Virus record (IMG/VR): IMGVR_UViG_3300046616_000314 | Location: 372,001 to 436,000 of that record | DNA length: 64,000 nt | Reading direction: 5' to 3' (one strand) | Part shown: in pieces, positions 1 to 64,000 of the stretch | How positions within the stretch are numbered: position 1 is the first letter of the stretch | Layout: every line of letters begins with the position of its first letter | Notes under the pieces: model-generated | What the model was told of the DNA's origin: nothing | Databases searched by the model: none | Seen by the model: only the letters and a program-made list of their open reading frames with translations | Position numbers and translations under genes: made by a program

Positions 1-80
1 TAAAGCTCGCGACGTTTCGCCCAACCGTTGAAGTGGGTCAGCTTGAATACTTGTTCTTCTGTGAGATAGAGATAAAACAT
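1..80 (-). CDS. Partial ORF (MFYLYLTEEQVFKLTHFNGWAKRREL...) running off the left edge; probably the next array member
   Basis: ATG at 80 lies just after the stop of member 1; frame is open to position 1. Confidence 0.55.
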   Translation of the reverse strand, partial: MFYLYLTEEQVFKLTHFNGWAKRREL

Positions 81-87
81 GAGATAT

Positions 88-354
88 TTATAGCCATTTC
101 AATTTGAACAATGTCGCGTCATCTTCAGATTGGAATTCAATACTGTAGCTATTGATAGTTTTGTCTTCGGGGTCTTCATCAGACCAATTAAGGTGCGTGG
201 TGATCTTGATGTCATATCCCAGGTTGTCGAGACACCATTCACAAACTTCTTTGCCATGGATAGCAGGACGATAGTCGCGACCAATATAGCTCCATTCACA
301 GAGTAAGGTGTAGCCCTTCTCTTTGGTCAAATGCAATCGCGAAGTCATAGCCAT
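88..354 (-). CDS. FKLKW-family paralog, array member 1
   Basis: Ends IEFQSEDDATLFKLKWL; has EWCLDN core. Confidence 0.88.
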   Translation of the reverse strand: MAMTSRLHLTKEKGYTLLCEWSYIGRDYRPAIHGKEVCEWCLDNLGYDIKITTHLNWSDEDPEDKTINSYSIEFQSEDDATLFKLKWL

Positions 355-665
355 TTCATCTTGAACATCAGTAGATCGGCTGCGGTCTTGAATTTCAAAG
401 AATAGTAATGGGTGGCGTCCGAATGTTTGGGAGCTTTGTGACGCAGAAATAGCGGAACAAGTTCTAGATTTTGATCACACCATTCTTCAATATTTGCGGC
501 TAGTCTATAGCTATTGCACAAACGGTTGCCGACCATGCGAAAAACAAAATAGTCTCGCCAGTTCGCGCTTGGAACATCGATGGTAATTTTGTTTCGCACT
601 GATATTGGCACCTTGATTACGTGCTTCAGGTCTGATGCGCGAAGGTTTCTGGGATACTCAGTCAT
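345..665 (-). CDS. FKLKW-family paralog, member 2
   Basis: Ends LKFKTAADLLMFKMKWL; EWCDQN core. Confidence 0.88.
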   Translation of the reverse strand: MTEYPRNLRASDLKHVIKVPISVRNKITIDVPSANWRDYFVFRMVGNRLCNSYRLAANIEEWCDQNLELVPLFLRHKAPKHSDATHYYSLKFKTAADLLMFKMKWL

Positions 666-937
666 AGAAATTTCAACTTGAACTGGACCAATTGTTCGTC
701 AGTGGAATCAGGCAAACAAATCAGCCATTCGTTACCAATCATTCCGCTATTACACGTGATGTACGGAAGGGGATCGAACCCGGCGATCTTACACCATTCG
801 ATTTCATCTGGCTTGGTGATGTTGTACTCAAGTTCTTTCCCCTTCAGAACCGAGACACCATAGGGCGACCACGTTGCGAAACGAGTGAGCAACTGAGTAA
901 TGTCGATGTCGATATAGCGATCTTGTTTCATAGCCAC
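662..937 (-). CDS. FKLKW-family paralog, member 3
   Basis: Ends TDEQLVQFKLKFL; EWCKIA core. Confidence 0.88.
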   Translation of the reverse strand: MAMKQDRYIDIDITQLLTRFATWSPYGVSVLKGKELEYNITKPDEIEWCKIAGFDPLPYITCNSGMIGNEWLICLPDSTDEQLVQFKLKFL

Positions 938-1185
938 TTCAACTTGAACAGGGTCGCATCTTCTTCAGATCGAAATACCAGCTTGAGTTTTCCTACGTCT
1001 GGTTGATCAGCTTCTTGAATCCGGGGCGTAGCAATCTTGTTTTCAACACACCATTTTTTGATAGGAGGTACCCAACGGTATATGAAATATGGATTCCCCT
1101 CACTGGGATGATAATCAGGATTATGCTCTGAAAGGGTCAGAGGAATCAATGCGATATATTGACAAACGAGTGCAGTCATAGCCAC
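928..1185 (-). CDS. FKLKW-family paralog, member 4
   Basis: Ends LVFRSEEDATLFKLKWL; KWCVEN core. Confidence 0.88.
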   Translation of the reverse strand: MAMTALVCQYIALIPLTLSEHNPDYHPSEGNPYFIYRWVPPIKKWCVENKIATPRIQEADQPDVGKLKLVFRSEEDATLFKLKWL

Positions 1186-1400
1186 TTCATCTTGAACATC
1201 AACGCGGTTTCTTCGTCATCGAACACCAGTCGGAATTCTTCGTCGTCCCAGGACAGAGCGGGCATGGTAATCTTGTTGGTGGCGCACCATGACGCGACTT
1301 GCGGTCTCCAATTACACACATAGTTACCGTCTTGTGGGTAAGCGTCGATAACCAATTTAAATATCTGCATTTGTGGATAAAGATATTCAGTCATAGCCAC
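1176..1400 (-). CDS. FKLKW-family paralog, member 5
   Basis: Ends LVFDDEETALMFKMKWL; SWCATN core. Confidence 0.88.
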   Translation of the reverse strand: MAMTEYLYPQMQIFKLVIDAYPQDGNYVCNWRPQVASWCATNKITMPALSWDDEEFRLVFDDEETALMFKMKWL

Positions 1401-1615
1401 TTCAGCTTGAATAACGTTGCGTCTTCATCGTTGCGATATCCTATCCGAAACTCTTGATCGTCTATTATGCTTTGGCGCAAGTATGGGATGATGATATCGT
1501 TGGCGATACACCACTTACTGACAGCCTCGTGCCAATACCACATGCCTGAAGGTCTATTACAGCGGCATAGGTCTTTCAGTTGCGTGTATGTGTAGTAGAT
1601 GAGGATCATCGCCAT
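1391..1615 (-). CDS. FKLKW-family paralog, member 6
   Basis: Ends YRNDEDATLFKLKWL; KWCIAN core. Confidence 0.88.
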   Translation of the reverse strand: MAMILIYYTYTQLKDLCRCNRPSGMWYWHEAVSKWCIANDIIIPYLRQSIIDDQEFRIGYRNDEDATLFKLKWL

Positions 1616-1836
1616 TTCAGTTTGAAGAGTGCCGCTTCTTCTTCGGTGTCGATAAACATATCATGAACCCAATCTGTAATATAGCCCACACGACTATAAA
1701 TTGGACAAGAATCTATATTATATACTATGCGATTATCGAAGCACCATTTCTCCATTTCGGGAAGCAACTCCCATTCATTCCAATCAAATTGGGTGACTTC
1801 GCGGTCGTATAGACTGATACGGGTACGGACCATCAC
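1606..1836 (-). CDS. FKLKW-family paralog, member 7
   Basis: Ends IDTEEEAALFKLKWR; KWCFDN core. Confidence 0.88.
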   Translation of the reverse strand: MMVRTRISLYDREVTQFDWNEWELLPEMEKWCFDNRIVYNIDSCPIYSRVGYITDWVHDMFIDTEEEAALFKLKWR

Positions 1837-1994
1837 ACACCGGGTATGTGTCTAGAGTGATATTCCCGTTGATAATCGCTACACTGATCAAAATAGCCCG
1901 TCATGCAGATGGGACATTCGGGTTGATAATGTTCCTCTTCTTGCGAAGACCCTTGCCACCAATTCCAGATAGCCTTGAGAATTTTCATAGCCAT
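1833..1994 (-). CDS. 53-aa non-family passenger gene with a CPIC motif (MAMKILKAIWNWWQGSSQEEEHYQPECPICMTGYFDQCSDYQREYHSRHIPGV)
   Basis: Translated by hand (below the ORF-track cutoff); starts in the standard junction of member 8 and its TGA overlaps the start of member 7. Confidence 0.75.
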   Translation of the reverse strand: MAMKILKAIWNWWQGSSQEEEHYQPECPICMTGYFDQCSDYQREYHSRHIPGV

Positions 1995-2245
1995 TTGAAC
2001 CTAAACATCACGGCATCTTCGGGAGATTTGAACAGATAGCCGATATGTCTCGATGGGTGAGCCGCATTAGTGAACTCAGGGAAATATCCTAGACTATCCA
2101 CGCACCATTCATAGATGGTTTCTTCAAACGCTATGTATGCATCGGGACCGGCTGTCTTGTTATTACTATGCCACGTCAATAGGTCGCGGATGCCTTCAAA
2201 GACAACATGACAATCAATGATTTCGAAATTATAGGTCATAGCCAC
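1985..2245 (-). CDS. FKLKW-family paralog, member 8
   Basis: Ends LFKSPEDAVMFRFKWL; EWCVDS core. Confidence 0.88.
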   Translation of the reverse strand: MAMTYNFEIIDCHVVFEGIRDLLTWHSNNKTAGPDAYIAFEETIYEWCVDSLGYFPEFTNAAHPSRHIGYLFKSPEDAVMFRFKWL

Positions 2246-2517
2246 TTCAGCTTGAATAGCATCGCAGTCTCTTCGTCACATTCCAGATGGACATAACCAA
2301 TAACGGTTTCCGGCTGTGGATGATCCGCAAGCGCGCCCGTGATAAAGAATTCTTCTATAATAAAGAGAATGGGTGCATTGCCGATGCCGTTCTTTTTGCA
2401 CCATCGTATTTGGGATAAATTCTGTAAAACATAGCCACGATCTACCGTATCCCAAAGATATTCGGAACAGCGTTCAAGACCAAAGATTTCGTAATAGGTC
2501 ATCGGAAGTTTCGTCAT
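2236..2517 (-). CDS. FKLKW-family paralog, member 9
   Basis: Ends CDEETAMLFKLKWL; RWCKKN core. Confidence 0.88.
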   Translation of the reverse strand: MTKLPMTYYEIFGLERCSEYLWDTVDRGYVLQNLSQIRWCKKNGIGNAPILFIIEEFFITGALADHPQPETVIGYVHLECDEETAMLFKLKWL

Positions 2518-2777
2518 AGGAACTTCATCTTAAACATCATCGCAACTTCCATGTCGTTGGTACCTATATAGACATAGGCGACAAAATTATCCCTTCGGTA
2601 CATTTCTGTATCAACGATCAACTCCGGTGGTCCTATGATGCCATTCTTATAGCACCATTCCAACTGACCCTGGTTGCGCAAAGCATACCCGGATATTGTG
2701 TTCTCCCAAAGCCAGTCTTCGAATTTACGGGATACAAAAACTTCATCATATGTTACGGCTATTTTGATCATAGCCAT
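2514..2777 (-). CDS. FKLKW-family paralog, member 10 (sister of 9)
   Basis: Ends DMEVAMMFKMKFL; EWCYKNG core. Confidence 0.88.
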   Translation of the reverse strand: MAMIKIAVTYDEVFVSRKFEDWLWENTISGYALRNQGQLEWCYKNGIIGPPELIVDTEMYRRDNFVAYVYIGTNDMEVAMMFKMKFL

Positions 2778-3025
2778 TTCATCTTGAACAAAATGAAGTC
2801 TTCTTCAGTCCCGCCAGGGAACACCAATATCCATTCACCGGTTGGTATCGAATGCAAATGAGGACGGGCGATTTTATGCTCTCTAAACCAATTCAATTCG
2901 GGATGACGCACGGGCGCGAATGGTCGATCACCTGTTCGCCCATGGCGAGGCGCCATATGATCGCGCTCCCAATGCCCGATCTTATCCATGACAACTTCGT
3001 GGGGGATTGGAAAATCCATCAACAA
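2768..3025 (-). CDS. FKLKW-family paralog, member 11
   Basis: Ends TEEDFILFKMKWL. Confidence 0.88.
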   Translation of the reverse strand: MLMDFPIPHEVVMDKIGHWERDHMAPRHGRTGDRPFAPVRHPELNWFREHKIARPHLHSIPTGEWILVFPGGTEEDFILFKMKWL

Positions 3026-3252
3026 AACTTCAGTTTAAAAGCGATAGCTTGTTCTTCGGTGCAATCCAACGTTATGCTCCAAATCGAGGTTTGCATATCG
3101 CAGGTAGCCAATATCGTATCAAAAATTTCGTTCTTCGTACACCATTGTTTGATGTCGGCTCTGTCGATGATATAGGCTGTCAAATTATCATTCCAGTAAT
3201 ACACACCGCGCAGAACATCATTGGTGTGTTGAACATGAATATTCATAGCCAT
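3019..3252 (-). CDS. FKLKW-family paralog, member 12
   Basis: Ends CTEEQAIAFKLKFC; QWCTKN core. Confidence 0.88.
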   Translation of the reverse strand: MAMNIHVQHTNDVLRGVYYWNDNLTAYIIDRADIKQWCTKNEIFDTILATCDMQTSIWSITLDCTEEQAIAFKLKFC

Positions 3253-3518
3253 TTAATTCGCAACAACAGCAGTTGATCTTCGGTTGCATCTTCCCAGAAT
3301 AAAACCCAAGAATCGGGGTCCGAACGTAGATAAAACAAACACGGTATCGTGGGTGGTCCTTGTAGCTTACACCATTCAAGAATGTCGTCATCATTCAACG
3401 GATAGGCGGTGCGAGCATCAGGAAACAAACTTTGAACATACGTGGTAGTATCGTCATTCCGATACCAACCACGCCCCATATTGGCGACCTGATGATGGGT
3501 AAAATTTGCTATAGCCAT
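3243..3518 (-). CDS. FKLKW-family paralog, member 13
   Basis: Ends ATEDQLLLLRIKWL; EWCKLQ core. Confidence 0.85.
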   Translation of the reverse strand: MAIANFTHHQVANMGRGWYRNDDTTTYVQSLFPDARTAYPLNDDDILEWCKLQGPPTIPCLFYLRSDPDSWVLFWEDATEDQLLLLRIKWL

Positions 3519-3760
3519 TTCAGTTTGAACACCGTTGCTTGTTCATCGTCATAGAATCTCAAGAAATATCGAATACGATATTTTACACCACCTTTGATAG
3601 GACAGGGTGTTAAAAATTCTTGCTCGCGATCAATGTCAGGAATGACAATAGTATTTTTCACACACCATGTGTTGATAGCCCGGCTTAAAGTCGTCGTGGT
3701 GTTATTGCCATGAGTCAGCATCATGAGTTTATAGAATGAAACCTCTATTCTCACATCCAT
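3509..3760 (-). CDS. FKLKW-family paralog, member 14
   Basis: Ends LRFYDDEQATVFKLKWL; TWCVKN core. Confidence 0.88.
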   Translation of the reverse strand: MDVRIEVSFYKLMMLTHGNNTTTTLSRAINTWCVKNTIVIPDIDREQEFLTPCPIKGGVKYRIRYFLRFYDDEQATVFKLKWL

Positions 3761-4014
3761 TTGAGTTTAAACGCCGTAGCGTCTTCCTCTGTCTCGAATG
3801 ATGCGAAGTATCTGCGATTGGTTACGGACCAATTAGGCTCAAGCATGACAAGCGGAGGCTTGGACAGATTTAATGCACACCATGCCTCAATATGAGGATG
3901 AAATTCGGTTCGCAGTCTAAGCGGATGCCCCGACATCTGGCTATTGATCAGATTTCGATACTCAGGCGTTGGATAAGGATAGGTGTGACAATCGACCATT
4001 ATACTTACAGCCAT
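3751..4014 (-). CDS. FKLKW-family paralog, member 15
   Basis: Ends SFETEEDATAFKLKWM; AWCALN core. Confidence 0.88.
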   Translation of the reverse strand: MAVSIMVDCHTYPYPTPEYRNLINSQMSGHPLRLRTEFHPHIEAWCALNLSKPPLVMLEPNWSVTNRRYFASFETEEDATAFKLKWM

Positions 4015-4268
4015 TTGAGACTAAACGCCAAAGCGTCTTCCCCACTGGCAAATGTGCCGTAGAAATTGATCATGTATGATCTAGAATCTTGGCTATTATC
4101 CCACACGGTTTCGACTTCGGGCAATGCCGAAATATGTTCTTTGCACCATTCTTCAACGGGTCGTATGAGACCTCGCGCGGGAGCCGTTACAGTGGTTCTT
4201 ACAACCCCAGTGTATTTGAAGCCATCTTCGGGGTAATGGGTATCGATAAGAATTCTCATGATGCCCAT
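4005..4268 (-). CDS. FKLKW-family paralog, member 16
   Basis: Ends TFASGEDALAFSLKWL; EWCKEH core. Confidence 0.88.
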   Translation of the reverse strand: MGIMRILIDTHYPEDGFKYTGVVRTTVTAPARGLIRPVEEWCKEHISALPEVETVWDNSQDSRSYMINFYGTFASGEDALAFSLKWL

Positions 4269-4534
4269 TTCAGTTTGAATAGAGTGGCGTCTTCTTCATT
4301 TTTAAAACAACTGACTACTTGATCGTCACGACTGACTTTCGTTAAATTTCCAGCCATAATATAAAACGTCGGCGGAATATAACCCAAGTTCGCATGACAC
4401 CATTTGTCATACGCGGAGCCATAGTTTTCGGTATGACCTTCGGGATAGCGGTCGCGCCAAGTGGCATACCATCCTTCGGTCTCATAGAATGCATCTATGG
4501 AGAATTCACATTCGTATGGAAAATCTATAGCCAT
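4256..4534 (-). CDS. FKLKW-family paralog, member 17
   Basis: Ends CFKNEEDATLFKLKWAS; KWCHAN core. Confidence 0.88.
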   Translation of the reverse strand: MAIDFPYECEFSIDAFYETEGWYATWRDRYPEGHTENYGSAYDKWCHANLGYIPPTFYIMAGNLTKVSRDDQVVSCFKNEEDATLFKLKWAS

Positions 4535-4800
4535 TTGAGCTTGAACGAAATCATTTCTTCTTCAGAATAAAATGTTAGCACGAACGCAGGCGAATTAACA
4601 TATTCTTCATTCGAGAGGTTGTTCCGACGTGGATGGAATGATGACAACGGAGGATGCGAAAGATATTTCAGACACCAGTGTTTGATGTCTGGTCGCAGTA
4701 TCAAATTTCCACCGGCAAGTTCATACGCCAGAGAGTCTTTGTCCCACAAAGCCAAGGACTCTTTGACCGTGATAGTAATGGTGCTCATGATCATAACCAC
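4525..4800 (-). CDS. FKLKW-family paralog, member 18
   Basis: Ends LTFYSEEEMISFKLKWL; HWCLKY core. Confidence 0.88.
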   Translation of the reverse strand: MVMIMSTITITVKESLALWDKDSLAYELAGGNLILRPDIKHWCLKYLSHPPLSSFHPRRNNLSNEEYVNSPAFVLTFYSEEEMISFKLKWL

Positions 4801-5060
4801 TTCAATTTGAAAGCCAGGGCGTCTTCGTCGTGTTCGAAATGAAGTCTAACTTTCCACTTTAATTTTCCAGATGATAGAGCATCACCATCAGGGCGTTCCA
4901 GGCATTCAACATACGGGAATTTTTGTAACGCCTTTTCACACCACTGGCGTACAATATACACTAGAATCCAATCATCACGCATGGTGGGAATTACCAACTG
5001 GAATGGCGTTCGGTTGACGATTCCAGACCCGTATTCGTATTCAATAACCATTACAGCCAC
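4791..5060 (-). CDS. FKLKW-family paralog, member 19
   Basis: Ends LHFEHDEDALAFKLKWL; QWCEKA core. Confidence 0.88.
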   Translation of the reverse strand: MAVMVIEYEYGSGIVNRTPFQLVIPTMRDDWILVYIVRQWCEKALQKFPYVECLERPDGDALSSGKLKWKVRLHFEHDEDALAFKLKWL

Positions 5061-5320
5061 TTCAATTTGAAGACTAGGGCATCTTCATCGGATACGAAAT
5101 CTATAGAGTATTCCCATTGCCCAAAACGAGAACCAACGAAATCCACAACAGGTAGAGCAATGGCGTTATCTTCACACCATTGAGCGACTTCGGGCGAGAG
5201 TGTCATATCATCGACAAGCCGATCACCCGACAGCACGTTCAATTTAATGACCGGCTTATAATCCGCTGACAGGATATCCCCGATGCCTACGAGATAGGTA
5301 ATCGTTGTCATGTCAGCCAC
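5051..5320 (-). CDS. FKLKW-family paralog, member 20
   Basis: Ends IDFVSDEDALVFKLKWL; QWCEDN core. Confidence 0.88.
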   Translation of the reverse strand: MADMTTITYLVGIGDILSADYKPVIKLNVLSGDRLVDDMTLSPEVAQWCEDNAIALPVVDFVGSRFGQWEYSIDFVSDEDALVFKLKWL

Positions 5321-5544
5321 TTCAATGCGAATACGGTCGCATCTTCATCTGATTTGAATTCAAGATAGAACGTATCGTCACCACCGAATCTTCCGGCGTA
5401 TTCCACTTTGGGAAGCATGGACAGATGTTTGTGACACCAGTGTCGTGCATCGTCGGTAAGCATCCACTTGCCGCCGAAACGATCAACGAGCCATTTTACC
5501 ATTGCTGGTTTTGGCAAAATGTATTCGAGAACGATCATAGCCAT
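5308..5544 (-). CDS. FKLKW-family paralog, member 21
   Basis: Ends LEFKSDEDATVFALKWLT; start placed at the junction MAM (track gives 5565). Confidence 0.85.
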   Translation of the reverse strand: MAMIVLEYILPKPAMVKWLVDRFGGKWMLTDDARHWCHKHLSMLPKVEYAGRFGGDDTFYLEFKSDEDATVFALKWLT

Positions 5545-5795
5545 TTCAACTTGAACGCGGTACAATCTTCGTCTGTTTCAAATCTAAGTTCAACAACCCA
5601 CGATTCTGGTTTGATGAACTTTAATTGTTCCGCGCGAGGAATTGCAGATAGATGCTTAGCCGCCCAATCTTTTGCTTTCGGCATTAATTCCCATACCATG
5701 GGATTACCACTGGTGTCCGATGGACTAACGAGACCGTCGTACTGAAGACTTATCAATTGATCAAATGTTAAAGTTAGAAGAATGTTCATAGCCAT
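5535..5795 (-). CDS. FKLKW-family paralog, member 22
   Basis: Ends LRFETDEDCTAFKLKWL. Confidence 0.88.
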   Translation of the reverse strand: MAMNILLTLTFDQLISLQYDGLVSPSDTSGNPMVWELMPKAKDWAAKHLSAIPRAEQLKFIKPESWVVELRFETDEDCTAFKLKWL

Positions 5796-6031
5796 TTCAA
5801 CTTAAAAAGTACGGCGTTCTCTTCGGTATTGAAATACGCAATGTAATGCGTTCCTGCCGAAAATTCAGGACGATACGAACGAAGATCAACGAGACCTTCC
5901 TTTCTCCATTCAACCACCGGGTCTCGATCTTGCGCATTAATGAGGCTGCTTCCGAAGGCTTTTTGAATCTTCGGAGGTTGGTCGTTTCTAATGGAGCGTA
6001 CCCAAGATACCTGAAATGGAGTCATAGCCAC
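5786..6031 (-). CDS. FKLKW-family paralog, member 23 (QPPKIQ subfamily)
   Basis: Ends AYFNTEENAVLFKLKWL. Confidence 0.88.
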   Translation of the reverse strand: MAMTPFQVSWVRSIRNDQPPKIQKAFGSSLINAQDRDPVVEWRKEGLVDLRSYRPEFSAGTHYIAYFNTEENAVLFKLKWL

Positions 6032-6261
6032 TTCATCCGAAATAGCAGGGCGTTCTCTTCAGTATCGAAATAGGCGGTATACTCTCTACCATTGGAGCCA
6101 TGCAGCCCGGCGGATATAGTGATAAGACCCTGCCATTCGTCCTTGGGTTCACGTGTGCGCGCAATATCAGTCGAAATGATCGTGCTACCGAAGACTGCTT
6201 GAATCTTCGGAGGTTGTTGGTTTGAACTCGTGCGCCGCCACTTTACCGGGATCATAACCAT
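6022..6261 (-). CDS. FKLKW-family paralog, member 24 (QPPKIQ subfamily)
   Basis: Ends AYFDTEENALLFRMKWL. Confidence 0.88.
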   Translation of the reverse strand: MVMIPVKWRRTSSNQQPPKIQAVFGSTIISTDIARTREPKDEWQGLITISAGLHGSNGREYTAYFDTEENALLFRMKWL

Positions 6262-6533
6262 TTCATCCGAAATAGGAGAGCGTCGTCTTCAGATTCAAAT
6301 CTAAAATATACCCAAGCGCGATGATCATTACCCGCGATTTTAACGGGTGACGATGCTCCGCGTTCTTTGAACGCTTGATACTGAAGAGATACAATCACAC
6401 CCGTAGCATCGCACCATTTCTGCACGGGTGGATCAAACATCACCGTCCATTGACCAAAACCGGTGAATGACACAAGGTTTTGTTTTCTGAAGTCTTGATA
6501 GAATTCAGTAATACATGCACCAGTCATAACCAC
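6252..6533 (-). CDS. FKLKW-family paralog, member 25
   Basis: Ends FRFESEDDALLFRMKWL; KWCDAT core. Confidence 0.88.
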   Translation of the reverse strand: MVMTGACITEFYQDFRKQNLVSFTGFGQWTVMFDPPVQKWCDATGVIVSLQYQAFKERGASSPVKIAGNDHRAWVYFRFESEDDALLFRMKWL

Positions 6534-6784
6534 TTAATCCTAAACATAGTGGCGTCATCATCCGACAGGAAATTGATTTGGAATTGATCAATGGTTGAAG
6601 TCACGATAGGGGAATATCCAAAGTTATCCATCGACCATGCTTGAATACTGTCAAGCAATTTCAACTGCCAAATTGTATTGGTGTTATTGTGGTCGCCCCA
6701 CTCGGCAATATCCCGATAGGGTTGAGCCTCTAGCGGATAGCCTACTTTCACATGAAGGATGATCGAATACATCGTTACATCCAC
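6524..6784 (-). CDS. FKLKW-family paralog, member 26
   Basis: Ends INFLSDDDATMFRIKWL. Confidence 0.88.
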   Translation of the reverse strand: MDVTMYSIILHVKVGYPLEAQPYRDIAEWGDHNNTNTIWQLKLLDSIQAWSMDNFGYSPIVTSTIDQFQINFLSDDDATMFRIKWL

Positions 6785-7332
6785 TTCAGCTTAAAATGAG
6801 ACGCTTCTTCTTCAGATGCGAAATAGATAATCACGTCGGTCGAGCCGAATGTAGATTGCATGGTGCGGTGATCTAGAATGAGAATGACGGGCGGAACCAC
6901 GTCTTGTTCGAAACACCATTCCAGAGTCTTCAGTTTCAAACGCATCTGCCAGGGGACAGCCGGGCTATCGAGGAACGTCGATTCGATGAGGTACTTGGGC
7001 GTCGTATATTGCATAGAGATATGCGCGCCATGGTTCAGGATGAACTTCTTGGCGTCATCGACCTTATGGAAGATCATGGCGCCCTGCCCGTCTAAATTGA
7101 CGATGGGGTTGACGGCTCTTAGCCCTGCGTTGGGTCTGACAGAGAAATTTCTGTTGATGGTGATGTCACAGACCATTTCGTGTTGGTTCAACCAATGCAC
7201 GACGGATTGTGTGACATCCGCATCGTATTCGTTGCCGTTCTTGCCTTCGAAGACAAAGCAGCTAGAAACAATCCCTAGTTCGAAATTGAAACTAGGGTCA
7301 TCGCGTGCTGTAATAACGGTCTTCACGATCAT
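6775..7332 (-). CDS. FKLKW-family double-domain paralog, member 27 (185 aa)
   Basis: Internal degenerate motif IFHKVDDAKKF plus terminal IYFASEEEASHFKLKWM. Confidence 0.88.
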   Translation of the reverse strand: MIVKTVITARDDPSFNFELGIVSSCFVFEGKNGNEYDADVTQSVVHWLNQHEMVCDITINRNFSVRPNAGLRAVNPIVNLDGQGAMIFHKVDDAKKFILNHGAHISMQYTTPKYLIESTFLDSPAVPWQMRLKLKTLEWCFEQDVVPPVILILDHRTMQSTFGSTDVIIYFASEEEASHFKLKWM

Positions 7333-7338
7333 GCGCCC

Positions 7339-7366
7339 ATTTTAGCACATGACGAGAATATCTCAA
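7339..7366 (-). promoter_or_regulatory. Internal early-type promoter TTGAGA-N16-TAAAAT with extended -10
   Basis: Lies in the 30-bp gap between members 28 and 27; same 16-bp spacing as the other early promoters in the window. Confidence 0.6.
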
Positions 7367-7557
7367 AGGAATTTTAGTCTGAAGAGTATAGCGTCTTCTT
7401 CATCTTCGAAGATGAAGACATAACCTAACGGACTTGTACTAAAGGAAACGTATTGTTTAGATTTCAACCACTCTCTGACTTCGGTAGCGAAAATGTATCC
7501 GGCTGCATTATAGTGAGCGATGGTCAAACACTCTTCATGCGTCAGGTAAACATTCAT
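7363..7557 (-). CDS. FKLKW-family paralog, member 28 (minimal, 64 aa)
   Basis: Ends FIFEDEEDAILFRLKFL. Confidence 0.88.
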   Translation of the reverse strand: MNVYLTHEECLTIAHYNAAGYIFATEVREWLKSKQYVSFSTSPLGYVFIFEDEEDAILFRLKFL

Positions 7558-7835
7558 AAGAACTTCAACTTGAACAGCATAAGCATTTCATCTGAGATTT
7601 GCTCAAAAGCAAAACGAGCTTTCCATTCCGCTGCGACGCTATCAGTCACATAGGATACAATGAGCGGCGGGATCGGGATGTTGTGCTTGTTGAACCAATC
7701 GAAAATTATACCAGAATCGATGCGATATAGCTTAATATGTTCCGCGCCTTTTCTTTCACTGTGAAGCAAGGTGGCACGACTCTTGAAGTGCGTAAAAGCC
7801 TTATCCCAAGTCATTTCAACTTCAGTCATGACCAT
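7554..7835 (-). CDS. FKLKW-family paralog, member 29
   Basis: Ends ISDEMLMLFKLKFL. Confidence 0.88.
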   Translation of the reverse strand: MVMTEVEMTWDKAFTHFKSRATLLHSERKGAEHIKLYRIDSGIIFDWFNKHNIPIPPLIVSYVTDSVAAEWKARFAFEQISDEMLMLFKLKFL

Positions 7836-8113
7836 TTCAACTTAAACAGTGTGATGAATTCGTCGGTAGCGGCATCATCGAAAACAATTTTACCTTGCCA
7901 TCCTGGCGAATCCAATGACATATCTCTAGGATGAAACACGATTAATTCTTGGATGGGGAAGCCGTGATGAGTACACCAGTTTGTAATTTCACCTGACACT
8001 ACCCGATAGCATAATGTCCAACGGTCACTTTTACTCTCCGTTTTCAACATTACCTCATGTTGGAAATAATGCACAAGCCTATGATATGGCATTTCAATAT
8101 GCATTAGAGCCAC
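7826..8113 (-). CDS. FKLKW-family paralog, member 30 (sister of 29)
   Basis: Ends ATDEFITLFKLKWS; NWCTHH core. Confidence 0.88.
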   Translation of the reverse strand: MALMHIEMPYHRLVHYFQHEVMLKTESKSDRWTLCYRVVSGEITNWCTHHGFPIQELIVFHPRDMSLDSPGWQGKIVFDDAATDEFITLFKLKWS

Positions 8114-8343
8114 TTCATCTTAAAGAGTAGGGCGTCGTCTTCGTTATCGAAATACAAAACGTAATCGCGAGAACGCGAGCCCTTTTCAAAAGCAAGGACT
8201 ATTTCAAATTCTGGCGCCTTGGTTAGATGCTTGGCGTTCCACTCTTCGACTTCGGCGCAGAATTGCCATGTCGTACCGCTATAGCGAACGAGGTATTTGT
8301 CGAACTGATTAAGGGTGCAAAAGACTTCAGTCAGCATTACCAT
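8104..8343 (-). CDS. FKLKW-family paralog, member 31
   Basis: Ends LYFDNEDDALLFKMKWL; start refined to MVMLTEV. Confidence 0.85.
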   Translation of the reverse strand: MVMLTEVFCTLNQFDKYLVRYSGTTWQFCAEVEEWNAKHLTKAPEFEIVLAFEKGSRSRDYVLYFDNEDDALLFKMKWL

Positions 8344-8573
8344 TCCAGGGCGGATGAGCCCCATTTCATTTTGAAGGTAACGGCATCTTCTTCACGATAG
8401 AAACAGATGTCGAAGGTCGTCCACCCCATCTTCTCGATTTTGAATTCTTTGATTTCGGCATTGCGAAACCATTCCCGAATCTCTTCACGAAATTCAGGAA
8501 GCCCATGCCGGATGGGATACTTGAACAAAAATTGTGTATCGGTGTTGACCGGGACTCGTGTGATCTCAACCAT
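8337..8573 (-). CDS. FKLKW-family paralog, member 32
   Basis: CFYREEDAVTFKMKWG plus a short tail. Confidence 0.88.
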   Translation of the reverse strand: MVEITRVPVNTDTQFLFKYPIRHGLPEFREEIREWFRNAEIKEFKIEKMGWTTFDICFYREEDAVTFKMKWGSSALEW

Positions 8574-8820
8574 TGGTATGCCATTTCAATTCGTAAAGAA
8601 CCATGTCTTCATCCGTGGCGAACGTGACATCGATCCACGTTTGGGATCGCTGCTTAGGACGCTGACCGCTATTCGCCCAGTTAAGTCGTTGCATGGCGGT
8701 CAACGGAATCAATTCGGAAACAGCCTCAAAGAGTGGTGATTCGGACAAATGATCCCGGCACCATTCCCGAACTTCATCCCAGGTTTCCACGGGGGTCCGA
8801 AATGTTCTAATCTTAGTCAT
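8566..8820 (-). CDS. FKLKW-family paralog, member 33
   Basis: TFATDEDMVLYELKWHTNG; EWCRDH core. Confidence 0.88.
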   Translation of the reverse strand: MTKIRTFRTPVETWDEVREWCRDHLSESPLFEAVSELIPLTAMQRLNWANSGQRPKQRSQTWIDVTFATDEDMVLYELKWHTNG

Positions 8821-8821
8821 C

Positions 8822-9031
8822 TTAGCCCCATTTCAATTTGAATAGTGTTTGGTCTTCAATATTATGAATAACGATATACGTCACCATAGTCCATCGACCA
8901 TCGCGGCGAACATAATCTGGCATCATACACCAATTACCAGAGAGACACCGATGGCACCAATCGCCACATGCGTTGTAGACCGCATGGGAAATTTCGAACT
9001 TGTCGTCGGTCCAATCTCCAACTTGGATCAT
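8822..9031 (-). CDS. FKLKW-family paralog, member 34
   Basis: Ends HNIEDQTLFKLKWG; DWCHRC core. Confidence 0.88.
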   Translation of the reverse strand: MIQVGDWTDDKFEISHAVYNACGDWCHRCLSGNWCMMPDYVRRDGRWTMVTYIVIHNIEDQTLFKLKWG

Positions 9032-9246
9032 CCGAATTTCATCTTGAACAACATGGCATCTTCGTCACTGTCGAAAATGACATAATACGCTCTATATTTT
9101 CCGGTGGGACCAAGCACGAGATCATCATAAAAATACGACCGCTTCAGATTTTGTTTTGTCCAATACCTAGACGCCCAAAAGGTCGCTTGGGTGATTTCAT
9201 AGCGATTGGCGAAATGTCCGTTGCTTAGTTTCATGCCCCGCACCAC
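9028..9246 (-). CDS. FKLKW-family paralog, member 35
   Basis: Ends VIFDSDEDAMLFKMKFG. Confidence 0.85.
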   Translation of the reverse strand: MVRGMKLSNGHFANRYEITQATFWASRYWTKQNLKRSYFYDDLVLGPTGKYRAYYVIFDSDEDAMLFKMKFG

Positions 9247-9728
9247 TTTATTTTGTATTTCGCGGCTTCGATTTCATCAACGAAATCGATATGCAGTTCG
9301 ACCATTTCGGGTTGATTGGGAACCACATTCGTTCGTTTGATATGGTAGCCCTTCTTGACTTCTTTTTTACACCATTCGCGAACGTGTTCAGGAAAACGCC
9401 AATCCGTATCAATGTATTTCTTTACATCGAAATTATGGCAAGTAATCACCAAGGTATGATACTTGATGAATGCTTCTTTGAATTCGTTCGCGTGTTCACG
9501 GGTCTTGAATGTTATTTCGTAATGGGCGAGCACCGTGCGTTTTTTATCCGACACTAGGTTATGATCGACCGTGGTACTTGTGCGAAGAGTACAGGGATAA
9601 CCCGAATTGGCGATCCAATCGCGAACAGCCGGAAGCAACTCGCCCTTTTTGTTGAAGAAGAACGCTTCATGCAAAATATAATCAACGACATAACGATTGC
9701 CGTGAAAATTTACGCAGATTCTATGCAT
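9231..9728 (-). CDS. FKLKW-family double-domain paralog, member 36 (165 aa)
   Basis: Internal ITFKTREHANEF plus terminal IDFVDEIEAAKYKIKWCGA. Confidence 0.88.
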   Translation of the reverse strand: MHRICVNFHGNRYVVDYILHEAFFFNKKGELLPAVRDWIANSGYPCTLRTSTTVDHNLVSDKKRTVLAHYEITFKTREHANEFKEAFIKYHTLVITCHNFDVKKYIDTDWRFPEHVREWCKKEVKKGYHIKRTNVVPNQPEMVELHIDFVDEIEAAKYKIKWCGA

Positions 9729-10011
9729 TATGCCATTTCAGTTTGAACATGACCATTTCGTCTTCTTTTTCGAAACAGACACAGATATATCCAGGGTACG
9801 AACCGTTCGTACCATATGCGACAATTTCGTATTTTGCCAGGATATTTTCGTCAAACCACGCTTGGGTCTCGGGGTTCAGGCGCAATTGATAGGGATCGAC
9901 CATTTCGTGCAATTGTTCGCGCGACACACCGATTGTAATCTCGTACGGTAATCGTTGTTGAGCCGATCTCATCCGTTGATCGCTCATCGTTCTAGAAGAT
10001 GCCACTTTCAT
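9721..10011 (-). CDS. FKLKW-family paralog, member 37
   Basis: Ends VCFEKEDEMVMFKLKWHNA. Confidence 0.88.
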   Translation of the reverse strand: MKVASSRTMSDQRMRSAQQRLPYEITIGVSREQLHEMVDPYQLRLNPETQAWFDENILAKYEIVAYGTNGSYPGYICVCFEKEDEMVMFKLKWHNA

Positions 10012-10012
10012 A

Positions 10013-10291
10013 CTAGCCCCATTTCAGTTTGAAGATGGTGGCGTGGTCCTCACGATCAAATTCGATAATAAGATAAGATGGGGTGTCATCTGGTGAACGG
10101 CTAAGCATGTCAGCCGAAAAGGCGCCATAACCTTTCATCAAATAGGCATGACTCTCAATCCCGTTGGCACGCATCCATTCACCGATGGCTCCCGTGAATT
10201 TAAATCCTCCGACAGCATACATCATGTCACGAGTCATCGCGTTGATAATCGAGGCGGGTTGATGGAGTGTGACGCGATGAGCTTTGCGCAT
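10013..10291 (-). CDS. FKLKW-family paralog, member 38
   Basis: Ends IEFDREDHATIFKLKWG. Confidence 0.88.
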   Translation of the reverse strand: MRKAHRVTLHQPASIINAMTRDMMYAVGGFKFTGAIGEWMRANGIESHAYLMKGYGAFSADMLSRSPDDTPSYLIIEFDREDHATIFKLKWG

Positions 10292-10597
10292 TTAGAGCCA
10301 CTTCATCTTGAACATCAGAAATTTTTCATCATCATCAAACGGACGCTCGAAACGCAAGATGAGAGAAAACGGAACCGGTGTTGGAGACGCCATATCAAGT
10401 GCTGGCTTAGGAATACCGTTGTCAGCGCACCATTGAGCAACTTCATCACGAACTTGAACCAAGTCCTCATGACGCAATGCCAAACCACTACTGGTGGTCT
10501 TCAACATTACGAGCATCCGAAGTGCGGGAATCCAATCTTCGGGACCTATGGCTTTTGCACGGTCTTCCGTTATAACGATTTCCATCATCAGAGCCAC
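10292..10597 (-). CDS. FKLKW-family paralog, member 39
   Basis: Ends DDEKFLMFKMKWL; QWCADN core. Confidence 0.88.
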   Translation of the reverse strand: MALMMEIVITEDRAKAIGPEDWIPALRMLVMLKTTSSGLALRHEDLVQVRDEVAQWCADNGIPKPALDMASPTPVPFSLILRFERPFDDDEKFLMFKMKWL

Positions 10598-10836
10598 TTC
10601 ATTTTGAACATCAGGGCATTCTCATCGGATTGGAAAGTTAGTTCGTACATAGTTCTAACCCCAGATGGGTTTTCCAGTATGATACGCGATTTAATAATCC
10701 GAGGTAGTTCAATATCATTTTCTGCACACCATGCCCATACGTCATCGGACAATCCGACGTAATGATAGGGCGTACCTTTTACGCTCTGCCATTTCAGCAA
10801 GTGTTCGGACCAAGATATTGAGAGCTTGTTATGCAT
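10588..10836 (-). CDS. FKLKW-family paralog, member 40
   Basis: Ends LTFQSDENALMFKMKWL; AWCAEN core. Confidence 0.88.
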   Translation of the reverse strand: MHNKLSISWSEHLLKWQSVKGTPYHYVGLSDDVWAWCAENDIELPRIIKSRIILENPSGVRTMYELTFQSDENALMFKMKWL

Positions 10837-10880
10837 TAGACTAAGTAGTTGTGTGGCATTGTGTCACCTAGGAGATTATC

Positions 10881-11027
10881 ATGGCTCTATTATTTGCAGT
10901 TCTGGTTCTTGCTGGCTTTGGTTTTTGGTGGTTGGCGACTTGGCCCGTCGCATACGCCGAGCGTATTGCTAAGGGTTTATTCTTTTTCGCAGCCCTTGTG
11001 TGGTTCTTTACTAAGGTAACGATTTAA
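10881..11027 (+). CDS. 48-aa two-helix membrane protein inserted antisense inside the array (MALLFAVLVLAGFGFWWLATWPVAYAERIAKGLFFFAALVWFFTKVTI)
   Basis: Translated by hand; AGGAGA Shine-Dalgarno 5 nt upstream; two hydrophobic segments; followed by a hairpin. Confidence 0.8.
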   Translation: MALLFAVLVLAGFGFWWLATWPVAYAERIAKGLFFFAALVWFFTKVTI

Positions 11028-11034
11028 TAATACT

Positions 11035-11072
11035 ATCGTCGTTCTCTTTCAATCCAGACGGAGAACGACGAT
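11035..11072. terminator. Hairpin ATCGTCGTTCTC-N14-GAGAACGACGAT between convergent genes
   Basis: 12-bp perfect inverted repeat. Confidence 0.65.
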
Positions 11073-11329
11073 CACAACCATTTCATCTTAAACATTAGAG
11101 CATCTTCGTCTGATTTGAAATGTAATAAAATATCCGTCCAATGGGCTGATCCGCCGTTGGGTTCGACGCGGCATCGCCCGATCATTTTAATTTTTGGCAG
11201 GGTTATGTGTTTCTCACACCATGGGCGGATATCATCAGCGATGAACGGTGTGCTAAGAGCTTTGAATCTCTTGTAGCAAAACCATTGGATCACATGATGA
11301 TTTGAATGCACCGTTATAATCATTGCCAT
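11072..11329 (-). CDS. FKLKW-family paralog, member 41
   Basis: Ends LHFKSDEDALMFKMKWL; start refined to the junction MAM. Confidence 0.85.
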   Translation of the reverse strand: MAMIITVHSNHHVIQWFCYKRFKALSTPFIADDIRPWCEKHITLPKIKMIGRCRVEPNGGSAHWTDILLHFKSDEDALMFKMKWL

Positions 11330-11589
11330 TTCAACTTGAATAGAGTCGCGTCTTCTTCTGATTTGAAGAACACTTCGCATATCATATGATCTGACCTTCG
11401 GTTCTTTATAAAAGCACAATCAACACTTACGTAACGATCTGCGCGTCTAAATTTGGGGAATTCCATCCCCTGTTCTTCCATCCAAGCTTCAACGTTGGGA
11501 TGCCATTTGGCTTGGTCCGCAACCGAAGTCTTCTCCGGTGTGAACAGGAAAATATGCGAATACCAAATAACGTCTGTCTTCATTGCCAT
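11320..11589 (-). CDS. FKLKW-family paralog, member 42
   Basis: Ends VFFKSEEDATLFKLKWQ. Confidence 0.88.
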   Translation of the reverse strand: MAMKTDVIWYSHIFLFTPEKTSVADQAKWHPNVEAWMEEQGMEFPKFRRADRYVSVDCAFIKNRRSDHMICEVFFKSEEDATLFKLKWQ

Positions 11590-11855
11590 TTCAATTTAAA
11601 CAAAGCGGCATCTTCTTCGGATGCGAAGAATAGTTCATAGACAGCATGATTAGCCGCCTTACCATCCCTACCAGTAAGGGTTCGGATACGAGGCGAGCGT
11701 TTTATGAATGGAACGAACATTTCATTCGTTTTACACCATGCCAATGCTTCATCGGTAAGCTGTACTCTGAAATTCGAATCGTCGGCTTTACTACGGGTCC
11801 ATTCGAAAATTTCGTTGGTCCAATAGATATCGGTTTGCCAGAATTCAGCTTTCAC
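11580..11855 (-). CDS. FKLKW-family paralog, member 43 (sister of 42)
   Basis: Ends LFFASEEDAALFKLKWQ; GTG start at 11855 overlaps the stop of the upstream passenger gene. Confidence 0.8.
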   Translation of the reverse strand: MKAEFWQTDIYWTNEIFEWTRSKADDSNFRVQLTDEALAWCKTNEMFVPFIKRSPRIRTLTGRDGKAANHAVYELFFASEEDAALFKLKWQ

Positions 11856-12045
11856 TAGGCGAGGCGTCCTTGCCGATCCGAGCCTTGCCAGCCTGAACTT
11901 TCTTGCGTCCAGCTTGCGATAAGGCACCTTCGAATGTTTCGAAGCGTGACGGGACTTTCGCATTGGGATGTTGCCAGATGATCCACGAACCATCGGCTTG
12001 TTTCAGTTCAATGCGCCAGAGGCGTTCAACTTGATCGGTCATCAT
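11845..12045 (-). CDS. 66-aa non-family passenger gene
   Basis: Fills the gap between members 44 and 43; protein-like sequence (LWRIELKQADGSWIIW...FETFEGALSQA). Confidence 0.6.
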   Translation of the reverse strand: MMTDQVERLWRIELKQADGSWIIWQHPNAKVPSRFETFEGALSQAGRKKVQAGKARIGKDASPSES

Positions 12046-12075
12046 CGTTCTCGAAACGTGGCTGATTCCGATATT

Positions 12076-12393
12076 TTACATCCATTTCAGCTTGAATGCA
12101 ACGGCGGCATCTTCACTGTCGAATTCAACTACGTATTCTACGTCAATGAAGCCTCCATCATCGACTTCAACCCGTCTAGCAAAACCCTTGGTGGCGCCAT
12201 CCGAAGTAAATGCTTCCATAACTTCGGAACGAAAATTCCAATAACCATTGGCGAGTGTCCCTTGACACAATGACATTCCAAATTCTTGAATGCGACCGGG
12301 GTGGGTATAACGAGCGGCGGACAGCACGCGATTCAAGCCCAGTGGATCAATAAACGAGCGACGGAACCATGAAACGCGATATGTCATAGCCAC
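12076..12393 (-). CDS. FKLKW-family paralog, member 44
   Basis: Ends VEFDSEDAAVAFKLKWM. Confidence 0.88.
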   Translation of the reverse strand: MAMTYRVSWFRRSFIDPLGLNRVLSAARYTHPGRIQEFGMSLCQGTLANGYWNFRSEVMEAFTSDGATKGFARRVEVDDGGFIDVEYVVEFDSEDAAVAFKLKWM

Positions 12394-12662
12394 TTCAACT
12401 TGAATGCAACCATGTCTTCTTCAGTCTCAAAATCGACATCGTATCTTGCAAAATTTTGACCGGGGACACCAAGGCTTGCACGCATGGCAATTGCGCCGTC
12501 CATTTTGAATAGTTCTAAGACAACGGGACGAATCATCCATTCATCGCCAACGTCTTTACCCTTTGGGGATAAGCAAAGGGTATCTCCGAAGTATTCATAA
12601 ATTCGTTGTGGTTGATGGTCGCGAACGGCTCGAAACCATGTAAGTGTATGTGTCATAACCAT
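12384..12662 (-). CDS. FKLKW-family paralog, member 45
   Basis: Ends VDFETEEDMVAFKLKWL. Confidence 0.88.
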   Translation of the reverse strand: MVMTHTLTWFRAVRDHQPQRIYEYFGDTLCLSPKGKDVGDEWMIRPVVLELFKMDGAIAMRASLGVPGQNFARYDVDFETEEDMVAFKLKWL

Positions 12663-12910
12663 TTCAGCTTAAATGCTACAGCGTCTTCATCGCACGCAAA
12701 ATCAAGTGTTATCGCGATAACACTTCGATCATTATTTGCCCAAGCTGCATGAATAAACTTTATTTCTTTGAAATTAATATTCTTGAACGCCCATGTCTTA
12801 AAATCGTCAGACCATATAGGATTATGTCTCCCCGCGCCGTCTGTATCCAACCGGACGTAGATTTCTAGGACTTTGGGGTATGGAATATAAAATATGCTTG
12901 TCATAGCCAT
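12653..12910 (-). CDS. FKLKW-family paralog, member 46
   Basis: Ends LDFACDEDAVAFKLKWL. Confidence 0.88.
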   Translation of the reverse strand: MAMTSIFYIPYPKVLEIYVRLDTDGAGRHNPIWSDDFKTWAFKNINFKEIKFIHAAWANNDRSVIAITLDFACDEDAVAFKLKWL

Positions 12911-13423
12911 TTCAACTTAAATGCAACCATGTCCTCTGGGGTAACAAAACACATATCCATTTCCGTAGTCTTCATACTATTATCGTTGAAGAATGCGGGC
13001 GGCGTGAGTTTGTGTTCTTCACACCATGCGACCATAGCAAGGCTGAGTTGTAGATACGATCCACCATGCCACATTATGGGATCGTATTTCCCCTTAGTTT
13101 GATATCGAACGGTGGCGCGAATTTTATTTTCTTCGATAAAACGTTTCGCTAGTTCAACACTATCAAATGTGAAGTCACATGAATATCGACTTTCTAGTAA
13201 ACTTATCCTGTCTGGTGTGGTGATCGTATTCGGAGAACGCGACAGATCGCCATCGCAAAGACGTTTCGTTTTGATAACACCAGAACCGGCAGAGGTTCGT
13301 TATCTCGACTTCAGAGGGCGCACGGAAATGTGGGCGATAGATCAGACGCGCTTCTTCACGGGGTTTCTTGATTGTCCCCACACGGCGCCGAAAATTGTTT
13401 GCGAAAATTCCGATCATAGCCAT
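12901..13423 (-). pseudogene. FKLKW-family double-domain member 47, split by a +1 frameshift near 13175-13195
   Basis: Frame A (13423-13175) holds the RFWCYQN core; the +1 frame is open 13299-12901 and reads YSCDFTFDSVELAKRF...AWCEEH...CFVTPEDMVAFKLKWL; fused product about 173 aa. Confidence 0.75.
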
Positions 13424-13674
13424 TTCAGCCTAAAGAGTGTCGCGGCTTCCGTTGAAGTGAATATGAGACGCCAGTGAGGTTTCTTATCCAGGGATCGGAA
13501 GGCTTCGGTAACGTGCAATGCCGGGTGGTTGATACTATTTTTCATGCACCAAACTTTGACGGCGTAATTCATTGCGTAGTGGCTACCACCGAGACAATGG
13601 TATTCGCCGTGTCTATTCAATAACACGATCTTATCGACTTGATCGGGTGTTATCTCAAAGCTCACGTAAGCCAC
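13414..13674 (-). CDS. FKLKW-family paralog, member 48
   Basis: Ends LIFTSTEAATLFRLKWL; VWCMKN core. Confidence 0.88.
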   Translation of the reverse strand: MAYVSFEITPDQVDKIVLLNRHGEYHCLGGSHYAMNYAVKVWCMKNSINHPALHVTEAFRSLDKKPHWRLIFTSTEAATLFRLKWL

Positions 13675-13675
13675 G

Positions 13676-13984
13676 TCACAACCATTTCAATTTGAAAGCG
13701 ACTAGATCATCCTCGGTCTTGAAACCAATGAACCAATGATAACGTTCGCCATTCGGATAGGGCACACCGCCTCCATGGTGTGACAACAGAGGTTCTACCA
13801 TATTTTGGTCGGAACACCATGCTATAATATCGTCGCGAATTCGTTCGCAGACCAAACCGATGCGTTGACGACAGCCATTCTCATCTTGCCAAGCTATATC
13901 ATCCCACTTCCAATAACTCACGGGATGATTGAAACGAGAATCAACTTCAGTCAATTCTTCGCCAGAATAAAATTTCAAAACCAT
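13676..13984 (-). CDS. FKLKW-family paralog, member 49
   Basis: Ends IGFKTEDDLVAFKLKWL; AWCSDQN core. Confidence 0.88.
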   Translation of the reverse strand: MVLKFYSGEELTEVDSRFNHPVSYWKWDDIAWQDENGCRQRIGLVCERIRDDIIAWCSDQNMVEPLLSHHGGGVPYPNGERYHWFIGFKTEDDLVAFKLKWL

Positions 13985-14202
13985 TTCAATTTGAAAAGAG
14001 TTGCATGAGTTTCATCCGCAAATTCGAATCCATAATGACCTAAGTAATTCACCGAGTTAGGATTTATGTCATTGATCTTAAGCCATTGTGCAAATGGTTC
14101 AGCCCATGTGTAATTATAAGACGGCGGCTCGTAATGGAAAATATCATTCAAATTAAGAGAATAACTAGCGGCGACTTTATACGTATTGTTCGTCAAAACC
14201 AT
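13975..14202 (-). CDS. FKLKW-family paralog, member 50
   Basis: Ends FEFADETHATLFKLKWF. Confidence 0.88.
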   Translation of the reverse strand: MVLTNNTYKVAASYSLNLNDIFHYEPPSYNYTWAEPFAQWLKINDINPNSVNYLGHYGFEFADETHATLFKLKWF

Positions 14203-14480
14203 TTCAGTTTAAAAAGGGTTGCTGCGGTTTCTGATGGGAAGTCCAGCGTCATCCATGATGGACAACCATCCGAATGTCTTTTTTCAATATCGAGCATTCC
14301 ACAAGACTGAAAAAACACGTTGGACGAATCAAGGTTATTGAATCTGAACCACTCGACTACATGATCTGCCCAAATAGGCACAAATACCCCAGGATCGGTT
14401 TCTTGAATCCCACGGTACAGTTTGCGCATATTCGCTAGGTCAAGATAGCCGGTGATTCTATACACTGGTTGGTTCAGCAA
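14193..14480 (-). CDS. FKLKW-family paralog, member 51 (first transcribed; sister of 50)
   Basis: Ends LDFPSETAATLFKLKWF. Confidence 0.88.
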   Translation of the reverse strand: MLNQPVYRITGYLDLANMRKLYRGIQETDPGVFVPIWADHVVEWFRFNNLDSSNVFFQSCGMLDIEKRHSDGCPSWMTLDFPSETAATLFKLKWF

Positions 14481-14640
14481 TCAGACCAAGGATTTTAGCG
14501 GGGAAATCTTTGGTGTTCCACATATGCTCAGTACCGCAAGTGGTCCAGCAATCACCATCCCAGTTGGCGACCATCATTTCAGGATACTTGGAGTCAGGAC
14601 CCCAAATAACCCAATAATAACCCTCTACGTACTTTGCCAT
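14458..14640 (-). CDS. Small Trp-rich hypothetical phage protein
   Basis: 60 aa, EGYYWVIW...ANWDGDCW; sits between gp47 and the array. Confidence 0.65.
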   Translation of the reverse strand: MAKYVEGYYWVIWGPDSKYPEMMVANWDGDCWTTCGTEHMWNTKDFPAKILGLIAEPTSV

Positions 14641-14649
14641 ATCTAGTCC

Positions 14650-15708
14650 TTAGAAGTTCGGCAGGCTCTTGTAGATTTCCACCAACTTGTCGGGCTTCAG
14701 ACCGATGCTTGTCACCGACTTCAAACCTTCGACCACGATCTGATCCACCGATTGGAACACCACTTCCCCGCCGAAGTCCTGATTGGCTTCTTGCTTCGTC
14801 TGGTGCGCCAGTTCGACTTTTCGTAAACCATAGTCGTTGACGAATTTATCCTTGATATATTGGGCTTCTTCCCAGGTGATGTCAAGGTCGATGAACACAC
14901 GAGCCGTCATCTTCTGCTTAAGCATACGGTTAGCAGAGGCGGGATCAATCAGTTCCGACAGCTTCATATTGCTGAACAACGGTTGGTCGTCCCAAGCCTT
15001 GAAGAAAGGTTCCTTACCCCATTCAAGGAACATCATGCCGCGATCAGTGTCACCAGCATCAGCGAAGTTATACGGGAACTGATTGCCGATATAGACAACC
15101 TTGTCCTTTGCTTGACGGAAGTGGAAGTGACCCGAGAACACGTATTCAATACCGGGAGCATCCTTGATATCATCCGATGTAATGCCCGAACCATGGGTAG
15201 GCATTTCGATCTTGGCGTTCATTAGGAAGCCAGGAAGTTCCAAGTGCCCAAAGACATAGCGCGACTTCAGCGACTTAAGTGTCTTATACTCATCGCCAAC
15301 CAGCCAGGGGAGGATGGTGATCGCGTTCTTGCCTTCACCAAATGTGGTTGGCTTAATGATGGGCGTGATGTTCTTGATATGGCGCGACCACGACGTTGAC
15401 GACACGTCTCGCTTGTCACGGTAATAAAGGTCATGGTTGCCGGTGATAGCGTACACATTGTCGAATTCCTCCGACAGCCGTTCCAGACCACGCAACGAAT
15501 AGTCCATGGTCGAGACATTCAGGCTGAACCGATTGTCGTGCCAATCACCACCTAGAACGATGGTATCGGCACCCCAGGTTTTGGCTTGATCGATAAACCA
15601 TTCCAAGAAATCCAGATTGTCTTGGTTGGCTTGATGGCTATTGCCTGACCGACCATAGTGTTGATCGGTAAACATTGCGAGTTTTTTAAAAGGGGGAGTC
15701 GCGCTCAT
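14650..15708 (-). CDS. gp47: Recombination endonuclease subunit, Mre11/SbcD-like metallophosphoesterase (T4 gp47-like)
   Basis: Motifs FTDQHYG, GGDWHD, GNHD, FGHLE and SGHFH in the expected order; start refined to MSATPPFKK. Confidence 0.92.
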   Translation of the reverse strand: MSATPPFKKLAMFTDQHYGRSGNSHQANQDNLDFLEWFIDQAKTWGADTIVLGGDWHDNRFSLNVSTMDYSLRGLERLSEEFDNVYAITGNHDLYYRDKRDVSSTSWSRHIKNITPIIKPTTFGEGKNAITILPWLVGDEYKTLKSLKSRYVFGHLELPGFLMNAKIEMPTHGSGITSDDIKDAPGIEYVFSGHFHFRQAKDKVVYIGNQFPYNFADAGDTDRGMMFLEWGKEPFFKAWDDQPLFSNMKLSELIDPASANRMLKQKMTARVFIDLDITWEEAQYIKDKFVNDYGLRKVELAHQTKQEANQDFGGEVVFQSVDQIVVEGLKSVTSIGLKPDKLVEIYKSLPNF

Positions 15709-15709
15709 A

Positions 15710-16156
15710 CTATTTCCAAATACATAAAATACAATAACCTTCCGACAGGTAATATCCACGCTCTAGTAAAGCAGTAATCGCCGGATGTTCAGAGAGATAA
15801 CCTTTGGCTGCATCATCAGAGATTGCCGCCATCAACGCAGGTACGTCATCGGGGCTTTCAATGAATGAGAAAATTTCAGGTTCGTCCGTTACTAATTTAA
15901 CCATAATATCATGGTCGAGCACCGGATCGCCATATTTTGTTAACCGCATTATCCGATGTTTGTGTTCGGCAGGAATGTTGTAGCCAACAATCGCCCCGTC
16001 CTCATGGCGCAATAGATCGGCGTTGCGTTCCAACTCTCGTATCAGCATGTCAACATGACCCGCTGCGCTACTGGATAGAACCTGCAAATCTTGCCAAGAT
16101 GCTTTACCGAACACGCTGATCAGAGATACGAGGGTTTTGACGACTCTACTGGTCAC
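15710..16156 (-). CDS. Hypothetical protein
   Basis: 148-aa ORF overlapping the end of the methyltransferase gene. Confidence 0.6.
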   Translation of the reverse strand: MTSRVVKTLVSLISVFGKASWQDLQVLSSSAAGHVDMLIRELERNADLLRHEDGAIVGYNIPAEHKHRIMRLTKYGDPVLDHDIMVKLVTDEPEIFSFIESPDDVPALMAAISDDAAKGYLSEHPAITALLERGYYLSEGYCILCIWK

Positions 16157-17072
16157 GCAACACCTTCAGCATTTGTTGTGCGACAGCACGAATCATCGGC
16201 ACGGGAACCGAGTTACCCGTTTGCTTCTTGATCGCCGAATAGGGCACAACGATCTTATAATCAGCCGGGAAACCCTGTAGGTTCAATAGTTCCCGAGACG
16301 ATGGGCGACGAGTGCCGTTGACCAAGATGTAATTGTAAGAAGCCGTAGCTCTCAGAGCCACCGAATACGGCAGGACTGAGATATTTCCGCTCTTATTCTC
16401 GTGCCAGATGGACGGATAGAACGGAACAGACTTCAAACGTGCGCTACGCTTGGCTAGAATGTGCTCAGAAGCCTTTAAAGAGGGATCATGGTCCGCACCA
16501 GCCTCTAGGACCGTTTCAAGCCCTGGTGGGCTTCCTAGGGGCTCTGGGAAGGCAAAGGGCACGTCATCTTTGAAGCCGACGATGATTGTACGCTCACGTT
16601 TCTGCGCACACCCGAAGTCCAGGGCGTTTAGAACGGTCGAATGGACGTGGTAGCCGAGCCCTTGGAGGGTTTGTTCGATAACCGCGAACGTCTTGCCGCC
16701 ATCGTGCGTCTTGAGGTTCTTGACGTTCTCTAGGAGGAAGGCTTTGGGCTGTTTTTCTTGGATGATGCGGGCGACATCGAAAAACAATGTGCCACGGGTA
16801 TCATTGAAGCCCAACATCTTCCCGGCGCCTGAGAAGGCTTGACACGGGAAGCCGCCAACGAGAATATCGTGATCGGGGATTGTCTTTTCGTCAATCTGCG
16901 TGATGTCGCCATGGGGCTTGTCACCGAAGTTGGCTTCGTAGGTTTTTTGTGCGGCAGCATCCCATTCGGATGTAAAGACGCACTCACCACCTAGTTCTTG
17001 AAAGGGGATACGAATGCCCCCGATGCCTGCGAATAGATCAATGAATTTAAAATCGTTCCAATTGCTTGACAT
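16146..17072 (-). CDS. DNA cytosine-C5 methyltransferase (M.HhaI-like catalytic core; target unknown)
   Basis: FIDLFAGIGG, GDIT, GGFPCQAFS, ENVKNL, QKRER, LQGFP and QTGNSVPVP motifs. Confidence 0.95.
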   Translation of the reverse strand: MSSNWNDFKFIDLFAGIGGIRIPFQELGGECVFTSEWDAAAQKTYEANFGDKPHGDITQIDEKTIPDHDILVGGFPCQAFSGAGKMLGFNDTRGTLFFDVARIIQEKQPKAFLLENVKNLKTHDGGKTFAVIEQTLQGLGYHVHSTVLNALDFGCAQKRERTIIVGFKDDVPFAFPEPLGSPPGLETVLEAGADHDPSLKASEHILAKRSARLKSVPFYPSIWHENKSGNISVLPYSVALRATASYNYILVNGTRRPSSRELLNLQGFPADYKIVVPYSAIKKQTGNSVPVPMIRAVAQQMLKVLRDQ

Positions 17073-17093
17073 ATACTGAGTTTCTATTAGTAT
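17066..17093 (+). promoter_or_regulatory. Early promoter TTGACA-N16-TAGTAT
   Basis: Upstream of the plus-strand paralog cluster; overlaps the methyltransferase start codon. Confidence 0.55.
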
Positions 17094-17170
17094 AAAAATG
17101 TATCACTATGAATGACCTGATATTAACGTAAATGGGTCGTTAACTGCAATATTTTTCGGGATTAACGCGC

Positions 17171-17524
17171 GTGGATAAAGCCGATTACGATAAGTTGCTA
17201 CAGCGCGCGATTGCCGAAACGGGGTTCATCGATCATGTCCATTGTCGCCACGCGACCGAGCGCATGGCAATTGAATTGCTCACGTCATACATAGAAGAGA
17301 AATTCGGGTTGACGTATTTCCTCGAAATTCCGTACACATTCAGCGACCGGACTTATGGTGTTAATTTTGCCACCCGGTTTGAAAAATACATCAATCGTCC
17401 TGCCCGGCTTCAAGGGCGTTGGATGTATACCCCGATCCAGAAATCCCCCTTTAGTCGAACCGAGGCTCATTTGTTTTCTTTCGAGAACGAAGAAGATATG
17501 GTTCTTTTCAAGATGGTGTGGTGA
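17171..17524 (+). CDS. FKLKW-family relative, cluster 2
   Basis: Ends LFSFENEEDMVLFKMVW. Confidence 0.85.
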   Translation: MDKADYDKLLQRAIAETGFIDHVHCRHATERMAIELLTSYIEEKFGLTYFLEIPYTFSDRTYGVNFATRFEKYINRPARLQGRWMYTPIQKSPFSRTEAHLFSFENEEDMVLFKMVW

Positions 17525-17883
17525 TGGGTCGTATGACTGACGAAGAATTTGACGACCTGATGTACAGAGCCCGAAGCTCTGGCTTTATCAATCATTATAC
17601 CAAGAATAGGACTGCTATTCCGCTTAGGAATGTTGAGAAAGAAGAGATTGCTCTTACTAAGGCGTATGAATTCACACACTTTATTGTGATTCCATACGAG
17701 CATGATCCGTCGTTCAATTTCTTAAATCGATTTGCGCGTTATATTGATCGCCTAAGTCGCATTGAAGATGCGTGGACTTTTGGTCCCATTATACGAGACG
17801 GCGCGATCCAAGGGATTGCCATCGCTCATTTGTTTGCCTTCCGTAGTGAGGAAGACATGATTCAATTCAGGTTGGTGTGGTGA
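17518..17883 (+). CDS. FKLKW-family relative, cluster 2 (sister of 17171)
   Basis: Ends LFAFRSEEDMIQFRLVW; GTGTGGTGATG overlap junction. Confidence 0.85.
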   Translation: MVMGRMTDEEFDDLMYRARSSGFINHYTKNRTAIPLRNVEKEEIALTKAYEFTHFIVIPYEHDPSFNFLNRFARYIDRLSRIEDAWTFGPIIRDGAIQGIAIAHLFAFRSEEDMIQFRLVW

Positions 17884-18158
17884 TGCTGATATTCATTGAC
17901 GAAACCAAACCTTTCTGGGAAGGGCTAGAAAACGATGCAGCCGAAGACGAAGAAGGCTCGTACCCTTGGTTGAAGCCAGATGTTGAATCTTGGATGAAAG
18001 CCAAAGGCATTCCTGTCGAATGGTTCAGTAAAGGCTTAAATTTTTGGTGGGCATTGAAATTCGGCAATGACGAAGACGCCATGCTTTTCAAATTGACTTA
18101 TCCTATCGGAACATATTTTGAAAATGATCCGCGCCACAAAGCGGATTGGGACCGTTAA
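17877..18158 (+). CDS. FKLKW-family relative with C-terminal extension
   Basis: WALKFGNDEDAMLFKLTYP... Confidence 0.85.
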   Translation: MVMLIFIDETKPFWEGLENDAAEDEEGSYPWLKPDVESWMKAKGIPVEWFSKGLNFWWALKFGNDEDAMLFKLTYPIGTYFENDPRHKADWDR

Positions 18159-18400
18159 TGCTACTCTTCGTAGACAACGGCGAGCTTGGCGAATGGACAG
18201 AGCCAAACCAGCAGGTTCCAAATTTCGCGCCTCATGTTTCAGCATGGATGACATCGGTGGACATCCATGATGTCGAATGGCTAGACAAAGGACCGGACTT
18301 CCTTTGGGCTCTCGTTTTCAAGAACGATGAGGATGCCATCATGTTCAAGATGCGCTATCCTGATCACACCTTTTTCGAAGACCATGAATTTAAATGGTAA
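18146..18400 (+). CDS. FKLKW-family relative with C-terminal extension
   Basis: WALVFKNDEDAIMFKMRYPDHTFFED. Confidence 0.85.
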   Translation: MGPLMLLFVDNGELGEWTEPNQQVPNFAPHVSAWMTSVDIHDVEWLDKGPDFLWALVFKNDEDAIMFKMRYPDHTFFEDHEFKW

Positions 18401-18404
18401 CGCA

Positions 18405-18773
18405 ATGCTGATCTTTATCGACAACGACAACGAAATGTATACGTGGGGCGGTAGCGGTGCTAGCGTTAACGCTTATCAAAATTATGCCCCGCCCGCTTTT
18501 GTTCCGCGTGTTCAGGAATGGTTGGACCTGCATGGCATTGTCATTGAGGGATGGTTTGACAAAGGACCGGCGTACCTTTGGGCTGTCCAATTCAAGAACG
18601 ATGAAGAAGCCATGATGTTCAAATTGTATTTTAATGATGAGACACGTTTCGAGAACGATACTCGTTCGATTTCAAACGAAGCCTATTTGAACCTAGACGC
18701 TAATCATCCAATGTATGCCACACCGCCTCGGCTGTATCCGCATCCATGTTCGGATCATCGTGGAAGCCAATAA
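18405..18773 (+). CDS. FKLKW-family relative with C-terminal extension
   Basis: MLIFIDND start (refined); WAVQFKNDEEAMMFKLYF. Confidence 0.82.
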   Translation: MLIFIDNDNEMYTWGGSGASVNAYQNYAPPAFVPRVQEWLDLHGIVIEGWFDKGPAYLWAVQFKNDEEAMMFKLYFNDETRFENDTRSISNEAYLNLDANHPMYATPPRLYPHPCSDHRGSQ

Positions 18774-18978
18774 TATTTTTTTGTTTGTGGCGCGTGGGGA
18801 TGTAAACGCATCCGCATGACGAACAAATGTTTGCGTCGATGATCGCTGGAATGATATCAGGAGCGACTTCCGCGATCTCTTCCAATTGAGAATGATGAAT
18901 TTTGTCCTGACGATTTAAGGTCGGGCGTTCACATTCACGGTTGGGACAGGGTTTGTTCTGTTTGCTTCTATGCGCCAT
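18700..18978 (-). CDS. Small putative Zn-binding protein (CPxxxC...CxxCGCV)
   Basis: Four or five Cys in two clusters; paralog at 26024-26230. Confidence 0.7.
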   Translation of the reverse strand: MAHRSKQNKPCPNRECERPTLNRQDKIHHSQLEEIAEVAPDIIPAIIDANICSSCGCVYIPTRHKQKNIIGFHDDPNMDADTAEAVWHTLDD

Positions 18979-18985
18979 ACGATAT

Positions 18986-19363
18986 TTAGATTCGCATCAG
19001 CACCTTGGCTGGATCAACGAGCATCGTTTCGCCAAGAGCGGCGTATCCGTTCAATCCCAATTCCGACATTTCATTGGCGACTTGTCGTTCATCGGCGTGC
19101 AATCGTCCGCGACCTGTCATCATATAAGTATGCAGTCGCCCGCGATGAAAATCGACAAGCTCTACGTCGTGCTTGACTTCGAAAGTCAAGATGCACGCGA
19201 TCAGATGGCGATCATTGAGATTGTTGCGGCGTGCCATAAGCTGCGCGATGATATGGTTTGGAGCGAACCACGATTTCTCTCTAGGATATTCGAACGGGGT
19301 TCTTGAGAGCGTGCCGTGATAGAGCAACGTCCCGGCTCGTAGAATGGTCTTCTCGAATTGCAT
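18986..19363 (-). CDS. ADP-ribosyltransferase-like domain protein
   Basis: LYHGT followed by an SWF element resembling the ART H-Y-E core; activity inferred. Confidence 0.55.
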   Translation of the reverse strand: MQFEKTILRAGTLLYHGTLSRTPFEYPREKSWFAPNHIIAQLMARRNNLNDRHLIACILTFEVKHDVELVDFHRGRLHTYMMTGRGRLHADERQVANEMSELGLNGYAALGETMLVDPAKVLMRI

Positions 19364-19764
19364 TAATTGTAGTGCGCCGCAAATTCTTCGACCTTCTCCA
19401 AGGTCGCATTGCCCTTTAGCTCAACGTCAACCTTAAAACCATTGGCGAGATCGACACGATTTATGGCGCCCGCATAGTTGGCATCGGGAAACAGTCTCAC
19501 CACGGTCTCAGTACGCTCATCAAACTGGGGATGACCGATCTTGAGGAATGATCCGAAGATACGGAAGCCGTTGGGCGTATCAACGTCGAAATCGAACGTC
19601 ACCATCAAGGTTTCGTAATTGACTGTCGTCTTGAAGCAGACGCCATGAAGATCGCTCTTGAAAGCGTAGAACGGGCATTCGTCATACATGGGTTCAGGAT
19701 CAAACTTGGCATCGAAGCCAAAAATTGAAACCAATTTTGCCATTTGACGTGCGGTAATCTTCAT
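19363..19764 (-). CDS. Hypothetical early protein
   Basis: 133 aa directly downstream of an early promoter. Confidence 0.75.
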   Translation of the reverse strand: MKITARQMAKLVSIFGFDAKFDPEPMYDECPFYAFKSDLHGVCFKTTVNYETLMVTFDFDVDTPNGFRIFGSFLKIGHPQFDERTETVVRLFPDANYAGAINRVDLANGFKVDVELKGNATLEKVEEFAAHYN

Positions 19765-19770
19765 ACGACG

Positions 19771-19798
19771 AAAATAACACGTCGGAGGGATTTGTCAA
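19771..19798 (-). promoter_or_regulatory. Early promoter TTGACA-N16-TATTTT with extended -10
   Basis: Upstream of 19764. Confidence 0.65.
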
Positions 19799-19799
19799 A

Positions 19800-20675
19800 T
19801 CACCAATCGTCGTCAGGATCGATTTCGAGATATTCTATTTGATACGGAATGTTTAATTTTTGAGCCCATTCCACAACGCCTTCGGCGGGATCGCGTAGGA
19901 TAATCAACTCAACTGTTTTGTTGTTGAGCGGAAGTTCTTTGGCAACAATAACTTCCTCACTCTCCGTAGTCTGTGAGACGCGCGAGAAACCACGGTCATT
20001 ATACGGAACCATTTGATATCGTGCGGCAATGTTTTGTTGGTTCAAAACAAAAATGACGGCGGCACTACCGGGTCCGTCTTCATTGCTGTAGTTCAAACGC
20101 TCATCGCGCGAGACGCTAATACCCAGGCGGTTTTTGCCATTGATGCTGTATATCCGTCCAGCCTTGAGCACGCCGCTCTTAGCGATCATGTAGGCGCCTT
20201 CTGACGATGTACCATGATACACCGGGGCACTACGGCTCTCGTTGATTGTTCCAGGGGTCCGAGGCAAACGAACACCATCGGTCTCATGGTCAGGATCAAA
20301 TTCGAAACCGAACTTCGTATACCATTTAATTAATTGTTGTTCTGACATGGCTTGGTCATTCAAGTCTGCCAGTTTATCGATACCACGATCATCGTCGTCA
20401 TAGTGATCGAAGCGAAGATCATAATGCAATGGATGAGCGGTAAGGGTTAGCTTTACGCCAAGTTGATCGGCTACAGAGCAAAGCTCTTGCATTTTTTGAT
20501 TGCCATAGCCTTGCTTACGGTTTTCTTCCGACCATAGTTGATCCAGACTTACCGTTGTGGGGTCGCGAACAGTGAGGTCCAAACTGATATTCTTATCACC
20601 GCGCACTTGTGCGACAAGTTGGCTCGCCGGGTTCTGCGCGTTCTCGATAAGGTTGATGACAGTTCGAATGTCCAT
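19800..20675 (-). CDS. Two-domain late protein: GNAT-like domain plus ART-like domain, joined by an INES linker
   Basis: RKQGYG...LIKWYTKFGF (GNAT); VYHGTS...GISVSRD...SEEV (ART-like); N-terminus MDIRTVINLIE. Confidence 0.7.
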   Translation of the reverse strand: MDIRTVINLIENAQNPASQLVAQVRGDKNISLDLTVRDPTTVSLDQLWSEENRKQGYGNQKMQELCSVADQLGVKLTLTAHPLHYDLRFDHYDDDDRGIDKLADLNDQAMSEQQLIKWYTKFGFEFDPDHETDGVRLPRTPGTINESRSAPVYHGTSSEGAYMIAKSGVLKAGRIYSINGKNRLGISVSRDERLNYSNEDGPGSAAVIFVLNQQNIAARYQMVPYNDRGFSRVSQTTESEEVIVAKELPLNNKTVELIILRDPAEGVVEWAQKLNIPYQIEYLEIDPDDDW

Positions 20676-20680
20676 ATGTA

Positions 20681-20694
20681 TATTTACCTAAATA
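20681..20694. promoter_or_regulatory. Back-to-back late promoters TAAATA (minus 20681-20686, plus 20689-20694)
   Basis: T4 gp55-type -10 box in front of both divergent genes. Confidence 0.65.
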
Positions 20695-20698
20695 TTCG

Positions 20699-22495
20699 AT
20701 GCGCGAATTCATGAAAATCGTAGAGTCTGCTGAATACGACCAATGGTCTCCTGACCGTGGCATTGATGATTTCGTCCGCGAAGAATTTAGCACGGGTGGA
20801 TGCGGTTATCTGGCACTGGCTCTACATGAATTAACCGGTTGGGGCATTCGTGCCGAAATCGATGTTCCCCGCGATCAATACGAGCGCGTTGGCGGCGGGA
20901 TCGAACATATTTGGGTAGAGAACCCACAATACCATGCTGTAGACATTAATGGCGTTCACACAAGCGGGTTTGCTCAAACGAAATACAGTGATCCCAATAA
21001 TCTTGGAGACGTTGTAAAAATCGATCCCGATTATCTGCTGCATACATCAAACGATAAAGAAATGATGCAATGGGCTCGCGATCTAGTACGATTATTCCCA
21101 AAGCATTTTGGTTTGAAGGTAAATGAAAGTATCGAAAGTGGAGAGGGATTTTCAGTAAGCCCAGAGTCCGCCAAGAAAATTCTGTCTAGCTTCTATCTGC
21201 AACGCGGAACAAAGATCGGCAAGAACACACGCTTATGGCGCGGTGTATCTGCTGATAGCGGGTCTGGGATGGCGACCTACGGGACTGGATTCTATTTCAC
21301 CGCCGATAGGAAGCGCGCGAAAATATATGGAGACGTGGTAGAGATTGACCGCTCGAATCTCCCCCTGAACCCGTTCAGATTCAACACCAACAATGACTAT
21401 GAGGTTTGGCTTTACGAAACAGGTGAAACGCTTGGTTATGACGATCCCCGAGCGTTCGCAAATGCCTACCAAGACGTTAGATTTTTGGTTCAGGCTATCG
21501 ATCCTTACGCAGACGGAATCCAAGTCATGACCGGATCAGATGCGATGTTCGTCCGCTATCCTACCCTCAATATCACAGAGAATGCGCCTTACGAGCCGGG
21601 GGCAATGCGTAACTTCATGAACATCTTGGAAGGCGATATGCCCCAACTGTACATCCGCTTCGGTGATCTACCGGAGGGCGGACGTTCCAAGATTGGTGCG
21701 GCTCCGAACTGGTATAAAGCCCAGGCTCAAAAAGATACGCATGAAGCAGGCATTTCGGTTCTGCCCGTTTCGTTCGATGATGAAATGAACCGTTGGGCGA
21801 TCTCGGCAAACAACTACGCCACTCTTGATGCGCTATTCCATTACAAACGTCCCGCCTATCTAGTCTATGGCGAGCATGTCACCGATGAAGATGGCTACGA
21901 TCAATACGGTATGGACGATGAGCCATTGCTTAAGAATGTTAAGATCATCAAGCAACTACAATACGATGAGCTTTGGGTTCCGGCTTGGGGCAAAGACCCG
22001 TTGCCAGAAGAGTATCTAGAGGCGCGCGAGGATAATTTATCAGAAACCCATGAACAAATTTTTGAATTGTTCGGATCACCAACATCTTTCCGTGTGATCG
22101 ATCCAAAAATCGTTCCAATACAGAATGTGTGTGCTGCATATTGCTTTGCAGTAGGAGAGACAGAGTACATAGTATACATGACGCGGGAGGACGAAGATGA
22201 CTACGTTTGTAGCTTCGGCGAAGTGCTCTGGTATAACAGCGAAGGGCGTGCAAAACTCAGTTATGATACTGACGACCAAGGTAGTCCGTTTAAGGTCTAC
22301 AGCGGCGTTAAAAATGCCTTCCTGTCGTTCATACGCGATTTTGAACCGGAGACCATTAGCTTTGGGGGCTATAATGATAAACAAAATCACCTTTATCGAG
22401 CGATCCTGAGTAAGCCAAAGAATCTTCCGCCGGGCTATTCGTTTGCCGGGAGGGTGTTCGACATGCTGATGATACAGAGAAATACTCGCGCCTAA
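20699..22495 (+). CDS. Four-domain late protein, putative packaged polyprotein (Cys-His-Asp domain, ART-like domain, two unknown domains)
   Basis: GGCGYLALAL...EHIW...VDING; LWRG...YGTGFYFT; linkers VNES, ITE, LSE; the N-terminal-type motif recurs internally (MREFMKIVES, MRNFMNILE). Confidence 0.7.
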   Translation: MREFMKIVESAEYDQWSPDRGIDDFVREEFSTGGCGYLALALHELTGWGIRAEIDVPRDQYERVGGGIEHIWVENPQYHAVDINGVHTSGFAQTKYSDPNNLGDVVKIDPDYLLHTSNDKEMMQWARDLVRLFPKHFGLKVNESIESGEGFSVSPESAKKILSSFYLQRGTKIGKNTRLWRGVSADSGSGMATYGTGFYFTADRKRAKIYGDVVEIDRSNLPLNPFRFNTNNDYEVWLYETGETLGYDDPRAFANAYQDVRFLVQAIDPYADGIQVMTGSDAMFVRYPTLNITENAPYEPGAMRNFMNILEGDMPQLYIRFGDLPEGGRSKIGAAPNWYKAQAQKDTHEAGISVLPVSFDDEMNRWAISANNYATLDALFHYKRPAYLVYGEHVTDEDGYDQYGMDDEPLLKNVKIIKQLQYDELWVPAWGKDPLPEEYLEAREDNLSETHEQIFELFGSPTSFRVIDPKIVPIQNVCAAYCFAVGETEYIVYMTREDEDDYVCSFGEVLWYNSEGRAKLSYDTDDQGSPFKVYSGVKNAFLSFIRDFEPETISFGGYNDKQNHLYRAILSKPKNLPPGYSFAGRVFDMLMIQRNTRA

Positions 22496-22586
22496 TTCCA
22501 TTATCGGAAATAAAATTGCGTTCCCGGTACCTGATTTACGCAAGCCTCGGTAGTTAACTTCACTGAACGCATTCACTAAATCTACC

Positions 22587-22592
22587 TAAATA
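22587..22592 (+). promoter_or_regulatory. Late promoter TAAATA
   Basis: Upstream of the 22647 operon. Confidence 0.55.
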
Positions 22593-22646
22593 TTGATGCG
22601 CCCAAACGTGTACTGTTTGGGCTATTTTTATGAGGTAAACATAGTA

Positions 22647-23132
22647 ATGGCAGTTCATATTAACGGGACCTTTAGGGGTCCAGTTCCTATTTCCTTCCCA
22701 AATCAAGAAGGAAATGAAGGAAAGGTGTTGATGACGGATGGAGCAAGCCTGTATTGGGCAAATTCCACGTCATCCGATTCGGGGGAAGAACTTCCTCCTA
22801 TTACTAACATGGGCGGCAGAGTCCTCAAGACAGATGGCGAAACTATTTTTTGGTCCATCAACACAGGCGGTTCAGCACCGATCAATCTAGGCATGGGGTC
22901 TTCGGACGATGTTCTAGAAGCTTACTACCACTACGACGAAAACGGTCGCATCGATTACACAATTGAAACAATCTTCGGCGACGAAAAACGTTCAGAGTTT
23001 ACCTACAACGAGCTTGGTCTAATCGAAACGCTTTACGTTACGTTTCAAGGCAAGACTAGAACTGAAACCTACACATATACCGAAAATGGTAAGGTCGAAA
23101 GCATGACCGCCGTTAACACCGGAGGGGAATAA
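22647..23132 (+). CDS. Virion/tail-fibre-associated protein with two GKVLxTDGxxxxW repeats and YD-like repeats
   Basis: GKVLMTDGASLYW and GRVLKTDGETIFW; YHYDENGR, FTYNELG, YTYTENG; GAGGT ribosome-binding site. Confidence 0.7.
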   Translation: MAVHINGTFRGPVPISFPNQEGNEGKVLMTDGASLYWANSTSSDSGEELPPITNMGGRVLKTDGETIFWSINTGGSAPINLGMGSSDDVLEAYYHYDENGRIDYTIETIFGDEKRSEFTYNELGLIETLYVTFQGKTRTETYTYTENGKVESMTAVNTGGE

Positions 23133-23135
23133 TAA

Positions 23136-25376
23136 ATGAGCTTCGATCCAATTACATTTAGTTCTATCGCAATGAACAAGCCGCCGGTTGGTTCTTTCTT
23201 GCGCGTAATGACTAATTTCTCACACACTAACTACGTTGACACTAACCAACGTATCGACGTTACTCAATACCCAATGCTAGCCGATCAAGTTGCCGGTGGT
23301 TTCCAAGGTGATTACTTCAAGTCGGTTTCGTTCCCTTCTCTAGATTCGCAAGCTCCTGCATCGTTCGCTAACTTGGGCGACATGGCGTGTTCCTATACCA
23401 CAGGCGGTCACACCTATTTCATTTTTGCGAGCACGACTACACTGAAGATGTATCGTACTATTGGTTCTACGATTGACACCGGTGTCGAATTTGTTCAAGA
23501 CATCACCAATCCCTCTGCTTTGGCTCCTAATGCTCTAGTCTTCTCAGTTGCAAACGGACACGTCTTTATTTCGGGAACTACACAGAACGCCAACGTATAC
23601 CGTTATGACATTACTGTTGGTCCGTCTTCCATGACCACGATTACTCTGAATCTTTCCAGAACATGGAGATTTGTCTACGGAAGTGGTCGCTTGGTTGCTT
23701 ATGCAACTTCGATTGGTAGCGTCCTGTCCACAACGGGCAACGTTCAGGTCAGCTTGGACAACGGAGCCACATGGACCAATCACACCGCCCTGGCGGCTCT
23801 GTCCACCGTTACGTCAAGCATGGCGTACGGCAACGGTTTCTTCGTCGTTGTAACACAAGGTACTGGCGCGGCAACCAACACCGCGCGTTCGACTGATGGT
23901 CTGACATGGGTTGCTGGTTCGGGAGCCCCTGCGGGTGCTCTGTCGTCGGTTTCATTCAATCCTACGAATAATCTTTTCACAATTTATTCCATGACTAACG
24001 TGATCGCGGCTTATCGTTCGTCCAGTGCTGCGGCTCCTACCACTTGGGTCGTTTGTTCGGGCAACACGTCCAACGGTTATCTCTACGGCGATTGTACTCC
24101 GAACGGTGTGACGATTGCTCACGGTAAGTCTCCGTACGTTAACTCGTTCTATACCTCGCTTGACAACGTTACGTTTGCGGCTGGTTTTCTTGGAAACGGA
24201 TACAATGCTGCGATGTATGATCGCGGTTTTGCTATGATTGGCGAAACGTTCGTGATGTTCGGATCGAGCATTTCGGGAGCGTTGACCGCTGGTCCATCGC
24301 TGCGCGTCTATTACAAGTATTCAAATGACTATGGCGTGACTTGGACTGATGGTGGTTTCGTTGATCAGTACGCTTATACAACACAGAACTATCTCTATCC
24401 CTGCATTGGTTCGGATACGAGCAAGATCGTAATGTTTGAGAACCAAGCTGCTATGGGTTCGGATACAGTTTGGATGCCGCGTTGGTCAGGTATCGTCAGC
24501 AATGACGGTGGCACCACGTGGGAAAATATGTCCATCGAGACCCCGGAACTTGTTAACTGGGGCGGTGTATTCGCGACTACCGATGGCAAGTTCGTTGCTT
24601 GGGGTCGCCGTCACACAAACAACCTTGTGTACGTTGCGACATCTACTGATGGTGCGATCTGGATTGTTGTTCAGAACGGTACTTTCGTCAGCCCAACACC
24701 AACTGGTTCGATGGCGATTGGAACGAATGGCAACATGATGTTCACACAATCCAACTCGACAAATACTGTAGCGATCTCGTCTGACTATGGCGCAACTTGG
24801 ACTTCCAAGACTGTTCCGGCATCGGCACTCTATAAGGCTGCGTTTTTCGGTAATGTTGCTGTTGCACTTAACACGGCAACAGGATCGTACTATTCAACTA
24901 ATGGTGGTACTTCATGGTCGCTTTGTGCCATGACGGTCATCGGGGCTTCGACTATCGCTGGCTATGCTGCTAACAGCACGTATGGTCTGGTGACGTTGAC
25001 CAACAGCAACATTTGTTTCGTCACGAGCGATGGTATCTCTTGGATTCAAAAGACCCTTCCGACGACGATGGGTGGCGTAAGCCCGACTGTTGTCAACGAT
25101 TGGTTCATGATCCCGACCGGTGGTGGCACGTACTATCGCACGCAAGACTTCCTGTCGTGGGAACTGGCTTATATCAATGCAGACGTGAGCAATTTGGGTG
25201 CGTACACGGTCATGAATAGCAATCCGAACAATTCGTCGGGTGCGATCCATGGTCCGACACTTGGTGCGTCTACGGGTACGTTCTGGGTGGCTGATACTGA
25301 AGTGACGAACATGCGTCGCATTCCGTATGTGGCGCCCGACCTAGCTAATACAAAGTACGTCGTGGTGGCGCGCTAA
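23136..25376 (+). CDS. Beta-propeller (Asp-box/BNR repeat) tail fibre or receptor-binding protein
   Basis: About nine S-x-D-G-x-x-W boxes (SLDNGATW, STDGLTW, SNDYGVTW, SNDGGTTW, SSDYGATW, STNGGTSW and others). Confidence 0.75.
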   Translation: MSFDPITFSSIAMNKPPVGSFLRVMTNFSHTNYVDTNQRIDVTQYPMLADQVAGGFQGDYFKSVSFPSLDSQAPASFANLGDMACSYTTGGHTYFIFASTTTLKMYRTIGSTIDTGVEFVQDITNPSALAPNALVFSVANGHVFISGTTQNANVYRYDITVGPSSMTTITLNLSRTWRFVYGSGRLVAYATSIGSVLSTTGNVQVSLDNGATWTNHTALAALSTVTSSMAYGNGFFVVVTQGTGAATNTARSTDGLTWVAGSGAPAGALSSVSFNPTNNLFTIYSMTNVIAAYRSSSAAAPTTWVVCSGNTSNGYLYGDCTPNGVTIAHGKSPYVNSFYTSLDNVTFAAGFLGNGYNAAMYDRGFAMIGETFVMFGSSISGALTAGPSLRVYYKYSNDYGVTWTDGGFVDQYAYTTQNYLYPCIGSDTSKIVMFENQAAMGSDTVWMPRWSGIVSNDGGTTWENMSIETPELVNWGGVFATTDGKFVAWGRRHTNNLVYVATSTDGAIWIVVQNGTFVSPTPTGSMAIGTNGNMMFTQSNSTNTVAISSDYGATWTSKTVPASALYKAAFFGNVAVALNTATGSYYSTNGGTSWSLCAMTVIGASTIAGYAANSTYGLVTLTNSNICFVTSDGISWIQKTLPTTMGGVSPTVVNDWFMIPTGGGTYYRTQDFLSWELAYINADVSNLGAYTVMNSNPNNSSGAIHGPTLGASTGTFWVADTEVTNMRRIPYVAPDLANTKYVVVAR

Positions 25377-25383
25377 AGGATTT

Positions 25384-25404
25384 GGGGGAGGCAATGCCTC
25401 CCCC
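25384..25404. terminator. GC-rich hairpin GGGGGAGGC-AAT-GCCTCCCCC between convergent genes
   Basis: 9-bp perfect stem. Confidence 0.75.
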
Positions 25405-25421
25405 ATTATTCTGTAGAAAAT

Positions 25422-26027
25422 TTAAAATTGATGGCGGGTTTGAACAAACTTCCCGTTTGAATAAAGGCGAATAGCAGTAATCATTCCGCCGACATGCGGC
25501 TCTTTACGTTCATCGTTTTCTAGATCAATTTTGATCTGTTGTATACCTTTGATCGCCCGAATTTCCGGGTCAGAGCGGGATGATTTTACAGACGGCGGTG
25601 ATGGAAGGAAATGATGTTGTTTTTGAGTGAGGACATCTTTATCCCATCCATGGGTATTGTTCTGTACGAACTGAAGCCCGGTGCTAATCCCATCTAGAAA
25701 TCCAACAAGTCCGAATGTTGACTTCGATGTAGGAATAGGTAAATTATTTGTTAAAAACAAATTATTATACGCCACAAGAGCATTGGGAAGTGCAATTTCG
25801 AGGGCTGAAATCATTTCAGCCATATTAGTCGGGTAGCTATGTTCATAGATCAAATATCGAAGTAAATTGAAAAAGACTCCGTTGCCGTAGGCGGTAATAA
25901 CACAATTTGAAACGGGTTCATGCCAATACTTAGCGGCTTGTTGATCGCGTCTTTGTGGCGTGTTTACCTGTGTGTCCATTACGACGTGAATGCATTGATC
26001 AGATAGGAAAATCGCGGCGGCAGTCAT
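25422..26027 (-). CDS. Ntn-hydrolase (proteasome-beta/HslV-like fold) candidate
   Basis: Met-Thr start (MTAAAIF...VVMDTQ), ITAYGNG and HVGGMIT pattern; start refined. Confidence 0.55.
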   Translation of the reverse strand: MTAAAIFLSDQCIHVVMDTQVNTPQRRDQQAAKYWHEPVSNCVITAYGNGVFFNLLRYLIYEHSYPTNMAEMISALEIALPNALVAYNNLFLTNNLPIPTSKSTFGLVGFLDGISTGLQFVQNNTHGWDKDVLTQKQHHFLPSPPSVKSSRSDPEIRAIKGIQQIKIDLENDERKEPHVGGMITAIRLYSNGKFVQTRHQF

Positions 26028-26230
26028 TTGGGAACCCAGCCTTCTGTGCCCATGGGTGCAGAATAATAACCTTTGATTTCCCCATCGACGTGAACACATC
26101 CGCAGTAGAAACACCGTAGGGCATTATCAGTCCACGATGAGTTAATTTCGGATTTGACAGTTTCGTCCAGCCGCCGCTGGCGACCTACCGAATTGCCTGA
26201 ACAGTCGCTAGGACATTTATTCAAGTACAT
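26024..26230 (-). CDS. Small putative Zn-binding protein (CPxDC...CxxCGCV)
   Basis: Paralog of 18700-18978. Confidence 0.7.
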   Translation of the reverse strand: MYLNKCPSDCSGNSVGRQRRLDETVKSEINSSWTDNALRCFYCGCVHVDGEIKGYYSAPMGTEGWVPK

Positions 26231-26252
26231 AATTTTTCTCTATTTTATTAAA

Positions 26253-26450
26253 CTACCAAAAATTTGTGTCATCGTTCGTACGGTCAATACCAGATCGACG
26301 GCTATTGTAAGACCGACTATTGGAACGTCGTTCGGCACGATCAGCGGCTTTGTTTTGTAGTCGCGTAGCCCAATGACCATGGTAATATTCGCGTTCAGCC
26401 TCTTCAGCTATTTCACTGAAGAACCGCCAGATGGCTCGAAAAAATTTCAT
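26253..26450 (-). CDS. Small hypothetical protein
   Basis: MKFFRAIWRFFSEIAEEAEREYY; start refined. Confidence 0.5.
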   Translation of the reverse strand: MKFFRAIWRFFSEIAEEAEREYYHGHWATRLQNKAADRAERRSNSRSYNSRRSGIDRTNDDTNFW

Positions 26451-26508
26451 AACATCAATGTACCGTAGACCGTTTGCCTGTTGCAATATTTTTCGGTATG
26501 ATCCCGCC

Positions 26509-26778
26509 ATGATTCATTTGTTCCTAACCGATGTAAACCTGTGGGATTGGTACAGCGAGGTCTATAGCATCGCGCACGCCCCCATTGACGATATCCCGGT
26601 ATTCGTAAAGCCCGTGCGCGATTGGCTGGCTTCCGTTCAGATGCCTACGCCCAAGTTCGTCAATCTCGGAAATGATTCTTTTTGGGCAATCGAATTCGAA
26701 AATGAGAATGATGCGGCTATGTTTAGGATGAAATATCCAAATGATACTTCGTTCAGTATTTCGAGCTTGACAACCTAA
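26509..26778 (+). CDS. FKLKW-family relative with C-terminal extension
   Basis: FWAIEFENENDAAMFRMKYPND; same subfamily as 17877-18773. Confidence 0.82.
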   Translation: MIHLFLTDVNLWDWYSEVYSIAHAPIDDIPVFVKPVRDWLASVQMPTPKFVNLGNDSFWAIEFENENDAAMFRMKYPNDTSFSISSLTT

Positions 26779-26794
26779 GTATCTAAGCTATAGT
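26767..26794 (+). promoter_or_regulatory. Early promoter TTGACA-N16-TATAGT
   Basis: Near-consensus match upstream of the 26806 operon. Confidence 0.75.
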
Positions 26795-26805
26795 GATCAT
26801 ATTCT

Positions 26806-27099
26806 TTGATGTCTTTGGAGACTATGATGATCCCCAACGTGACCCGCATTCGTGGTACTGTCCTTCGCGACGCCCCTGGTGGCAACGACTACATCGAAGT
26901 CACGGTTGAAGGCGTGTTCCTGTTCCGCACGGACGATCCTTCGGAACACATTCAAGACATCGTGATCCGCACGGATGCGGGCGAGACCGTCTACATCGAT
27001 GAGCAAGAAGCTCGCGTGGTCACGCACACCGTTGACGGTGCAACGGGCGTGTTCGATACCCAAACCGAAACCGCCTTCGCCGAAGTGGAGGCGTGGTAA
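26806..27099 (+). CDS. Hypothetical early protein
   Basis: Acidic 97-aa ORF; GGAG ribosome-binding site before an internal ATG. Confidence 0.75.
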   Translation: MMSLETMMIPNVTRIRGTVLRDAPGGNDYIEVTVEGVFLFRTDDPSEHIQDIVIRTDAGETVYIDEQEARVVTHTVDGATGVFDTQTETAFAEVEAW

Positions 27100-27302
27100 T
27101 GTCGAACATCATTCGCCCCGTCTTCGGTAAGACCGATATCGCTCCGGTGGAAGAGTGCGGGACCGTCCTGCAATTCCCAGTGCTGAACCAAGCGGAAGAA
27201 GACCTGTACGAAGCCCTGCGCAAGGATGCGTTGGAAGGTACGGGTATGTGGGAAACGTCGTCCTTTGCGCAACTGTCGCAAAATCTCTGGGGCGATGCAT
27301 GA
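27093..27302 (+). CDS. Hypothetical early protein
   Basis: Coupled to both neighbours. Confidence 0.7.
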   Translation: MVMSNIIRPVFGKTDIAPVEECGTVLQFPVLNQAEEDLYEALRKDALEGTGMWETSSFAQLSQNLWGDA

Positions 27303-27652
27303 GCCCGCAATTCACTCTCGATTCGATGCTGTTCGATTTCGACGGCAATGATCTGGTCGGCGGCAATGCCCTGGCTCATACGTTGAAGATCGCTCGCAAG
27401 GAATGCCAGCGGCGGAACATGGCTGACGTGAAGGTCGAACCCGTTATCGTGGATTCGATCACTCGCCGTTGGGTTCAGGGTGACGAGCCCGTTTTGCTGA
27501 AGCGGGTTCAGGCGTTGGTCGTTACCGATCAGCACGACATTCGCAACACGTTCATCATTCGGTGGGGCGCCCTGAAGGCGTCGGAAAGCATTTTCAAAAC
27601 CATTGCAGAAGTCGAACGCGAAGAAACGTTCGAACTTGGAGGATACGCATGA
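27299..27652 (+). CDS. Hypothetical early protein
   Basis: ATGA overlap; start refined to MSPQFTL. Confidence 0.7.
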   Translation: MSPQFTLDSMLFDFDGNDLVGGNALAHTLKIARKECQRRNMADVKVEPVIVDSITRRWVQGDEPVLLKRVQALVVTDQHDIRNTFIIRWGALKASESIFKTIAEVEREETFELGGYA

Positions 27653-27828
27653 ATCACTGGTCCGAAATTCGCTATGGTCTGCTGACCCGCGATCAAGAAA
27701 TCGACGGCTTCTTTGTTGTCGGCTATGCTTCCGCGCTCCAAGGTGTGAGCGATGGTAAGCGCGTTCGTGGTCTCAAGGGCGCGCACATGAACTACAACCG
27801 GTACGGAGCGAAACGTGCAAGTTATTAA
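27649..27828 (+). CDS. Hypothetical early protein (59 aa)
   Basis: GGAGG ribosome-binding site, ATGA overlap. Confidence 0.65.
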   Translation: MNHWSEIRYGLLTRDQEIDGFFVVGYASALQGVSDGKRVRGLKGAHMNYNRYGAKRASY

Positions 27829-28120
27829 GACCGGCTATCTCTATTTCCGCCAGCCTCATCGTAGCGATTTCGATCAGCGCGCTTGGACAATCGATATCAA
27901 TCAGGCTGCGCGCTTCGATGACGCTACGGCTGCTGAAATCGTGCGCCACTGGTCGGAAGGTCCCCTGGACAAGAACAAGCAAGGCGAACTGGTTCCCAAG
28001 TATCCCAAATGGAGTATTGCACTCCAAGGTGTAAGCACGAGTGTTTCTAATCCGGTTGTGTTCGAACTGATCGACGTGACCGATGGGCGGGTCTATACGC
28101 TTTTGGAACGGATGCTCTGA
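27815..28120 (+). CDS. Hypothetical early protein
   Basis: GGAG ribosome-binding site, GTG start. Confidence 0.7.
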   Translation: MQVIKTGYLYFRQPHRSDFDQRAWTIDINQAARFDDATAAEIVRHWSEGPLDKNKQGELVPKYPKWSIALQGVSTSVSNPVVFELIDVTDGRVYTLLERML

Positions 28121-28266
28121 TGGAAAAGATTCCTTTCCCGACATTCGAAGAATGGCTGAAGCTGCAACCGGCTGACAAGCAAGGTGACTTGCTTGCGGCT
28201 AAGAATTCGTACTTCACGCAATGGGGCATCGCTGTCCATAAAGCCAAGGGCTATTGGTGGGCGTGA
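28120..28266 (+). CDS. Hypothetical 48-aa protein (MEKIPFPTFEEWLKLQP...)
   Basis: Translated by hand; TGATG coupling. Confidence 0.6.
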   Translation: MEKIPFPTFEEWLKLQPADKQGDLLAAKNSYFTQWGIAVHKAKGYWWA

Positions 28267-28628
28267 CTACTCAAACCATTGGTCATGAAAGTAGTTTGGT
28301 CTATGATCAATCTATGGCGGTTGTTTTTGTTGAGCGCAAAATAGCCAATAAATTTTTCATGGATTACGAGGTTAGTGACGGCACAATTGGTCGATCTGTC
28401 GTTGTAGAACCAACGACTGATATCATTATTCCCCCGCGACATTTTCCTGGCACGTCTCGTTTTCTGGCAATAGTAAAAGATATGCCATACAAGTTGTTCA
28501 TCTTGAACGACGTGGAAATGTATAAGCCGCTCAACAATCATTACCTTCTTCGGGTCGGTGAAGAAGATATGGTTCTTCTGAAGCTTCAAGGCTCAATCGA
28601 AACGGTTGAACTAAACGTCACTATATAA
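28263..28628 (+). CDS. Distant FKLKW-family relative
   Basis: LRVGEEDMVLLKLQG; GTG start overlaps the previous stop. Confidence 0.6.
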   Translation: MTTQTIGHESSLVYDQSMAVVFVERKIANKFFMDYEVSDGTIGRSVVVEPTTDIIIPPRHFPGTSRFLAIVKDMPYKLFILNDVEMYKPLNNHYLLRVGEEDMVLLKLQGSIETVELNVTI

Positions 28629-28632
28629 ATGC

Positions 28633-28660
28633 TTGACAATACTTGTCCCCATGATATGTT
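28633..28660 (+). promoter_or_regulatory. Early promoter TTGACA-N16-TATGTT
   Basis: Upstream of 28673. Confidence 0.65.
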
Positions 28661-28672
28661 GTAAGCATATTC

Positions 28673-29455
28673 ATGGAGATTGGTTCATTGGTCCCTCAAC
28701 ACCTTCATTTCGCCCTGTACGTTCTGGATTGCTATTCCGTTTGGGCTAGCGATACGAAGGCGTGGGCAAAACTCGGCAAGGGTCCGATTGAACTGGAACT
28801 GGCTCACGTTGATGAACTGGTTGCTCTGGGCTTGGGCGAGTATCGCCCGGTCAACGACGAAGGCAATCGCCGCGTCTCGACCATCCGCACGTCGGAACCC
28901 CTGCGCAATGCGTTCGTGGAAACGTTCAGCACCAATCCCGTCCCCACGCATCCTGGCTTCTGGTCCATCGGTGACTGGACGATGGAGACGGTGAAAAACT
29001 ACGAAACGGATACGACCTATCAGGTTCCGTGTCTGATGAGCGAGTATAGCGAGAAGCTGTACGTTCATAGCGGCGGCAATCAATACATGCTGCATTCGAA
29101 GTACAAGAAGGGCGTGCGCGAAACTTCGGGCGCCTACTGTGATGCATTCTTCCTGGCGACGCTGCGTTGCGTGATCTATCACGAAGTGTATTCCGCCGGG
29201 CATTCGTACGTGAAGCGCATCGACGGTCAACGTGGCTATAACTACACGCTGTCGTCGTGGTCGCTGTATGCGATGATTCGGTTTGGTCTGATCGTCGTGA
29301 CCCAAGAATATCAAAAGGACGTTGGTCCTGAAATGTATGGTCCGACCGATCTGGGCGTTGAGTTTTACAAGAAAGCTCTGCCCTATCTGGAACACATGCA
29401 CAATCGCAAGTATTGGGATCAAATCGCTGACAAGATGGATTGGAACGATGAATAA
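28673..29455 (+). CDS. Hypothetical early protein (260 aa)
   Basis: Long ORF with the genome's codon style; may contain two related winged-helix-like halves (weak). Confidence 0.75.
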   Translation: MEIGSLVPQHLHFALYVLDCYSVWASDTKAWAKLGKGPIELELAHVDELVALGLGEYRPVNDEGNRRVSTIRTSEPLRNAFVETFSTNPVPTHPGFWSIGDWTMETVKNYETDTTYQVPCLMSEYSEKLYVHSGGNQYMLHSKYKKGVRETSGAYCDAFFLATLRCVIYHEVYSAGHSYVKRIDGQRGYNYTLSSWSLYAMIRFGLIVVTQEYQKDVGPEMYGPTDLGVEFYKKALPYLEHMHNRKYWDQIADKMDWNDE

Positions 29456-29678
29456 TCTCGAAAAGCGGGTTCCAGTCACGTTCTTGGAAAGCATGATCAA
29501 CATTATCATGTTCGTCGGGATCGTTCCGGGGATGTTGTTCCTGATGATGACGATGATCGTTCAAATCACGCATCTGGGCGTGTACCCCATCTACATCGTG
29601 GTCGGCATGTATTATGTGTCGGTCATGTTCCGCTCGTTGATGCATTACCTGCACTTCGGCTTGACGAGGTTGCCGTAA
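29448..29678 (+). CDS. Small two-TM membrane protein
   Basis: Two hydrophobic stretches; start refined to MNNLEKR. Confidence 0.7.
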   Translation: MNNLEKRVPVTFLESMINIIMFVGIVPGMLFLMMTMIVQITHLGVYPIYIVVGMYYVSVMFRSLMHYLHFGLTRLP

Positions 29679-30079
29679 TGTATTTGTTCGATGATCTTTC
29701 CGACAGCACGCTTTCCAATTGTCGCCACCAAATTGAAATGTGGTGTGACATGCATGGCGTCAACATGCGTCGGCAAATGATCGTGACGAGACAACGAACC
29801 TCCGCGCCGAACTTTCGTTATTTCTTCGATAGCGAAGAGGATTTCATGCTGTTCTGGCTGGTATGGGGTAATCTGTCCAAGCGTAATATCATAGCGTTCA
29901 TTGACGAGAGTCGTCGTCGGTGGCACGGCTGGAATACTGACTTCGACATCATTCATTTCTATGAAGCGTTCTGCCAGATGTCTACGGAAGAGGCTACTAT
30001 TTGGCATCAGCAAGTTCGTGAAGTCGTCGCAGCCAATCAAGACGAATTCAATCGCTTCCATCTGAAGGGATCGGAATAG
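29678..30079 (+). CDS. FKLKW-family relative with C-terminal extension
   Basis: EMWCDMH core; YFFDSEEDFMLFWLVWG. Confidence 0.8.
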   Translation: MYLFDDLSDSTLSNCRHQIEMWCDMHGVNMRRQMIVTRQRTSAPNFRYFFDSEEDFMLFWLVWGNLSKRNIIAFIDESRRRWHGWNTDFDIIHFYEAFCQMSTEEATIWHQQVREVVAANQDEFNRFHLKGSE

Positions 30080-30083
30080 ATTA

Positions 30084-30416
30084 ATGTTTAGTTTCGATCA
30101 TTTCAAACGCGATCTTCGCATCATGCTTTCTTTCCGTCATGCCTTGACCTTCAAGGATGCGGAAGATGAAGCCGACGATTGGCTGAAATGGAGTTACCTC
30201 GTTGATAAGGCTGCGGGCATTAGCATGTTCGTCGTGTCGCCCCATGTCGCCGAATGGTGCAAGGCTCACGATATTTCCGAACCGATCCCGATTGCGTATG
30301 CTTCTCGCACAATGGTAGTCGGCGGAAAGAAGCCCACGTATCGCGAGCGTTATCATTACGCAATTCATTTCAAGAAACCCGAACATCTGGTTCAGTTTCG
30401 GATGAAATGGCTATGA
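30084..30416 (+). CDS. FKLKW-family paralog, cluster 3
   Basis: EWCKAH core; ends IHFKKPEHLVQFRMKWL. Confidence 0.87.
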   Translation: MFSFDHFKRDLRIMLSFRHALTFKDAEDEADDWLKWSYLVDKAAGISMFVVSPHVAEWCKAHDISEPIPIAYASRTMVVGGKKPTYRERYHYAIHFKKPEHLVQFRMKWL

Positions 30417-30733
30417 ATCCTATCGCAATTAAAAGATTCGTTCGGATTATCAAAACCCGTTTTTGGCGTCGATATACTCTGGATTGTTCTTATCAATCGA
30501 ACCACAACGATTCCACGTTGGTCAAACGATGGGACAAAATTATTCGTGTCGTCAAACATCCAAAGGTACTCACCGAACTTTATCTAATAGAAGAGGTTGC
30601 TGCTTGGTGTAAAGAACATCGTATGGCAGAACCTTTTCCCGATCTTGAGTACGACGACGATGACAATTATCTCTACATCATTCGTTTTAAGAAAGCGGCG
30701 GATGTAATTCAGTTTCGGATGAAATGGCTATGA
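30407..30733 (+). CDS. FKLKW-family paralog, cluster 3 (sister of 30084)
   Basis: AWCKEH core; ends IRFKKAADVIQFRMKWL; start refined to MAM. Confidence 0.87.
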   Translation: MAMNPIAIKRFVRIIKTRFWRRYTLDCSYQSNHNDSTLVKRWDKIIRVVKHPKVLTELYLIEEVAAWCKEHRMAEPFPDLEYDDDDNYLYIIRFKKAADVIQFRMKWL

Positions 30734-30948
30734 TTCAAAAACTGGATCATGACAATTATCCTGTCGTGTTGCTTGTCACCGGAGATTGGTTCAGAGCCTA
30801 TAATTCGGGTGCCGCTGGTTGGGAAATGGATGATTGGCTGGACGCCAATGGGATCGATTTCTATTGTGAGTTTGAACGTGGCGTGGGTTATGTCGCCCGA
30901 TTCCGCAATGAAGAAATGGCGATGATGTTCAAGTTGAAATATCTATGA
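30724..30948 (+). CDS. FKLKW-family paralog, cluster 3
   Basis: Ends ARFRNEEMAMMFKLKYL. Confidence 0.87.
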   Translation: MAMIQKLDHDNYPVVLLVTGDWFRAYNSGAAGWEMDDWLDANGIDFYCEFERGVGYVARFRNEEMAMMFKLKYL

Positions 30949-31241
30949 AGTGGGAAAAAGCCAATTATTCAGGGATAGAGACCTTTCGTCTCTTTGTCCC
31001 CAAAGACAGCTTCAACCGGAATTGGAATTTGGGTTGGCGTGGGTCAGGGACCGAATTGTACAAGCACGGAAGACTTCAAGACAAAGACATCTATGATAAA
31101 CGTGTGTTTGGTTCTCCATACTACAACTGGTGTATGTCGGAACTTGGGTATTATCCGCATTGCTGGGGCGATGCTTGGACCTATTCTATTTTTCTAGAAA
31201 CCGAAGAACACGTGGTTCTTTTCCAACTTAAGTGGTGTTGA
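30945..31241 (+). CDS. FKLKW-family paralog, cluster 3
   Basis: NWCMSELGYYP core; ends LETEEHVVLFQLKWC. Confidence 0.87.
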   Translation: MKWEKANYSGIETFRLFVPKDSFNRNWNLGWRGSGTELYKHGRLQDKDIYDKRVFGSPYYNWCMSELGYYPHCWGDAWTYSIFLETEEHVVLFQLKWC

Positions 31242-31242
31242 C

Positions 31243-31467
31243 ATGATGTCTTTGAAAATACCACCTATCGAGGAACGCGGCGCGTTATCGGTTTGGATTC
31301 CGATTGAGCATGAACACTATGTTCTGTTCATGCGAGGAGAAATGGACGCATGGGCGGAAGCAAACGACATTATGTTCTATTGTCGCTTCGAAACTTTCAG
31401 TGAGCAATATATTGTTTGCTTAAAGAATGACGAAGATGCCACACTGTTTAAATTGAAGTGGTGTTGA
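31243..31467 (+). CDS. FKLKW-family paralog, cluster 3
   Basis: Ends LKNDEDATLFKLKWC. Confidence 0.87.
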   Translation: MMSLKIPPIEERGALSVWIPIEHEHYVLFMRGEMDAWAEANDIMFYCRFETFSEQYIVCLKNDEDATLFKLKWC

Positions 31468-31491
31468 CAATCCAAGTATTCATAGTATAGT
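31464..31491 (+). promoter_or_regulatory. Early promoter TTGACA-N16-TATAGT
   Basis: Near-consensus match. Confidence 0.75.
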
Positions 31492-31522
31492 GCTACTATT
31501 CTTTGATTCCTAGGAGCACCGA

Positions 31523-31705
31523 ATGTCCGTTAAGGCTCGCTACGAAATTACCGTTCTGGTCGGTCGCAAGATCGAAGAACGCATCTTCCTGGCTGACTAC
31601 AACGAAGCCATGACGAAGATGGATTCGCTCGAAATCGAATTTCCGAACAAGCAATTCGAATTCACCGATCACAAGCTGTTCGGCGGCAAGTGGAAGGGCG
31701 AATAA
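31523..31705 (+). CDS. Hypothetical early protein
   Basis: AGGAG ribosome-binding site. Confidence 0.75.
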   Translation: MSVKARYEITVLVGRKIEERIFLADYNEAMTKMDSLEIEFPNKQFEFTDHKLFGGKWKGE

Positions 31706-31884
31706 TGATTACCGAAGCTCTGACCCCTGAACAAGCTGCGGCGGCGCAAGCCTGCTATCGCGAACTGATTCGCTTGATGGCGGACATCGGTGAACCGCCG
31801 AAGCTCATTCAGGCACAAGCCTCGTACGGGATGCTTCCCGAGAATAAATCGTGGGCTGAAATCTTCCGCGAAGGTTGTCGCTAA
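31705..31884 (+). CDS. Hypothetical early protein
   Basis: TAATG coupling. Confidence 0.7.
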   Translation: MITEALTPEQAAAAQACYRELIRLMADIGEPPKLIQAQASYGMLPENKSWAEIFREGCR

Positions 31885-31886
31885 CG

Positions 31887-32171
31887 ATGATCCTCCAAAG
31901 CGGAATCATTTTTAATTGGAATATGGATTCTCTTATCCAGGCGTCCATTGCTAATTTTAAAATCCCCGAGAAAGATCGGCGGCGGGGTGAAGGCACTCGC
32001 CTGTACAACGAATGGGAGGCTGCACTTCCTGAGACGGTAGAAATCGTTGAGCTATGGACGCCAGACTACGAAGGGTTGGCATTCTGGAAATCAGTAGGTT
32101 ACACGCCCAAGAATCCAGATATCGAAATTGATGAAGAATTCGGAGTTGTTCTGATTAAGAGACTCCGATGA
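31887..32171 (+). CDS. GNAT-family acetyltransferase
   Basis: IPEKDRRRGEGTRL (acetyl-CoA binding motif A) and AFWKSVGY. Confidence 0.75.
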   Translation: MILQSGIIFNWNMDSLIQASIANFKIPEKDRRRGEGTRLYNEWEAALPETVEIVELWTPDYEGLAFWKSVGYTPKNPDIEIDEEFGVVLIKRLR

Positions 32172-32461
32172 GCCTCATCATAAACCACATGCGGAGTCGT
32201 ATAGAGCTTCAAGGACCGCATACGGGCGAGTACATGCTTGAGGTTCTAGGCGACTACAGAGACAAGATTTATCGCGACCGCGAATGTCTCCGATCCAGGG
32301 TATTCACATGGTGCGTGGATCGCTTGGGCTATGCGCCTACGCTTACTGATCGCAACGAGAACGTTGCGAAGATGCACTTCAAATCCCCAGAAGATATTAT
32401 GGTGTTCCGGCTGAAATGGGGTCTTGGACCTAGCGCGGCGATGGCGGACTATACCGCTTGA
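32168..32461 (+). CDS. FKLKW-family paralog, dispersed
   Basis: TWCVDRLGYAP core; MHFKSPEDIMVFRLKWG. Confidence 0.85.
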   Translation: MSLIINHMRSRIELQGPHTGEYMLEVLGDYRDKIYRDRECLRSRVFTWCVDRLGYAPTLTDRNENVAKMHFKSPEDIMVFRLKWGLGPSAAMADYTA

Positions 32462-32485
32462 CAATACTCAAATCTACTGTAAGAT
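32458..32485 (+). promoter_or_regulatory. Early promoter TTGACA-N16-TAAGAT
   Basis: Upstream of 32515. Confidence 0.7.
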
Positions 32486-32514
32486 ACGAGTATTGATTTT
32501 CGCAGGGGTTTGTC

Positions 32515-32715
32515 ATGATTCTTCGCTCCAAGTCGTTTGAAATGAATGAACCGATTTCTGATGCGTTCATTGAGCGTAGTCATTTCGGTGTCGTCCTGAT
32601 CAACATCAATAGCGATGACCCCGCTGGCAACAAGTACGAATATGTCATCACGGGTGACAGTTCGGAATACGATCAAAATGAAATCGACGTGATCGCGAAG
32701 TTCGTGCTTGGCTAA
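32515..32715 (+). CDS. Hypothetical early protein
   Basis: Downstream of a promoter. Confidence 0.7.
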   Translation: MILRSKSFEMNEPISDAFIERSHFGVVLININSDDPAGNKYEYVITGDSSEYDQNEIDVIAKFVLG

Positions 32716-33053
32716 TGAAACAAATTCTCGGCGCCTTGCGTAATCAAACGCCTAAGTTTTTGCTCTACCGCGTTCTGTTGGAAGAGAGCGATGGCGGCTA
32801 TGCCAACCATAACTTATTTGCCGATCAGCCCTTGCACGAATTTGTGGTGGCTAGTGGAACGCTAGGCAACCATGATCGGCGCGGAACTACTGTTGTGGGC
32901 GAATGGTGCATGACGAATTTCGGCTACATGCCGACTGTTGTCATGCATGGCGGGGATGTTACGAAATCCAGTGATATCGTGCTACGCGAACACGCCATCA
33001 TCTTCAACGAGGAAGACCATGGCGTGTTGTTTCAGTTTAGGTGGAGAGTTTAA
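32715..33053 (+). CDS. FKLKW-family paralog, dispersed
   Basis: EWCMTNFGYMP core; IIFNEEDHGVLFQFRWRV. Confidence 0.8.
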   Translation: MKQILGALRNQTPKFLLYRVLLEESDGGYANHNLFADQPLHEFVVASGTLGNHDRRGTTVVGEWCMTNFGYMPTVVMHGGDVTKSSDIVLREHAIIFNEEDHGVLFQFRWRV

Positions 33054-33238
33054 AAGCGGGTCGTCCGACCACGCATAATAACCCAAAAAACCCAAATGAA
33101 GAACGGTTCAGCCGCAACATCGACGGCATCGATACGGAAGCTATTGTTCCATACGTTCAGCCCATTCTCACGGGCGATGTACCATAGCGGAAACGCCAGC
33201 ACGACAGACAGCAATAAAAAGAAAGTGGTTTTTGACAT
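33050..33238 (-). CDS. Small two-TM membrane protein
   Basis: MSKTTFFLLLSVVLAFPLW...PFFIWVFWVIM; start refined. Confidence 0.65.
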   Translation of the reverse strand: MSKTTFFLLLSVVLAFPLWYIARENGLNVWNNSFRIDAVDVAAEPFFIWVFWVIMRGRTTRF

Positions 33239-33239
33239 C

Positions 33240-33518
33240 TTAGACTCGGTTCTTACCAATGTGGAAGCCATCGCACATGGCGCATTTGTAGGGGCGGAAC
33301 TTCCCGCCATGTTTCTTTTCCATAGACACGGCAGCTTTCTCCGCACTCTTCAGGCTACCATAGGCGACCTTCGGTTTACCAGAGCCTTGCGCAATATGGG
33401 AATTCTTGTGGAACAGTCCCCAGGCATTTCGCGTGATGACGAAATTGCGGAACATCCGACTTAGGGGAAGCTGATACTTCAGAGCAAGAATTATATTTCG
33501 AATTTTCATTTTTGCCAT
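33240..33518 (-). CDS. Basic protein with a C-terminal YKCxxCxGFH Zn ribbon
   Basis: KVAYGS...AEKAA...YKCAMCDGFHIG. Confidence 0.75.
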   Translation of the reverse strand: MAKMKIRNIILALKYQLPLSRMFRNFVITRNAWGLFHKNSHIAQGSGKPKVAYGSLKSAEKAAVSMEKKHGGKFRPYKCAMCDGFHIGKNRV

Positions 33519-33745
33519 TTCAACTTGAAGAGGGCTGCATCATGATTGTTCTGAAATAGCACTTGCCATGTACGATATCCAGCATCATCCAAGAAATGCG
33601 TACACGTGATAGCATGGACATCGTAAATTTCGTTGGCGATACACCAGTCAATGATGTCTTCTTTCGTGCCTTGCTCGCGCAGAATAATGACACTACACGT
33701 GAAGCCAGGATAGTCTAATGGATCAACAACGTCTTCGAAATGCAT
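33506..33745 (-). CDS. FKLKW-family paralog, dispersed
   Basis: DWCIAN core; ends VLFQNNHDAALFKLKWQK. Confidence 0.85.
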   Translation of the reverse strand: MHFEDVVDPLDYPGFTCSVIILREQGTKEDIIDWCIANEIYDVHAITCTHFLDDAGYRTWQVLFQNNHDAALFKLKWQK

Positions 33746-33748
33746 GTG

Positions 33749-34543
33749 TTAGATAAGTCCGTTGGTCGCCACGCTAGAAGCAAGGTTCTTGCTGAAGATC
33801 AACACTTCCTTAGCCGATTTGTCCTTCGACATTCCATACGCCCACTGGGGCTCGACCTGCGGAAATTCGGCGTACATATCTAGGATTTCTTTCCCATTAT
33901 TATATGACATGACCCAGTTGTCGCGATCCTTCACTAGATCGAACAAAGCCGCATGGTCGAACCCCCGGTGTGTATCACCGCGATTGCCGTAGAGATTGTT
34001 CTTGTCTTCGTCCAACAGGTAGGGAGGATCGAGGTACAAGAACGCATCCGGGTTCTGAGCAATCGAGTCGCGGAAGTCCATCAGTTCGACAGTGAAATTG
34101 TCAACCTTGAAGTCCTTCAGATAGTCGATATTAGATACGTTAAATCGTTGACCGGCAGACATGCCGCCCGACATCGTAGAGCCACTGAACGACGAACGAT
34201 TGAGCACATAGAACGTGGCGCCCTTCTCGAAATCATCGGTCATGGTGGGGTTGGTCTTCTGAAGCGTCTTGAAGACATCCTTGGTGATCGGATGGTACTT
34301 CATCACTTCGGTATGCAGAGCCTTGTTATCCTTCAGGAGGGCATTCCAGAAACACACCAAGGGCTCAAACACGTCATAAGCCTTCACTTCCATACCTTGG
34401 GCTGCACACGCCAGTTCAACCGATCCACCGCCCAAAAATGGCGAACACAGTTTCTTAGTGTCGCGCGGGATGTACGAGAGGATGATGTCAACAGCGCGGC
34501 TCTTGCCGCCAGGGTAACGAAGGGGAGACTTGATCTTACGCAC
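33749..34543 (-). CDS. D12-class (Dam-like) DNA N6-adenine methyltransferase
   Basis: LRYPGGKSR, PFLGGGSV, FYVLNRSSFSG, YLDPPY and WVMSYN motifs. Confidence 0.93.
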   Translation of the reverse strand: MRKIKSPLRYPGGKSRAVDIILSYIPRDTKKLCSPFLGGGSVELACAAQGMEVKAYDVFEPLVCFWNALLKDNKALHTEVMKYHPITKDVFKTLQKTNPTMTDDFEKGATFYVLNRSSFSGSTMSGGMSAGQRFNVSNIDYLKDFKVDNFTVELMDFRDSIAQNPDAFLYLDPPYLLDEDKNNLYGNRGDTHRGFDHAALFDLVKDRDNWVMSYNNGKEILDMYAEFPQVEPQWAYGMSKDKSAKEVLIFSKNLASSVATNGLI

Positions 34544-35411
34544 TAGGAAGAATATCTTTCAAAATAAATTCAGGGTATTCAACAAAAATAATATTCGACT
34601 TCAGTTGGGGGCTCGATTTCATTCTTGTGTCACCGTTCTTCACGCGGACCTGTAAATGACAGGCGTGTCCCGTGTTGGTGAGCAATTTGAAATTGAACTT
34701 GTTGGCTTGCGTCTTGCCCCGCATCGGCAGGGTTTCGATGTCAACCACGTCAACGAAATTGAGTTTGTCTAAGACCGTATAATCCTCAACATAGCAACCC
34801 TTTTTCGAAATTGCGAATTTAAAATAGGGTTCGCTACCAAAAATAAATTTGCCTAGGGTGTTAGCTAACTTGGCGCGATCTTCGCTCTCGTTGATCAGAT
34901 TTACCGAAGAACTAACCCACTCGTCATAAGCATTGTACTTGCCGCCCCAAGATGAGAATCGACGTTCATCCGTGGGGAACTGATCATAAAGGCTGCGGAT
35001 ACTCGCGCCTTGATCGGGGTTGACACCATAAACTTTGGTGAAGTCGTAATTGCGATGGGTTCGATTACTTTTCAGTTCGGGATTGTTGTGCTTGCACGAG
35101 ATACCGAACCACTTGTCACCTTCGGCAACGATGTCGCGGGGATCACCCTTTGCGCCAGCCATGTCGCTATTGAAGGCGAAGAATTCTGGTAGGGGTCGCC
35201 CTTCCGAACGCTTCACGTAATCCACAACATAGTTCAGAGCAATCTCATCCATATGATTGTAGAGGGTCGGTGCATCTAAACGTAATTCGCCGTGTGCGCT
35301 TTGATTAGCGAAATACGAGGGATTTTGCGTGAATGAAATTCCAGTGACGCTCGTTAGATGATGAGCAACAAGAAATTCGAATGCTTTGCCGTTACGGACT
35401 TGTGTAGCCAT
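34536..35411 (-). CDS. HaeIII-family type II restriction endonuclease (PD-(D/E)xK)
   Basis: NGKAFE, NPSY, NSDxAGxKGDPRDI and WFGISCKHNN...KSNR match the recalled HaeIII family pattern (GRAFE...QSD...GDVRD...IGxSxKxNH...KHSR); start refined to MATQVRNG. Confidence 0.75.
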   Translation of the reverse strand: MATQVRNGKAFEFLVAHHLTSVTGISFTQNPSYFANQSAHGELRLDAPTLYNHMDEIALNYVVDYVKRSEGRPLPEFFAFNSDMAGAKGDPRDIVAEGDKWFGISCKHNNPELKSNRTHRNYDFTKVYGVNPDQGASIRSLYDQFPTDERRFSSWGGKYNAYDEWVSSSVNLINESEDRAKLANTLGKFIFGSEPYFKFAISKKGCYVEDYTVLDKLNFVDVVDIETLPMRGKTQANKFNFKLLTNTGHACHLQVRVKNGDTRMKSSPQLKSNIIFVEYPEFILKDILPSA

Positions 35412-35432
35412 GGTGAATGTTAAAAACAAAAT

Positions 35433-35457
35433 GGGGATCACCAACTAAGTGATCCCC
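35433..35457 (-). terminator. Intrinsic terminator GGGGATCAC-N7-GTGATCCCC followed by a T-rich tract
   Basis: 9-bp stem then ATTTTGTTTTT on the minus strand, 21 nt before the endonuclease ATG. Confidence 0.75.
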
Positions 35458-35527
35458 AGATTTGTTCCGGTTCCTTAATTTGTTAACCATGTATAACAAA
35501 GGCTAGGAACCATATGCATTATTAAAA

Positions 35528-35851
35528 TTACAGTGACTCGTAATTTTCTTTCAGCCACTCGATAACAGCATTGAAATCATTCGAAGAATCGCTAAGTTCA
35601 GCGAGCTTTAAAACCTCTTCTTCCGACTTGATTTTGCATCGTTTCATGGCGTCTTTGCTCATCACCAAAGGTGAGCCTGCCCACGTATAACCGTGAAGGT
35701 CGCTTTGAACCCAGGCTTCCTTGTCTAGGAAATCGAGCAACACTCCAAGAGCGCAGAAATGGTCATCGTGGTCGCGCAAACCACACTTACCATGTTTGTA
35801 TTCACCGGATTCAAGACGTTCGATCCACTTAAGGGCGGTTCCGCGATTCAT
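35528..35851 (-). CDS. Conserved-type phage hypothetical protein (WxxxLxSGxY...CxLGV)
   Basis: WIERLESGEYKHG...FCALGVLLD. Confidence 0.75.
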   Translation of the reverse strand: MNRGTALKWIERLESGEYKHGKCGLRDHDDHFCALGVLLDFLDKEAWVQSDLHGYTWAGSPLVMSKDAMKRCKIKSEEEVLKLAELSDSSNDFNAVIEWLKENYESL

Positions 35852-36702
35852 GCTGCTAGATCGTCCGACTTCGAAACCAGCGGGGGAGCCTTGGGCTTAC
35901 GACCACGGGTAGACTTGGCGCCTTCCGGTAGACGATACTCAAGTTCGTTCTCGACCTGTCGGGTGTACGACGGGGTTGCGCCAGCCATGATGAGAAGGTC
36001 ATCGCGGATGTTCTGGTTCTTCTTTTCGAGGTTCAGAATGCGGGTGAAGCAATTCTTGATGACGGTGGTATAGAAAGCGAACGGGTTGTCCGACTTGCTC
36101 TCGTCAAACTGAAGACCGATTTGCGCAAGCTGAAGGTGGGCTTGGCTACGCATTTCGTCTACATACGTATAACCGCGCCAGTTGCCGCGACGCGAGTAGC
36201 GTTCGACCAGCAACATCATCATCATGGCAAGGCGATTGTTGATCTTGCCGTTGTCGGTGCAGAAGTGACCGTTTTCAATGCCGCCCTTCCAATGCGAACG
36301 CAGCACTTCCTTCAGACCGTCTTCAGTCATGATGTAGTGCTTGAAGGGTGGGAAACCTGCCTTGACGTAAAGCTTGTCGCCAACGACCTTGCTCTTACGT
36401 GATTTAATAGGGTCTTCTGGAATGTGTTCGTAAGTCATAACCCGGAACACGAGGCTTTCGGTGGTGATGGTGTTAATGTCGATTGAGGGTTTGCCACGAG
36501 GCGATGCCTTCTTAGCCTTTACCTTGTCAATCAGTTCTTGTGTGATCTCACTCTTGTCTAAAACAATGATGTCATGGTTGGAATGCGCTTCATCAACGAA
36601 AGAACAAAATGACTTCTTGCTTTCGTGAATAGCTGCTAACAACTCTTTGTTATTGATATACTTGATTTTTGCACTTTGTGCAACTGCTGGGGTAATGCTC
36701 AT
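35848..36702 (-). CDS. gp55: Late-transcription sigma factor (T4 gp55-like)
   Basis: YINNKELLAAI, RGYTYVDEM, FDESKSDNPFAFYT and ILNLEKK motifs. Confidence 0.9.
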   Translation of the reverse strand: MSITPAVAQSAKIKYINNKELLAAIHESKKSFCSFVDEAHSNHDIIVLDKSEITQELIDKVKAKKASPRGKPSIDINTITTESLVFRVMTYEHIPEDPIKSRKSKVVGDKLYVKAGFPPFKHYIMTEDGLKEVLRSHWKGGIENGHFCTDNGKINNRLAMMMMLLVERYSRRGNWRGYTYVDEMRSQAHLQLAQIGLQFDESKSDNPFAFYTTVIKNCFTRILNLEKKNQNIRDDLLIMAGATPSYTRQVENELEYRLPEGAKSTRGRKPKAPPLVSKSDDLAA

Positions 36703-36871
36703 ATAGTTAATATATCCTATCTTAATTCTAATACGCAATTTTTATTATTCAAAAACACTTGAAATAGTGAAATTAATACAGTAACATGGAAGAATCTGGT
36801 CTCCACTAGCGATTTAGATTGCCTATTTCGTCTCAGATCGTGTATGGTTAACTCCTACTTTAATGCATTCA

Positions 36872-36877
36872 TAAATA
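36872..36877 (+). promoter_or_regulatory. Late promoter TAAATA
   Basis: At the head of the plus-strand baseplate operon. Confidence 0.6.
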
Positions 36878-36882
36878 TGAGT

Positions 36883-37404
36883 ATGGCTATGCGCGTTATT
36901 TTTACCTATGTGCGAATGAATCCAGTGACGGTTGGACACGACCGTTTGGTGGGTGAGATCGTGCGACAAGCGAAGGCAAGTGGATCGTCTGCTTATCTTT
37001 ACCTGTCGCAATCACATGATGCTGACCGCAATCCATTGAACCCGGAATACAAGCTTGGAGTGATCCAAAAGCGGTATCCAGGCGTCACGGTTAAACTTGC
37101 TAAGAACGTATTCGAGGCAGGACAAGACATGGCGTCTGAGGGTTTTAAGGAAGCTGTCATGGTGGTCGGAGCCGACCGCTATGAGTCATTTGGTCAGTCG
37201 CTTTCTAAGTACGTAGGGACGGAAGTCCTGCCCTTGGAAAAGATTGATGTCGAATTCATTACACGTGGCGAAGAAGAAGCAAGTGCAACTAAAGCACGTC
37301 TCGCCGCGCTGAATGGTGACATTGAAGGTTTCGCTGCACTCGTTGGGTCTAACGAAGTGCATGAACTGTATGAAGCTGTTCGGGAGGGTATGGGAGCAAA
37401 GTAA
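36883..37404 (+). CDS. HIGH-superfamily nucleotidyltransferase (phage cytidyltransferase-like)
   Basis: RMNPVTVGH, SHDADRNPL, VVGADR and SATKAR motifs. Confidence 0.82.
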   Translation: MAMRVIFTYVRMNPVTVGHDRLVGEIVRQAKASGSSAYLYLSQSHDADRNPLNPEYKLGVIQKRYPGVTVKLAKNVFEAGQDMASEGFKEAVMVVGADRYESFGQSLSKYVGTEVLPLEKIDVEFITRGEEEASATKARLAALNGDIEGFAALVGSNEVHELYEAVREGMGAK

Positions 37405-37407
37405 TAT

Positions 37408-38562
37408 ATGGCTGGCAATGTAACACCGATTACGACAAGTGGTGTTGAAGTTATTACAGGCGTTCAAGTTGGTGATGTTGATACAACACCTTCAAAAGTC
37501 GCGCTGGCAGTTTCGTCCTATAACTTGAAAGACGCTGATGGCAAGACTGCATTTGTCAATAGCGTTCAAGCAAAAGAAACCCCTGGCTTCAACAAAGCAT
37601 TCAATGATGCTTTGGGTATCAAAAAGAATACAAGCGTAGCGTATACGTCGGTTGAATTAACTTCGGCAACGATTGCCACTCCCGCCAATCTCCAAGGCAT
37701 TACTGCACCAAAGGCGGGTGGTGATTTCATGGCGGCTGGCGACATGCGTCAGCGCATCACGGGCATCACCGTTGCGCAGCCCGGTTCAGATTTTGTTGCG
37801 GCAGGTAGCCTTAATCCTACGATGGATTTGCAAGGTATCAGCGGGACACAACCCGGATCGGATTTCGTAGCCGCTGGATCATTTGCCCAACCTAATTTCA
37901 CCGCGTATTCCAACACGTCTAACGACATCCGCGTTCGCCTATGTGCCCAGGTGGGTCAAGAGTCGCGCGTCTATGGTGACGACACACCTGACAATCTGAT
38001 GTCGATCATGCATCCGAAGGCGCATGGCACGAATGGTCTGTTGTTCCCGTACACGCCGACGATCAGCGTTACCCAGGCTGTTGACTACAAGGAAGCTGGT
38101 CCTCTGGTTCACACCAATGCCGACATCCAAGCCTATAGCCGTACACCGAGCGTGACCTTCAGTGTCACAGGCAAGTTCACCATTCAGAACCAACGCGAGG
38201 GACGCTATGCGCTCGCGGTTCTGCATTTCCTCCGTACCGTTTCGAAGATGTATTTCGGTGAACAAGACAAGGCAAATGGTCTGGCAGGCTTGCCGCCGCC
38301 CGTGTTGGTGTTCAACGCTTACGGCAATTATATGTTTAACAATCTCCCGGTCATCCTGAAGTCGCATAGCTACACATTGAACGACACGGTTGACATGGTT
38401 GACGTGCAAACAGCCGGTGGCATTGCCCGCATTCCGGCATTGTTTGAAATCAGCATGGATTTGGCTGTTCAACAATCGCCATCGAAACTCCGCAAAGAAT
38501 TCAGCCTTGATGCTTTCCGCACTGGTGATCTGATGCGCAATAACAAGTCAGGGTGGATTTAA
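37408..38562 (+). CDS. Baseplate tail-tube initiator/cap-like protein with N-terminal repeats
   Basis: LFPYTPTI...HFLRTVSKMYFG...GLPPPVLVFNAYG; position at the head of the baseplate module. Confidence 0.7.
   Translation: MAGNVTPITTSGVEVITGVQVGDVDTTPSKVALAVSSYNLKDADGKTAFVNSVQAKETPGFNKAFNDALGIKKNTSVAYTSVELTSATIATPANLQGITAPKAGGDFMAAGDMRQRITGITVAQPGSDFVAAGSLNPTMDLQGISGTQPGSDFVAAGSFAQPNFTAYSNTSNDIRVRLCAQVGQESRVYGDDTPDNLMSIMHPKAHGTNGLLFPYTPTISVTQAVDYKEAGPLVHTNADIQAYSRTPSVTFSVTGKFTIQNQREGRYALAVLHFLRTVSKMYFGEQDKANGLAGLPPPVLVFNAYGNYMFNNLPVILKSHSYTLNDTVDMVDVQTAGGIARIPALFEISMDLAVQQSPSKLRKEFSLDAFRTGDLMRNNKSGWI
37696..37890 (+). repeat. Three GI-x4-G-[SG]-DF-[VM]-AAG repeats
   Basis: GITAPKAGGDFMAAG, GITVAQPGSDFVAAG, GISGTQPGSDFVAAG. 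Confidence 0.75.
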
Positions 38563-38867
38563 TGAGCAAGTATACTTACGCGGCGTCTTCGCCCTACGCA
38601 ACTACATCCCAAACCAATTGGTACATCGGTTACTATGCTCCGCGCGCGATCCCGCCTGCTGCGGACGACAAACCGTTCACGGTTCTGCCTAAGCACGACA
38701 CCAAGCCGACTGTTTTGAGCAATGATCTTTACGGTACGCCCGCTCTTTGGTGGGTGTTCGCCGTTCGCAATCGTAACCTGATAAAAGACCCGGTTTGGGA
38801 CTTGAAAGAAGGTTTGGAAATTATTGTCCCCTCATTGGCGACACTCAAGAAAGCACTTGGCATATGA
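38562..38867 (+). CDS. gp53: Baseplate wedge LysM-like protein (T4 gp53-like)
   Basis: SSPYA...KPTVLSNDLYGTPALWWVFAVRN...DPVWD...GLEIIVP. Confidence 0.8.
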   Translation: MSKYTYAASSPYATTSQTNWYIGYYAPRAIPPAADDKPFTVLPKHDTKPTVLSNDLYGTPALWWVFAVRNRNLIKDPVWDLKEGLEIIVPSLATLKKALGI

Positions 38868-41299
38868 CGATTAAAGACGATCAAGAGAAACAAACGTTAC
38901 TCCGTCCCTACGTCCCCCAATCGAATAGCGCGGCTCTGACACATAACTGGAATACGCTCTCAAGCTTTGAGGAACCAACACCCTTGAAGCAATCTGAGAC
39001 GCATCGGTATGAAGCCTTGGTTAGTAAAGACCAATTGGCTGTCTTAGATGCAAAGGCAGTTGTTCCACAAACGCAATCAACTTATGTAACTCAAGCGGAT
39101 GCCGTTGTTGAGAATACATCGGATATGCTTCGCGCTGAATTGGAAACCGAAGAAGGTTTCATTGAAAACATTCTTAGCCGTTATCCGAGCTATGCTTACA
39201 AGTTCCGTTTGTTTATGACAAACGAGATCGATATTGCTTTGAGAGCAAAGACCGGCACTGAAGCTAATCTGTATAATGCTCTAGATGAATTGAACCAATA
39301 CACGTTGGCTGAAAGCGGCGTGACGGCTGGCTTTAATATCAAGAGCGTTGAAATGAATACGGCGGCTGGTCCGAACTTCCGAACCCGCAATTCGTATCTT
39401 ACTGAAATCAAGATGGAAGTGAATGAGCCGAAGGGTTCAAGCTTCACGGAAGTCTTGAGCAATGCGGCAGAGCGTTTGAGAATTTCGAATTATCGCTTGT
39501 TCTGGTACTATCTGGAACTTACATTCATTTCGTATAATGATGACGGTTCGATCAACGAATCTCCATTGGAAGATTTGAACCTTCCTAATGGTGGTCGTTG
39601 GATTTGGCAGATTGACATCAATAAGTTGGATGCTCGCGTTGACGAAAGCGGGTCCAACTATACGCTATCCTGTCGTCCACATAGCATGACCGCATTCAAT
39701 GACAACTTCCTAGGTACACCAGACAACTTGACGGTTGAGGGTAGCACTATTGGTGATCTGTTCGCCGACATGAGCAAGAAACTGACCCAGGCTTATACTC
39801 GCCGCTACGCTGGTGAAATTTATAAGTTTAAGATTGTCAATCGGGGTATCGAAGGCAAAGACATCGATATGAACACCTTCAAGGTTCAGCCTGACAAGGA
39901 TGTCGATAACATTCGTGCTTTGTCGATGGTTGCCAATAAGAAGAATATTCCTTCGGCATCTATTCCCAAGGGAACAACGGTTTCTGACTTCATTGATTTC
40001 GCATTCATCCACTCGGAAGATGCACAAAAAATCATGCTGGATACGTCTTCGCCGGTTAACTTGGAAGACTCGGACGGCACGTTCAATGGCAAGGGTTATC
40101 GAGCTTCGGTCATCTTCCGAATTGAAACCGATGTTGTGGTTACAGGTTTCGACCCGATTACCAACACCTACATGAAGGAAATCACCTACAACGTTTGGGG
40201 CTACAAGACTAAGGCTGCGTTGTTGAGCCGTTCACAGGGCGACAACATTATCAAGTCGCCGAAGGTTGCTGTTGATATGGTCAAAGCCATTAAAGCAGAC
40301 GGTGGAATGAAAAAGAAATATGACTTCATGTACACTGGCATGAACACCGAAGTCTTGCGTTTCGATTTCAATTACAACATGGCATTCAGTGTCGTCTTGG
40401 GTAACATCGCCGGTTGGCGCCAAGGCTACGATCAAGTTGCGGTTCACGCCAAGGTCGCGCCCAATGGAACCAACATCAAGGCTGGTGGCAGTCAATCGGG
40501 TGAAGTCAACGAATTGACGGTTGACCAAGTAGCCAAGCAAATTGATGATTTGAAACGAGATCGCGCCACGGCAGAAGCTAATTCGCAATTGACGGATGCA
40601 CAACGCCAAACCGTCTTTGCACAAATTGATGCGCGGTCACGTCGTCTTCAAACTCGCGCCGATCTACTTCGTAAAAATTATAACGATGCGAAGGTTTCGC
40701 AATTAGAAGCCGACATTCGCGATGGTTCAACAAACGCTTATAGCGAAGACACATTCGGGGAAGACTACGTTCCTACCTATGACTCTACGCTGAAGATTTC
40801 TTATCAGTCTCAGACCGATGAATCTACCAACGCTCAAGGAACGGGTTTCTTGGGTCACTGGCATCGCGGCGAGAGCTTGACGGGTTCGTTGTTCAACCAA
40901 TTGTATCAGCCGATGAACAACGCAATGTTCAAGATCAGCATTGATATTCGCGGCGATCCTTATTGGTTGGGAGCTTCGAACTTGGATCGTCGTGCATTGT
41001 TGAATGGGCTGACCTTGAAGCAATCGCAACATGCTGATCTCAAGGCTTTGCCGACTTTCGTTCAACATGACACGGCGTTTGCTTTGAACTTCCGCTTCCC
41101 CGCTCGTATCGATCCCGAAACTCAAATCCCAGAAATCCGCAAGGACGATTCGTTTAACGGTGTTTACGTTGTGACGATGATCAAAAGCGTATTCTCGGAT
41201 GGGGCTTTCACACAAACACTAGACGCTTACAAACTTCCTTTGGTCAACATGGTTGGTCAGAGCAATCCTAAGACGACAGACGCCGGTACAATTCAATGA
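38864..41299 (+). CDS. Large baseplate hub protein (gp27-like)
   Basis: Lies between gp53 and gp5; IDIRGDPYWL and GVYVVTMIKSVFSDGAFTQTL hub-type C-terminus. Confidence 0.7.
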   Translation: MTIKDDQEKQTLLRPYVPQSNSAALTHNWNTLSSFEEPTPLKQSETHRYEALVSKDQLAVLDAKAVVPQTQSTYVTQADAVVENTSDMLRAELETEEGFIENILSRYPSYAYKFRLFMTNEIDIALRAKTGTEANLYNALDELNQYTLAESGVTAGFNIKSVEMNTAAGPNFRTRNSYLTEIKMEVNEPKGSSFTEVLSNAAERLRISNYRLFWYYLELTFISYNDDGSINESPLEDLNLPNGGRWIWQIDINKLDARVDESGSNYTLSCRPHSMTAFNDNFLGTPDNLTVEGSTIGDLFADMSKKLTQAYTRRYAGEIYKFKIVNRGIEGKDIDMNTFKVQPDKDVDNIRALSMVANKKNIPSASIPKGTTVSDFIDFAFIHSEDAQKIMLDTSSPVNLEDSDGTFNGKGYRASVIFRIETDVVVTGFDPITNTYMKEITYNVWGYKTKAALLSRSQGDNIIKSPKVAVDMVKAIKADGGMKKKYDFMYTGMNTEVLRFDFNYNMAFSVVLGNIAGWRQGYDQVAVHAKVAPNGTNIKAGGSQSGEVNELTVDQVAKQIDDLKRDRATAEANSQLTDAQRQTVFAQIDARSRRLQTRADLLRKNYNDAKVSQLEADIRDGSTNAYSEDTFGEDYVPTYDSTLKISYQSQTDESTNAQGTGFLGHWHRGESLTGSLFNQLYQPMNNAMFKISIDIRGDPYWLGASNLDRRALLNGLTLKQSQHADLKALPTFVQHDTAFALNFRFPARIDPETQIPEIRKDDSFNGVYVVTMIKSVFSDGAFTQTLDAYKLPLVNMVGQSNPKTTDAGTIQ

Positions 41300-43284
41300 G
41301 TATGAACCTTAATAAAACGCCGCCCGGTTTTAAGCCTAATGCTGGTGCATTAGGTCGGGTGGTTGACAACACAACCTATGTTGGTTTCGTAAAATATAAT
41401 CAAGATGTTCAGCGCATGGGGCGTCTTGGCGTCTACATTCCTGAATTGGGTGGTGATCCTCGTGACCCCGAAAGCTGGTTCACGGTGTCGTATGCTTCGC
41501 CCTTTGCGGGCGCGACTTCTGCGCACAAAACGGTCAAAGATTCGAAGACCATGGACGGTTCACAAACCTCCTATGGTATGTGGATGGTTCCGCCCGATCT
41601 TGAAAACGAAGTGCTCGTTACGTTCGTAAATGGCAACACGGCGCGTGGTTTCTGGTTTGCCTGTGTTTGGCAGCAGAACATGAACCACATGGTTCCAGGC
41701 TTGGCTTCGAATATTACGACTGAGCCACCGGATAAGCAAACCCAGTGTGGCTCTCTGCCTCCGGTCACGGAATATAATAAAAATAGCACGGTCAATGCTG
41801 ACGAACCACAACGCCCGGTGTTCGCACCCCTGGCGACGGGACTATCTAAACAAGGATTGTTTAGTGATCTTGAACGCGGGGTGTCTTCCACTTCGGCACG
41901 TCGTGAGGCTCCGTCTCACGTGTTCGGTTTCCTGACCCCTCGCGGCAACAGCATCCACGTCGATGACAATCCGGTCAACGAATTCATCCGTATGCGTACA
42001 CGTTCGGGCGCGCAAGTGCTTGTCCATGAGACGACAGGTTATGTGTATATCAATTCTAAGGACGGTAATTCGTGGATCGAAGTTTCTGACGTTGGTATCG
42101 ATATCTATAGCGCGGGTGCAGTCAGTGTTCGCACCGAAGGTACCTTGAACCTTCACGCCGATAAAGATGTAAATCTTGAAGCCGATGGTAATTTGAATTT
42201 GCGTGCGGGTAAGAATATTACCATGCAAGCCCCTGGCACGATGAACGTTCTCACCAACGGTGGTCTGATCTTGGAGACCGGTGGTAAGGCAAGCATCAAT
42301 GCAGGTAGCGATGTCTTGTTCGCTTCGGGTGGTGCATTGCGTCTTGGCGCCGCTGGCGACATTTCTCAAGCCTCTGGGGGCATGAATGTGCGGTCGGCAT
42401 CAGTGATCCACGACAACACGTCTACGGCGGCTCCTGCCCCCTCTCCTGCGGCTCCTACGCTACCTACGGCGACTACGGTTGCCTCAACAACAGGAAGCCC
42501 GCCTTGCTACGCTGAAGCGTCTCGTCAATCGATCACCAATCGTTTCCCGTCTCACGAACCTTGGGGCGGACACCCTAAGCGCGGTATTGCCATTCCTGAA
42601 ACGCATGATGCGATTGCAGCATCACCGGAAGAAGTGGGCACGCCTAATCAAGTCACGGGTTCTGGTAAGGTTCTACCCGAGGCTATTCCGGCTGACACGT
42701 CTCCGAAGACGACAGCTTGTAACGCTAAGATCAGCCAGACCGTGTTGACGGCTATCCGTGCAGCGGCAGGGAAGACCGGTATGGACTTTGGAATCCTCAT
42801 GGCTGTCTGTCACCAAGAAAGCTCGTTCAACCCCTCTGCGGGGGCTTCTACGTCCAGCGCGAAGGGTCTCTACCAGTTCACGTCGGGAACATGGGCGAGC
42901 GTGTGGAAACAGTACGGCGCGGCAAATCAAGTCGGACAGTCCGATTGGTTCGATGCACGCTCAAATGCGCTGCTAGGCGCCTACTTCTCGCGGGACAATG
43001 GGAATTTGTTACGTAAGCAAGGCATCGACCCGGTTTCAGCAGCCGACTACTATATGGTTCACTTCTTGGGCGTTGGTGGTGGTCCTAAGTTCCTAAAGGC
43101 TGTGAAGAGTGATCCTAATACGCTATGCTCTACTGTTGTTTCGGCAGCGGGCATTAATGCAAACCGATCTATCTTTATCAAGAACGGTCAGATGCAAACA
43201 GTTGGACAGGTTTATAACTACTTCCGCAACAAACTTGATCCTCTGGCTAAGTGCTATGAGAAATATAAGACACCGGCTGCTTAG
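41296..43284 (+). CDS. gp5: Baseplate spike/tail lysin (gp5-like): OB-fold, beta-helix and C-terminal lytic transglycosylase
   Basis: MGRLGVYIP...GMWMVPPDLENEVLVTF (OB-fold); MAVCHQESSFNP...AKGLYQF...YMVHFLG (SLT). Confidence 0.85.
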   Translation: MSMNLNKTPPGFKPNAGALGRVVDNTTYVGFVKYNQDVQRMGRLGVYIPELGGDPRDPESWFTVSYASPFAGATSAHKTVKDSKTMDGSQTSYGMWMVPPDLENEVLVTFVNGNTARGFWFACVWQQNMNHMVPGLASNITTEPPDKQTQCGSLPPVTEYNKNSTVNADEPQRPVFAPLATGLSKQGLFSDLERGVSSTSARREAPSHVFGFLTPRGNSIHVDDNPVNEFIRMRTRSGAQVLVHETTGYVYINSKDGNSWIEVSDVGIDIYSAGAVSVRTEGTLNLHADKDVNLEADGNLNLRAGKNITMQAPGTMNVLTNGGLILETGGKASINAGSDVLFASGGALRLGAAGDISQASGGMNVRSASVIHDNTSTAAPAPSPAAPTLPTATTVASTTGSPPCYAEASRQSITNRFPSHEPWGGHPKRGIAIPETHDAIAASPEEVGTPNQVTGSGKVLPEAIPADTSPKTTACNAKISQTVLTAIRAAAGKTGMDFGILMAVCHQESSFNPSAGASTSSAKGLYQFTSGTWASVWKQYGAANQVGQSDWFDARSNALLGAYFSRDNGNLLRKQGIDPVSAADYYMVHFLGVGGGPKFLKAVKSDPNTLCSTVVSAAGINANRSIFIKNGQMQTVGQVYNYFRNKLDPLAKCYEKYKTPAA

Positions 43285-43287
43285 TCG

Positions 43288-43316
43288 TTGACATGATTGG
43301 GGTTCTTTCGTAGCCT
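43288..43316 (+). promoter_or_regulatory. Possible early promoter TTGACA-N17-TAGCCT
   Basis: Perfect -35, weak -10. Confidence 0.4.
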
Positions 43317-43342
43317 GATGGTCTTACGAAAGGACTTCCGAC

Positions 43343-43534
43343 ATGACTGATCGCGCCGGTTACGTGATTTTCTACAATGAGGATGAATCAACGGTTGTCG
43401 CCATTCTGAAGGTCGCCAGCTTCGATATTGCTTCGAAATTGGTAGATAAAATCCCGGCGGATGCTTGTGACCAAGAGGGTTACGACATTTTTGCTTCTAT
43501 TCATGCCGTGGATAATCTTTTGATCAATCCATAA
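43343..43534 (+). CDS. Hypothetical protein
   Basis: AAGGA ribosome-binding site. Confidence 0.7.
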   Translation: MTDRAGYVIFYNEDESTVVAILKVASFDIASKLVDKIPADACDQEGYDIFASIHAVDNLLINP

Positions 43535-43542
43535 GTTTGTTC

Positions 43543-43570
43543 TTGACACTGTTGGTGAGTATGCTATCTT
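43543..43570 (+). promoter_or_regulatory. Early promoter TTGACA-N16-TATCTT with extended -10
   Basis: TATGCTATCTT is shared with the 60896 promoter. Confidence 0.72.
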
Positions 43571-43599
43571 GTATTCATCAACAGCGCGGAGATTTCTTT

Positions 43600-43932
43600 A
43601 TGACTACCCTGACTCAAAAGGAAATGGTTCAAGAACTCGCGCTGCAATTCACGTCGAATTTCCTCGGCAAGTATACGGTCGAGCAAGCCATCAGCATGAT
43701 GCTCCCGTACTGCTTCGCCTACGGTCGCGATAATCCGAGCCTCGTTCAATTCTACAGCAACGACGAAACCGATGTCGAGGCGTCGGCTCGCCTGCGCTTC
43801 TGCGACTTCCTCACCAACAAGATCACCATCATGCAGTTCGTGGAAGACGTGTTCCGTCATGCCGCGACGCAAGTCGCCTATGAGAAGGTTGCCGAAAACG
43901 CCGCTCGCGAAGCCGCCAAGGCGAGCGTGTAA
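43600..43932 (+). CDS. Hypothetical early protein
   Basis: GGAG ribosome-binding site; start refined. Confidence 0.75.
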   Translation: MTTLTQKEMVQELALQFTSNFLGKYTVEQAISMMLPYCFAYGRDNPSLVQFYSNDETDVEASARLRFCDFLTNKITIMQFVEDVFRHAATQVAYEKVAENAAREAAKASV

Positions 43933-43933
43933 G

Positions 43934-44164
43934 ATGGGCAAGCAACAAAAGATTCGCCATCGGATCGATGCTGTTCCGCAAGTCGGTCAACGCATTCAGT
44001 TCGGTCAGACACAAGATGGTCCCTGGCGCCAAGGTTTGGTGATCGAGCCCAGCCTTCGCGATGACTATTTCGCTGGCGTGGGTGATGACGTTCGCATCAA
44101 GCCCGATGACGGCGATCTGCTTCTGATCCCGAGCAAGACATATTTGTATTGGTCTTATATCTGA
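43934..44164 (+). CDS. Small SH3-like hypothetical protein
   Basis: PQVGQRIQF...WRQGLVI...VRIKPDDG. Confidence 0.65.
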   Translation: MGKQQKIRHRIDAVPQVGQRIQFGQTQDGPWRQGLVIEPSLRDDYFAGVGDDVRIKPDDGDLLLIPSKTYLYWSYI

Positions 44165-44428
44165 ATGAAAACGCCGTTTAAACTTCGCGTTCTGTCGCGA
44201 TGCTGTTATGCCCTGGCGAGCTTGACCGAATGGTTGGCTCGCCAGAATGATATCCCGACATACCATGCCGATTCTGATTTCGGCAACATGGTGATGCTCT
44301 CCAAGAGCGAACCCGTTGAACGAGAATGCACGGGTTTCCTGAACGGAACGGGTGTCTATGCCCTGAAGCAAAAGGGTGGTTTCTGGTTCCGGCGAGAATT
44401 CGGTAAGTGGATCGTAGTCGGTCGTTAG
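44165..44428 (+). CDS. Hypothetical protein
   Basis: 87 aa, coupled to the previous gene. Confidence 0.65.
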   Translation: MKTPFKLRVLSRCCYALASLTEWLARQNDIPTYHADSDFGNMVMLSKSEPVERECTGFLNGTGVYALKQKGGFWFRREFGKWIVVGR

Positions 44429-45609
44429 GTCTTCATAATATAAGCAAGAACCACGTGAGCCGGTAGAACGGATACCGAGCCTGTGTGGGTGTGCGAGCCC
44501 GCCGCATCCGTCGCGCCGCCCGAGTGGGTGTGCGTAGCAGTAGGCATTGGGTGATCGTGGGGTTGACCACCACCTTCATTTTCGGTGAAATAAAGCTTCG
44601 TTGCTTTAATACCGTTGCTTCCCGAATAACCGAAGCCCGAACCAACCCACGGCACGCCCGCGCCGTCTGGCGATGTTGCATGTCGGTGACTTGGGATTTG
44701 TGCTGTCGTCAAGGTCGTAGGACCCGTGACACCGCCGGGCGGGAATGCAGCAGCGGCAGGAACGTTGAACCCGTGGGCGTGGCTTCCGTCCGCACTTGTA
44801 GTGAATGACGATGTAGCCGAGCCGCCGGTTGCTCCGGTTGACGATGCACCACCGTAGACAAAGCGATTGACAAGGTTCGGTGTGCCGTTGTTTCCGTCAC
44901 ATAGAACCCAACCAGCAGGGATCGAGCCAGCGGACGGCGCCCACATGGTGACGATGCCGCGAGGAACTAAGTCGTTGCCTTGTTCCTGAATTTTTGCGCC
45001 TGTACCAGATACGTTGAGCTTTTTATTGTTGCCCGAGATCGTCAGCGAACCGATCTTGGTTTGATCGGTGTTGTCCAGGGTGACAACGTTGTTTGCTACG
45101 GCATAGCGGGGATCAAGTGTGTTGTTTGCGACTGCGTTAGTTACAGCCGTAATACGACCATCGGTTCCGACTGTGATCGTTCCAGGGGTGTAGGTTCCAG
45201 CCGCCAGACCGGGTTGTGTCTTTATATGGAGATCAAGGACGCCTGTGTTGGCGTTATATGTTCCGGTGACATCACCAGCCGGTGTAATAACAACGGCAGG
45301 CGGGTCTTCACTAACGTTGCTCCAAGTGTTGGAAGCTCTGAAAAATTTAATGCGATCAACGTTTGGATCGTACCAAGTCTGACCCACTAGAGGATTTGCG
45401 GGAGCCGTTGCCGAATTGAAATTTTCAGCAAGGCGAACAAAATTTTCCGCGTTATCTTGCGCGTAATCACGCGCGCCGACACGTTGTAGATTCAGACCAG
45501 CAGTTTCATAAGAAACACTATTGGCGAATAGAACACTACTGACGGTGATGGCAGGATTGTAGTTGCCACCATCAATTTTAGTAATTGAATATTCGTATTC
45601 GTCAGCCAT
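44425..45609 (-). CDS. Tail fibre with a tail-collar domain
   Basis: AENFVRLAENF...PLVGQTWYD N-terminus; PRGIVTMW...IPAGWVLCDG...TPNL collar; HxH tip motifs. Confidence 0.85.
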   Translation of the reverse strand: MADEYEYSITKIDGGNYNPAITVSSVLFANSVSYETAGLNLQRVGARDYAQDNAENFVRLAENFNSATAPANPLVGQTWYDPNVDRIKFFRASNTWSNVSEDPPAVVITPAGDVTGTYNANTGVLDLHIKTQPGLAAGTYTPGTITVGTDGRITAVTNAVANNTLDPRYAVANNVVTLDNTDQTKIGSLTISGNNKKLNVSGTGAKIQEQGNDLVPRGIVTMWAPSAGSIPAGWVLCDGNNGTPNLVNRFVYGGASSTGATGGSATSSFTTSADGSHAHGFNVPAAAAFPPGGVTGPTTLTTAQIPSHRHATSPDGAGVPWVGSGFGYSGSNGIKATKLYFTENEGGGQPHDHPMPTATHTHSGGATDAAGSHTHTGSVSVLPAHVVLAYIMKT

Positions 45610-45638
45610 AATACACGCCCTATCAGTAGGTTATCGTA

Positions 45639-45644
45639 TATTTA
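45639..45644 (-). promoter_or_regulatory. Late promoter TAAATA
   Basis: Upstream of 45609. Confidence 0.55.
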
Positions 45645-46544
45645 GGCTAATGGACCCCGTACATCACCGTATACTGCCCAGCTAATGTTGCCAGAGAGTT
45701 GAGCCGCATATCCAGCCGCGCCGGGGTGAGGCAATTCAGGATCGTTAGGATTGTAAGGTCCGCGTGCATCAGCACCGGGACCGCCCGGTTGTCCAAGATT
45801 TCCGCCGTAGCCACCGTTGTTAGGAGGTTTAGGACCACCGGTCGTTAATGTGCCGTTAGCCGAAGCCGCTGCGGCGCCAGTTTGAACCGGTTGACCCTTG
45901 CCAGGATCAAACCCGGCGCCACCAGCCCCGGCATCAGTAGACGGTTGGAAGATAGCGCGCATACCCATTGCACCGCCGCCACCGCCGCCGCCAACAACAC
46001 CATAATTGATAACGGTCATCGGATAACCTGCCCAAATCGCAGTCCCGCCGCGCTCACCGCTAAAGTCGCCGCCGCGACCGTCATCAAAATTGATCTGGTT
46101 TCCACCGGCTCCACCCTTACCAACGAGATACGAGCCCGCCGGGATGGTGAGAGTGATAGTTGATCCAGGCGAAATGTTACCGGTAGTGAAAGCAGGAACA
46201 CCCGTTGATGTTGAACCCAGGACATTTGCCCCGTAAGTCATGGAACCAGAATATCCAGGGACACTACCCGGTCCAGGCTTTTGTGGTGTAGCAATAACCG
46301 TGATGTTCGCGATCATCGGTGTAGAACCATCCCAGCCAGCAGCCCGAGCCGCATTCTCTAGATTATAGTTGTAGCCAACGGCAGTATCGGTGAATTCGAA
46401 ACCTAGTCCGAAGACCTTCCGCCACGTGCCTTGTTCATTGACCCATTTTTCGCGCATAGAAACCCACGAACCATTTACTTTTACATAAATGTTTTGGGCT
46501 TTGCGCCATGCACCAGCAGCATATAAATGGGTTTCAATAGGCAT
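45642..46544 (-). CDS. Gly-rich distal tail-fibre protein
   Basis: YVKVNGSWV N-terminus; GKGGAGG and GGGGGGGA segments; start refined. Confidence 0.8.
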   Translation of the reverse strand: MPIETHLYAAGAWRKAQNIYVKVNGSWVSMREKWVNEQGTWRKVFGLGFEFTDTAVGYNYNLENAARAAGWDGSTPMIANITVIATPQKPGPGSVPGYSGSMTYGANVLGSTSTGVPAFTTGNISPGSTITLTIPAGSYLVGKGGAGGNQINFDDGRGGDFSGERGGTAIWAGYPMTVINYGVVGGGGGGGAMGMRAIFQPSTDAGAGGAGFDPGKGQPVQTGAAAASANGTLTTGGPKPPNNGGYGGNLGQPGGPGADARGPYNPNDPELPHPGAAGYAAQLSGNISWAVYGDVRGPLA

Positions 46545-47416
46545 TAGTAGCGATACCAAACGTCTCCATCAACGCCGCCCGATGGGGCATTGGGAGAAAC
46601 CGTCACGTTATAAATTGAAGAAATTCCGCCTTGGAAGACACGAGTAGTTTTCGCATCAACGTCTTGTTTACGCGCAGCCGATGACGGTTGGTTCGGAGCT
46701 TGAAGCAGCAATTGACCGCCCATTGTGTCGCCAGACTTAGCAACATAGCCAGCCAAAACAGCCGGATTGACTGGAACATAACCCAAGGCATTGTTGATGC
46801 CAGCGGCGTTATTAATGAAACCTAGCGGGTTTGCGGTACCATTGTACGGAGTGTAGCCTAGAAGATCGGTGATATCTTGTGCGACAACAACCACGTTCGC
46901 GATAAGAGGTCCGCGACCGCCTTGGAACGTAATCGAGTAAACGGGCGTCGTGATGTCGTTACCTGTTAGACCGCTACCAGCAGCCGTAATACGACCATCG
47001 GCGCCAACGGTAATGTTTGCTGATTGGTAGACACCAGCGATGACACCGGTGTTCGACAAGGTAACGGGAATAGCGACATCCGCCGTACCATCGAACGAAA
47101 CGGAGCCACTTGCCGCGCCTGACAAAGAAATAGTGCGAGGAGTTGACAGTCTGGAAACCGAAAGACCGGTCCATGCACCATTGGCATACGTCTTGAAGAG
47201 ACCGGTGGATGTATCGAGCCAGAGTTGACCCGTGCGACCGTTAGCGGGCTGATCGGGACCGGCACTGTTTTGTAGAAGCTTTACGAAGTTATTCGAGTAG
47301 GGTTCACCCCAATCGGTAACGTCCTTGCCCGGCAGAACGAGCGACGTGCTTGTTGAATCCACCGCATAGCGTTGAATATCGAAATCACCATCAATGGATT
47401 TTACCAAATAACTCAT
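46544..47416 (-). CDS. Proximal tail-fibre protein
   Basis: WGEPYSNNFVKLLQN...GQLWLD; LSTPRTISLSG; LGYTP; ends PSGGVDGDVWYRY. Confidence 0.82.
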   Translation of the reverse strand: MSYLVKSIDGDFDIQRYAVDSTSTSLVLPGKDVTDWGEPYSNNFVKLLQNSAGPDQPANGRTGQLWLDTSTGLFKTYANGAWTGLSVSRLSTPRTISLSGAASGSVSFDGTADVAIPVTLSNTGVIAGVYQSANITVGADGRITAAGSGLTGNDITTPVYSITFQGGRGPLIANVVVVAQDITDLLGYTPYNGTANPLGFINNAAGINNALGYVPVNPAVLAGYVAKSGDTMGGQLLLQAPNQPSSAARKQDVDAKTTRVFQGGISSIYNVTVSPNAPSGGVDGDVWYRY

Positions 47417-47430
47417 AAAATATTTTACCT

Positions 47431-48018
47431 TTAGCTCATAAAGATACGAATGGTGTAGACCACTTCGATAGTTCTATTTAAGGCTTTTTGAACAGGGTGA
47501 AAAATGACGTGGGTCAGAAGACGACCTTGACCAACGATAGGATCGTAAGCCTTCAAGCCCAGTTCATCGAACACGAATGCACTTTCGGTATCAGCCGCGT
47601 TATCGAACACGTCTTGACCCGAAGGTTCGCCAGCAGCCAACAGACAGGTCACAACGATATCCGAATAGGTGTCGTTTTGAGTGTGCTGGATACGCATGTA
47701 ATTTGCCGAAGAATCGGCATTCAACGGCGACAGATCATCAACCACCTTGCGATAGGTTTGGTTGTAGAGTTGGGCGGTCTTACCCGTCACGTTTGGCGGG
47801 AAGTACGTTACCGCACCAGTACCCGAGACTGTCGAGGCGCCGTTGCCAAACACCATTTCATGAATGTGACCAGTAGGACGGTTCGCCAGACTGAGAGCCA
47901 GGGCTTCGCTCATGTTTTCGAAGTGGATAGCATTCTTCTTATCAACGAGAATTTCACCAGTAATGGCGTCTCGGATAAGCACAAAGCCTTCAACAGTGGG
48001 GAACATCTTATCGCTCAT
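47431..48018 (-). CDS. Virion structural (baseplate/fibre-attachment) protein
   Basis: NAIHFENMS...FDELGL...LLTHVIFHPVQKALNR. Confidence 0.75.
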   Translation of the reverse strand: MSDKMFPTVEGFVLIRDAITGEILVDKKNAIHFENMSEALALSLANRPTGHIHEMVFGNGASTVSGTGAVTYFPPNVTGKTAQLYNQTYRKVVDDLSPLNADSSANYMRIQHTQNDTYSDIVVTCLLAAGEPSGQDVFDNAADTESAFVFDELGLKAYDPIVGQGRLLTHVIFHPVQKALNRTIEVVYTIRIFMS

Positions 48019-48142
48019 CATCATCCTTCTTATTATGGTCGCGCTTAGTCAAAAGAACTTCTCCCGAATCAATATCTTTGATCACTAGGAATTCGACCAT
48101 TCGAGTATTGGTCTTATCGTCTACGTCTTTTTCTTCGCTCAT
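48008..48142 (-). CDS. 44-aa mini-paralog of the next gene's N-terminus (MSEEKDVDDKTNTRMVEFLVIKDIDSGEVLLTKRDHNKKDDDER)
   Basis: Translated by hand; VEFLVIKDIDSGEVLLTKR versus VEGFVLIRDAITGEILVDKK. Confidence 0.7.
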   Translation of the reverse strand: MSEEKDVDDKTNTRMVEFLVIKDIDSGEVLLTKRDHNKKDDDER

Positions 48143-48153
48143 AATGCTTTCAA

Positions 48154-48159
48154 TATTTA
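48154..48159 (-). promoter_or_regulatory. Late promoter TAAATA
   Basis: Upstream of 48142. Confidence 0.55.
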
Positions 48160-48167
48160 TGTGTAAA

Positions 48168-51100
48168 TTAAATCAGTCTTTGGTCAGGATTGTAACCAAG
48201 TTTATTTTTACCATCATACACTAACGAACCCGAGGAATGCACTATTCCTGATTGTTGTAGAATATAGATGGTGCTTCCCGCAGCAGGAGCTTTAGTAAAG
48301 GTGATTGTTACACCGCTACCACTACTTGCCACGGTGTAATCAATACCAAATGTCTTGGGAACGTTGATTGGATAACCGGTGTAGTCATCAGTAATGATTT
48401 GAATACCATTCGAATTGTACGGCACTTCATTTACGGTAATCTGAATTCCGGCTGACGAAGTAAACTCAGGAAGAGTAAAGACCTTAGATGTACCGTCTCC
48501 CGAGCGTGTAGCTTTCGTAAGTTGCTCTGATCCAATGCGGGTATTATGAGTACCGCGCTTCAACTCAGTCAAAACGATTGCGTTGCTTGTTTCTTCCATC
48601 TTGAAGAATTCAATGCGTTCACCATTGATCCAAATAACTCCTGGCTCCGATACATACTCACGAATACTTACTGCATTGGTAATTGTATTAGAAATGTACT
48701 GTTCAGCCATCAACGTAACATTGCTGATTACGCTTGTATTAGACAGATGAATTTCTGTGTCCGTTGAGGTAACGCTATTAGCCAGAACGCCATCTGCGTT
48801 CTTGTTCCACTGAACAAATTCCCAGGCTTCACGGCGGAATACGTAGATCGGCTTCGTTTCACCAGCGTAGGCATTGGGAACGGCGCCAGGATTAGGGACA
48901 TCGTTTCCGACGTAAACGGATGAGTTACCCACGACTTCACTACCGCCGATTGGACCGTAATCCAGGCTTAGAACTTCAAGTGGGCGAGCATCGTAGTCAC
49001 CCGTTTCGAAGGGCGTAATCAGATCACGGCTAGGCATATTCATCGAAACGTGCCAAGTCTTAGCTCCGAATGCGGGCGAAGCTTGGAACGATGTCACCAT
49101 AACTTTGTCAGCCGACGTGCCAATAGCTAGACCATTGACCGGGATATATTCGCCATTCATGGTGATCCAAGTATAGTTGGAACCATATGGTGAGTGGATA
49201 TCGTACTGACCTTCGGGATTGGCATCGAAATACGTATTCAAGATATTCAGACGATCAGCATTTGTGAACGTCATGACTTGAACCAAGCCAGTGATGGGAG
49301 CCGTAATCGTCAAGGTTCCAGCGGACACCGTATAATCAGTGTTCGGAATGAGACGCTTGCCGTTCATATCAACGAATGTACAGTTGGTTTCGTCAGTTGC
49401 CGGTGTTGTCGGATTGGTGAGAGCAACAGGACCGCTATAGGTCAACTCTTGAAGATAGACTTGCGTATCTTGTGGAGCACCAGGGTACGGTAATTGCTGA
49501 ATAGTAACAGTGACGGGATAACCATCGGGCTTACCAAACAATTGTGTAATCGTTAGCTGATCAGTGCCATCAAAAACGGCATCGTCATAGCTTTGACCAT
49601 CAATGTATACGACGATCAATTCCTGAGAGGTCGGAACCACTTCTAGAGTGACACTGATATCGCCCGCTTCTTTGTGATATTCCTTTACACTCGTAATCTT
49701 GGTGTAGCTGGACATACCGAACGTACGAATTTCTACATGCTCTGCACCAGAGACGGCATCAACGTTGACAATCGAATTGACCCAATCAACGGTGTAAGAC
49801 GCGGCAGGAACACGTAGACCATCCACGAATACATGAACGCCGTCATGCGCTTGGCATTCCTTGATGTTGATTGCGTAAGACGAGCCAACCGCATTCGAAA
49901 CATCCGATTGGAAAGAACGTTGTGCCGGGACGCCCGAGGACCATGCTGCATCAATCGTCATGGCAAGTTGTTCACCCGAGCCGACAACCATCAATTCTTG
50001 TGGACGATTGGCGCCATAAACAGCGTCGGCATAGCTAAGTGCGTTGCCGTTTGAATTCAGATATTCTTCATCCTGAACCGAAGCGGTGGCATTGCCCGTG
50101 GCGTTGCCATCCACGTCATAGTCGCGCCAGGAATTGTCCAGCAATTCACCACCATCTAGAACGTTGGCTTTGAATTCCAAACCCATCAGGCGGCGCAGAT
50201 TCTTTTCTGCGTTTGCGCCTTGAGGATCATAGAATTGGCGAATGCGATCTGCTTCAGCCCCTTCGGTGAGGTCATTACGAAGCGTTACGAAAACATCGGT
50301 GTCGCCATACAGCGGGCGCGTGACTGTCAGCTTATCATCTGCGACTTCGAAATCAGCCGTAACCAGAGACGTACCGTTTGCCTTGACATCAATTAGATAT
50401 CCAGCGGGATCGGTATCCAGGGTGAACACTTGAGGAAGTGACGTTTGGAAATTGACCGAAGTCGTCTCGATAATGTGTTGCGGATTCAAGCTGTCGCGAA
50501 TGACGACATGGATCAAGGCATCATGGTTAGGTGGTGTGACATAGACGTGTTGACCACCAGCCGTTTGCGAAACGGTAGTAACGGTTGGTTCTTTGATTTC
50601 GAATTGCGCATCAGACACCGGACCAGTGGCGCCAGGGGTAGAATTGAAATAGATGTCATTGATATTATTGGGGTAGCTTGGACCAAAATACGTACGATTG
50701 ACACGGATGCGCCCGCGCGCATGAACGTAAGGGCTTGCCGGTGTCCAAATTGCGGAAAGCGTATACCATTTATTCAATTCCCAGTTTGTAGTATTGAATA
50801 AGTCGGCTGATTCATAGCCTTCTCCATACTTCAAGCCATAACCATCAACAACGCCGTTAGCATCTTCCGCGTCGAACGACGGACGAACATACGCCGGGAT
50901 AACAATAGGGGGAGTGGTGAGCCCGGCGTTAGCATACGCAGCGGGATAATCAGTCGTTAAAGAGGTCGCGTTTGCAATCTTACGCAGCGTAAAATCAATT
51001 CGGTACGTTTGACCGATTACCGGAGTAAACTCTTCTTGATTGGTTACGTGGAATGATTCGTGTGGCTTAGAACGGAAAACCTTAACGGGTTGTCCTTGAT

Positions 51101-52901
51101 CCGTGACGGTAACTTGATAGCTTGGGTCTTCTACTACCGGAGAGTTGAAGCTACCCGACCAGATACCCAGGCTGAATTCTGAAGTGGTGATCGTATTCGC
51201 CGTCTGCAATCCATCAACCGTAAACTCGTTAGTTTGCTCACCATCGATATAGACTTCGATGAAATTTCCAATGGCATTACTGGATAGTTCAAGATCGGTG
51301 ATTGTCGATTTTCTGTAGAAGAAATCTTGGTCATCCATCACCGGCATATGGTCGATACGGTCGAACATCATTTTGATGTTCATTCGGCGGACAGGATTGA
51401 AAGTAGACGGAACAGTCGGATCGGTCCCCGTCTTCTCGTAATTTTCGTACCAATATTTCCAAGGCGCCGTATTGGCAATGATCGCCAAGTCGTCGGCATT
51501 ATCCAGGCTCAGATAGCGATTCTGCGCGGTCTTTGGATCATAGTACATCGGGAAGTCGAAATCGGTGACAGTCGTGTTGGCGACATCCACCGGAGGCGAT
51601 ACGATGCGAGTGAAGTCGCGTGTCTTGACGCGATAAGGCTTAACTTCATCGATATAATCTAGAAGGTTCTGTGTATTGTCGATAGGTTGAACCGGAACCG
51701 GAAGCAATGCTTCGTTATAACCACCGATGGTCATGAACGAAGTCTTGAACGCCCACGGAACTTGATCTTGTTGCGCATGAACGAAGTGAAGCATACTGAA
51801 GAATACTTCGTTGATTTCTAGGTTCGTAAGAACACTACCCGATTGCAATTCATCGTAGATCGCACGAAATTCCCAGCTACCATCACGATAAGGGATGAGA
51901 GCCAGATCAGCCGTTGGATTTTCCAGCAGCTTCAAATCGGGATCATAGAATTTTTCAGAAAGTTTGATCGTTCCATTCTGACGAGCCACAACAGTCCAAG
52001 TACCATCCGCATAGGCAGTCCAAATCCAAGTACCATCACCACTGTTATCAATACGAACAAAGGTGGTCTTGGGGTTCGGGTTCTCTGCACGGTCGCGATC
52101 AGCGGGGGTGGCGTAGCGAACGACAGGCGGTTCAGCCGCACTATAACCTTCCGCATACCAATCGGTATACGACCAGAAATCGACCGTGCGAGCGGTTTGC
52201 TGTTGGTCAAGGGTGAAGCCATCTTCATCAGCAGACAACGACAGGGGATCGTATTTCCAAATCGACCAGAAACCCGAGCTTTCAGGAGAGCCAGCTACGA
52301 GGACGCGATCTCCGGTGGAGATTGGAGTTAGCCCTTGCGGCAGGAGGTTGCGATCTGCGAAGCTTTCAACGGCAACATCGTATTGCTTTGCCAGGGTGAA
52401 GACGCTTGAAGGATCGCTGGCGATATCATCATCCGTTGGCGCGGTTTCACCAGCAGCAGGAGCCGAAGCATCCCAAACGGTCCATTGAGGGGTAGTGTCA
52501 ACGAGGCAGTCAACAAGCACTCGTTGTGTTTCAACGCGGATAGCGTCAATGAATGCCGAGTTAGCTAGAAGGCTGTTACGTTCTTCGATGCTGTAGACAT
52601 GATAGTTCCATGTCGTGGAAGGTGGCACGGGTTCAATGTGATTTGTGCCCGCTGGCTGAATCCAGGCGGCAGCTTGAGTGATAGGCGTTTCGTAAACCAG
52701 AGCATCAACGCCATTGGGATTTTCAATGGTGAATGCTTGGCGGGAAAAGATATCGTTGACGATACCCACGAATGATTCGCGAGCATCAAGCACACCTTGT
52801 TGACCCGACGACACGTCGAACATATTTTGGTCAGGCAAAATACCCACGGGACCACCGTTAAGGTATTTGCTCAAGTTGCCATTTGTCGTTTGCTGGACCA
52901 T
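48168..52901 (-). CDS. Giant virion/baseplate protein (1577 aa)
   Basis: YIDEVKPYRVK and WINGERIEF...LKRGTHNT segments typical of jumbo-phage baseplate proteins; late promoter upstream. Confidence 0.8.
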   Translation of the reverse strand: MVQQTTNGNLSKYLNGGPVGILPDQNMFDVSSGQQGVLDARESFVGIVNDIFSRQAFTIENPNGVDALVYETPITQAAAWIQPAGTNHIEPVPPSTTWNYHVYSIEERNSLLANSAFIDAIRVETQRVLVDCLVDTTPQWTVWDASAPAAGETAPTDDDIASDPSSVFTLAKQYDVAVESFADRNLLPQGLTPISTGDRVLVAGSPESSGFWSIWKYDPLSLSADEDGFTLDQQQTARTVDFWSYTDWYAEGYSAAEPPVVRYATPADRDRAENPNPKTTFVRIDNSGDGTWIWTAYADGTWTVVARQNGTIKLSEKFYDPDLKLLENPTADLALIPYRDGSWEFRAIYDELQSGSVLTNLEINEVFFSMLHFVHAQQDQVPWAFKTSFMTIGGYNEALLPVPVQPIDNTQNLLDYIDEVKPYRVKTRDFTRIVSPPVDVANTTVTDFDFPMYYDPKTAQNRYLSLDNADDLAIIANTAPWKYWYENYEKTGTDPTVPSTFNPVRRMNIKMMFDRIDHMPVMDDQDFFYRKSTITDLELSSNAIGNFIEVYIDGEQTNEFTVDGLQTANTITTSEFSLGIWSGSFNSPVVEDPSYQVTVTDQGQPVKVFRSKPHESFHVTNQEEFTPVIGQTYRIDFTLRKIANATSLTTDYPAAYANAGLTTPPIVIPAYVRPSFDAEDANGVVDGYGLKYGEGYESADLFNTTNWELNKWYTLSAIWTPASPYVHARGRIRVNRTYFGPSYPNNINDIYFNSTPGATGPVSDAQFEIKEPTVTTVSQTAGGQHVYVTPPNHDALIHVVIRDSLNPQHIIETTSVNFQTSLPQVFTLDTDPAGYLIDVKANGTSLVTADFEVADDKLTVTRPLYGDTDVFVTLRNDLTEGAEADRIRQFYDPQGANAEKNLRRLMGLEFKANVLDGGELLDNSWRDYDVDGNATGNATASVQDEEYLNSNGNALSYADAVYGANRPQELMVVGSGEQLAMTIDAAWSSGVPAQRSFQSDVSNAVGSSYAINIKECQAHDGVHVFVDGLRVPAASYTVDWVNSIVNVDAVSGAEHVEIRTFGMSSYTKITSVKEYHKEAGDISVTLEVVPTSQELIVVYIDGQSYDDAVFDGTDQLTITQLFGKPDGYPVTVTIQQLPYPGAPQDTQVYLQELTYSGPVALTNPTTPATDETNCTFVDMNGKRLIPNTDYTVSAGTLTITAPITGLVQVMTFTNADRLNILNTYFDANPEGQYDIHSPYGSNYTWITMNGEYIPVNGLAIGTSADKVMVTSFQASPAFGAKTWHVSMNMPSRDLITPFETGDYDARPLEVLSLDYGPIGGSEVVGNSSVYVGNDVPNPGAVPNAYAGETKPIYVFRREAWEFVQWNKNADGVLANSVTSTDTEIHLSNTSVISNVTLMAEQYISNTITNAVSIREYVSEPGVIWINGERIEFFKMEETSNAIVLTELKRGTHNTRIGSEQLTKATRSGDGTSKVFTLPEFTSSAGIQITVNEVPYNSNGIQIITDDYTGYPINVPKTFGIDYTVASSGSGVTITFTKAPAAGSTIYILQQSGIVHSSGSLVYDGKNKLGYNPDQRLI

Positions 52902-52930
52902 AAAATTCTCAGACTATAAAACTGTTACTA

Positions 52931-52936
52931 TATTTA
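52931..52936 (-). promoter_or_regulatory. Late promoter TAAATA
   Basis: Upstream of 52901. Confidence 0.6.
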
Positions 52937-53023
52937 TGTACCGATTAAAGACGGCTTTTATGGATTGACTGAGACGAAAATTTCGTATATATGAGAGGAG
53001 ATATTAGAATTAGGGATTGATTT

Positions 53024-53770
53024 ATGAACAAGCGCACGATTGGTTTGCTCGCCGGGCTTGCCCTGATTGTCATTCCGCTGTTTAGTACGTGGGCGGTCAC
53101 GTCGTTGGCGACTTATTACAAGAACCACGGCTACTCCATCCCGAATGAAGCGGGTCCTTACGTTCTCGTGCAGGGCGATGAACGTGGTGTGCTTCTGATC
53201 GATGCAGCGTCTATCACCCGTACGGGAACGCGCGTTCAGATCGCCCAATACTACATCACCTATATCCCGATCCCTTGGACCAGCAATCGCGTTGGTCCGC
53301 CTAAGCAATCCGTGAACGCTCAACAGTCGCGCAGCGATATCGAATTTGATTGTCAGCGTAAGATGCGCCGCCAAACCAATCTGACCGTCTGGGATGAAAA
53401 CAACAAGAAGATCAATTCGGGTAAGACGGGAGACATTTGGCTCGCCGTGAATAAGGATGACGGCACTGGCGTTGAAATCATGAAGATGGCGTGCGTGGGT
53501 GATCTCATTCATTCACGCTTCCCGGTGGTGAACAAGTCGTTGGATGATCTGCGTAATGATTATTACGCGACGCCGAGCAAGTACGTCACTGAAAATTCGT
53601 GGCGGTTTAACCCCGATTTGGCATCCAAGAACGCCGAAGCTTGGGCAAAAGAAAAACGTGTTCAGGCACAAATTGATCTAGCCAAAGCGGAAGCTGATGT
53701 TGCCCTCGCGCGAGCCAAATTGGCGGCTGATGTTGCCCGTGCAGAACGAGAAAAGGAAGCGTCCAAGTGA
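53024..53770 (+). CDS. Membrane-anchored/exported protein with a surface-adhesin-E-like beta domain and a C-terminal coiled coil
   Basis: N-terminal hydrophobic helix; LLIDAASITRTG...EFDCQRK...; Ala/Glu/Lys-rich tail. Confidence 0.7.
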   Translation: MNKRTIGLLAGLALIVIPLFSTWAVTSLATYYKNHGYSIPNEAGPYVLVQGDERGVLLIDAASITRTGTRVQIAQYYITYIPIPWTSNRVGPPKQSVNAQQSRSDIEFDCQRKMRRQTNLTVWDENNKKINSGKTGDIWLAVNKDDGTGVEIMKMACVGDLIHSRFPVVNKSLDDLRNDYYATPSKYVTENSWRFNPDLASKNAEAWAKEKRVQAQIDLAKAEADVALARAKLAADVARAEREKEASK

Positions 53771-53842
53771 CCGACTACCAAACCCCACGGGTGGAACCCG
53801 TTTCGGCTGGCAGCACTTGTTGCCCTGATTTTCTCAGCCGGT

Positions 53843-54058
53843 TTGATCGGTGAAAACTATACCTATCTCTGGCAGCACACGGCGGGCGTTCCTGCGTTCG
53901 CATGGGCGGCGATTCTGTTCCTGTCGCTCAACGTGTGGGTTCAGGGGCATTTCGTTTACAAGTGTATTCCGAAACCCACTGTAGTCTATCTGATGCTCGT
54001 CATCGTAACCATGTGGACCGGGATCATCTTTTCGGTCTTGTCGCTGTTATTCCAATGA
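53843..54058 (+). CDS. Multi-TM membrane protein (start uncertain; frame open from 53771)
   Basis: Hydrophobic helices; in frame with the upstream gene across a single TGA. Confidence 0.65.
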   Translation: MIGENYTYLWQHTAGVPAFAWAAILFLSLNVWVQGHFVYKCIPKPTVVYLMLVIVTMWTGIIFSVLSLLFQ

Positions 54059-54060
54059 GT

Positions 54061-54084
54061 AAGGGCGGGGAATTCCCCGCCCTT
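54061..54084. terminator. Perfect 24-bp palindrome AAGGGCGGGGAATTCCCCGCCCTT between convergent genes
   Basis: Inverted repeat seen directly. Confidence 0.8.
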
Positions 54085-54088
54085 AAGT

Positions 54089-57000
54089 TTATTGTGGTGG
54101 TTGATAAGGTTTCGGGACTACGTTTCCGCGATCATCGAAGCCAACAAGGCTGTCTCGCATCTTATTCCAGAGCCAATCAGGCGGAATAGAACGCTCGTCT
54201 TCTGGACGAAGCATGAGCCACTGATCGTGGGTAACGTCATCCTCTTCCGGGTTGTCCAGTTCCAGTTGGAAGACTGTACCCGAGGTTGAAGCTACGTTTG
54301 ACACTGGCAACAAGGGATCGGTGACGAACGGCGAGACGCCGCCTACCAGCAATGCATTGGGGGCAACCGGGGCAACCCACGCCAAATCTTGAGCGATAGG
54401 GTTCGCCAGGATGCGAGCCACGGTGTTCACGTCCAGCTTACGGAAATCAACAGCCGGGGTGATCGTGCGACCTTTTACCCAGAAGAAATACTTGGTGACG
54501 TTACGTTCCAGTTGCGAATCATATTCAACCGTCTCAGTCCAAGCGGGGTCTTCCGCATTGAAGATCGTACCTGAATATTTTTGCGGATCGCTAGCTTGAG
54601 CGTCCAGCCAATCCGCCGGGGCAACATCCGACTTGAACCACTCGTAAATATCAACACTCGTAGCCGGGGCAATCTTACCCCAGGTCGTTGAACGATAGGT
54701 CAGTTCAGATTTCAAACGATCATCAGAAATATTCGAAGTCAGGTCGGTTTCACTTTCGATGAAACGAACGGTCGAAGTATTCCACCAGACGCGCCCGACT
54801 TCCGAGTTATCCCATTGACCATCGATACCGACGTATTGAGCCGGATCGTATTCAATGCGGAAATCAATTTCACGCTCAGCCGTACCAGGGATCAAACCAA
54901 CAGCAGGAGACAGAACCGTCAAATAATTTAGACGAATGGGTTCCGGCATCAGGGATGTTGTGCTCAGCGAGGTCTTGAGATCATAGACCAAGGTCGAGGC
55001 AATCTTTTCGTTGTCCATCCGCTTCGGTTGTTGACGTGCGACAGTCCAATCAGAAACAGTAGGACCATTTCTCAGATAGACACCCCAGGTAGGACCATCA
55101 ACATAGGCGATGTCGCCTTCAGCAGGATTATAAGTTTCGCGCTCAGCCAGGAAGGCAGAGTTAGACACATAGTGCATCGAACGCATGATACGAACTTCGG
55201 GACCAGTTTCCGGGGTCTCTTGGTTCAGGAAATCATATCCAGTATCAGGGAACACGGGAACTTCGAACCACCAGCCAATAGTTTCTTCAGTATTGGTGAC
55301 TGCGTTATCGACCACGACGTGACCGACGTTGGAAATGGTCTGGACGCCAATCAAATCGGGGGTGGTCCCGGTCTGACCGTCAATGACCACGTATGCCCCT
55401 ATAAACGCCCCCACATTGCCCATGAGACCATGATCGGCTTCCATGTAGATACGCGCGCCTACAACCTCTTCATCCTCTGTAGCGGTGTCTACGCGGATCA
55501 TTGTGTTGTTCGAACCAGTGTTGGACATATTGCGAATCTTCAGGGCATCCCAATGCAAATCTTCGCCTTGGTGAACCCAGATGACTTCACCCTCTTCCAA
55601 GGTTGTCGTATCTTCGACGTAGAGAGCCGGGACATCGGACCATGCAAAAACGGTGTAGTTGGCTTCGTTCGTACGAATGTAACCGCCCATCGGAAGATCG
55701 TTTTCCAGGGCGACATAATCGGCACGTTGCGGAAAGATGGTCGAAGGCGTCTTAGGACGTTCAACCCAGTTTCCATCCACGCTCGAATTGGCATCGTTCA
55801 AATCATACCAAGTTGGTAGAGTTGTGGAATTGCCAGTGGTGAAACGAATCAGTTGGGGATCGCGCTTGATCTGTGATGATCCCAGCATGAACGCCAAACG
55901 TTCACGTTGCGGAGCACCGAAGTTGCCAATGCGGAAAGCCCACTCTTCAAAGAATTTCAGGTCGCGGCTTTGTTCGATGAAATTCGAACGCAGCAGCTTA
56001 TCAAACGCACCAGGGGCGCCCTTTTGGTGGATCAGACCTTGATAGAATTCAAACTGTTCAACATCCGACAGAACCAGTTCTGAGAGGTATGAGCGAGAGT
56101 CGTAGCCGATGGCATGGCGTGCGTGGTCGCGCAGCACCGCGTTATCTGCCTTCTCGATATCGAACATCAAGCTAAGGTCGGTTGAAGATTTTTCATAGTT
56201 CGACTTGATTTGGTTGTCGATCAGAATGAAGCCAGGAGCATCCAAGCGACCGTTCCAATCCGTCGAGCGATTACCGATTAGACGAAGGCGCGGCTGGCGA
56301 AGATCGAACAGCGGTTCATAGATGATGTCACCGAAAATGGTTTTGTTGCTGAAGAACAAGGCGTGTTCAATTTCTTGAATGTTTACGCGAGTACCATAGA
56401 CATCAGCCAGCTTCGACAAGATCGTGACTTCTTCATCGACGCGATTGACCACGACATTGCGACGATCAATCGGATTACCAGTGCGATTGATCATACCGTA
56501 TGAGCCGGTAGGGGAATTCAAGATATCCATGACGATGCCTTGATCCACGATGATCTTCAGGAGATCGGCGCCAGGGGATACGGTGATGAAGTTGCCAGGA
56601 GCCCAATCGACTTGCGACCATGCCAGGAAATCTTCAACAGCTTTCGTCCAATCCTGAGTAACGTTGTCGTCACCTTCGGTCTGTTCAAAACGCCAGCCCT
56701 TAGAAACCATATAACGTTCATGACCCAGCAAGAAATCAGCAACTTCTTGTTGTGAATACAGGATAGTTCCATACGGAACAGATTCAGTATAGTCTTCAGC
56801 GCGCAAGTAAGTGACCACGCGCGGAGCTTGCGGATACAATGTTCCATCGCTCAAGTAATAGACTTGCTCAAATGTTGAACCAGAAGTGTGGCTCTTGACG
56901 ACGCGATAGACCGATGAATTGTGAGAAACCAATACGCCCACGGTATAGTAGGTGTTCGGCTTCCACTCATTGATTGAGGGTTCGGGCGTAGCCGAGAGGG

Positions 57001-60000
57001 AAATATAACCCTTCGGACCCGACTTCATCCCAGGAATGACAGTGAAATTCGGATTGCGACCATCGTAGCCGATGACCTTCCAACCCGCTCCGGTCCATTC
57101 AATCAAGATACCGCTATAGAATTCTTCGCGAATAGAGGGAGAGCGATACAGAACAATTTCGATATCGTCGGTCGGAACCAAGCCGAAATTATCAGCGAGA
57201 ACCTTCAAGTTATCTAGTGACGTATAGCCTGCCATTTTGTGAGCCAAACGAACGTCTAGACCACGGATGGAATCACCAAAATTGGAAGCCGGTTGACCGC
57301 GATACGCCATGTAATCAACGATCCATTGTTGAACGCCGGTCTTCACATAGCGCGAACCATCGGGCGCGGTTTCGCCGTGTACGGTGTTTTGTTCCGAGCG
57401 CGGGCGATTGCCGGTTGGTTCATAAATCCACTGACCGCTAGCGTCTTTAACAATGTCAACGGTATCCCAGCACTCTTCCATGAAGCGCGAAGGCTTCATC
57501 AGGAAACTTAGCTTCGACAAATCGTATTGGAACGTCGAAGAAATTTTCCAAAGATTTTCCACTGGACCTTCATCGCCAGCAACCCAATCGGCACTAGCTT
57601 GTTGATAGGTCGGAACGTCTGTGACAATACGAGCATCGATAGGATTCAGTAGCTCACCGACATTATCGATAGGCAGGTAGTCCATCAAATTCGGGCGGAC
57701 GAATCGTGCATCGAAACCAGCGCGGGGACCTTGAGCCACGAAACCGTGTTCCATGTGATCCCAAAGCTTAGTGTTGCCGCGCGTATACGGAGCAACCCCG
57801 TATTCGGTATCCCACCAAATAGGCTTTTCACTGAAGCCCACCATTTCCCACGGGGCGATATGCGGGCGATACGTGTCGAAATAGAAACGATAGATACCTT
57901 TCCAGTTACCCGGAATAGGTTGAGCATCGCGGTCGCCAACAGCACGATAATTCCAAGTCAAAGGATCATCGGGGGCGAATTGCGAATTCACGATTTCGGT
58001 GTCGATATCACGCGAGCGATAGTTCAAACCAGCAGCTTGTGACCAACTTTCAAGGAAGGGTGTGAGCATCGCTTGGGTTTCAGCATAGGTATAGCCATTG
58101 GTAGGCGCCGTACGGAACTTACCTGCAACGTAACCTTCGATATACAAGATCGGCAGTTCTTCGGTTTTGAAGGACGCATTGATGTTGTCATAGATGCGAG
58201 TTTCCAGAGCCAACATGATGTCGTCTCGGAAATCACCATCGGTCGGCGTGACGCTATTATCGTGACCTTGCAACATGATTTGCGACGGAACAAACGAAGT
58301 GTCTTCGAAAATCATAGGCGCGGTGACGCGACCAATACCCAGGCTTGCCGGGGTAGGAGGAATGAAGAACTGATCGCCTGCCATTTCGCTCAGTGCGAAT
58401 GGGAAATCCGAAGCCTTGTTCAGACGCAGCTTTTCAAGGATAGCCTGAACCCATTCATCGGGCGTATTGATCCATACAGTTTGACCGTTGCCATCGGCAT
58501 CGATATCGACGCGCATGGTTCCGTTCTTGTAGAAATCAATAATGGCTTGCTTGAATTTGTTACGGAAACGAGTGTACTCGCTTTGAACGTAGCGAATGGA
58601 AGCCAAAACATCGTAATTGGAATTGCTAGAAACCAACATAGTCTTCAGCATCGGCGAACGATGTTGTAAAATCTTGTCGCCATTGCCTAAGAACTTGTCG
58701 GTATCGCGCCAGTTATTGACCGTATACGGGTGTCCGGTAAAGCCATCTTGGCTTAGCATGATCGAACTGAAATGGTCGAACCATTGGTTACGGCTGATGT
58801 ACGAAACTTCATCGTTGGTCGGGTTCGCCGATAGGTTCAACGGAATCGAATAGACATTCGCAGTCAAGGTTTGGCTCGATGGCTCATCAACGGTGAACCA
58901 GTTATTCGAATAGCCCTCTACCTGACCTGTCGAAGGCAGGAAGTGATGATAGTAATACCCGATGATTTCCCCAGCATCATACGTGACACGGTAGACAATC
59001 GGATCAACCTCAAAGATAGGTTGAGAGTAAGCGTTGACTGTGATCGGGAAACCCAAATACGGATCGTTTGCGCCAGTACCAATTTGGTAGCTGAATAGTT
59101 CGCTACCGTTAAAGTCAGTGCCAGGATACGACGCAACATCGCCAAGACCGTTCGTGGAAGCATCGAACAGGTTGAACAACGGATTCATCTGGGAACTATC
59201 TACCAGAATCCACTTTTCGCCATCGTACCAATATTCTTCTTGGTCTTCGAATACGCTAGTTGGTCGGTCAGCTTGTGCAGCACGCTCAATGCGGAAAATA
59301 TCGCCGCGCTTGATCTCAGCAAATTGAATCAATTCAACAACATCGGCGGTCGCGCCTGAAGGCAGCGGCGTACCGGTGTTCGAAATGACACGATAGATCA
59401 TGTTGTTAATCTCTGGTTCATTAGTAACCGTTTGATTAACAAACATCAGATCGTTCGGCTGAAGAATATAATTGTTATCCACCAGCACCGAACCAATGAC
59501 CTTGCCGTCCATAGTACCGAACAGCTTGCCATTGATAGCCGATAGATTGACTTTTTCTTTATCCCAAACGTTGTTGTCCCAAGGATAGATATCCCAGTTG
59601 TCGAAGACTGTGGCTTGCGTAGAAGTCAGAGTAGCTTGAACGTCGGGTAGACGGTTCCAACCATAGTTCCACATTTCGATATTGGGTAGGAATTCAATAA
59701 TTGGACGCTTTGCCTTGCGGGCAGCGAAATCCAGACCAGTCCATTCAAGAGCCGATTTGTGAATCCAGAGATTGCGGCGAGCCCAAGGGCTTTGCTCTAA
59801 CGAACGGCGATCAATCACGATATAACGCGGTGTCTCACCACCTTCATCAGAACTGTGATCGTCCGAAAATTGAATGAACGTTCCAACACCTTCTGTGAGA
59901 TATGTCGTTGCGCTGTTGTTCGCATCATCGAACATAACTCGCGAACCTGTGGTCAGGTAATCGGCTTCAGCCGCGATCACCCATTGGGTTTCGTCAAATG

Positions 60001-60844
60001 TTGCGCCCGAAGTGTGGGCGATCACGCATCGGCGCGGACCCACACCCGTTACATAAACAAGATCGCCAACGGCATAGGCGTGACCATCCGCTTTCCAAGC
60101 AATAAGGAAAGTCAGCGGTAGGGTTTCCGAGCCGGTGATCGTCGTCTTCAAATCACCGTAGCGATAGGTTTCAACAATGTCACCCACTACCAAACCAGAG
60201 ACGTTGATTGTTGCGTAATAGCCAGCAGGATTCAGGTCGGTACGGGTTTGATAGTTTGCCGAAACAGGCTCGCCATTGACCAACACCACCGGATTATATT
60301 TTCCGGGGAATTCTGGTTGTTCACCAGGGACCAGAAATTCACCAGCGGCATTGATGATCGGATCGAAATAGAATGTGTAATGTGGAGCCGATAATTTGAT
60401 TGAAGTCAGGGCATTTTCTTCAGTAGAAAGCACACCCATCCAAACATATTGGCTGAAGTTATTGAGCTTATCGAGATCGACAGGGGGAGCCCACGAATAG
60501 TATTCGCCTTCAAACAGGCGGCTATGGTTCGTAGTATTCGCACCTTGTGAATTCAAATAATTGATAAGATCGTCATAGCAAAGCGTATTGGCGTACGTGC
60601 CGGTATTGTCAACGCTGACCATCGCGGGCTCAAGCTGATAGGCTTGGCGCGTGTCAGTGGGTTCTTCAATATAGAAATCTTTGCTTGGATCATAGTACAC
60701 GGGCTTCTGACCAATATATCCGCTGATCGGTTCCGAAAGACCCGGTTGGAATAGATGATCGGCTGTCGCAGAGAAGAAACCCTTGAGCGTTTCAGTCTGG
60801 TGAACAGCAGGAAGTTGTGTAATGATTTTACGTTTATCAGCCAT
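54089..60844 (-). CDS. Giant virion/baseplate protein (2251 aa)
   Basis: LPAVHQTETLKGFFSATADHLFQPG N-terminus, YSWAPPVDLDKL, YQGLIHQKG and FFEEWAFRIGNFG; late promoter upstream. Confidence 0.82.
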   Translation of the reverse strand: MADKRKIITQLPAVHQTETLKGFFSATADHLFQPGLSEPISGYIGQKPVYYDPSKDFYIEEPTDTRQAYQLEPAMVSVDNTGTYANTLCYDDLINYLNSQGANTTNHSRLFEGEYYSWAPPVDLDKLNNFSQYVWMGVLSTEENALTSIKLSAPHYTFYFDPIINAAGEFLVPGEQPEFPGKYNPVVLVNGEPVSANYQTRTDLNPAGYYATINVSGLVVGDIVETYRYGDLKTTITGSETLPLTFLIAWKADGHAYAVGDLVYVTGVGPRRCVIAHTSGATFDETQWVIAAEADYLTTGSRVMFDDANNSATTYLTEGVGTFIQFSDDHSSDEGGETPRYIVIDRRSLEQSPWARRNLWIHKSALEWTGLDFAARKAKRPIIEFLPNIEMWNYGWNRLPDVQATLTSTQATVFDNWDIYPWDNNVWDKEKVNLSAINGKLFGTMDGKVIGSVLVDNNYILQPNDLMFVNQTVTNEPEINNMIYRVISNTGTPLPSGATADVVELIQFAEIKRGDIFRIERAAQADRPTSVFEDQEEYWYDGEKWILVDSSQMNPLFNLFDASTNGLGDVASYPGTDFNGSELFSYQIGTGANDPYLGFPITVNAYSQPIFEVDPIVYRVTYDAGEIIGYYYHHFLPSTGQVEGYSNNWFTVDEPSSQTLTANVYSIPLNLSANPTNDEVSYISRNQWFDHFSSIMLSQDGFTGHPYTVNNWRDTDKFLGNGDKILQHRSPMLKTMLVSSNSNYDVLASIRYVQSEYTRFRNKFKQAIIDFYKNGTMRVDIDADGNGQTVWINTPDEWVQAILEKLRLNKASDFPFALSEMAGDQFFIPPTPASLGIGRVTAPMIFEDTSFVPSQIMLQGHDNSVTPTDGDFRDDIMLALETRIYDNINASFKTEELPILYIEGYVAGKFRTAPTNGYTYAETQAMLTPFLESWSQAAGLNYRSRDIDTEIVNSQFAPDDPLTWNYRAVGDRDAQPIPGNWKGIYRFYFDTYRPHIAPWEMVGFSEKPIWWDTEYGVAPYTRGNTKLWDHMEHGFVAQGPRAGFDARFVRPNLMDYLPIDNVGELLNPIDARIVTDVPTYQQASADWVAGDEGPVENLWKISSTFQYDLSKLSFLMKPSRFMEECWDTVDIVKDASGQWIYEPTGNRPRSEQNTVHGETAPDGSRYVKTGVQQWIVDYMAYRGQPASNFGDSIRGLDVRLAHKMAGYTSLDNLKVLADNFGLVPTDDIEIVLYRSPSIREEFYSGILIEWTGAGWKVIGYDGRNPNFTVIPGMKSGPKGYISLSATPEPSINEWKPNTYYTVGVLVSHNSSVYRVVKSHTSGSTFEQVYYLSDGTLYPQAPRVVTYLRAEDYTESVPYGTILYSQQEVADFLLGHERYMVSKGWRFEQTEGDDNVTQDWTKAVEDFLAWSQVDWAPGNFITVSPGADLLKIIVDQGIVMDILNSPTGSYGMINRTGNPIDRRNVVVNRVDEEVTILSKLADVYGTRVNIQEIEHALFFSNKTIFGDIIYEPLFDLRQPRLRLIGNRSTDWNGRLDAPGFILIDNQIKSNYEKSSTDLSLMFDIEKADNAVLRDHARHAIGYDSRSYLSELVLSDVEQFEFYQGLIHQKGAPGAFDKLLRSNFIEQSRDLKFFEEWAFRIGNFGAPQRERLAFMLGSSQIKRDPQLIRFTTGNSTTLPTWYDLNDANSSVDGNWVERPKTPSTIFPQRADYVALENDLPMGGYIRTNEANYTVFAWSDVPALYVEDTTTLEEGEVIWVHQGEDLHWDALKIRNMSNTGSNNTMIRVDTATEDEEVVGARIYMEADHGLMGNVGAFIGAYVVIDGQTGTTPDLIGVQTISNVGHVVVDNAVTNTEETIGWWFEVPVFPDTGYDFLNQETPETGPEVRIMRSMHYVSNSAFLAERETYNPAEGDIAYVDGPTWGVYLRNGPTVSDWTVARQQPKRMDNEKIASTLVYDLKTSLSTTSLMPEPIRLNYLTVLSPAVGLIPGTAEREIDFRIEYDPAQYVGIDGQWDNSEVGRVWWNTSTVRFIESETDLTSNISDDRLKSELTYRSTTWGKIAPATSVDIYEWFKSDVAPADWLDAQASDPQKYSGTIFNAEDPAWTETVEYDSQLERNVTKYFFWVKGRTITPAVDFRKLDVNTVARILANPIAQDLAWVAPVAPNALLVGGVSPFVTDPLLPVSNVASTSGTVFQLELDNPEEDDVTHDQWLMLRPEDERSIPPDWLWNKMRDSLVGFDDRGNVVPKPYQPPQ

Positions 60845-60848
60845 TCTA

Positions 60849-60854
60849 TATTTA
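60849..60854 (-). promoter_or_regulatory. Late promoter TAAATA (second copy at 60876-60881)
   Basis: Immediately upstream of 60844. Confidence 0.6.
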
Positions 60855-60895
60855 CCCGCGCATAAACTACGACTTTATTTATGTATATAAAACGC

Positions 60896-60923
60896 TTGAC
60901 GTATGAAAATCCTATGCTATCTT
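60896..60923 (+). promoter_or_regulatory. Early promoter TTGACG-N16-TATCTT with extended -10
   Basis: Drives the solitary plus-strand gene at 60958. Confidence 0.7.
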
Positions 60924-60957
60924 ATGTATATAAGGAACACGGAAACGGAGATTTAGG

Positions 60958-61317
60958 ATGTACATGAGCAACGAAACCCGCACTCAAGTTCGCGCCGAAC
61001 AGCAACATGCTCAAGACATTGCCGCCGAATATCAAGGTGGTGGTTTCCGTCCCGACATCCGTCATATCAATCTGCGCGACGGCATCATGAGCCTGTGTGA
61101 TCTGGATCAAGACGATGCGCAAGAATACATTCTGCGCAATCTGGATTGGGTCAACGGTCAGTTCAAGGATGGTCTGGTCGCCGAACAAATCACCGTTCTG
61201 GTCGGCAAGAACTTCGGCATCGGTCTGACCGCCGAAGAACAAGAAACTCGCGACCGTCGTGACGCCGAACACTACGGCTACACCTACGAAGCCTATATGG
61301 CTCTGGCTGACCACTAA
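60958..61317 (+). CDS. Hypothetical early protein inserted antisense in the baseplate module
   Basis: Has its own promoter, ribosome-binding site and terminator. Confidence 0.78.
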   Translation: MYMSNETRTQVRAEQQHAQDIAAEYQGGGFRPDIRHINLRDGIMSLCDLDQDDAQEYILRNLDWVNGQFKDGLVAEQITVLVGKNFGIGLTAEEQETRDRRDAEHYGYTYEAYMALADH

Positions 61318-61321
61318 TAAA

Positions 61322-61347
61322 AAAGGGGCTCCCAAAAGAGCCCCTTT
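61322..61347. terminator. Hairpin AAAGGGGCTC-N6-GAGCCCCTTT between convergent genes
   Basis: 10-bp stem with A/T flanks. Confidence 0.8.
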
Positions 61348-61351
61348 AGTT

Positions 61352-64000
61352 TTAGCGAATACGCAGGTTGTTGGCGGTGTTCGAATCGATGATCACAATA
61401 TCGCTGACTTGAGCGGTACTGATGAACAACTCATCGGATCGGCATCGAATTTCGAAACCATCACCGAATGCCGCGCTCTCAAACAGCGGAACCAGAGCAA
61501 CCGAGGCGATGACGTTTGCTAGTTGTTGGTGAATATAAGCCGCCAGTTCGGTGAAGTAGAACGTAGAACCGAAGTCCCAGAACTGAACCGCGAAGAATTC
61601 ATTGATCGCGCGAACGATACGGCTGCTAATTTCGCCATCGCTCAGTGTGGTGCTTGCCAGCTTAACAACCTTGAACTGTGTACGCAGTTCGTCGGCGGCG
61701 CCATTACCAAACAATAATTTGTACTTCACAGGGCGCCAGACGATTTGGTCTGAGAACATGCGATAGTCTTCAAATTCCGTGAACATCAAGCGAAGGTCAA
61801 GTTCGGTCGGGGCAACTGGAATCGCGTTTACATCCGCGCCTTGGCTGATCCACAAACGAGTGAGATAATCGTATTCTGAAGTCAGAACGAAAATGTCATT
61901 GATGTTTGTACGAGCCGGGTCAATGCGATGGTCCGCAATTGCATAGTGCTTCCATTTGAAGTTCAATGCTTCGGACGGAGTTTCATTTACAGCGACGTTA
62001 GGACCGCGCCCGATGGCGTAGGAATATGCGCTAGACGGTTGGACATTCCAGCCGTTTTCGTTTCCCGAGGTTGCAGTACGAACCCAGAACGTATTGGAAC
62101 GAACTTCAACATCACTGTCGATTTGGAACGCCAGGGTTCCAACCGGAGCAATTGTTGCGTTCGCATTGCGACGATCTGTTTCGGTGTCGAACAAATGAAC
62201 GTTGTAAATCGGCATTGTATCGTTAGACGCGGTTTGCCAGAACAGATAATTTGAGTGATCTTCGACAGGTTGAAGAATAATGTTGTTATAGGTATCCGGG
62301 TTATCGGGATGCCCATTCAGGTTCGCATCAGCAAAACGAACAACGGTACGAGCCGGGTTAGGTGTGCCATCACGATTTAGGTAGATAGCTCCGGTGTATA
62401 GTTCGTAATCCTTGCCAATCGAGCTACCGGTGTTGCTGTTCAGGTCTTCGTTATACTTCAAGACGCTGATCAAATCGTTTTGTTCATTGCCGGTTTCGTT
62501 GTCGATAGAACGACGCCCGTCATTGTAGAATTCAACGTTCTTCAAGCTTTCGAAGATATAGCGAATGCCGTTTGCGTTCACACCCCATGTTCCGCCAGCC
62601 GAATAGCTCACGGTCATGACTTCGTACACGTCACCAGCTTCGGGACCAATCAGACCCCAAGCACGAACACCGTCGTTGGGGTTCACGGAAGAGTCGAAGT
62701 AAAGCGAGAACGATTGGTTGTCGTTGATCTTATCTTGGATTTCAGAAATCGTTGTCGAATCCAGGGTAGGAGAGAAACGCGGAACAATTTCAATAACTTC
62801 CCAGCCTGTAGGGATAGCCAATGACAGGGTGACAGGTCCAGGCGTGTTTGCAGCAGGCGGATTGTTTACGGCGCCGATGATGCTGACGACAGTTGCCCAT
62901 TTGAATGAGGTCGGATGGGCAGGGTCTTGGAACTTCAATGTCGCGCCTGAAGCGATATAATCAATAGAGCTTGCGCCCGCGCCAGGGAAACTACCGGTGC
63001 TGCTATAAGCAGCCGATGTTGCAGCTTCCCACGGAATCGGAGGGGAAGGGAACTTAGAATCATCCAACAGACGATCTTGCATATAGTTGAGCGTTTCCTG
63101 ACGATCCAAGATCGGCTGGATAAACGACGTAACCAATTGCGGCGCGGTCTGGTTCAAAGTGATCGGAATTTCGACGTAGGTGTTGTACTTTTCTTTGAAG
63201 AAAATACCATCGTCCGAGAACACGTTCACGTCTTGATAGTTGCCGGTCGGATCGTTCAAATCAATAAAACGGGAGTGCCCCGAATAGACACGGTTCAATG
63301 CCTTCAGCTTTACAGCCAAATTGCTTTGCAGCGGGAAGGTGTTGTAGTCTTCGCCCGAGACCATGCGGTTTTGGGTAGCGTAGACGGATGGGGCACGTGC
63401 CTTGATTTGAGCTTCGGTTTCACGCGGTGTGGAATTCGAAACAGTTTCTTCAAGAGCGAACACCATCGTAAGGGTCTTCTGGACGCCATTACGATTGTAA
63501 TACTTCAGAGGAATTTCAACACGGCTGATGTCTGATGGCTTGATTTGATAGGTCAGACCGTTCGACACGCGATACCAGACGCGCAAGTTGCCGGTTGGAA
63601 CCGAGCCGAAACGACCGTCCGAGAAACGTAGGGACACGGCATCGTTATCGCGAGTGATCACCGAATAAATGTCACGCACGCTGGCTTCATAGTTGTTGTA
63701 GGTGATGTTCTGGTTATAGATAGCCGGAACCTTCGACCATTCTGTTAGAACCGAGCCGTTGTCATTGATCGTCTGAACCCAAACGTCTGTTTCGTTGACG
63801 TTGTTGTTGCCCAGGTCGATGACTTGGTTTTCGATAGGGGTCGAAATGAAGAACGATTCCGTGAAGGTGGAGCCTTGCTTGAACAGGAAAAAGAAACCTG
63901 TATTCGCGCTGGAATTACCCGTACCGTCATTGCGGTAGAAAACATTTAGCGAATTGCCGTAGCCAGGAGTACGCTCATAGAAGCCACCACCATCGTCAAA
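61352..64000 (-). CDS. gp6: Baseplate wedge protein (T4 gp6-like), 5' end outside the window
   Basis: RFSDGRFGSVP, RAPSVYATQNRMVSGEDY and FGSTFYFTEL motifs; frame is open from 64000. Confidence 0.85.
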   Translation of the reverse strand, partial: FDDGGGFYERTPGYGNSLNVFYRNDGTGNSSANTGFFFLFKQGSTFTESFFISTPIENQVIDLGNNNVNETDVWVQTINDNGSVLTEWSKVPAIYNQNITYNNYEASVRDIYSVITRDNDAVSLRFSDGRFGSVPTGNLRVWYRVSNGLTYQIKPSDISRVEIPLKYYNRNGVQKTLTMVFALEETVSNSTPRETEAQIKARAPSVYATQNRMVSGEDYNTFPLQSNLAVKLKALNRVYSGHSRFIDLNDPTGNYQDVNVFSDDGIFFKEKYNTYVEIPITLNQTAPQLVTSFIQPILDRQETLNYMQDRLLDDSKFPSPPIPWEAATSAAYSSTGSFPGAGASSIDYIASGATLKFQDPAHPTSFKWATVVSIIGAVNNPPAANTPGPVTLSLAIPTGWEVIEIVPRFSPTLDSTTISEIQDKINDNQSFSLYFDSSVNPNDGVRAWGLIGPEAGDVYEVMTVSYSAGGTWGVNANGIRYIFESLKNVEFYNDGRRSIDNETGNEQNDLISVLKYNEDLNSNTGSSIGKDYELYTGAIYLNRDGTPNPARTVVRFADANLNGHPDNPDTYNNIILQPVEDHSNYLFWQTASNDTMPIYNVHLFDTETDRRNANATIAPVGTLAFQIDSDVEVRSNTFWVRTATSGNENGWNVQPSSAYSYAIGRGPNVAVNETPSEALNFKWKHYAIADHRIDPARTNINDIFVLTSEYDYLTRLWISQGADVNAIPVAPTELDLRLMFTEFEDYRMFSDQIVWRPVKYKLLFGNGAADELRTQFKVVKLASTTLSDGEISSRIVRAINEFFAVQFWDFGSTFYFTELAAYIHQQLANVIASVALVPLFESAAFGDGFEIRCRSDELFISTAQVSDIVIIDSNTANNLRIR

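Follow-up and report, generated by a model that had tools for sequence, protein, structure and literature searches.

Tandem arrays of more than 30 similar small genes are known from the jumbo phages 121Q and G (Hua et al. 2017, PMC5646251), and small-gene tandem arrays have also been noted for phAPEC6 (PMC7247149). In the 121Q-like phage PBECO4, an array of at least 28 small genes was located in the 150 kb that were scanned of its 348 kb. The DNA analyzed here, referred to as the window, is a stretch of 64,000 nucleotides (positions 372,001 to 436,000 of IMG/VR record IMGVR_UViG_3300046616_000314). The source genome is closed, about 561 kb long, and belongs to a jumbo myovirus whose distant relatives include Atu_ph07, Phosso and jumbo phages of the RaK2-like type. 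PBECO4 and 121Q are likewise jumbo myoviruses of the wider RaK2-like assemblage.

The array at 88-14480 of the window and that of PBECO4 are built alike. Both consist of tens of head-to-tail, same-strand genes of 50-90 residues, all annotated as hypothetical, whose products combine a variable N-terminal part with a conserved C-terminal motif. However, the motif of the PBECO4 proteins (LGTNYQExYVxxYIxxL) is unlike that of the present family, and the two families are not homologous (hhalign probability 0.15%). A profile HMM built from the 51 members of the present array found no match at E≤1 inside the PBECO4 array; a lone match outside it had E = 0.1. An initial sequence-only reading of the window had put the array forward as its best candidate for an undescribed system. 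The array is not unique: the family occurs in many other phages and arrays of the same style, although not homologous, are present in PBECO4/121Q.

Anatomy of the array

The ORF listing, a motif scan and the chaining of start codons gave exactly 51 family genes in 88-14480, all on the minus strand and head-to-tail, the number counted in the sequence-only reading. The genes are 57-185 codons long (median 86). The impression of almost no intergenic space was also borne out: the genes occupy 94.1% of the interval, and at 45 of the 50 junctions the next start lies between -10 and +2 of the preceding stop (10-nt overlap, n = 18; 4-nt overlap, n = 15; 12 more between -8 and +2). The genes end in the codons AA(A/G)-TGG-CTA-TGA, within which the ATG or GTG of the next gene is usually contained. 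A Shine-Dalgarno core was found for 1 of the 51 family genes and for 4 of the 26 other ORFs checked. Coupled translation of the array is supported by the sequence.

Segment A (11072..14480, minus strand), transcribed from 14480 to 11072, contains 11 family genes with HMM E-values of 1e-12 to 1e-19, and the starts within it overlap the preceding stops. Segment B (88..10836, minus strand), delineated by ORFs, start chaining and the HMM, contains 40 family genes and runs beyond window position 1. The continuation past the window edge that had been anticipated was found in locus L060, where six further minus-strand members were identified by the HMM and three degenerate ones by eye; a convergent plus-strand array lies beyond them.

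The view of the array as one polycistronic unit had to be given up. Between the segments, at 10836-11072, the array is interrupted by a strong hairpin and an opposite-strand membrane ORF. The stem-loop (11035..11072, minus strand) begins in the stop codon with which segment A ends and has a 12-bp stem, an energy of -21.2 kcal/mol and a z-score of -4.3 relative to shuffled sequences. It is likely a bidirectional terminator or processing site; its T-run is weak, for which reason it was missed by a simple terminator scan. The ORF (10881..11027, plus strand) encodes a hydrophobic protein of 48 residues with two predicted membrane helices, and the AGGAG located 7 nt before its ATG is among the few strong Shine-Dalgarno sites of the window. 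Three small ORFs gave no HMM match: one of 53 residues with a CPIC motif, embedded and coupled in the array (1833..1994, minus strand), and those at 11845-12045 and 14458-14640. Among the listed ORFs of the array, none stood out as an HTH gene. Moreover, the ORF listing and HMM showed that a two-domain member (12901..13423, minus strand) is broken by a frameshift. The ORF at 13175-13423 retains the first WCxxN helix (HMM E = 0.62), and in the other frame (12901-13299) an intact second domain is preceded by a degenerate first C-terminal module. Given the hairpin with its opposite-strand ORF, the three non-family ORFs and the broken member, the array is therefore not one uninterrupted polycistron or operon and comprises at least two blocks in the window.

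Two family modules are fused in a member of 185 residues (6775..7332, minus strand; ORF listing and two-module analysis) and in another of 165 residues (9231..9728, minus strand), in which the profile search matched two stretches. Similar fusions are present in other phages. The possibility was considered that the members use their shared core to co-assemble as a mixed oligomer or scaffold, associated with the virion or inside the cell, with coupled translation setting the ratios. Stoichiometric coupling across tens of genes and the repeated fusion of two modules in one chain would suit such an assembly. However, the AlphaFold model of the 165-residue protein has no confident inter-domain packing (pLDDT 67, pTM 0.47), smaller phages keep a single copy, and the arrays are located alongside genes for replication and repair instead of in the structural module at 37-64 kb of the window. 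A mixed oligomer is considered improbable.

One small fold

The C-termini of the 51 array genes fit [ST][ED][ED]DAxxFK[LM]KW[L]. The conserved WCxxN/H helix, proline and C-terminal motif described initially are evident from the counts: the W is conserved in 50 of the 51 members, the following C in 33, the N/H in 34, the loop Pro in 35 of 45, the strand F in 43 of 51 and the last K in all 51. AlphaFold predicted a small domain of β-α-α-β-β-α order (pLDDT 81.7, pTM 0.68), with strands at residues 2-8, 55-62 and 65-72 and helices at 10-14, 40-48 and 75-85. According to this model, a member is arranged as β1-α1-[variable loop]-α2(WCxxN)-Pro loop-β2-β3-α3([ST]EEDAxxFKLKW), the whole chain forming one fold. 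The conserved positions look like those that build the hydrophobic core and cap the helices of a single small domain.

The N-termini had been regarded as completely different, which is too strong: the N-terminal part keeps a β-strand pattern that AlphaFold places in the sheet, and alignment identity among paralogs is about 18% there versus about 26% in the C-terminal part. The α1-α2 connection is the most variable region of the family, and loops, length and surface charge vary among copies (pI 4.1-10.3; net charge -8 to +12, median acidic); Trp makes up 4% of residues. The suggested constant scaffold with a diversified surface is correct as to the surface, but a constant module joined to unrelated N-termini overstates the case.

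No membrane segment was found in any member, and no catalytic-type set of conserved polar residues emerged from the conservation across the 51 array members. The varied synonymous codons at conserved residues and the confidently predicted fold support a genuine protein-coding family. That its members are small, soluble, single-domain proteins restricted to phages, and that the family has undergone a very large, lineage-specific expansion in the source genome, is well supported.

In agreement with the initial failure to recognize a characterized family, Pfam, NCBIfam and PADLOC scans of all 51 members and a PHROGs v4 scan of 10 members returned no match above threshold. The curated-family scans gave only scattered single matches, all mutually different, at E≥0.001. 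A PDB sequence search and Foldseek gave no significant match (Foldseek E≥0.3, TM 0.34-0.45), the weak top Foldseek matches including PCBP KH1 and ribosomal uL23. These matches, and the secondary-structure order and similar size that the AlphaFold model shares with type I KH domains, which are nucleic-acid binders, would fit a domain that binds nucleic acid or serves nucleic-acid enzymes, as a small DNA- or RNA-binding regulator or a nuclease accessory subunit or inhibitor, with copies specialized for different sequences or enzymes. However, the matches are insignificant, the GXXG loop is absent, the α1-α2 connection is the part that varies most, and the wide charge range with its acidic median is unlike that of a uniform nucleic-acid binder. 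From the secondary-structure order, a nucleic-acid target may still be compatible with the domain. A type I KH domain proper was rejected, as there is neither a GXXG loop nor a conserved Gly pair and the best KH matches had E 0.5-1.2 and TM 0.34-0.45.

Other known systems were also compared. The secondary-structure order of YefM-type (Phd/YefM) antitoxins matches that of the present family. However, neither the PDB sequence matches nor the 50 top-ranked Foldseek PDB matches listed contained such a chain, and there is no adjacent toxin gene, the array neighbors being further family members. Targets of a diversity-generating retroelement were rejected because positions 1-15000 contain no near-identical repeat pair and the variation is spread over the whole gene; the DNA repeats there comprise only the 40-60 nt C-terminal module, at 60-80% identity. 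Arrays of polymorphic-toxin immunity genes (SUKH/Imm) were rejected because no Pfam immunity family matched and all members found were in phage contexts.

Age and distribution of the copies

The array paralogs have a mean identity of about 24% and a maximum of 49%, and neighboring genes resemble each other slightly more than random pairs do (0.27 vs. 0.237, p<2e-4). At the conserved sites, F, K, L, K and A are encoded by mixed synonymous codons. Judged from their sequences, the paralogs are ancient and not the product of a recent accordion-type amplification. An origin of the copies in old tandem duplications is well supported; occasionally, neighbors fused to give two-domain proteins, and decay was rare.

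For phages G and 121Q, arrays of more than 30 similar genes have been read as largely redundant duplicates, extra DNA after capsid enlargement (a capsid-size ratchet), with little individual function (Hua et al. 2017, PMC5646251). The slight adjacency effect fits tandem duplication, and the lower GC content of the array (44.3% vs. 49.6% in core genes) also favors this explanation. However, neutral copies at this identity would be riddled with stop codons, whereas just one of the 52 copies is broken and the other 51 are intact. Furthermore, the same core residues and start-stop overlaps are kept across copies, synonymous sites are randomized while amino acids are kept, and orthologues elsewhere have dN/dS of 0.1-0.3. 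Redundancy is very doubtful as an explanation of the present array.

Beyond the array, the HMM identified 14 further members in the window at E<1e-3 and one borderline. The earlier tally of about 16 further members, some 67 copies and about 30% of the window holds, all members together making up 28.4%. Four to five divergent members (17144..18773, plus strand; E 1e-4 to 1e-7, one borderline at 0.068) start a divergent plus-strand operon. An isolated member lies at 26386..26778 (plus strand, E = 8e-8) and a cluster of six at 29456..31467 (plus strand; motif scan and HMM, E 3e-6 to 1.5e-12). The motif scan and HMM also located members at 32159-32461 and 32682-33053 (plus strand) and at 33506-33748 (minus strand). 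Genome-wide, at least about 130 members, a lower bound, are distributed over several loci on both strands.

The HMM matched 445 representative proteins at E≤1e-3. When 185,579 species genomes were scanned with a strict pattern, one member was confirmed, on a 2.7-kb contig. All contexts in which the family was found were those of phages, many in number and including a cultured one. Among the closest structural-gene relatives, the strict pattern matched 2 proteins in a 415-kb contig, as compared with about 31 in the source genome, and none in contigs of 457, 517 and 578 kb. Sinorhizobium phage Phosso (PV764938.1), a related huge phage with 39% identity in the baseplate wedge protein, has at least six members in the 40 kb examined, with three strong and further weaker matches. 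These are CDS 499-503 and 514-516, all annotated "hypothetical protein", with HMM E-values of 1e-8 to 4e-3 and C-termini such as DAMLFKLRWL. They share the domain, the tandem order with 4-nt overlaps and the position beside nucleic-acid enzymes (PNK, nucleotidyltransferase and topoisomerase), and differ from the present array in their small number.

In at least eight smaller aquatic phage contigs (IMG/VR L014, L018, L024, L029, L036, L044, L054 and L056), the start of a member overlaps the end of an upstream UvdE endonuclease gene; members in L043, L062 and L240 belong to the same subfamily. This subfamily shares the domain, the C-terminal motif and the start overlap with the upstream gene. 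In contrast to the array members, it is present as one copy per contig, with no expansion seen, and is conserved over its whole length (40-85% identity). When dN/dS was calculated by halves on these single-copy orthologues, the least saturated pairs gave 0.10-0.28, with the N-terminal half conserved as well and purifying selection in both halves. No arms-race signature was seen in these values, and this observation, like the age of the paralogs, runs counter to a role in host takeover.

Directly upstream of the array, on the same strand, are genes annotated as an SbcD-like nuclease (14650-15759) and a C5 cytosine methylase (16146-17072), with a 148-residue ORF between them (within 14650..17072); the strand switches at about 17100. 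In a 154-kb contig, the genes surrounding the member are those for RNA ligase, DEDDh exonuclease and Pol III. The position after SbcD here, beside PNK, RNA ligase, exonuclease and topoisomerase elsewhere, and the overlap with UvdE argue for the nucleic-acid function introduced above. However, any early phage gene is commonly near DNA-metabolism genes, and the UvdE link may be one inherited synteny. A nucleic-acid-directed domain is regarded as unlikely.

Proposed function and comparison with known systems

The copies form long same-strand runs that follow genes for replication and repair, and Shine-Dalgarno sites are almost absent from the genome. Ribosomes would probably reinitiate from gene to gene, giving roughly equimolar output of whole blocks. 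The domain may be a non-enzymatic binding module, and its many diverged copies a repertoire, expressed together, for binding various macromolecules of the host or the phage during takeover; defence proteins of the host and nucleic-acid enzymes would be the likeliest targets. We favor, with a probability of about 40%, the view that the lineage-specific expansion is one of such a module, which would be expressed together with the genes for replication and repair and serve host takeover or counter-defence. An "effector or adaptor library", as proposed in the sequence-only reading, is a plausible candidate. A narrower version, in which the roughly 130 copies act as a co-expressed, broad-spectrum set of small inhibitors or adaptors, each with its own target among the defence effectors of the host or the nucleic-acid enzymes that it would neutralize or redirect, is a tentative proposal and rather unlikely. 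No common partner or hub for the members was identified. The array would be expressed early, to judge only from its neighbors and the relative PA5oct.

In huge phages, unexplained small genes number in the hundreds; here, a single fold accounts for about 6% of the 561-kb genome. This paralog family is, to our knowledge, probably the largest so far described from a phage. It provides a test case for phage genome growth by gene-family expansion and not by acquisition alone. The single-copy gene of smaller phages and the small cluster in cultured Phosso, whose host is Sinorhizobium meliloti, place its function within experimental reach.

The MGF110, 360 and 505 families of ASFV and the ankyrin and Bcl-2-like families of poxviruses consist of diverged paralogs of one small fold arranged in genome blocks, and are believed to influence host range and the defences of the host. 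The proposed repertoire would be analogous to these families of large eukaryotic DNA viruses. If the inhibitor or adaptor repertoire is real, it would be their bacterial-virus counterpart, and no larger gene family for counter-defence or host range would be known from a phage. However, there is no sequence or structural relation, and the hosts of those viruses are eukaryotic. Compared with the family of PBECO4, the present one is much larger, occupies several loci on both strands and also occurs as a conserved single-copy gene in other phages. Among the small-gene arrays known in jumbo phages, the present example is a very large one.

Coupled genes of the array

An ORF listing of window positions 1-15500 showed an unbroken run of genes on the minus strand, their products terminating in [ST][ED][ED]DAxxFK[LM]KW[L]. 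A motif scan combined with the chaining of start codons placed 51 family genes between 88 and 14480, with a median length of 86 residues (range 57-185) and a coverage of 94.1% of that interval. A profile HMM built from the 51 was then applied to the window and found 14 extra members at E<1e-3 and one borderline member outside the array, at 17144-18773, 26386-26778, 29456-31467, 32159-33053 and 33506-33748; family ORFs make up 28.4% of the window. The sequence-only reading had described a tandem array of such genes with further copies elsewhere, and these analyses show that its description and counts were correct. The array also runs past the left window edge, as had been claimed, for about 2.8 kb in the adjoining stretch of the contig (L060), where the members are increasingly degenerate. 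Plus-strand ORFs reading ...HSHFNLN..ASSS... over 88-14480 were rejected as genes, being reverse-complement images of the conserved C-terminal module. Three small minus-strand ORFs within or abutting the array (1833-1994, 11845-12045 and 14458-14640) do not belong to the family; one of them contains a CPIC motif and another is rich in Trp.

The genes are tightly packed. Among the 50 junctions, 18 are 10-nt overlaps, 15 are 4-nt overlaps and 12 lie between -8 and +2, leaving only five longer gaps of 30, 82, 151, 235 and 339 nt. The usual last codons are AA(A/G) TGG CTA TGA, so that the K-W-L-stop of one gene holds the ATG or GTG of the next. A Shine-Dalgarno core was found for 1/51 family genes and for 4/26 other window ORFs checked, and leaders are A/T-rich; the gene starts considered include those of 14650-15759, 20699-22495 and 48168-52901. 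On the basis of this scarcity, start-in-stop reinitiation is probably the main way in which the family genes are translated, and it would give block-wise equimolar expression of the array genes. The scarcity also suggests an SD-independent host, for example among the Bacteroidota or cyanobacteria.

The proposal that the array is one polycistronic unit had to be abandoned, because the array is broken by a hairpin and an opposite-strand ORF. The hairpin (11035-11072; 12-bp stem, -21.2 kcal/mol, z-score -4.3) directly follows the stop codon of the gene that ends at 11072 and adjoins a plus-strand ORF at 10881-11027, which encodes a hydrophobic membrane protein of 48 residues and has a strong AGGAG site. 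Small hydrophobic ORFs of opposite orientation mark array breaks both here and at L060:5411-5737 (+). Promoter and terminator consensus scans gave no enrichment over shuffles. Upstream of the array, the same strand carries a 60-aa ORF, SbcD, a 148-aa ORF and a methylase gene until the coding strand changes near 17100, and the array may be co-regulated with replication and repair genes. The GC content of the array region (1-16000) is 44-45% vs. 47-54% in 16000-64000, its GC skew is negative, in keeping with minus-strand transcription, and its RSCU values correlate with those of the core genes at 0.72.

A small domain in old, largely intact copies

AlphaFold2 modeling based on the alignment of the 51 paralogs gave a confident model (pLDDT 81.7, pTM 0.68). 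The modeled elements are b1 (2-8), a1 (10-14), a variable connection, a2 (40-48, carrying WCxxN), a Pro-containing loop, b2 (55-62), b3 (65-72) and a3 (75-85, EEDAxxFKLKW). The conserved columns comprise W (50/51), C (33/51), N/H (34/51), P and a strand F (43/51), together with an acidic helix cap, F and K-x-K-W. From the pattern of these columns, they look like a hydrophobic core and helix caps rather than a catalytic set, and the domain may have a non-enzymatic binding role.

A constant C-terminal module joined to unrelated N-termini had been proposed. The N-terminal strand, however, retains an alternating hydrophobic pattern, and the chain is better described as a single small domain whose core is well conserved while its loops, length and charge are very variable. 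Array members range in pI from 4.1 to 10.3 and in net charge from -8 to +12, Trp accounts for 4.0% of their residues, and no family member of the array has a membrane segment. Pfam, PHROGs, NCBIfam, PADLOC and PDB sequence searches with the family were all negative. Foldseek gave no significant match in PDB or BFVD (best E 0.06-0.3); the weak matches included uL23 and the PCBP KH1 domain, at TM ~0.4, and uncharacterized proteins of uncultured phages.

Two intact members, at 6775-7332 and 9231-9728 (both minus strand), consist of two fused modules, and such fusions were found in other phages too. When a two-domain member was modeled by AlphaFold to find a dimer interface, the confidence was too low. 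That the family members form a mixed oligomeric assembly is regarded as very unlikely.

Several observations bear on selection and on the age of the copies. Codons are mixed at conserved residues: F is encoded by TTC 30 times and TTT 18 times, K by AAG 23 times and AAA 18 times, the conserved L by TTG, CTG or CTC and the conserved A by all four codons. No long near-identical DNA repeats were found in the array, where repetition at the DNA level is confined to a 40-60 nt 3' module of 60-80% identity. It is therefore the protein that is conserved, and there was no recent amplification. A DGR-like repeat pair was likewise ruled out, as this short 3' module is the only repeat. Pairwise identity between paralogs averages about 24% and reaches at most 49%, which indicates old copies. 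Adjacent genes are slightly closer than random pairs (0.27 vs. 0.237, p<2e-4), consistent with tandem duplication long ago. For three window members with listed clusters, no proteins of 90% identity or more were present in a collection of 15 billion.

The possibility was considered that the copies are near-neutral duplicate "filler". Despite the high divergence, only one broken copy was seen, a two-domain member split by a frameshift (12901-13423, minus strand), and even this break might reflect misassembly or a programmed frameshift instead of decay. The filler explanation is considered improbable, on a par with the mixed assembly.

Occurrence within and beyond the genome

The window spans bases 372001-436000 of the 561,116-bp record IMGVR_UViG_3300046616_000314. 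The first and last 187 bp of this record are 99.5% identical (L023, L231), and a Logan contig from an independent assembly (L285, SRR26076614) joins its end to its start at 99.98-100% identity. The genome is thus closed at about 560.9 kb, as a circle or in circularly permuted form. A 13.6-kb Logan contig, considered as a close strain for orthologue dN/dS, proved to belong to this very genome (99.98-100% identity). Among the other window genes are those for an SbcD-like nuclease, a C5 cytosine methylase, a late sigma factor, tail fibres and the hub and wedge proteins of the baseplate; two giant minus-strand ORFs of 1577 and 2251 residues (48168-52901 and 54089-60844) lie in the structural region, between the tail-fibre and baseplate genes. 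The window contains no Rfam matches or tRNAs. The wedge protein shares 32-39% identity with its counterparts in Phosso, Atu_ph07, GAP32, CBB, PBECO4 and relatives, and 50-56% with those encoded on uncultured contigs of 415-608 kb.

In L060, the array continuation is followed by the small plus-strand membrane ORF and then by a convergent plus-strand array with at least 16 members, plus 4 more in L055, a second stretch of the same genome. With the window array, these make contig positions of about 360.9-386.5 kb almost wholly family genes. Elsewhere on the contig, two divergent runs at 0.6-5.7 kb hold 17 members, clusters at 125 kb and 135 kb have 5 and 4, three two-domain members lie at 270-285 kb, and 548-553 kb contains another 10. 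About 132 members were counted in the ~131 kb of the genome that could be read. Several more representative family proteins map to the contig, so that about 130 members and ~6% of the genome is a lower bound.

Among 1.84 billion proteins, 445 representatives match the family profile at E<=1e-3. The best 150 of these include 45 of the window's own proteins (44 at 100% identity), the remainder coming from the rest of this genome or from other contigs with the same C-terminal motif. A strict DNA pattern for the motif found 62 IMG/VR stretches, with about 31 matches from this genome; other contigs (5-543 kb) had one match each, or two separate stretches in one contig, and HMM scans of these loci found 1-5 members per locus. 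Among the closest structural-gene relatives, a 415-kb contig had two strict-pattern matches and contigs of 457, 517 and 578 kb had none, which argues that the extreme expansion is lineage-specific, assuming that motif and codons are conserved in relatives as here. No family member was found at 79 SbcD loci of relatives (42-50% identity) searched for a syntenic array. Applied to 185,579 species genomes, the strict pattern turned up a single genuine member, whose 2.7-kb contig was binned with a Bacteroidetes MAG (L240). As far as has been seen, the family occurs only in phages.

BLAST lacks the sensitivity needed to detect this family. Megablast of window 1-15000 had no match among GenBank phages, a tblastn search with a window member gave only a weak match in the cultured Sinorhizobium phage Phosso, and tblastn with a Phosso member returned only itself. 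A related-locus search with an alignment subset returned almost only the same genome, and three of the four matches of a word-indexed homologue search were the window's own proteins.

Phosso carries a tandem cluster (CDS 499-503) between nucleotidyltransferase and polynucleotide kinase genes, and three more genes by its topoisomerase genes, 2/3 of which are above the HMM inclusion threshold; all are annotated hypothetical. On a 154-kb contig, one lone copy lies amid genes for RNA ligase, DEDDh exonuclease and Pol III. The explanation that the family binds nucleic acid or serves as a nuclease accessory draws on such neighborhoods and on the weak uL23 and KH1 resemblances, and is considered unlikely, though less so than the filler and mixed-assembly explanations.

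In at least eight smaller aquatic phage contigs (L014, L018, L024, L029, L036, L044, L054 and L056), a single member directly follows the UvdE UV-endonuclease gene and overlaps its end. Genes for a 2OG-Fe(II) oxygenase, a GNAT acetyltransferase and a fatty-acid desaturase occur near this pair. The UvdE-linked orthologues are conserved end to end, including the N-terminal strand WPPPxWTEVV. Their NG86 dN/dS is 0.10-0.28 in both halves for the least saturated pairs, with the N half changing about twice as fast as the C half. The N-terminus is therefore not intrinsically hypervariable, and these results indicate an ancestral gene with a conserved function.

Possible function and comparison with other jumbo-phage arrays

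The family is a real, selected, phage-specific family of small domains with coupled genes and without a known homologue, and its expansion in a single closed huge-phage genome is massive and old. The observation in the sequence-only reading was confirmed, while its interpretation is partly supported. The favored explanation, given a probability of roughly 40%, is that the family may be a diversified repertoire of binders for host takeover or counter-defence. It is favored because the surfaces are intact yet highly diverged, with no catalytic signature, and because the family is phage-only and placed beside nucleases and RNA-repair-type genes. An arms-race version of the binder repertoire is opposed by the purifying selection in single-copy orthologues, by the age of the paralogs and by the fact that no target was identified. 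The remaining probability, beyond the binder repertoire and its three alternatives, goes to other explanations.

The array is notable for its scale and is now tied to a culturable model. For the jumbo phages G and 121Q, arrays of more than 30 similar genes have been described by Hua et al. (PMC5646251), a point repeated in the phAPEC6 paper (PMC7247149). PBECO4, a 121Q-like jumbo phage, also has one: a scan of 1-150 kb (NC_027364.1, L232) found at least 28 minus-strand genes of 52-90 residues at about 111-132 kb. Beside it, in the record at ~97-123 kb, is a second paralog family of ~165 residues with at least 8 members, annotated hypothetical. The PBECO4 array proteins, also annotated hypothetical, have a variable N part and a C-terminal motif, LGTNYQExYVxxYIxxL. 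However, they are not homologous to the present family, as there was no HMM match and the hhalign probability was 0.15%. In view of these precedents, the jumbo-phage small-gene array is a kind of feature already known, and what is new here is a much larger example built from a different domain.

What the first reader, a model, noticed from the sequence alone, without database searches (positions are those of the whole stretch)
345..14202. The terminal Lys-Trp codons double as the start codon of the next gene
Seen: the usual junction AAA-TGG-CTA-TGA also reads ATG-GCT-ATG in the next gene's frame, giving two in-frame starts (10-nt and 4-nt overlaps), hence the recurring MAM/MVM N-termini. At the junctions near 3518 and 4534 the ATGA start is missing and the ATG made by the K-W codons is the only start in the junction. 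At others (3760, 4014, 5060, 6784, 8113) the second start is GTG or lies a few codons later. Where the domain is internal (double-domain members) or has a tail (17877-18773, 26509), KW is usually lost. Inference: part of the apparent protein motif is a translational re-initiation signal that lets any member be slotted behind any other and still be expressed.
Basis: partly seen in the sequence, partly recalled or inferred. Interest (0 to 1): 0.6.

Follow-up and report, generated by a model that had tools for sequence, protein, structure and literature searches.

The report
Overlapping stop-start junctions chain phage genes
About 50 small paralogous genes of a 561-kb phage are chained by ordinary overlapping stop/start codons; the start codon formed by the terminal Lys-Trp codons is a by-product of a conserved protein helix and looks needed at only a few junctions.

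Summary
Window 88-14480 (minus strand) holds 52 head-to-tail members of a family with 225 ORFs in a 561,116-bp phage genome. Most end F-K-[LM]-K-W-x-stop. AA[AG]TGGCTATGA is the commonest junction.

- **What is selected is the stop-overlapping ATG.** The last codon ends in A in 65% of members, against 21% for internal third positions. The stop is TGA in 73%, against 29% in long ORFs. ATGA overlaps occur at 52% of junctions, against 10% for other genes.
- **Synonymous G's track that ATG.** They sit 9 and 12 nt upstream of it and shift register between the ATGA and T[AG]ATG classes. Shine-Dalgarno cores are absent.
- **The Lys-Trp start follows automatically from a protein motif.**
  - W is replaced by F or Y in 23% of members, and those junctions keep ATGA.
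  - W is equally frequent where the next gene cannot use it.
  - AAA is not favoured over AAG.
  - Homologues in other phages, including cultured Sinorhizobium phage Phosso, keep W while the preceding codon often gives GTG or CTG.
- **It does look like a fallback start.** Where no other ATG lies nearby, it is ATG in 12 of 13 junctions (p=0.013), including 3518 and 4534.

Mechanism: known translational coupling. The uncharacterised, hugely expanded family is the more notable item.

The parts
88..14480 (-). Head-to-tail array of 52 small paralogous genes (57-185 aa, two of them double-domain). Nearly all end ...[ED][ED]DA..F[KR][LM]K[WFY]x-stop.
   Evidence: ORF list. HMM hits cover 96% of the interval. 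AF2 model pLDDT 88.
345..356 (-). Type example of the dual-start junction AAATGGCTATGA: K-W-L-stop read as ATG-GCT-ATG-A in the next gene's frame. The same 12-mer with AAA or AAG has stop ends at 928, 1176, 1391, 1985, 2236, 2768, 3243, 5535, 5786, 6022, 12384, 12901 and 13414.
3509..3520 (-). Junction AAATGGCTATAG with no ATGA. The K-W ATG is the only start at the junction; the next ATG is 13 codons downstream of it.
4525..4536 (-). Junction AAATGGCTATAG. The K-W ATG is the only in-frame ATG/GTG/TTG before the conserved domain of the next gene.
3751..3762 (-). Junction AAATGGATGTGA: K-W ATG plus a weak stop-overlapping GTG. The analogous TTGA junctions lie at 13975-13986 and 14193-14204.
5051..5062 (-). 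1-nt overlap junction AAGTGGCTGTAAtg (T[AG]ATG class). Others are at 8104-8115 and 10588-10599. In this class the base 9 nt upstream of the ATG, which is the third base of the Lys codon, is G in 20 of 21 cases genome-wide.
662..673 (-). K-F member, AAATTTCTATGA: the ATGA overlap is kept with no K-W-derived start. Other K-F junctions are at 2514-2525, 7554-7565 and 9028-9039.
13676..13687 (-). Junction where the next gene is in another frame (TGA-c-GTG), so the K-W ATG cannot serve it, yet KW is kept. The same situation occurs at 10292-10303 (TAA-ATG), 10013-10024 (TAG-t-ATG), 8822-8833 (TAA-g-ATG) and 9721-9738 (8-nt overlap).
17144..18773 (+). Four plus-strand members. The first two end ...F[KR][ML]VW. 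The last three carry C-terminal tails, with Y or F in place of W.
30066..31467 (+). Second, short plus-strand array of five members. It has the same AAATGGCTATGA junctions at 30405-30416 and 30722-30733.

Best explanation
The region is a long, probably polycistronic array of diverged paralogues of an uncharacterised small phage protein of about 80 aa. Its last helix carries the motif EDA..F-K-[LM]-K-W.

The genes are chained by the ordinary prokaryotic stop/start overlaps ATGA (-4) and T[AG]ATG (-1), with no Shine-Dalgarno core. I infer that each downstream gene is translated mainly by termination-reinitiation, or tight coupling, at the stop-overlapping ATG.

Selection for this is visible only at silent or free positions:
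- the final codon is NNA followed by TGA;
- G sits at the synonymous third positions 9 and 12 nt upstream of that ATG.

Because Trp is TGG and the overlap fixes the next frame, the Lys-Trp codons inevitably form an in-frame ATG or GTG 6 nt further upstream. That codon is a by-product of the protein motif. It is redundant at most junctions. It acts as a fallback start at the roughly 8-13 junctions that have lost the overlapping ATG.

Shown here: the anatomy, the biases and the family-wide conservation. Inferred: reinitiation as the mechanism, and which start is actually used.
For: **The overlap is selected**
- The last codon ends in A in 109/168 members, against 20.6% for internal third positions.
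- Terminal Leu is CTA or TTA in 65/89 cases, against 19.6% internally.
- The stop is TGA in 73%, against 29% in long ORFs.
- ATGA junctions are 52% and T[AG]ATG 12.5% in the family, against 10% and 6% for 563 other ORFs.

**The pattern is not recent copying**
- Nearest paralogues have a median identity of 34% and a maximum of 51%. Junction class does not follow gene-body similarity.

**No Shine-Dalgarno sequence**
- SD cores occur in 4/87 ATGA and 0/21 T[AG]ATG junctions, against 5.8% in random sequence.

**A register-shifted G signal anchored on the overlapping ATG**
- ATGA class: G at -12 is 82% against a 32% baseline (p=1e-7); G at -9 is 90% against 66% (p=0.003).
- T[AG]ATG class: G at -9 is 95% against 30% (p=1e-6).
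- Non-family overlapped genes show G at 39-50% at -12 to -9.

**KW is a protein feature**
- The AF2 model places it in the terminal helix.
- 74 foreign homologues end F[KR][LM][KR]W-x.
- Phosso homologues have T/A/R-W with ACC, GCC or CGC before TGG.
- F/Y paralogues keep ATGA.

**Fallback use**
- K-W is ATG in 12/13 junctions with no other ATG within -6 to +8, against 48/87 elsewhere (p=0.013).

**Literature**
- -4 and -1 overlaps are the commonest and give tight coupling that falls off steeply with distance (PMC10666635, PMC6728339).
- Coupling without an SD, and preference for the nearest start, are reviewed in PMC12548453.
Against:
- SD use is weak genome-wide (16% of long ORFs). De novo SD-independent initiation therefore cannot be separated from reinitiation.
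- At standard junctions the two ATGs give proteins that differ by only two residues, so sequence alone cannot tell which is used.
- The -9/-12 G signal lies in codons of a conserved motif. It could partly reflect unknown codon-context effects.
- Loss of W in tailed members of this genome (33% against 76%) is left without a positive explanation.
Confidence: 0.7

Rival explanations
1. One reading: the K-W codons are a working re-initiation start at most junctions, and this nucleotide role helps keep the KW motif conserved.
For: - The K-W start is in frame and open at nearly all frame-2 junctions.
- It is the sole start at several junctions and is always ATG there.
- [KR]W is rarer in tailed or internal domains of this genome: 14/43 against 134/176.
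- A start 4 nt upstream of the P site is within reach of a post-termination ribosome (scanning model reviewed in PMC12548453).
Against: - AAA:AAG at this Lys is 74:47 in W members, 21:12 in F/Y members and 354:280 internally. There is no excess.
- W frequency does not depend on whether the next gene can use the start (p=0.5).
- In other phages the codon before TGG mostly gives GTG, CTG or TTG, yet W is invariant.
- Foreign internal domains keep W in 6/8 cases.
- The upstream G signal is positioned for the overlapping ATG, not for the K-W ATG.
Confidence: 0.12
2. There is no coupling. The overlaps merely reflect genome compaction. Each gene is initiated de novo by free 30S subunits on an unstructured, SD-poor mRNA, and either ATG is used stochastically.
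For: - SD cores are rare genome-wide: 16% against 6% in random sequence.
- Other genes of this phage also overlap, with ATGA at 10%.
- The RNA-unfolding model allows de novo initiation (PMC12548453).
Against: - ATGA is five-fold enriched over other genes of the same genome.
- Third-base and stop bias is extreme.
- 83% of downstream genes lie in the one frame compatible with -4/-1 overlaps.
- Experiments on native -4/-1 pairs show tight coupling (PMC6728339, PMC10666635).
Confidence: 0.13
3. The uniform junction is inherited. Tandem duplication or short-tract gene conversion copied one junction cassette, with no selection on translation.
For: - The family is tandemly arrayed.
- 45 of 168 nearest paralogues lie within 1 kb of each other.
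Against: - There are no recent copies: maximum nearest-paralogue identity is 51% and the median is 34%.
- Adjacent synonymous sites (F, K1, L, K2 third bases) are not in linkage.
- Junction class is not shared by nearest paralogues.
- The same junction types recur in unrelated phage contigs and in Phosso.
Confidence: 0.05

Closest known systems
Translational coupling by termination-reinitiation at ATGA / TGATG gene overlaps (Huber et al. 2019, PMC6728339; Huber et al. 2023, PMC10666635; review PMC12548453)
   Same: - Co-directional genes have 4-nt or 1-nt stop/start overlaps.
- No intergenic spacer is present.
- An SD is dispensable.
- The downstream frame is fixed by the overlap.
   Different: - Here the design is repeated through about 50 consecutive paralogous genes.
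- A second in-frame start lies 6 nt upstream, supplied by a conserved Lys-Trp.
- The genes are paralogues rather than known subunits of one complex.
- Coupling itself has not been measured.
Scanning-type reinitiation at the nearest start, upstream or downstream of the stop (MS2 coat-lysis experiments of Adhin and van Duin 1990, as summarised in PMC12548453)
   Same: A post-termination ribosome could reach the K-W ATG, about 4 nt upstream of the P site, when no overlapping ATG exists. This is the situation at 3518 and 4534.
   Different: It is known from engineered or single phage junctions. Here it would be a natural fallback at a minority of junctions, and it is untested.
Lineage-specific expansion of a small domain in a giant phage: about 35 Zn-ribbon copies in Bacillus phage G, called 'unprecedented' in PMC7824862
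   Same: A single small domain is massively multiplied in a very large phage genome.
   Different: - It is a different fold.
- There are 225 ORFs here, covering 12.8% of the genome.
- The family is shared with many other phages, including Sinorhizobium phage Phosso, which gave 21 matches.
Type I KH-domain-like alpha/beta fold
   Same: The AF2 model aligns to KH domains over about 65 residues at Z 5.0-5.6.
   Different: - Z lies below the level the tool regards as meaningful.
- No conserved GxxG loop appears in the alignment.
- Foldseek found no PDB match at E<=0.001.

Membership tests
Translationally coupled overlapping gene pairs (-4 / -1 nt) | Co-directional neighbours whose stop and start overlap as ATGA or T[AG]ATG. 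| tested here: met
   108 of 168 family junctions genome-wide (87 ATGA, 21 T[AG]ATG) and 32 of 49 in 345-14202.
Translationally coupled overlapping gene pairs (-4 / -1 nt) | Downstream translation depends on translation of the upstream gene. | not testable with these tools
   This needs reporter constructs or Ribo-seq.
Translationally coupled overlapping gene pairs (-4 / -1 nt) | Sequence bias beyond what the proteins require, showing that the overlap itself is maintained. | tested here: met
   NNA last codon 65% against 21%; TGA 73% against 29%; CTA/TTA 73% against 20%; register-shifted G at -9 and -12.
Independent Shine-Dalgarno-led initiation | GGAG, GAGG or AGGA core 5-15 nt upstream of the start. 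| tested here: not met
   4/87 ATGA and 0/21 T[AG]ATG junctions, at or below the random rate of 5.8%.
Pfam PF22721 TBP-TOTE (the only Pfam lead) | Score at or above the gathering threshold of 27 bits. | tested here: not met
   15.6 bits, E=0.012, for one tailed member only. The other seven members scanned gave no Pfam hit to this family, and PHROGs gave only one weak hit (E=0.054) to a family of unknown function.
KH domain (type I) | Conserved GxxG loop between the first two helices, plus a clear structural match. | tested here: not met
   The alignment has no GxxG column. Best Z is 5.6, below the tool's stated noise level of 7-8.

The most novel reading that the evidence does not exclude
The 3' end of every family member would be a portable, SD-free, dual-start coupling cassette. 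It would consist of G's at silent sites, the K-W ATG, an NNA last codon and TGA. Ribosomes loaded once could then read through 50 or more genes. The K-W ATG would be a genuinely used alternative start, giving N-terminal isoforms or fail-safe expression. That would make the arrays tolerant of cassette gain, loss and shuffling.
Probability: 0.2. Interest if true: 0.55.

Novelty: new member of a known kind. Interest (0 to 1): 0.35.

Why it matters
The junction itself is textbook overlap coupling, so it does not change how translation is understood.

It is useful in three ways:
- **Annotation.** It warns annotators that MAM/MVM extensions at these genes are probably artefacts of choosing the longest ORF, except at a few junctions where the upstream ATG is the only option.
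- **A natural test set.** It gives more than 100 diverged natural junctions of one design. These show which silent positions are tuned for SD-free coupling (NNA-TGA, and G at -9 and -12), and those predictions can be tested with reporters.
- **The gene family.** It exposes an uncharacterised protein family that fills about 13% of a 561-kb phage genome and recurs in other huge phages. One of those is cultured (Sinorhizobium phage Phosso), so the family can be studied at the bench.

Tried and rejected
- **Family scans.** Pfam and PHROGs scans of eight members gave nothing above threshold.
- **DNA similarity.** Megablast of 345-8000 against phage records found no match.
- **Word-based protein search.** With the alignment it found only the genome's own proteins, plus an identical protein on a 171-kb Logan contig. 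From its gene order I infer this is the same or a near-identical phage, so it is not an independent relative.
- **Related loci.** The search for related loci with the first alignment failed for lack of a conserved stretch. A second alignment of foreign homologues worked.
- **Fold searches.** Foldseek against PDB and BFVD, VIA-align wide and the ESM Atlas gave no convincing fold. Only KH-like and ferredoxin-like resemblances at noise level appeared, along with uncharacterised phage proteins.
- **Promoter and terminator scan.** Inside the array the counts match the shuffled controls.
- **Junction 'haplotype' idea.** I tested whether short conversion tracts explain the link between the Lys third base and the junction class. 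I rejected it because neighbouring synonymous sites are not linked.
- **AAGTGG as an SD mimic.** I considered this and did not adopt it. F/Y members of the T[AG]ATG class also have G at -9 without the GG.
Full report
**What is there**

The window is bases 372,001-436,000 of a single 561,116-bp contig with 48% GC and 36 tRNA genes.

By its SbcD-like nuclease, the closest cultured relatives are:
- Sinorhizobium phage Phosso (469 kb, 47% identity);
- PA5oct-like Pseudomonas jumbo phages.

The window also carries a baseplate-hub/lysozyme gene and other large genes without a Pfam match. The genome is therefore a very large tailed phage.

On the minus strand, 88-14480 is 96% filled by 52 head-to-tail small genes. 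They share a C-terminal domain with the consensus W..WC..N...P...F..EEDA..FKLKWL.

A profile built from that domain finds 225 stop-to-stop ORFs in the genome. 180 of them score E<1e-5. Together they cover 12.8% of the DNA, on both strands and in several arrays.

The paralogues are old:
- Nearest-paralogue identity has a median of 34% and a maximum of 51%.
- 45 of 168 nearest paralogues lie within 1 kb of each other.
- 70 of 168 lie more than 100 kb apart.

**Check of the observation**

- AA[AG]TGGCTATGA is the commonest junction. It reads K-W-L-stop in one frame and ATG/GTG-GCT-ATG-A in the next.
- Junctions 3518 and 4534 read AAATGGCTATAG and have no other start at the junction.
- 3760 has GTGA. 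5060 and 8113 have TAATG. 4014 and 6784 have an ATG a few codons later.
- In this genome, [KR]W is present in 134/176 terminal domains but only 14/43 domains followed by a 5-30 aa tail.

**What is under selection at the junction**

I collected all 168 members genome-wide whose domain ends within 4 residues of the stop.

Their downstream genes fall into these classes:

| Class | Junctions |
|---|---|
| ATGA | 87 |
| T[AG]ATG | 21 |
| [GT]TGA | 7 |
| Other frame-2 | 18 |
| Other frames | 28 |
| No downstream gene | 7 |

For 563 non-family ORFs of the same genome, the ATGA and T[AG]ATG shares are only 10% and 6%.

The biases at free positions are strong:

| Feature | Family junctions | Comparison |
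|---|---|---|
| Last sense codon ends in A | 109/168 (65%) | 20.6% at internal third positions |
| Terminal Leu is CTA or TTA | 65/89 (73%) | 19.6% internally |
| Stop is TGA | 73% | 29% of long ORFs |

The terminal residue itself varies (L, Q, S, R, G, V, I, K) while NNA-TGA is kept. Given how diverged the gene bodies are, this is purifying selection on the ATGA overlap, not recent copying.

Shine-Dalgarno cores are essentially absent: 4/87 ATGA and 0/21 T[AG]ATG junctions, against 5.8% in random sequence.

**Which ATG is the tuned one**

Aligning junctions on the stop-overlapping ATG shows G at synonymous third positions 9 and 12 nt upstream. The signal moves with the ATG. With the register held constant (one residue after W), the G frequencies are:

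| Class | Position (codon) | G observed | Baseline | p |
|---|---|---|---|---|
| ATGA | -12 (third base of the first Lys) | 59/72 | 14/44 | 1e-7 |
| ATGA | -9 (third base of Leu/Met) | 65/72 | 29/44 | 0.003 |
| ATGA | third base of the second Lys | at baseline | baseline | n.s. |
| T[AG]ATG | -9 (third base of the second Lys) | 18/19 | 13/44 | 1e-6 |

- Non-family overlapped genes of this phage show a diffuse G enrichment (39-50%) at -12 to -9.
- SD cores, where present, start at -14 to -10.
- Neighbouring synonymous sites are not linked to each other, so this is not a copied haplotype.

I read this as a minimal purine signal placed for the stop-overlapping ATG. For the K-W ATG the same G's would sit at -6 and -3, which is too close to act in that way.

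**Is the Lys-Trp motif kept because it makes a start codon?**

The evidence says no.

1. The aromatic position is W in 129 members, F in 29 and Y in 10. F/Y members keep the ATGA or T[AG]ATG overlap although they create no upstream start.
2. W is no more frequent where the next gene is in the compatible frame (104/133) than where it is in another frame or absent (25/35; p=0.5).
3. The Lys codon is AAA:AAG = 74:47 in W members, 21:12 in F/Y members and 354:280 for internal Lys. There is no excess of the ATG-forming codon.
4. An exhaustive profile search found 359 relatives. Among the best 150, 74 come from other genomes, and nearly all end F[KR][LM][KR]W plus 0-2 residues.
5. In eight other viral contigs (45 members, also in arrays, some on contigs of 415 and 607 kb), the base before TGG is mostly G. 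The overlaps (13 ATGA, 11 T[AG]ATG) and TGA (69%) recur there.
6. In cultured phage Phosso (21 matches), the motif is F-K-L-[T/A/R]-W. ACC, GCC or CGC often precedes TGG, which gives CTG rather than a start codon, yet ATGA overlaps remain common.
7. The AF2 model (pLDDT 88) places F-K-L-K-W in the C-terminal helix of a beta-alpha-beta-beta-alpha-beta-beta-alpha domain.

On the loss of W in tailed members:
- The drop is real in this genome but is not seen in foreign homologues. 6 of 8 foreign internal domains keep W, although those hits were chosen by a W-containing profile.
- F/Y variants tend to be followed by G or S, as in K[FY]G. This looks like a protein-level subfamily signature.

**Is the K-W start ever used?**

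Probably, as a fallback. Among frame-2 junctions of W members where the K-W start is in the downstream ORF:
- The 13 junctions with no other ATG within -6 to +8 of the stop have ATG in 12 cases (11 AAA-TGG, one AGA-TGG) and GTG in one.
- The 87 junctions with a nearby ATG have 48 ATG and 39 GTG (p=0.013).

In at least four of the thirteen, the next alternative start lies inside the conserved domain or does not exist. These are genome positions 2809, 128942 and 548621, and window 4534.

The likely history is that loss of the overlapping ATG is tolerated only where the Lys codon happens to be AAA.

**Mechanism**

- Overlaps of -4 and -1 are the commonest arrangement in prokaryotes. They give tight coupling that collapses within about 20 nt of spacing (PMC6728339, PMC10666635).
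- Coupling without an SD, and preference for the nearest start, are documented (PMC12548453).

From this I infer that the arrays are translated by termination-reinitiation at the overlapping ATG, with the K-W ATG about 4 nt upstream of the terminating P site as a reachable substitute.

Promoter-like and terminator-like sites inside the array are no more frequent than in shuffled sequence. That is consistent with long transcripts, but it is weak evidence.

No experimental data could be brought in.

**Comparison and novelty**

The junction belongs to a known kind, overlap coupling. Three features are unusual:
- the scale, with about 50 consecutive genes and more than 100 junctions of one design;
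- the built-in second start;
- the silent-site tuning.

The protein family has no Pfam or PHROG assignment and no convincing structural relative. Its copy number far exceeds the roughly 35-copy expansion in Bacillus phage G that a jumbo-phage survey called unprecedented (PMC7824862).

**Verdict**

Coupling junctions are real, and the K-W ATG is a fallback at a few of them. KW is not conserved for that purpose.
- Interest is modest for the junction. The gene family is the more notable item.

Noticed in passing
Whole genome G000; in the window 88-14480, 17144-18773, 26386-26778, 29456-33748: The family has 225 ORFs (180 at E<1e-5) covering 12.8% of a 561-kb phage genome. No Pfam, PHROG or PDB match was found. 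This far exceeds the roughly 35-copy expansion in Bacillus phage G that PMC7824862 called unprecedented. Relatives occur in arrays in IMG/VR contigs of up to 607 kb, and cultured Sinorhizobium phage Phosso gave 21 matches.
   Followed up: partly
Genome-wide T[AG]ATG junctions, e.g. window 5051-5062, 8104-8115, 10588-10599: In the 1-nt-overlap class the third base of the codon before the aromatic residue is G in 20 of 21 cases, against 30 of 87 in the ATGA class (p=5e-7). This includes F/Y members, where no start codon is involved. I interpret it as a G at -9 from the ATG, but the molecular reason is unknown.
   Followed up: partly
G000:C1 547938-553835: A tRNA cluster sits next to family arrays at 544-552 kb. 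It includes Leu(UAG), which reads CUA (the commonest terminal codon of the family), four other Leu tRNAs, Lys(UUU), Lys(CUU) and Trp(CCA). The genome has 36 tRNAs in all.
   Followed up: no
Window 1833-1994 (-), 13175-13423 (-), 11845-12045 (-): Non-family small ORFs are embedded in the array. The first two are joined to the upstream member by the same AAATGGCTATGA junction. The first is Cys-rich (CPIC...C) and may be a zinc-ribbon-like peptide. 13175-13423 may be a degraded member.
   Followed up: no
Plus strand opposite the array, e.g. window 3007-3276, 4089-4322, 5425-5745: One search lists many 50-110 aa ORFs on the opposite strand containing ...HSHF[NS]LN..ASSS. I read them as the mirror image of the conserved EEDA..FKLKW codons and not as genes.
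   Followed up: partly
Window 8822-8833, 10013-10024; genome 366905, 16594, 368994: Members ending K-W-G (TGG-GGN) never use ATGA. They place the next ATG 2-5 nt past the first base of the stop, so the GGGG run lies about 3-6 nt upstream of it. This may be a makeshift SD-like element.
   Followed up: no
Window 14650-17072 (-) and 41296-43284 (+): Directly upstream of the array on the same strand lie an SbcD/Mre11-like metallophosphoesterase and a Dcm-type cytosine methyltransferase. The methyltransferase assignment rests on the PF00145 hit to the matching 308-aa gene of the syntenic Logan contig. Elsewhere in the window are a baseplate hub with an SLT lysozyme domain, a BNR-repeat protein (23136-25376), and giant ORFs of 1577 and 2251 aa (the 1577-aa ORF has no Pfam match; the 2251-aa ORF was not scanned).
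   Followed up: partly
Protein P0058 (3293 aa, from another genome): A giant foreign protein was reported with five matched stretches to the family profile. My local re-scan listed only one weak internal stretch (E=0.09). The domain may also occur as an internal repeat.
   Followed up: no

What the first reader, a model, noticed from the sequence alone, without database searches (positions are those of the whole stretch)
10881..11072. Antisense membrane micro-gene with its own terminator interrupts the array and holds the window's only GGCC
Seen: a 48-aa gene with two hydrophobic helices, a strong ribosome-binding site and a 12-bp hairpin sits on the opposite strand between members 41 and 40. 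It contains the single GGCC I found (10942-10945), inside a Trp-Pro dipeptide that cannot be encoded without GGCC. Established: very small inner-membrane phage proteins include superinfection-exclusion factors and holins. Inference: this is either a recent insertion or one whose WP is essential. It also breaks array transcription at this point.
Basis: partly seen in the sequence, partly recalled or inferred. Interest (0 to 1): 0.6.

Follow-up and report, generated by a model that had tools for sequence, protein, structure and literature searches.

The report
Roving membrane micro-gene in a megaphage
A real, conserved 48-residue two-helix membrane protein gene, carried with its own short leader and sitting at a different spot in each related giant phage, lies backwards inside a long run of paralogous genes. 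Its lone GGCC survives because its conserved Trp-Pro pair cannot be spelled any other way.

Summary
ORF 10881-11027(+), 48 aa, has AGGAG 6 nt before the ATG. A perfect 12-bp hairpin lies at 11035-11072. The window's only GGCC (178 expected) is the Trp21-Pro22 codon pair.

The gene is real. At least 81 metagenomic protein clusters of 44-60 aa are homologous, all seen in phage contexts, with dN/dS 0.11. AlphaFold2 gives a helical hairpin (pLDDT 93.6). The family is not in Pfam, PHROGs, NCBIfam or PADLOC.

The window belongs to a 561-kb myophage. Four related giant-phage sequences carry the gene with a conserved leader (CTAAGTA-type box, small covarying hairpin, GGAG), each at a different place. 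Here, and in at least two other phages, it is a lone gene on the opposite strand. It is the only interruption of a minus-strand array of about 58 genes.

GGCC is purged genome-wide (21 sites against about 1750 expected). Thirteen survivors are in-frame Trp-Pro and two are in tRNA genes. Trp-Pro is the most depleted dipeptide (12 against 117). The site therefore reflects constraint, not evident recency.

Function is not shown. The likeliest reading is a moron-like accessory inner-membrane protein; a holin role is a weaker rival. The hairpin is unlike this genome's canonical terminators, so the break in array transcription stays untested.

The parts
10839..10847 (+). Conserved 9-mer GACTAAGTA, the 5' edge of the shared leader. 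It starts 2 nt beyond the start codon (10834-10836) of the neighbouring minus-strand gene.
   Evidence: Invariant in the window, L001-L003 and L004, with the variant CTAACTA in L135. The 9-mer occurs once in the 578-kb relative G001, at this leader. It occurs 3 times in G000, and the other two are inside ATG-ACT-AAG-TAT coding starts.
10853..10867 (+). Small leader hairpin GTGGCA-TTG-TGTCAC (6 pairs, one G-U), 2 nt before the Shine-Dalgarno box.
   Evidence: The same position holds GTGACA/TGTCAC in L004, GTGGCG/CGCCAC in L135 and GTGGG/CCCAC in L001. That gives two pairs with changes on both sides. It is weak on its own in the window (z +1.1).
10870..10874 (+). Shine-Dalgarno AGGAG, with a 6-nt spacer to the ATG.
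   Evidence: Read directly. GGAG or AGGAG occupies the same place in L001, L004 and L135.
10881..11027 (+). Micro-gene of 48 aa (protein P0001): helix 2-18, turn ATWPVAY, helix 26-45. The loop motif E-R-I-A-K/R-G is conserved.
   Evidence: ORF. Homologues. dN/dS 0.11. AlphaFold2 pLDDT 93.6. No paralogue in its own genome.
10941..10946 (+). TGG-CCC = Trp21-Pro22 in the inter-helix turn. It contains the window's only GGCC (10942-10945).
   Evidence: WP is conserved in the closer homologues examined.
11035..11072 (.). 12-bp perfect hairpin with a 14-nt loop between the two convergent stop codons. Its last base is the third base of the stop codon of minus-strand gene 11072-11329.
   Evidence: It is the only looped hairpin of this size in window 1-16000 apart from 14273-14321. 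The T-rich tail is on the minus strand only. It is not of the genome's canonical terminator class.
10588..10836 (-). Array member downstream of the cassette (82 aa, ends FKMKWL). It lacks the array's usual 10-nt overlap coupling and has no Shine-Dalgarno box; its 5' flank is the reverse complement of the cassette leader.
11072..11329 (-). Array member upstream of the cassette (85 aa from the internal ATG; ends FKMKWL). It is coupled to its own upstream neighbour by the usual overlap.

Best explanation
The feature is a genuine protein-coding micro-gene from an unnamed family of phage proteins, 44-60 aa long, that fold as a two-helix membrane hairpin. It travels as a compact unit: a leader of about 42 nt (CTAAGTA-type box, small stem-loop, GGAG), the ORF, and a 3' structured element. 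Within one clade of giant myophages this unit sits at a different locus in each genome. In this 561-kb phage it occupies one slot of a long minus-strand paralogue array, in reverse orientation, as an independent, moron-like expression unit.

Shown: the gene is under strong purifying selection. The leader is conserved although synonymous sites are saturated. The position varies among relatives. The lone-antisense placement recurs in other phages.

Inferred: the protein inserts in the host inner membrane. The conserved Glu-Arg-x-x-Lys/Arg loop would face the cytoplasm and both termini the periplasm. It would act there as an accessory factor on a schedule different from its neighbours, most plausibly in superinfection exclusion or another membrane or host-envelope modulation.

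The GGCC is retained because Trp-Pro in the inter-helix turn is conserved in this subfamily and is the one coding context where GGCC cannot be removed silently. The same holds for most other surviving GGCC sites of this genome, which otherwise avoids GGCC almost completely.

The hairpin between the convergent stops probably limits collision or read-through between the cassette and the array. Which strand it serves is not established.
For: Coding and conservation:
- Homologues of 78%, 75% and 73% identity, and many at 40-66%.
- dN/dS 0.11, with pS 0.67-0.93.
- AlphaFold2 helical hairpin, pLDDT 93.6.

Phage-only contexts: portal, terminase, SSB, virion proteins, rIIA/rIIB, ClpP, integrase.

Cassette:
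- Leader box and covarying hairpin shared by the window, L001-3, L004 and L135.
- The 9-mer is unique to the leader in G001.
- A 3' hairpin follows the ORF in the window, L001 and L135, and a tRNA follows it in L004.

Different loci in relatives:
- G001 (baseplate wedge 59% identical) has it between two tRNA-Trp genes.
- The flanks of L135 are syntenic with G000 223-236 kb, where G000 lacks it.
- No flank synteny otherwise, and a single copy in G000.

Lone opposite-strand placement recurs in L135 and in the 40.9-kb contig of P0004 (also seen in L010); L137/L138 have a + strand trio.

It is the only interruption of the array.

GGCC logic:
- 21 sites against about 1750 expected.
- 13 are in-frame TGG-CCN and 2 lie in tRNA genes.
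- WP 12 observed against 117 expected, with PW 106 against 117 as control.
- Relatives G001 and L135 are not GGCC-depleted yet keep WP.
Against: - No expression data could be obtained.
- No promoter was identified. The leader box is not a general promoter motif of this genome, and no sigma-70-like site fits.
- Composition is not foreign: GC 47% and GC3 46%, close to the genome. This is atypical for a classical moron.
- No sequence link to any known exclusion protein, holin or defence protein.
- One homologue (L006) sits in what looks like a lysis cassette, which favours the rival.
- The hairpin is unlike the genome's canonical terminators and has no T-tract on the gene's own strand.
Confidence: 0.6

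Rival explanations
1. The micro-protein is a holin, antiholin or other lysis-cassette component. It accumulates in the inner membrane and helps time or form the lesion that releases the endolysin.
For: In L006 the 45-aa homologue overlaps (ATGA) the end of a 179-aa coiled-coil protein with a C-terminal membrane helix. It also overlaps (TGATG) the start of a 223-aa protein matching Rv2525c_GlyHyd-like PF08924 (E 3e-11, above the cut-off). These follow a fibre-like gene, which is the classical lysis-cassette layout. In L011 and the P0011 contig it lies just upstream of the small and large terminase genes, where some phages keep their lysis genes.
Against: - Only one of about 12 examined contexts has a muralytic neighbour.
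- C-terminal tails are 1-8 residues with few charges, unlike holins.
- None of 20 members matches a Pfam holin family, even at E 1, and none matches a PHROG lysis family.
- In the window the neighbours are array genes.
- PF08924, PF00959 and PF01510 find nothing in the whole genome.
- In L014 it sits in a replication module.
Confidence: 0.2
2. The GGCC survives because the cassette is a recent horizontal arrival that has not yet been purged, not because Trp-Pro is constrained.
For: The cassette occupies different loci in related phages, so it has moved. Distant family members tolerate Phe, Ile or Leu in place of Trp, so a one-step Trp-to-Leu change could remove the site.
Against: - No close donor exists: synonymous sites are saturated against all homologues.
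- GC and GC3 match the resident genome, while most homologues have GC3 0.60-0.98.
- The ORF has no avoidable GGCC, whereas the L001 homologue has three GGCC in all.
- WP is kept in the closer homologues examined, including those from genomes that do not avoid GGCC.
- Thirteen of 21 genomic survivors are WP in old core-size genes.
Confidence: 0.12
3. The hairpin is an efficient intrinsic terminator that cuts the array into two operons. The cassette is chiefly a transcriptional insulator, and the ORF is secondary.
For: The hairpin abuts the stop codon of the upstream array gene. On the array strand it is followed by a T-rich stretch, 5 T in 8 starting 2 nt after the stem. It is the only such structure inside the array. 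The next array gene has lost the usual overlap coupling.
Against: - No sigma-70-like promoter lies on the minus strand between the hairpin and the next array gene to restart transcription of the roughly 32 downstream array genes.
- The hairpin has 50% GC, a 14-nt loop and no A/T tracts. The roughly 25 canonical terminators of this genome have an A-tract, a GC-rich stem, a tetraloop and a T-tract.
- The ORF is under strong purifying selection, so it is not secondary.
Confidence: 0.25
4. The ORF is a toxin-like hydrophobic peptide held in check by antisense RNA. Array read-through transcripts pair with its mRNA and gate expression until array transcription falls.
For: The gene is fully antisense to a long transcription unit here and in at least two other phages. 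It encodes a small, strongly hydrophobic peptide (mean Kyte-Doolittle hydropathy 1.49).
Against: In other family members the gene is co-oriented with its neighbours and translationally coupled to them (L006, L014, L011). There is no evidence of toxicity, and no dedicated antisense promoter or RNA was identified.
Confidence: 0.08
5. The ORF is a chance open frame in a non-coding spacer.
For: It is only 48 codons. Two other + strand frames of 48 and 56 codons overlap it.
Against: There are 81 homologous clusters of the same length, dN/dS is 0.11, the fold is confident, and a Shine-Dalgarno box is conserved.
Confidence: 0.01

Closest known systems
Morons of tailed phages (for example the HK97 gp15 element, a small inner-membrane superinfection-exclusion protein inserted among tail genes; recalled from the literature, not tested here)
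   Same: A single small accessory gene with its own flanking signals is dropped between genes of an unrelated operon. It is present at that spot in one genome and absent there in relatives, and its product is a small membrane protein.
   Different: No promoter was identified. Composition is not foreign. The host genome is a 561-kb, probably virulent, giant phage rather than a temperate lambdoid. The gene is inverted relative to its neighbours. There is no sequence similarity to any named exclusion protein.
T4 micro membrane proteins Ac (51 aa) and gp52.1 (46 aa), near the rII region
   Same: They are phage-encoded predicted membrane proteins of about 50 aa with a poorly understood role (annotation). 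The L135 homologue also lies next to rIIA/rIIB-like genes.
   Different: No detectable homology: hhalign probability 3.5% and 0.1%. The T4 genes are co-oriented with their neighbours.
Class II holins and pinholins (two membrane helices, for example S21 of phage 21; recalled)
   Same: Small size, two membrane helices, and one homologue directly upstream of a putative muralytic enzyme.
   Different: It is much shorter and has no charged C-terminal tail. It matches no holin family. It is not next to an endolysin in the window or in most other contexts.
Restriction-site avoidance in phage genomes (for example GGCC-poor Bacillus phages facing BsuRI or HaeIII-type enzymes; recalled)
   Same: Near-complete loss of one 4-base palindrome: 21 observed against about 1750 expected.
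   Different: Here the purge reaches the protein level. Trp-Pro is the most depleted dipeptide (0.10 of expectation), and the survivors are mainly Trp-Pro codons and tRNA stems. My one literature search on this found no relevant paper.

Membership tests
Moron (autonomous accessory gene unit in a phage operon) | Present at a locus in one genome and absent from the corresponding locus of related genomes | tested here: met
   G001, L135 and L001 carry the gene at other loci. The G000 region syntenic to the L135 flanks lacks it, and G000 has one copy.
Moron (autonomous accessory gene unit in a phage operon) | Own promoter upstream and own terminator downstream | tested here: inconclusive
   A conserved leader and a 3' hairpin exist. 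No recognisable promoter was found. The hairpin lacks a T-tract on the gene's strand and differs from canonical terminators.
Moron (autonomous accessory gene unit in a phage operon) | Nucleotide composition distinct from the surrounding genome | tested here: not met
   Gene GC 47% and GC3 46%, cassette GC 44%, against a genome GC of 48% and mean GC3 of 52%.
Holin | Sequence membership of a described holin family | tested here: not met
   No Pfam, PHROG or NCBIfam holin match for any of 20 members at E up to 1.
Holin | Gene adjacent to the endolysin gene | tested here: not met
   Not met in the window, where the neighbours are array genes. Three common endolysin families find nothing in the genome. 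It is met only in homologue L006.
Holin | Hydrophilic, highly charged C-terminal tail after the last membrane helix | tested here: not met
   Tails are 1-8 residues, mostly Gly, Ala or Ser, with 0-1 charge.
Holin | Lethal membrane lesion on expression | not testable with these tools
   Needs expression in a host.
Superinfection-exclusion membrane proteins (T4 Imm, HK97 gp15 type) | Small inner-membrane protein | tested here: met
   Two hydrophobic helices are predicted at pLDDT 93.6, and the mean hydropathy is 1.49. Membrane location itself is inferred.
Superinfection-exclusion membrane proteins (T4 Imm, HK97 gp15 type) | Homology to a characterised exclusion protein, or an exclusion phenotype | tested here: not met
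   No match in PHROGs, Pfam, NCBIfam or PADLOC. The phenotype is not testable here.
Intrinsic (Rho-independent) terminator | GC-rich stem with a short loop, followed by a U-tract on the transcribed strand | tested here: inconclusive
   The stem is 12 bp at 50% GC and the loop is 14 nt. On the + strand the tail is CACAACCA, with no T. On the - strand the tail has 5 T in 8 from 2 nt after the stem. The consensus scan did not list it, and it is unlike the genome's canonical class.
Type I toxin-antitoxin | Small hydrophobic toxin with a dedicated overlapping antisense RNA, found on bacterial chromosomes or plasmids | tested here: not met
   All contexts examined are phage contigs; one further hit, not examined, is labelled a Caulobacteraceae MAG. 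No antisense RNA gene was identified. Several homologues are co-oriented with their neighbours and translationally coupled.

The most novel reading that the evidence does not exclude
The leader-ORF-hairpin unit may be a self-contained mobile micro-cassette that relocates within and between giant-phage genomes. This would be the smallest kind of roving gene. Its repeated insertion backwards into long operons would then be functional: read-through of the host operon makes antisense RNA that silences the membrane-active peptide until that operon shuts off. That would give a built-in infection-stage timer.
Probability: 0.12. Interest if true: 0.75.

Novelty: new member of a known kind. Interest (0 to 1): 0.45.

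Why it matters
Small membrane proteins are the least understood part of phage gene content, and gene callers and family databases usually miss them. This case defines a family of at least 81 clusters, absent from Pfam, PHROGs and NCBIfam, with a confident fold and a conserved loop motif. It also has an unusual genomic habit: a compact unit with its own leader that changes place among related giant phages and often sits backwards in an operon. That makes it a tractable candidate for a new exclusion, lysis-timing or host-membrane factor.

The GGCC result is a clean natural experiment. In a 561-kb genome the purge of one restriction site has removed about 90% of Trp-Pro dipeptides. The roughly 13 survivors, this one included, therefore mark Trp-Pro pairs likely to be functionally important. 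The site also offers a direct handle for testing restriction sensitivity.

Tried and rejected
- GenBank phages. Megablast and blastn of the region found no match. tblastn with the micro-protein and with an array member also found none.
- Own-genome tblastn found no paralogue of the micro-protein.
- Scans against Pfam, PHROGs, NCBIfam and PADLOC gave nothing significant for the single protein or for 20 family members. The best hit was a Thivi_2564-family match at E 0.01 in 4 members, which I did not treat as evidence.
- The ESM Atlas feature search returned only unnamed clusters at scores of 0.83-0.84, in the range shuffled proteins reach.
- A genome-contig scan of 185,579 species genomes found no relative.
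- Metagenome hit L007 is a 112-aa protein that shares only the first helix. I rejected it as a homologue.
- A DNA pattern scan of viral contigs for leader plus ORF start returned 119 or more chance hits. Screening them by tblastn added no new homologue.
- RNAalifold on the MAFFT leader alignment predicted no structure, because the 5' arm of L001 is shifted by one column. I read the hairpin pairs directly instead.
- The codon-usage test for foreignness was uninformative: the genome's bias is weak and the homologues score higher than the resident gene.
- The idea that the 10-codon frame starting in the KWL-stop overlap of gene 11072-11329 is a vestige of a truncated array member was dropped. Its first four residues are forced by the overlapping codons.
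- CTAAGTA as a general promoter was rejected. The motif is under-represented genome-wide (26 on both strands against 38 expected per strand). It appears in only three TTGACA-type promoter spacers.
- Homology to T4 Ac and gp52.1 was rejected by hhalign.
- I did not run complex prediction, because I make no binding claim.

Full report
**1. What the sequence shows**

On the + strand, AGGAG at 10870-10874 is followed after 6 nt by ATG at 10881. The frame is open for 48 codons and ends with two successive TAA codons at 11025-11030. Seven bases after the first stop codon a perfect 12-bp inverted repeat begins. Its arms are 11035-11046 and 11061-11072, separated by a 14-nt loop. The fold is far better than shuffles on either strand: -21.8 kcal/mol with z -5.6 on +, and -23.3 kcal/mol with z -3.7 on -. 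The last base of the hairpin is the third base of the stop codon of the minus-strand gene 11072-11329, so the hairpin fills the space between two convergent stops.

GGCC occurs once in the 64-kb window, at 10942-10945, where 178 +/- 13 are expected. It lies in TGG-CCC, codons 21-22 of the ORF.

**2. The genome and the array**

The window is bases 372001-436000 of a single 561,116-bp virus contig, G000. CheckV rates it 97% complete. Structural genes identify a giant myophage: baseplate wedge, hub with an SLT domain, and virion proteins. The nearest GenBank relatives are Sinorhizobium phage Phosso and Agrobacterium phage Atu_ph07, with 39% identity in the wedge protein. A 578,292-bp IMG/VR genome with terminal repeats, G001, is closer at 59%.

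The surrounding genes belong to a paralogue family of 70-105 aa proteins that end in FKLKWL-like motifs. A profile of 24 members matches 148 places in G000 but only 3, weakly, in G001. From window -1655 to 14480 about 58 members lie head to tail on the minus strand. Most overlap by 10 nt, so the end of one gene and the start of the next share the same bases. My first motif scan left about a dozen apparent gaps. All but one hold members with variant endings such as FKLKFL. The interval 10837-11071 is the only one that holds a + strand gene and no family member. The statement that the micro-gene interrupts the array is therefore correct, and the interruption is unique.

**3. It is a real gene**

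A word-index search found a 50-aa protein, 78% identical, on three short ENA contigs. A viral-contig scan found a 50-aa protein, 75% identical, in G001. A metagenome scan found a 45-aa one.

A profile search of 1.84 billion representative proteins gave 16 hits at E below 1e-3, mostly of 47-57 aa. A second word search with the 20-sequence alignment gave 81 clusters, nearly all of 44-60 aa and all labelled hypothetical or unnamed.

Between the window gene and its closest homologue, 24 of 36 synonymous sites differ but only 18 of 108 non-synonymous ones (dN/dS 0.11). Against G001, synonymous sites are saturated (pS 0.81) while pN is 0.14.

AlphaFold2 on the family alignment predicts helix 2-18, a turn at ATWPVAY, and helix 26-45, with mean pLDDT 93.6. 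Nearly invariant residues are Phe5, Phe13, Ala19, Arg28, Ala30 and Gly32. The loop motif is Glu-Arg-Ile-Ala-Lys/Arg-Gly.

No member matches Pfam, PHROGs, NCBIfam or PADLOC. No GenBank phage has a tblastn match, and the 185,579 species genomes yielded none.

**4. A compact unit that changes place**

Upstream of the ATG, the window, the ENA contigs (L001-L003) and G001 (L004) share an invariant GACTAAGTA. A short stem-loop and GGAG follow it. A fourth copy, L135 (73% identical protein), has CTAACTA, the stem GTGGCG/CGCCAC and AGGAGA.

The stem keeps pairing through changes on both sides at two positions among the four sequences. This conservation stands out because synonymous sites in the adjoining ORF are saturated. 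The 9-mer occurs exactly once in the 578-kb G001, at this leader.

Downstream of the ORF:
- the window, L001 and L135 each have a stable hairpin of unrelated sequence within about 15 nt of the stop;
- in G001 a tRNA-Trp gene begins at the stop codon.

The flanks differ in every case:
- In G001 the gene lies between two tRNA-Trp genes at the end of a 31-tRNA cluster.
- In L135 it lies between a T5orf172 gene and a block holding a 150-aa protein, an rIIA-like gene and rIIB. That neighbourhood is syntenic with G000 223-236 kb (ClpP 60%, T5orf172 49%, rIIB 45% identical), where G000 has no copy.
- The flanks of L001 and L004 have no counterparts next to the window gene.

G000 has a single copy. 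So four related giant-phage sequences hold the unit at four different loci.

**5. The backward orientation recurs**

In L135 the gene is the only + strand gene in a 7.7-kb run of minus-strand genes. In a 40.9-kb phage contig (P0004, also seen in L010) it is again the lone opposite-strand gene. In L137 and L138 it heads a trio of small + strand genes between minus-strand blocks. In L136 it ends a + strand unit that converges on an integrase block.

Elsewhere it is co-oriented with its neighbours:
- after an SSB-like gene in a replication module (L014);
- upstream of the terminase and a P22-type portal (L011 and the P0011 contig);
- after a virion protein (L008).

The gene is thus tied to no functional module. 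That is the habit of accessory genes.

**6. The GGCC**

The whole genome has 21 GGCC where about 1750 are expected. No other 4-base palindrome falls below 0.79 of expectation.
- Twelve of the 21 are in-frame TGG-CCN in ORFs of 152-983 aa. The micro-gene makes thirteen, and one more is ambiguous.
- Two lie in tRNA genes: tRNA-Ala at 7936-8011 and tRNA-Lys at 553198-553273.
- In a crude proteome of 860 ORFs, Trp-Pro occurs 12 times against 117 expected. It is by far the most depleted dipeptide. The reverse pair Pro-Trp is normal at 106 against 117.

The survivors are therefore the sites that cannot be removed silently. The micro-gene's site fits the genome-wide rule and is not an anomaly.

Trp-Pro is kept in the closer homologues examined, including those from G001 and L135, whose DNA is not GGCC-depleted. 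More distant members have Phe, Ile or Leu at the Trp position. The Trp is therefore constrained within the subfamily but is not indispensable to the fold.

Nothing points to recent arrival. There is no close donor. GC and GC3 equal the genome's. No avoidable GGCC remains in the ORF, though at 234 bp that absence alone is not significant.

**7. The hairpin and array transcription**

G000 has 83 hairpins with perfect stems of at least 10 bp, against 6-9 in shuffles. About 25 of them form one canonical class: an A-tract, a GC-rich stem, a tetraloop and a T-tract. These lie mostly in intergenic regions, several of them between convergent genes.

The 11035-11072 hairpin is not of that class. Its stem is 50% GC, its loop is 14 nt, and its arms have no A or T tracts. 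On the gene's own strand it is followed by CACAACCA. On the array strand it is followed by a moderately T-rich stretch.

If it stopped array transcription efficiently, the roughly 32 array genes downstream would need a new promoter. None is recognisable on the minus strand between the hairpin and the next start codon. That next gene (10588-10836) has lost the usual overlap coupling and has no Shine-Dalgarno box. Its 5' flank is simply the reverse complement of the cassette leader.

I therefore regard the break in array transcription as possible but unproven. The hairpin may equally serve as a 3' end or stabiliser for the micro-gene, as the 3' structures in the other three copies suggest. 

**8. 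Function**

Shown: the product is a conserved phage protein with two hydrophobic helices and a short basic loop.

Inferred: it inserts in the host inner membrane, with the loop in the cytoplasm by the positive-inside rule.

Its roaming, module-independent and often inverted placement, with a private leader, fits a moron-like accessory gene expressed on its own schedule. Known small phage membrane proteins of that habit act in superinfection exclusion or envelope modulation. I hold that as the most likely class of function.

The main rival is a lysis role. In L006 the homologue is translationally coupled between a coiled-coil membrane protein and a PF08924 glycoside-hydrolase-like protein. Against that rival:
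- this is one context in about twelve;
- the tails lack the charged C-terminus of holins;
- no holin family matches;
- three common endolysin families are absent from G000.

T4 Ac (51 aa) and gp52.1 (46 aa) are analogues in size and neighbourhood but are not homologues.

**9. Verdict**

The feature is a new, unnamed family belonging to a known kind, the small accessory membrane proteins of phages. It has an unusual mobile-cassette habit, and its GGCC is explained by a genome-wide rule. Interest is moderate.

Noticed in passing
window -1655..14480 (minus strand) and genome-wide in G000: A paralogue family of 70-105 aa proteins with a conserved W-C-x-x-N block and an EEDAxxFKLKWL C-terminus has 148 profile matches in this one phage genome but only 3 weak ones in the closest relative G001. 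Most array neighbours overlap by exactly 10 nt, so KWL-stop and the next Met-Ala-Met start share bases. There is no Pfam, PHROG or GenBank-phage match.
   Followed up: partly
whole genome G000 (window included): Restriction-site avoidance reaches the proteome. Trp-Pro is the most depleted dipeptide (12 observed, 117 expected; Pro-Trp 106 of 117). Thirteen of the 21 surviving GGCC sites are in-frame Trp-Pro codons.
   Followed up: yes
G000 7938-7941 (tRNA-Ala) and 553241-553244 (tRNA-Lys): Two of the non-Trp-Pro GGCC survivors lie inside tRNA genes, one of them in the acceptor stem of tRNA-Ala. This is another context where the site cannot be changed freely.
   Followed up: partly
window 16146-17072 (-): A 307-aa C5-cytosine DNA methyltransferase aligns over its full length with M.HhaI (E 5e-73), but with M.HaeIII only over the catalytic part (E 2e-36). 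GCGC is not depleted in the genome (0.96 of expectation). The phage may protect GCGC by methylation and evade GGCC cutters by avoidance.
   Followed up: partly
L004 1-10227 (G001, IMG/VR 578-kb genome): There are 31 tRNA genes in 10 kb, and the micro-gene is wedged between two diverged tRNA-Trp(CCA) copies. The second tRNA starts at the gene's stop codon. G000 has 36 tRNAs but a single tRNA-Trp and no micro-gene there.
   Followed up: partly
G000 20252, 322221, 398775 (the last is window 26775): Three sigma-70-like promoters of the form TTGACA, 0-2 nt, CTAAGTA, 7-9 nt, TAnnnT share the CTAAGTA heptamer in the spacer with the micro-gene leader. Overall the heptamer is under-represented, with 26 on both strands against 38 expected per strand.
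   Followed up: no
G000, about 25 sites such as 217810, 327961, 466222, 490347 and window 54060: This genome's canonical terminators have an A-tract, a GC-rich stem of 10-14 bp, a tetraloop and a T-tract, and look bidirectional. They lie mostly in intergenic regions, several between convergent genes. None lies inside the paralogue array.
   Followed up: partly
L006 746-2448: A putative lysis cassette lies in a 3.9-kb metagenome contig. In order: a 179-aa coiled-coil protein with a C-terminal membrane helix (weak XhlA-like hit), the 45-aa micro-protein homologue, a 223-aa Rv2525c-like glycoside hydrolase, and a 126-aa membrane protein. The first three are joined by overlapping stop and start codons, and the last overlaps the hydrolase gene by 23 nt.
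   Followed up: partly
L015 516-719: In one homologue contig the micro-gene overlaps a 67-aa Gly-rich two-helix membrane protein. From memory it resembles the DUF3309 type, which I did not test.
   Followed up: no
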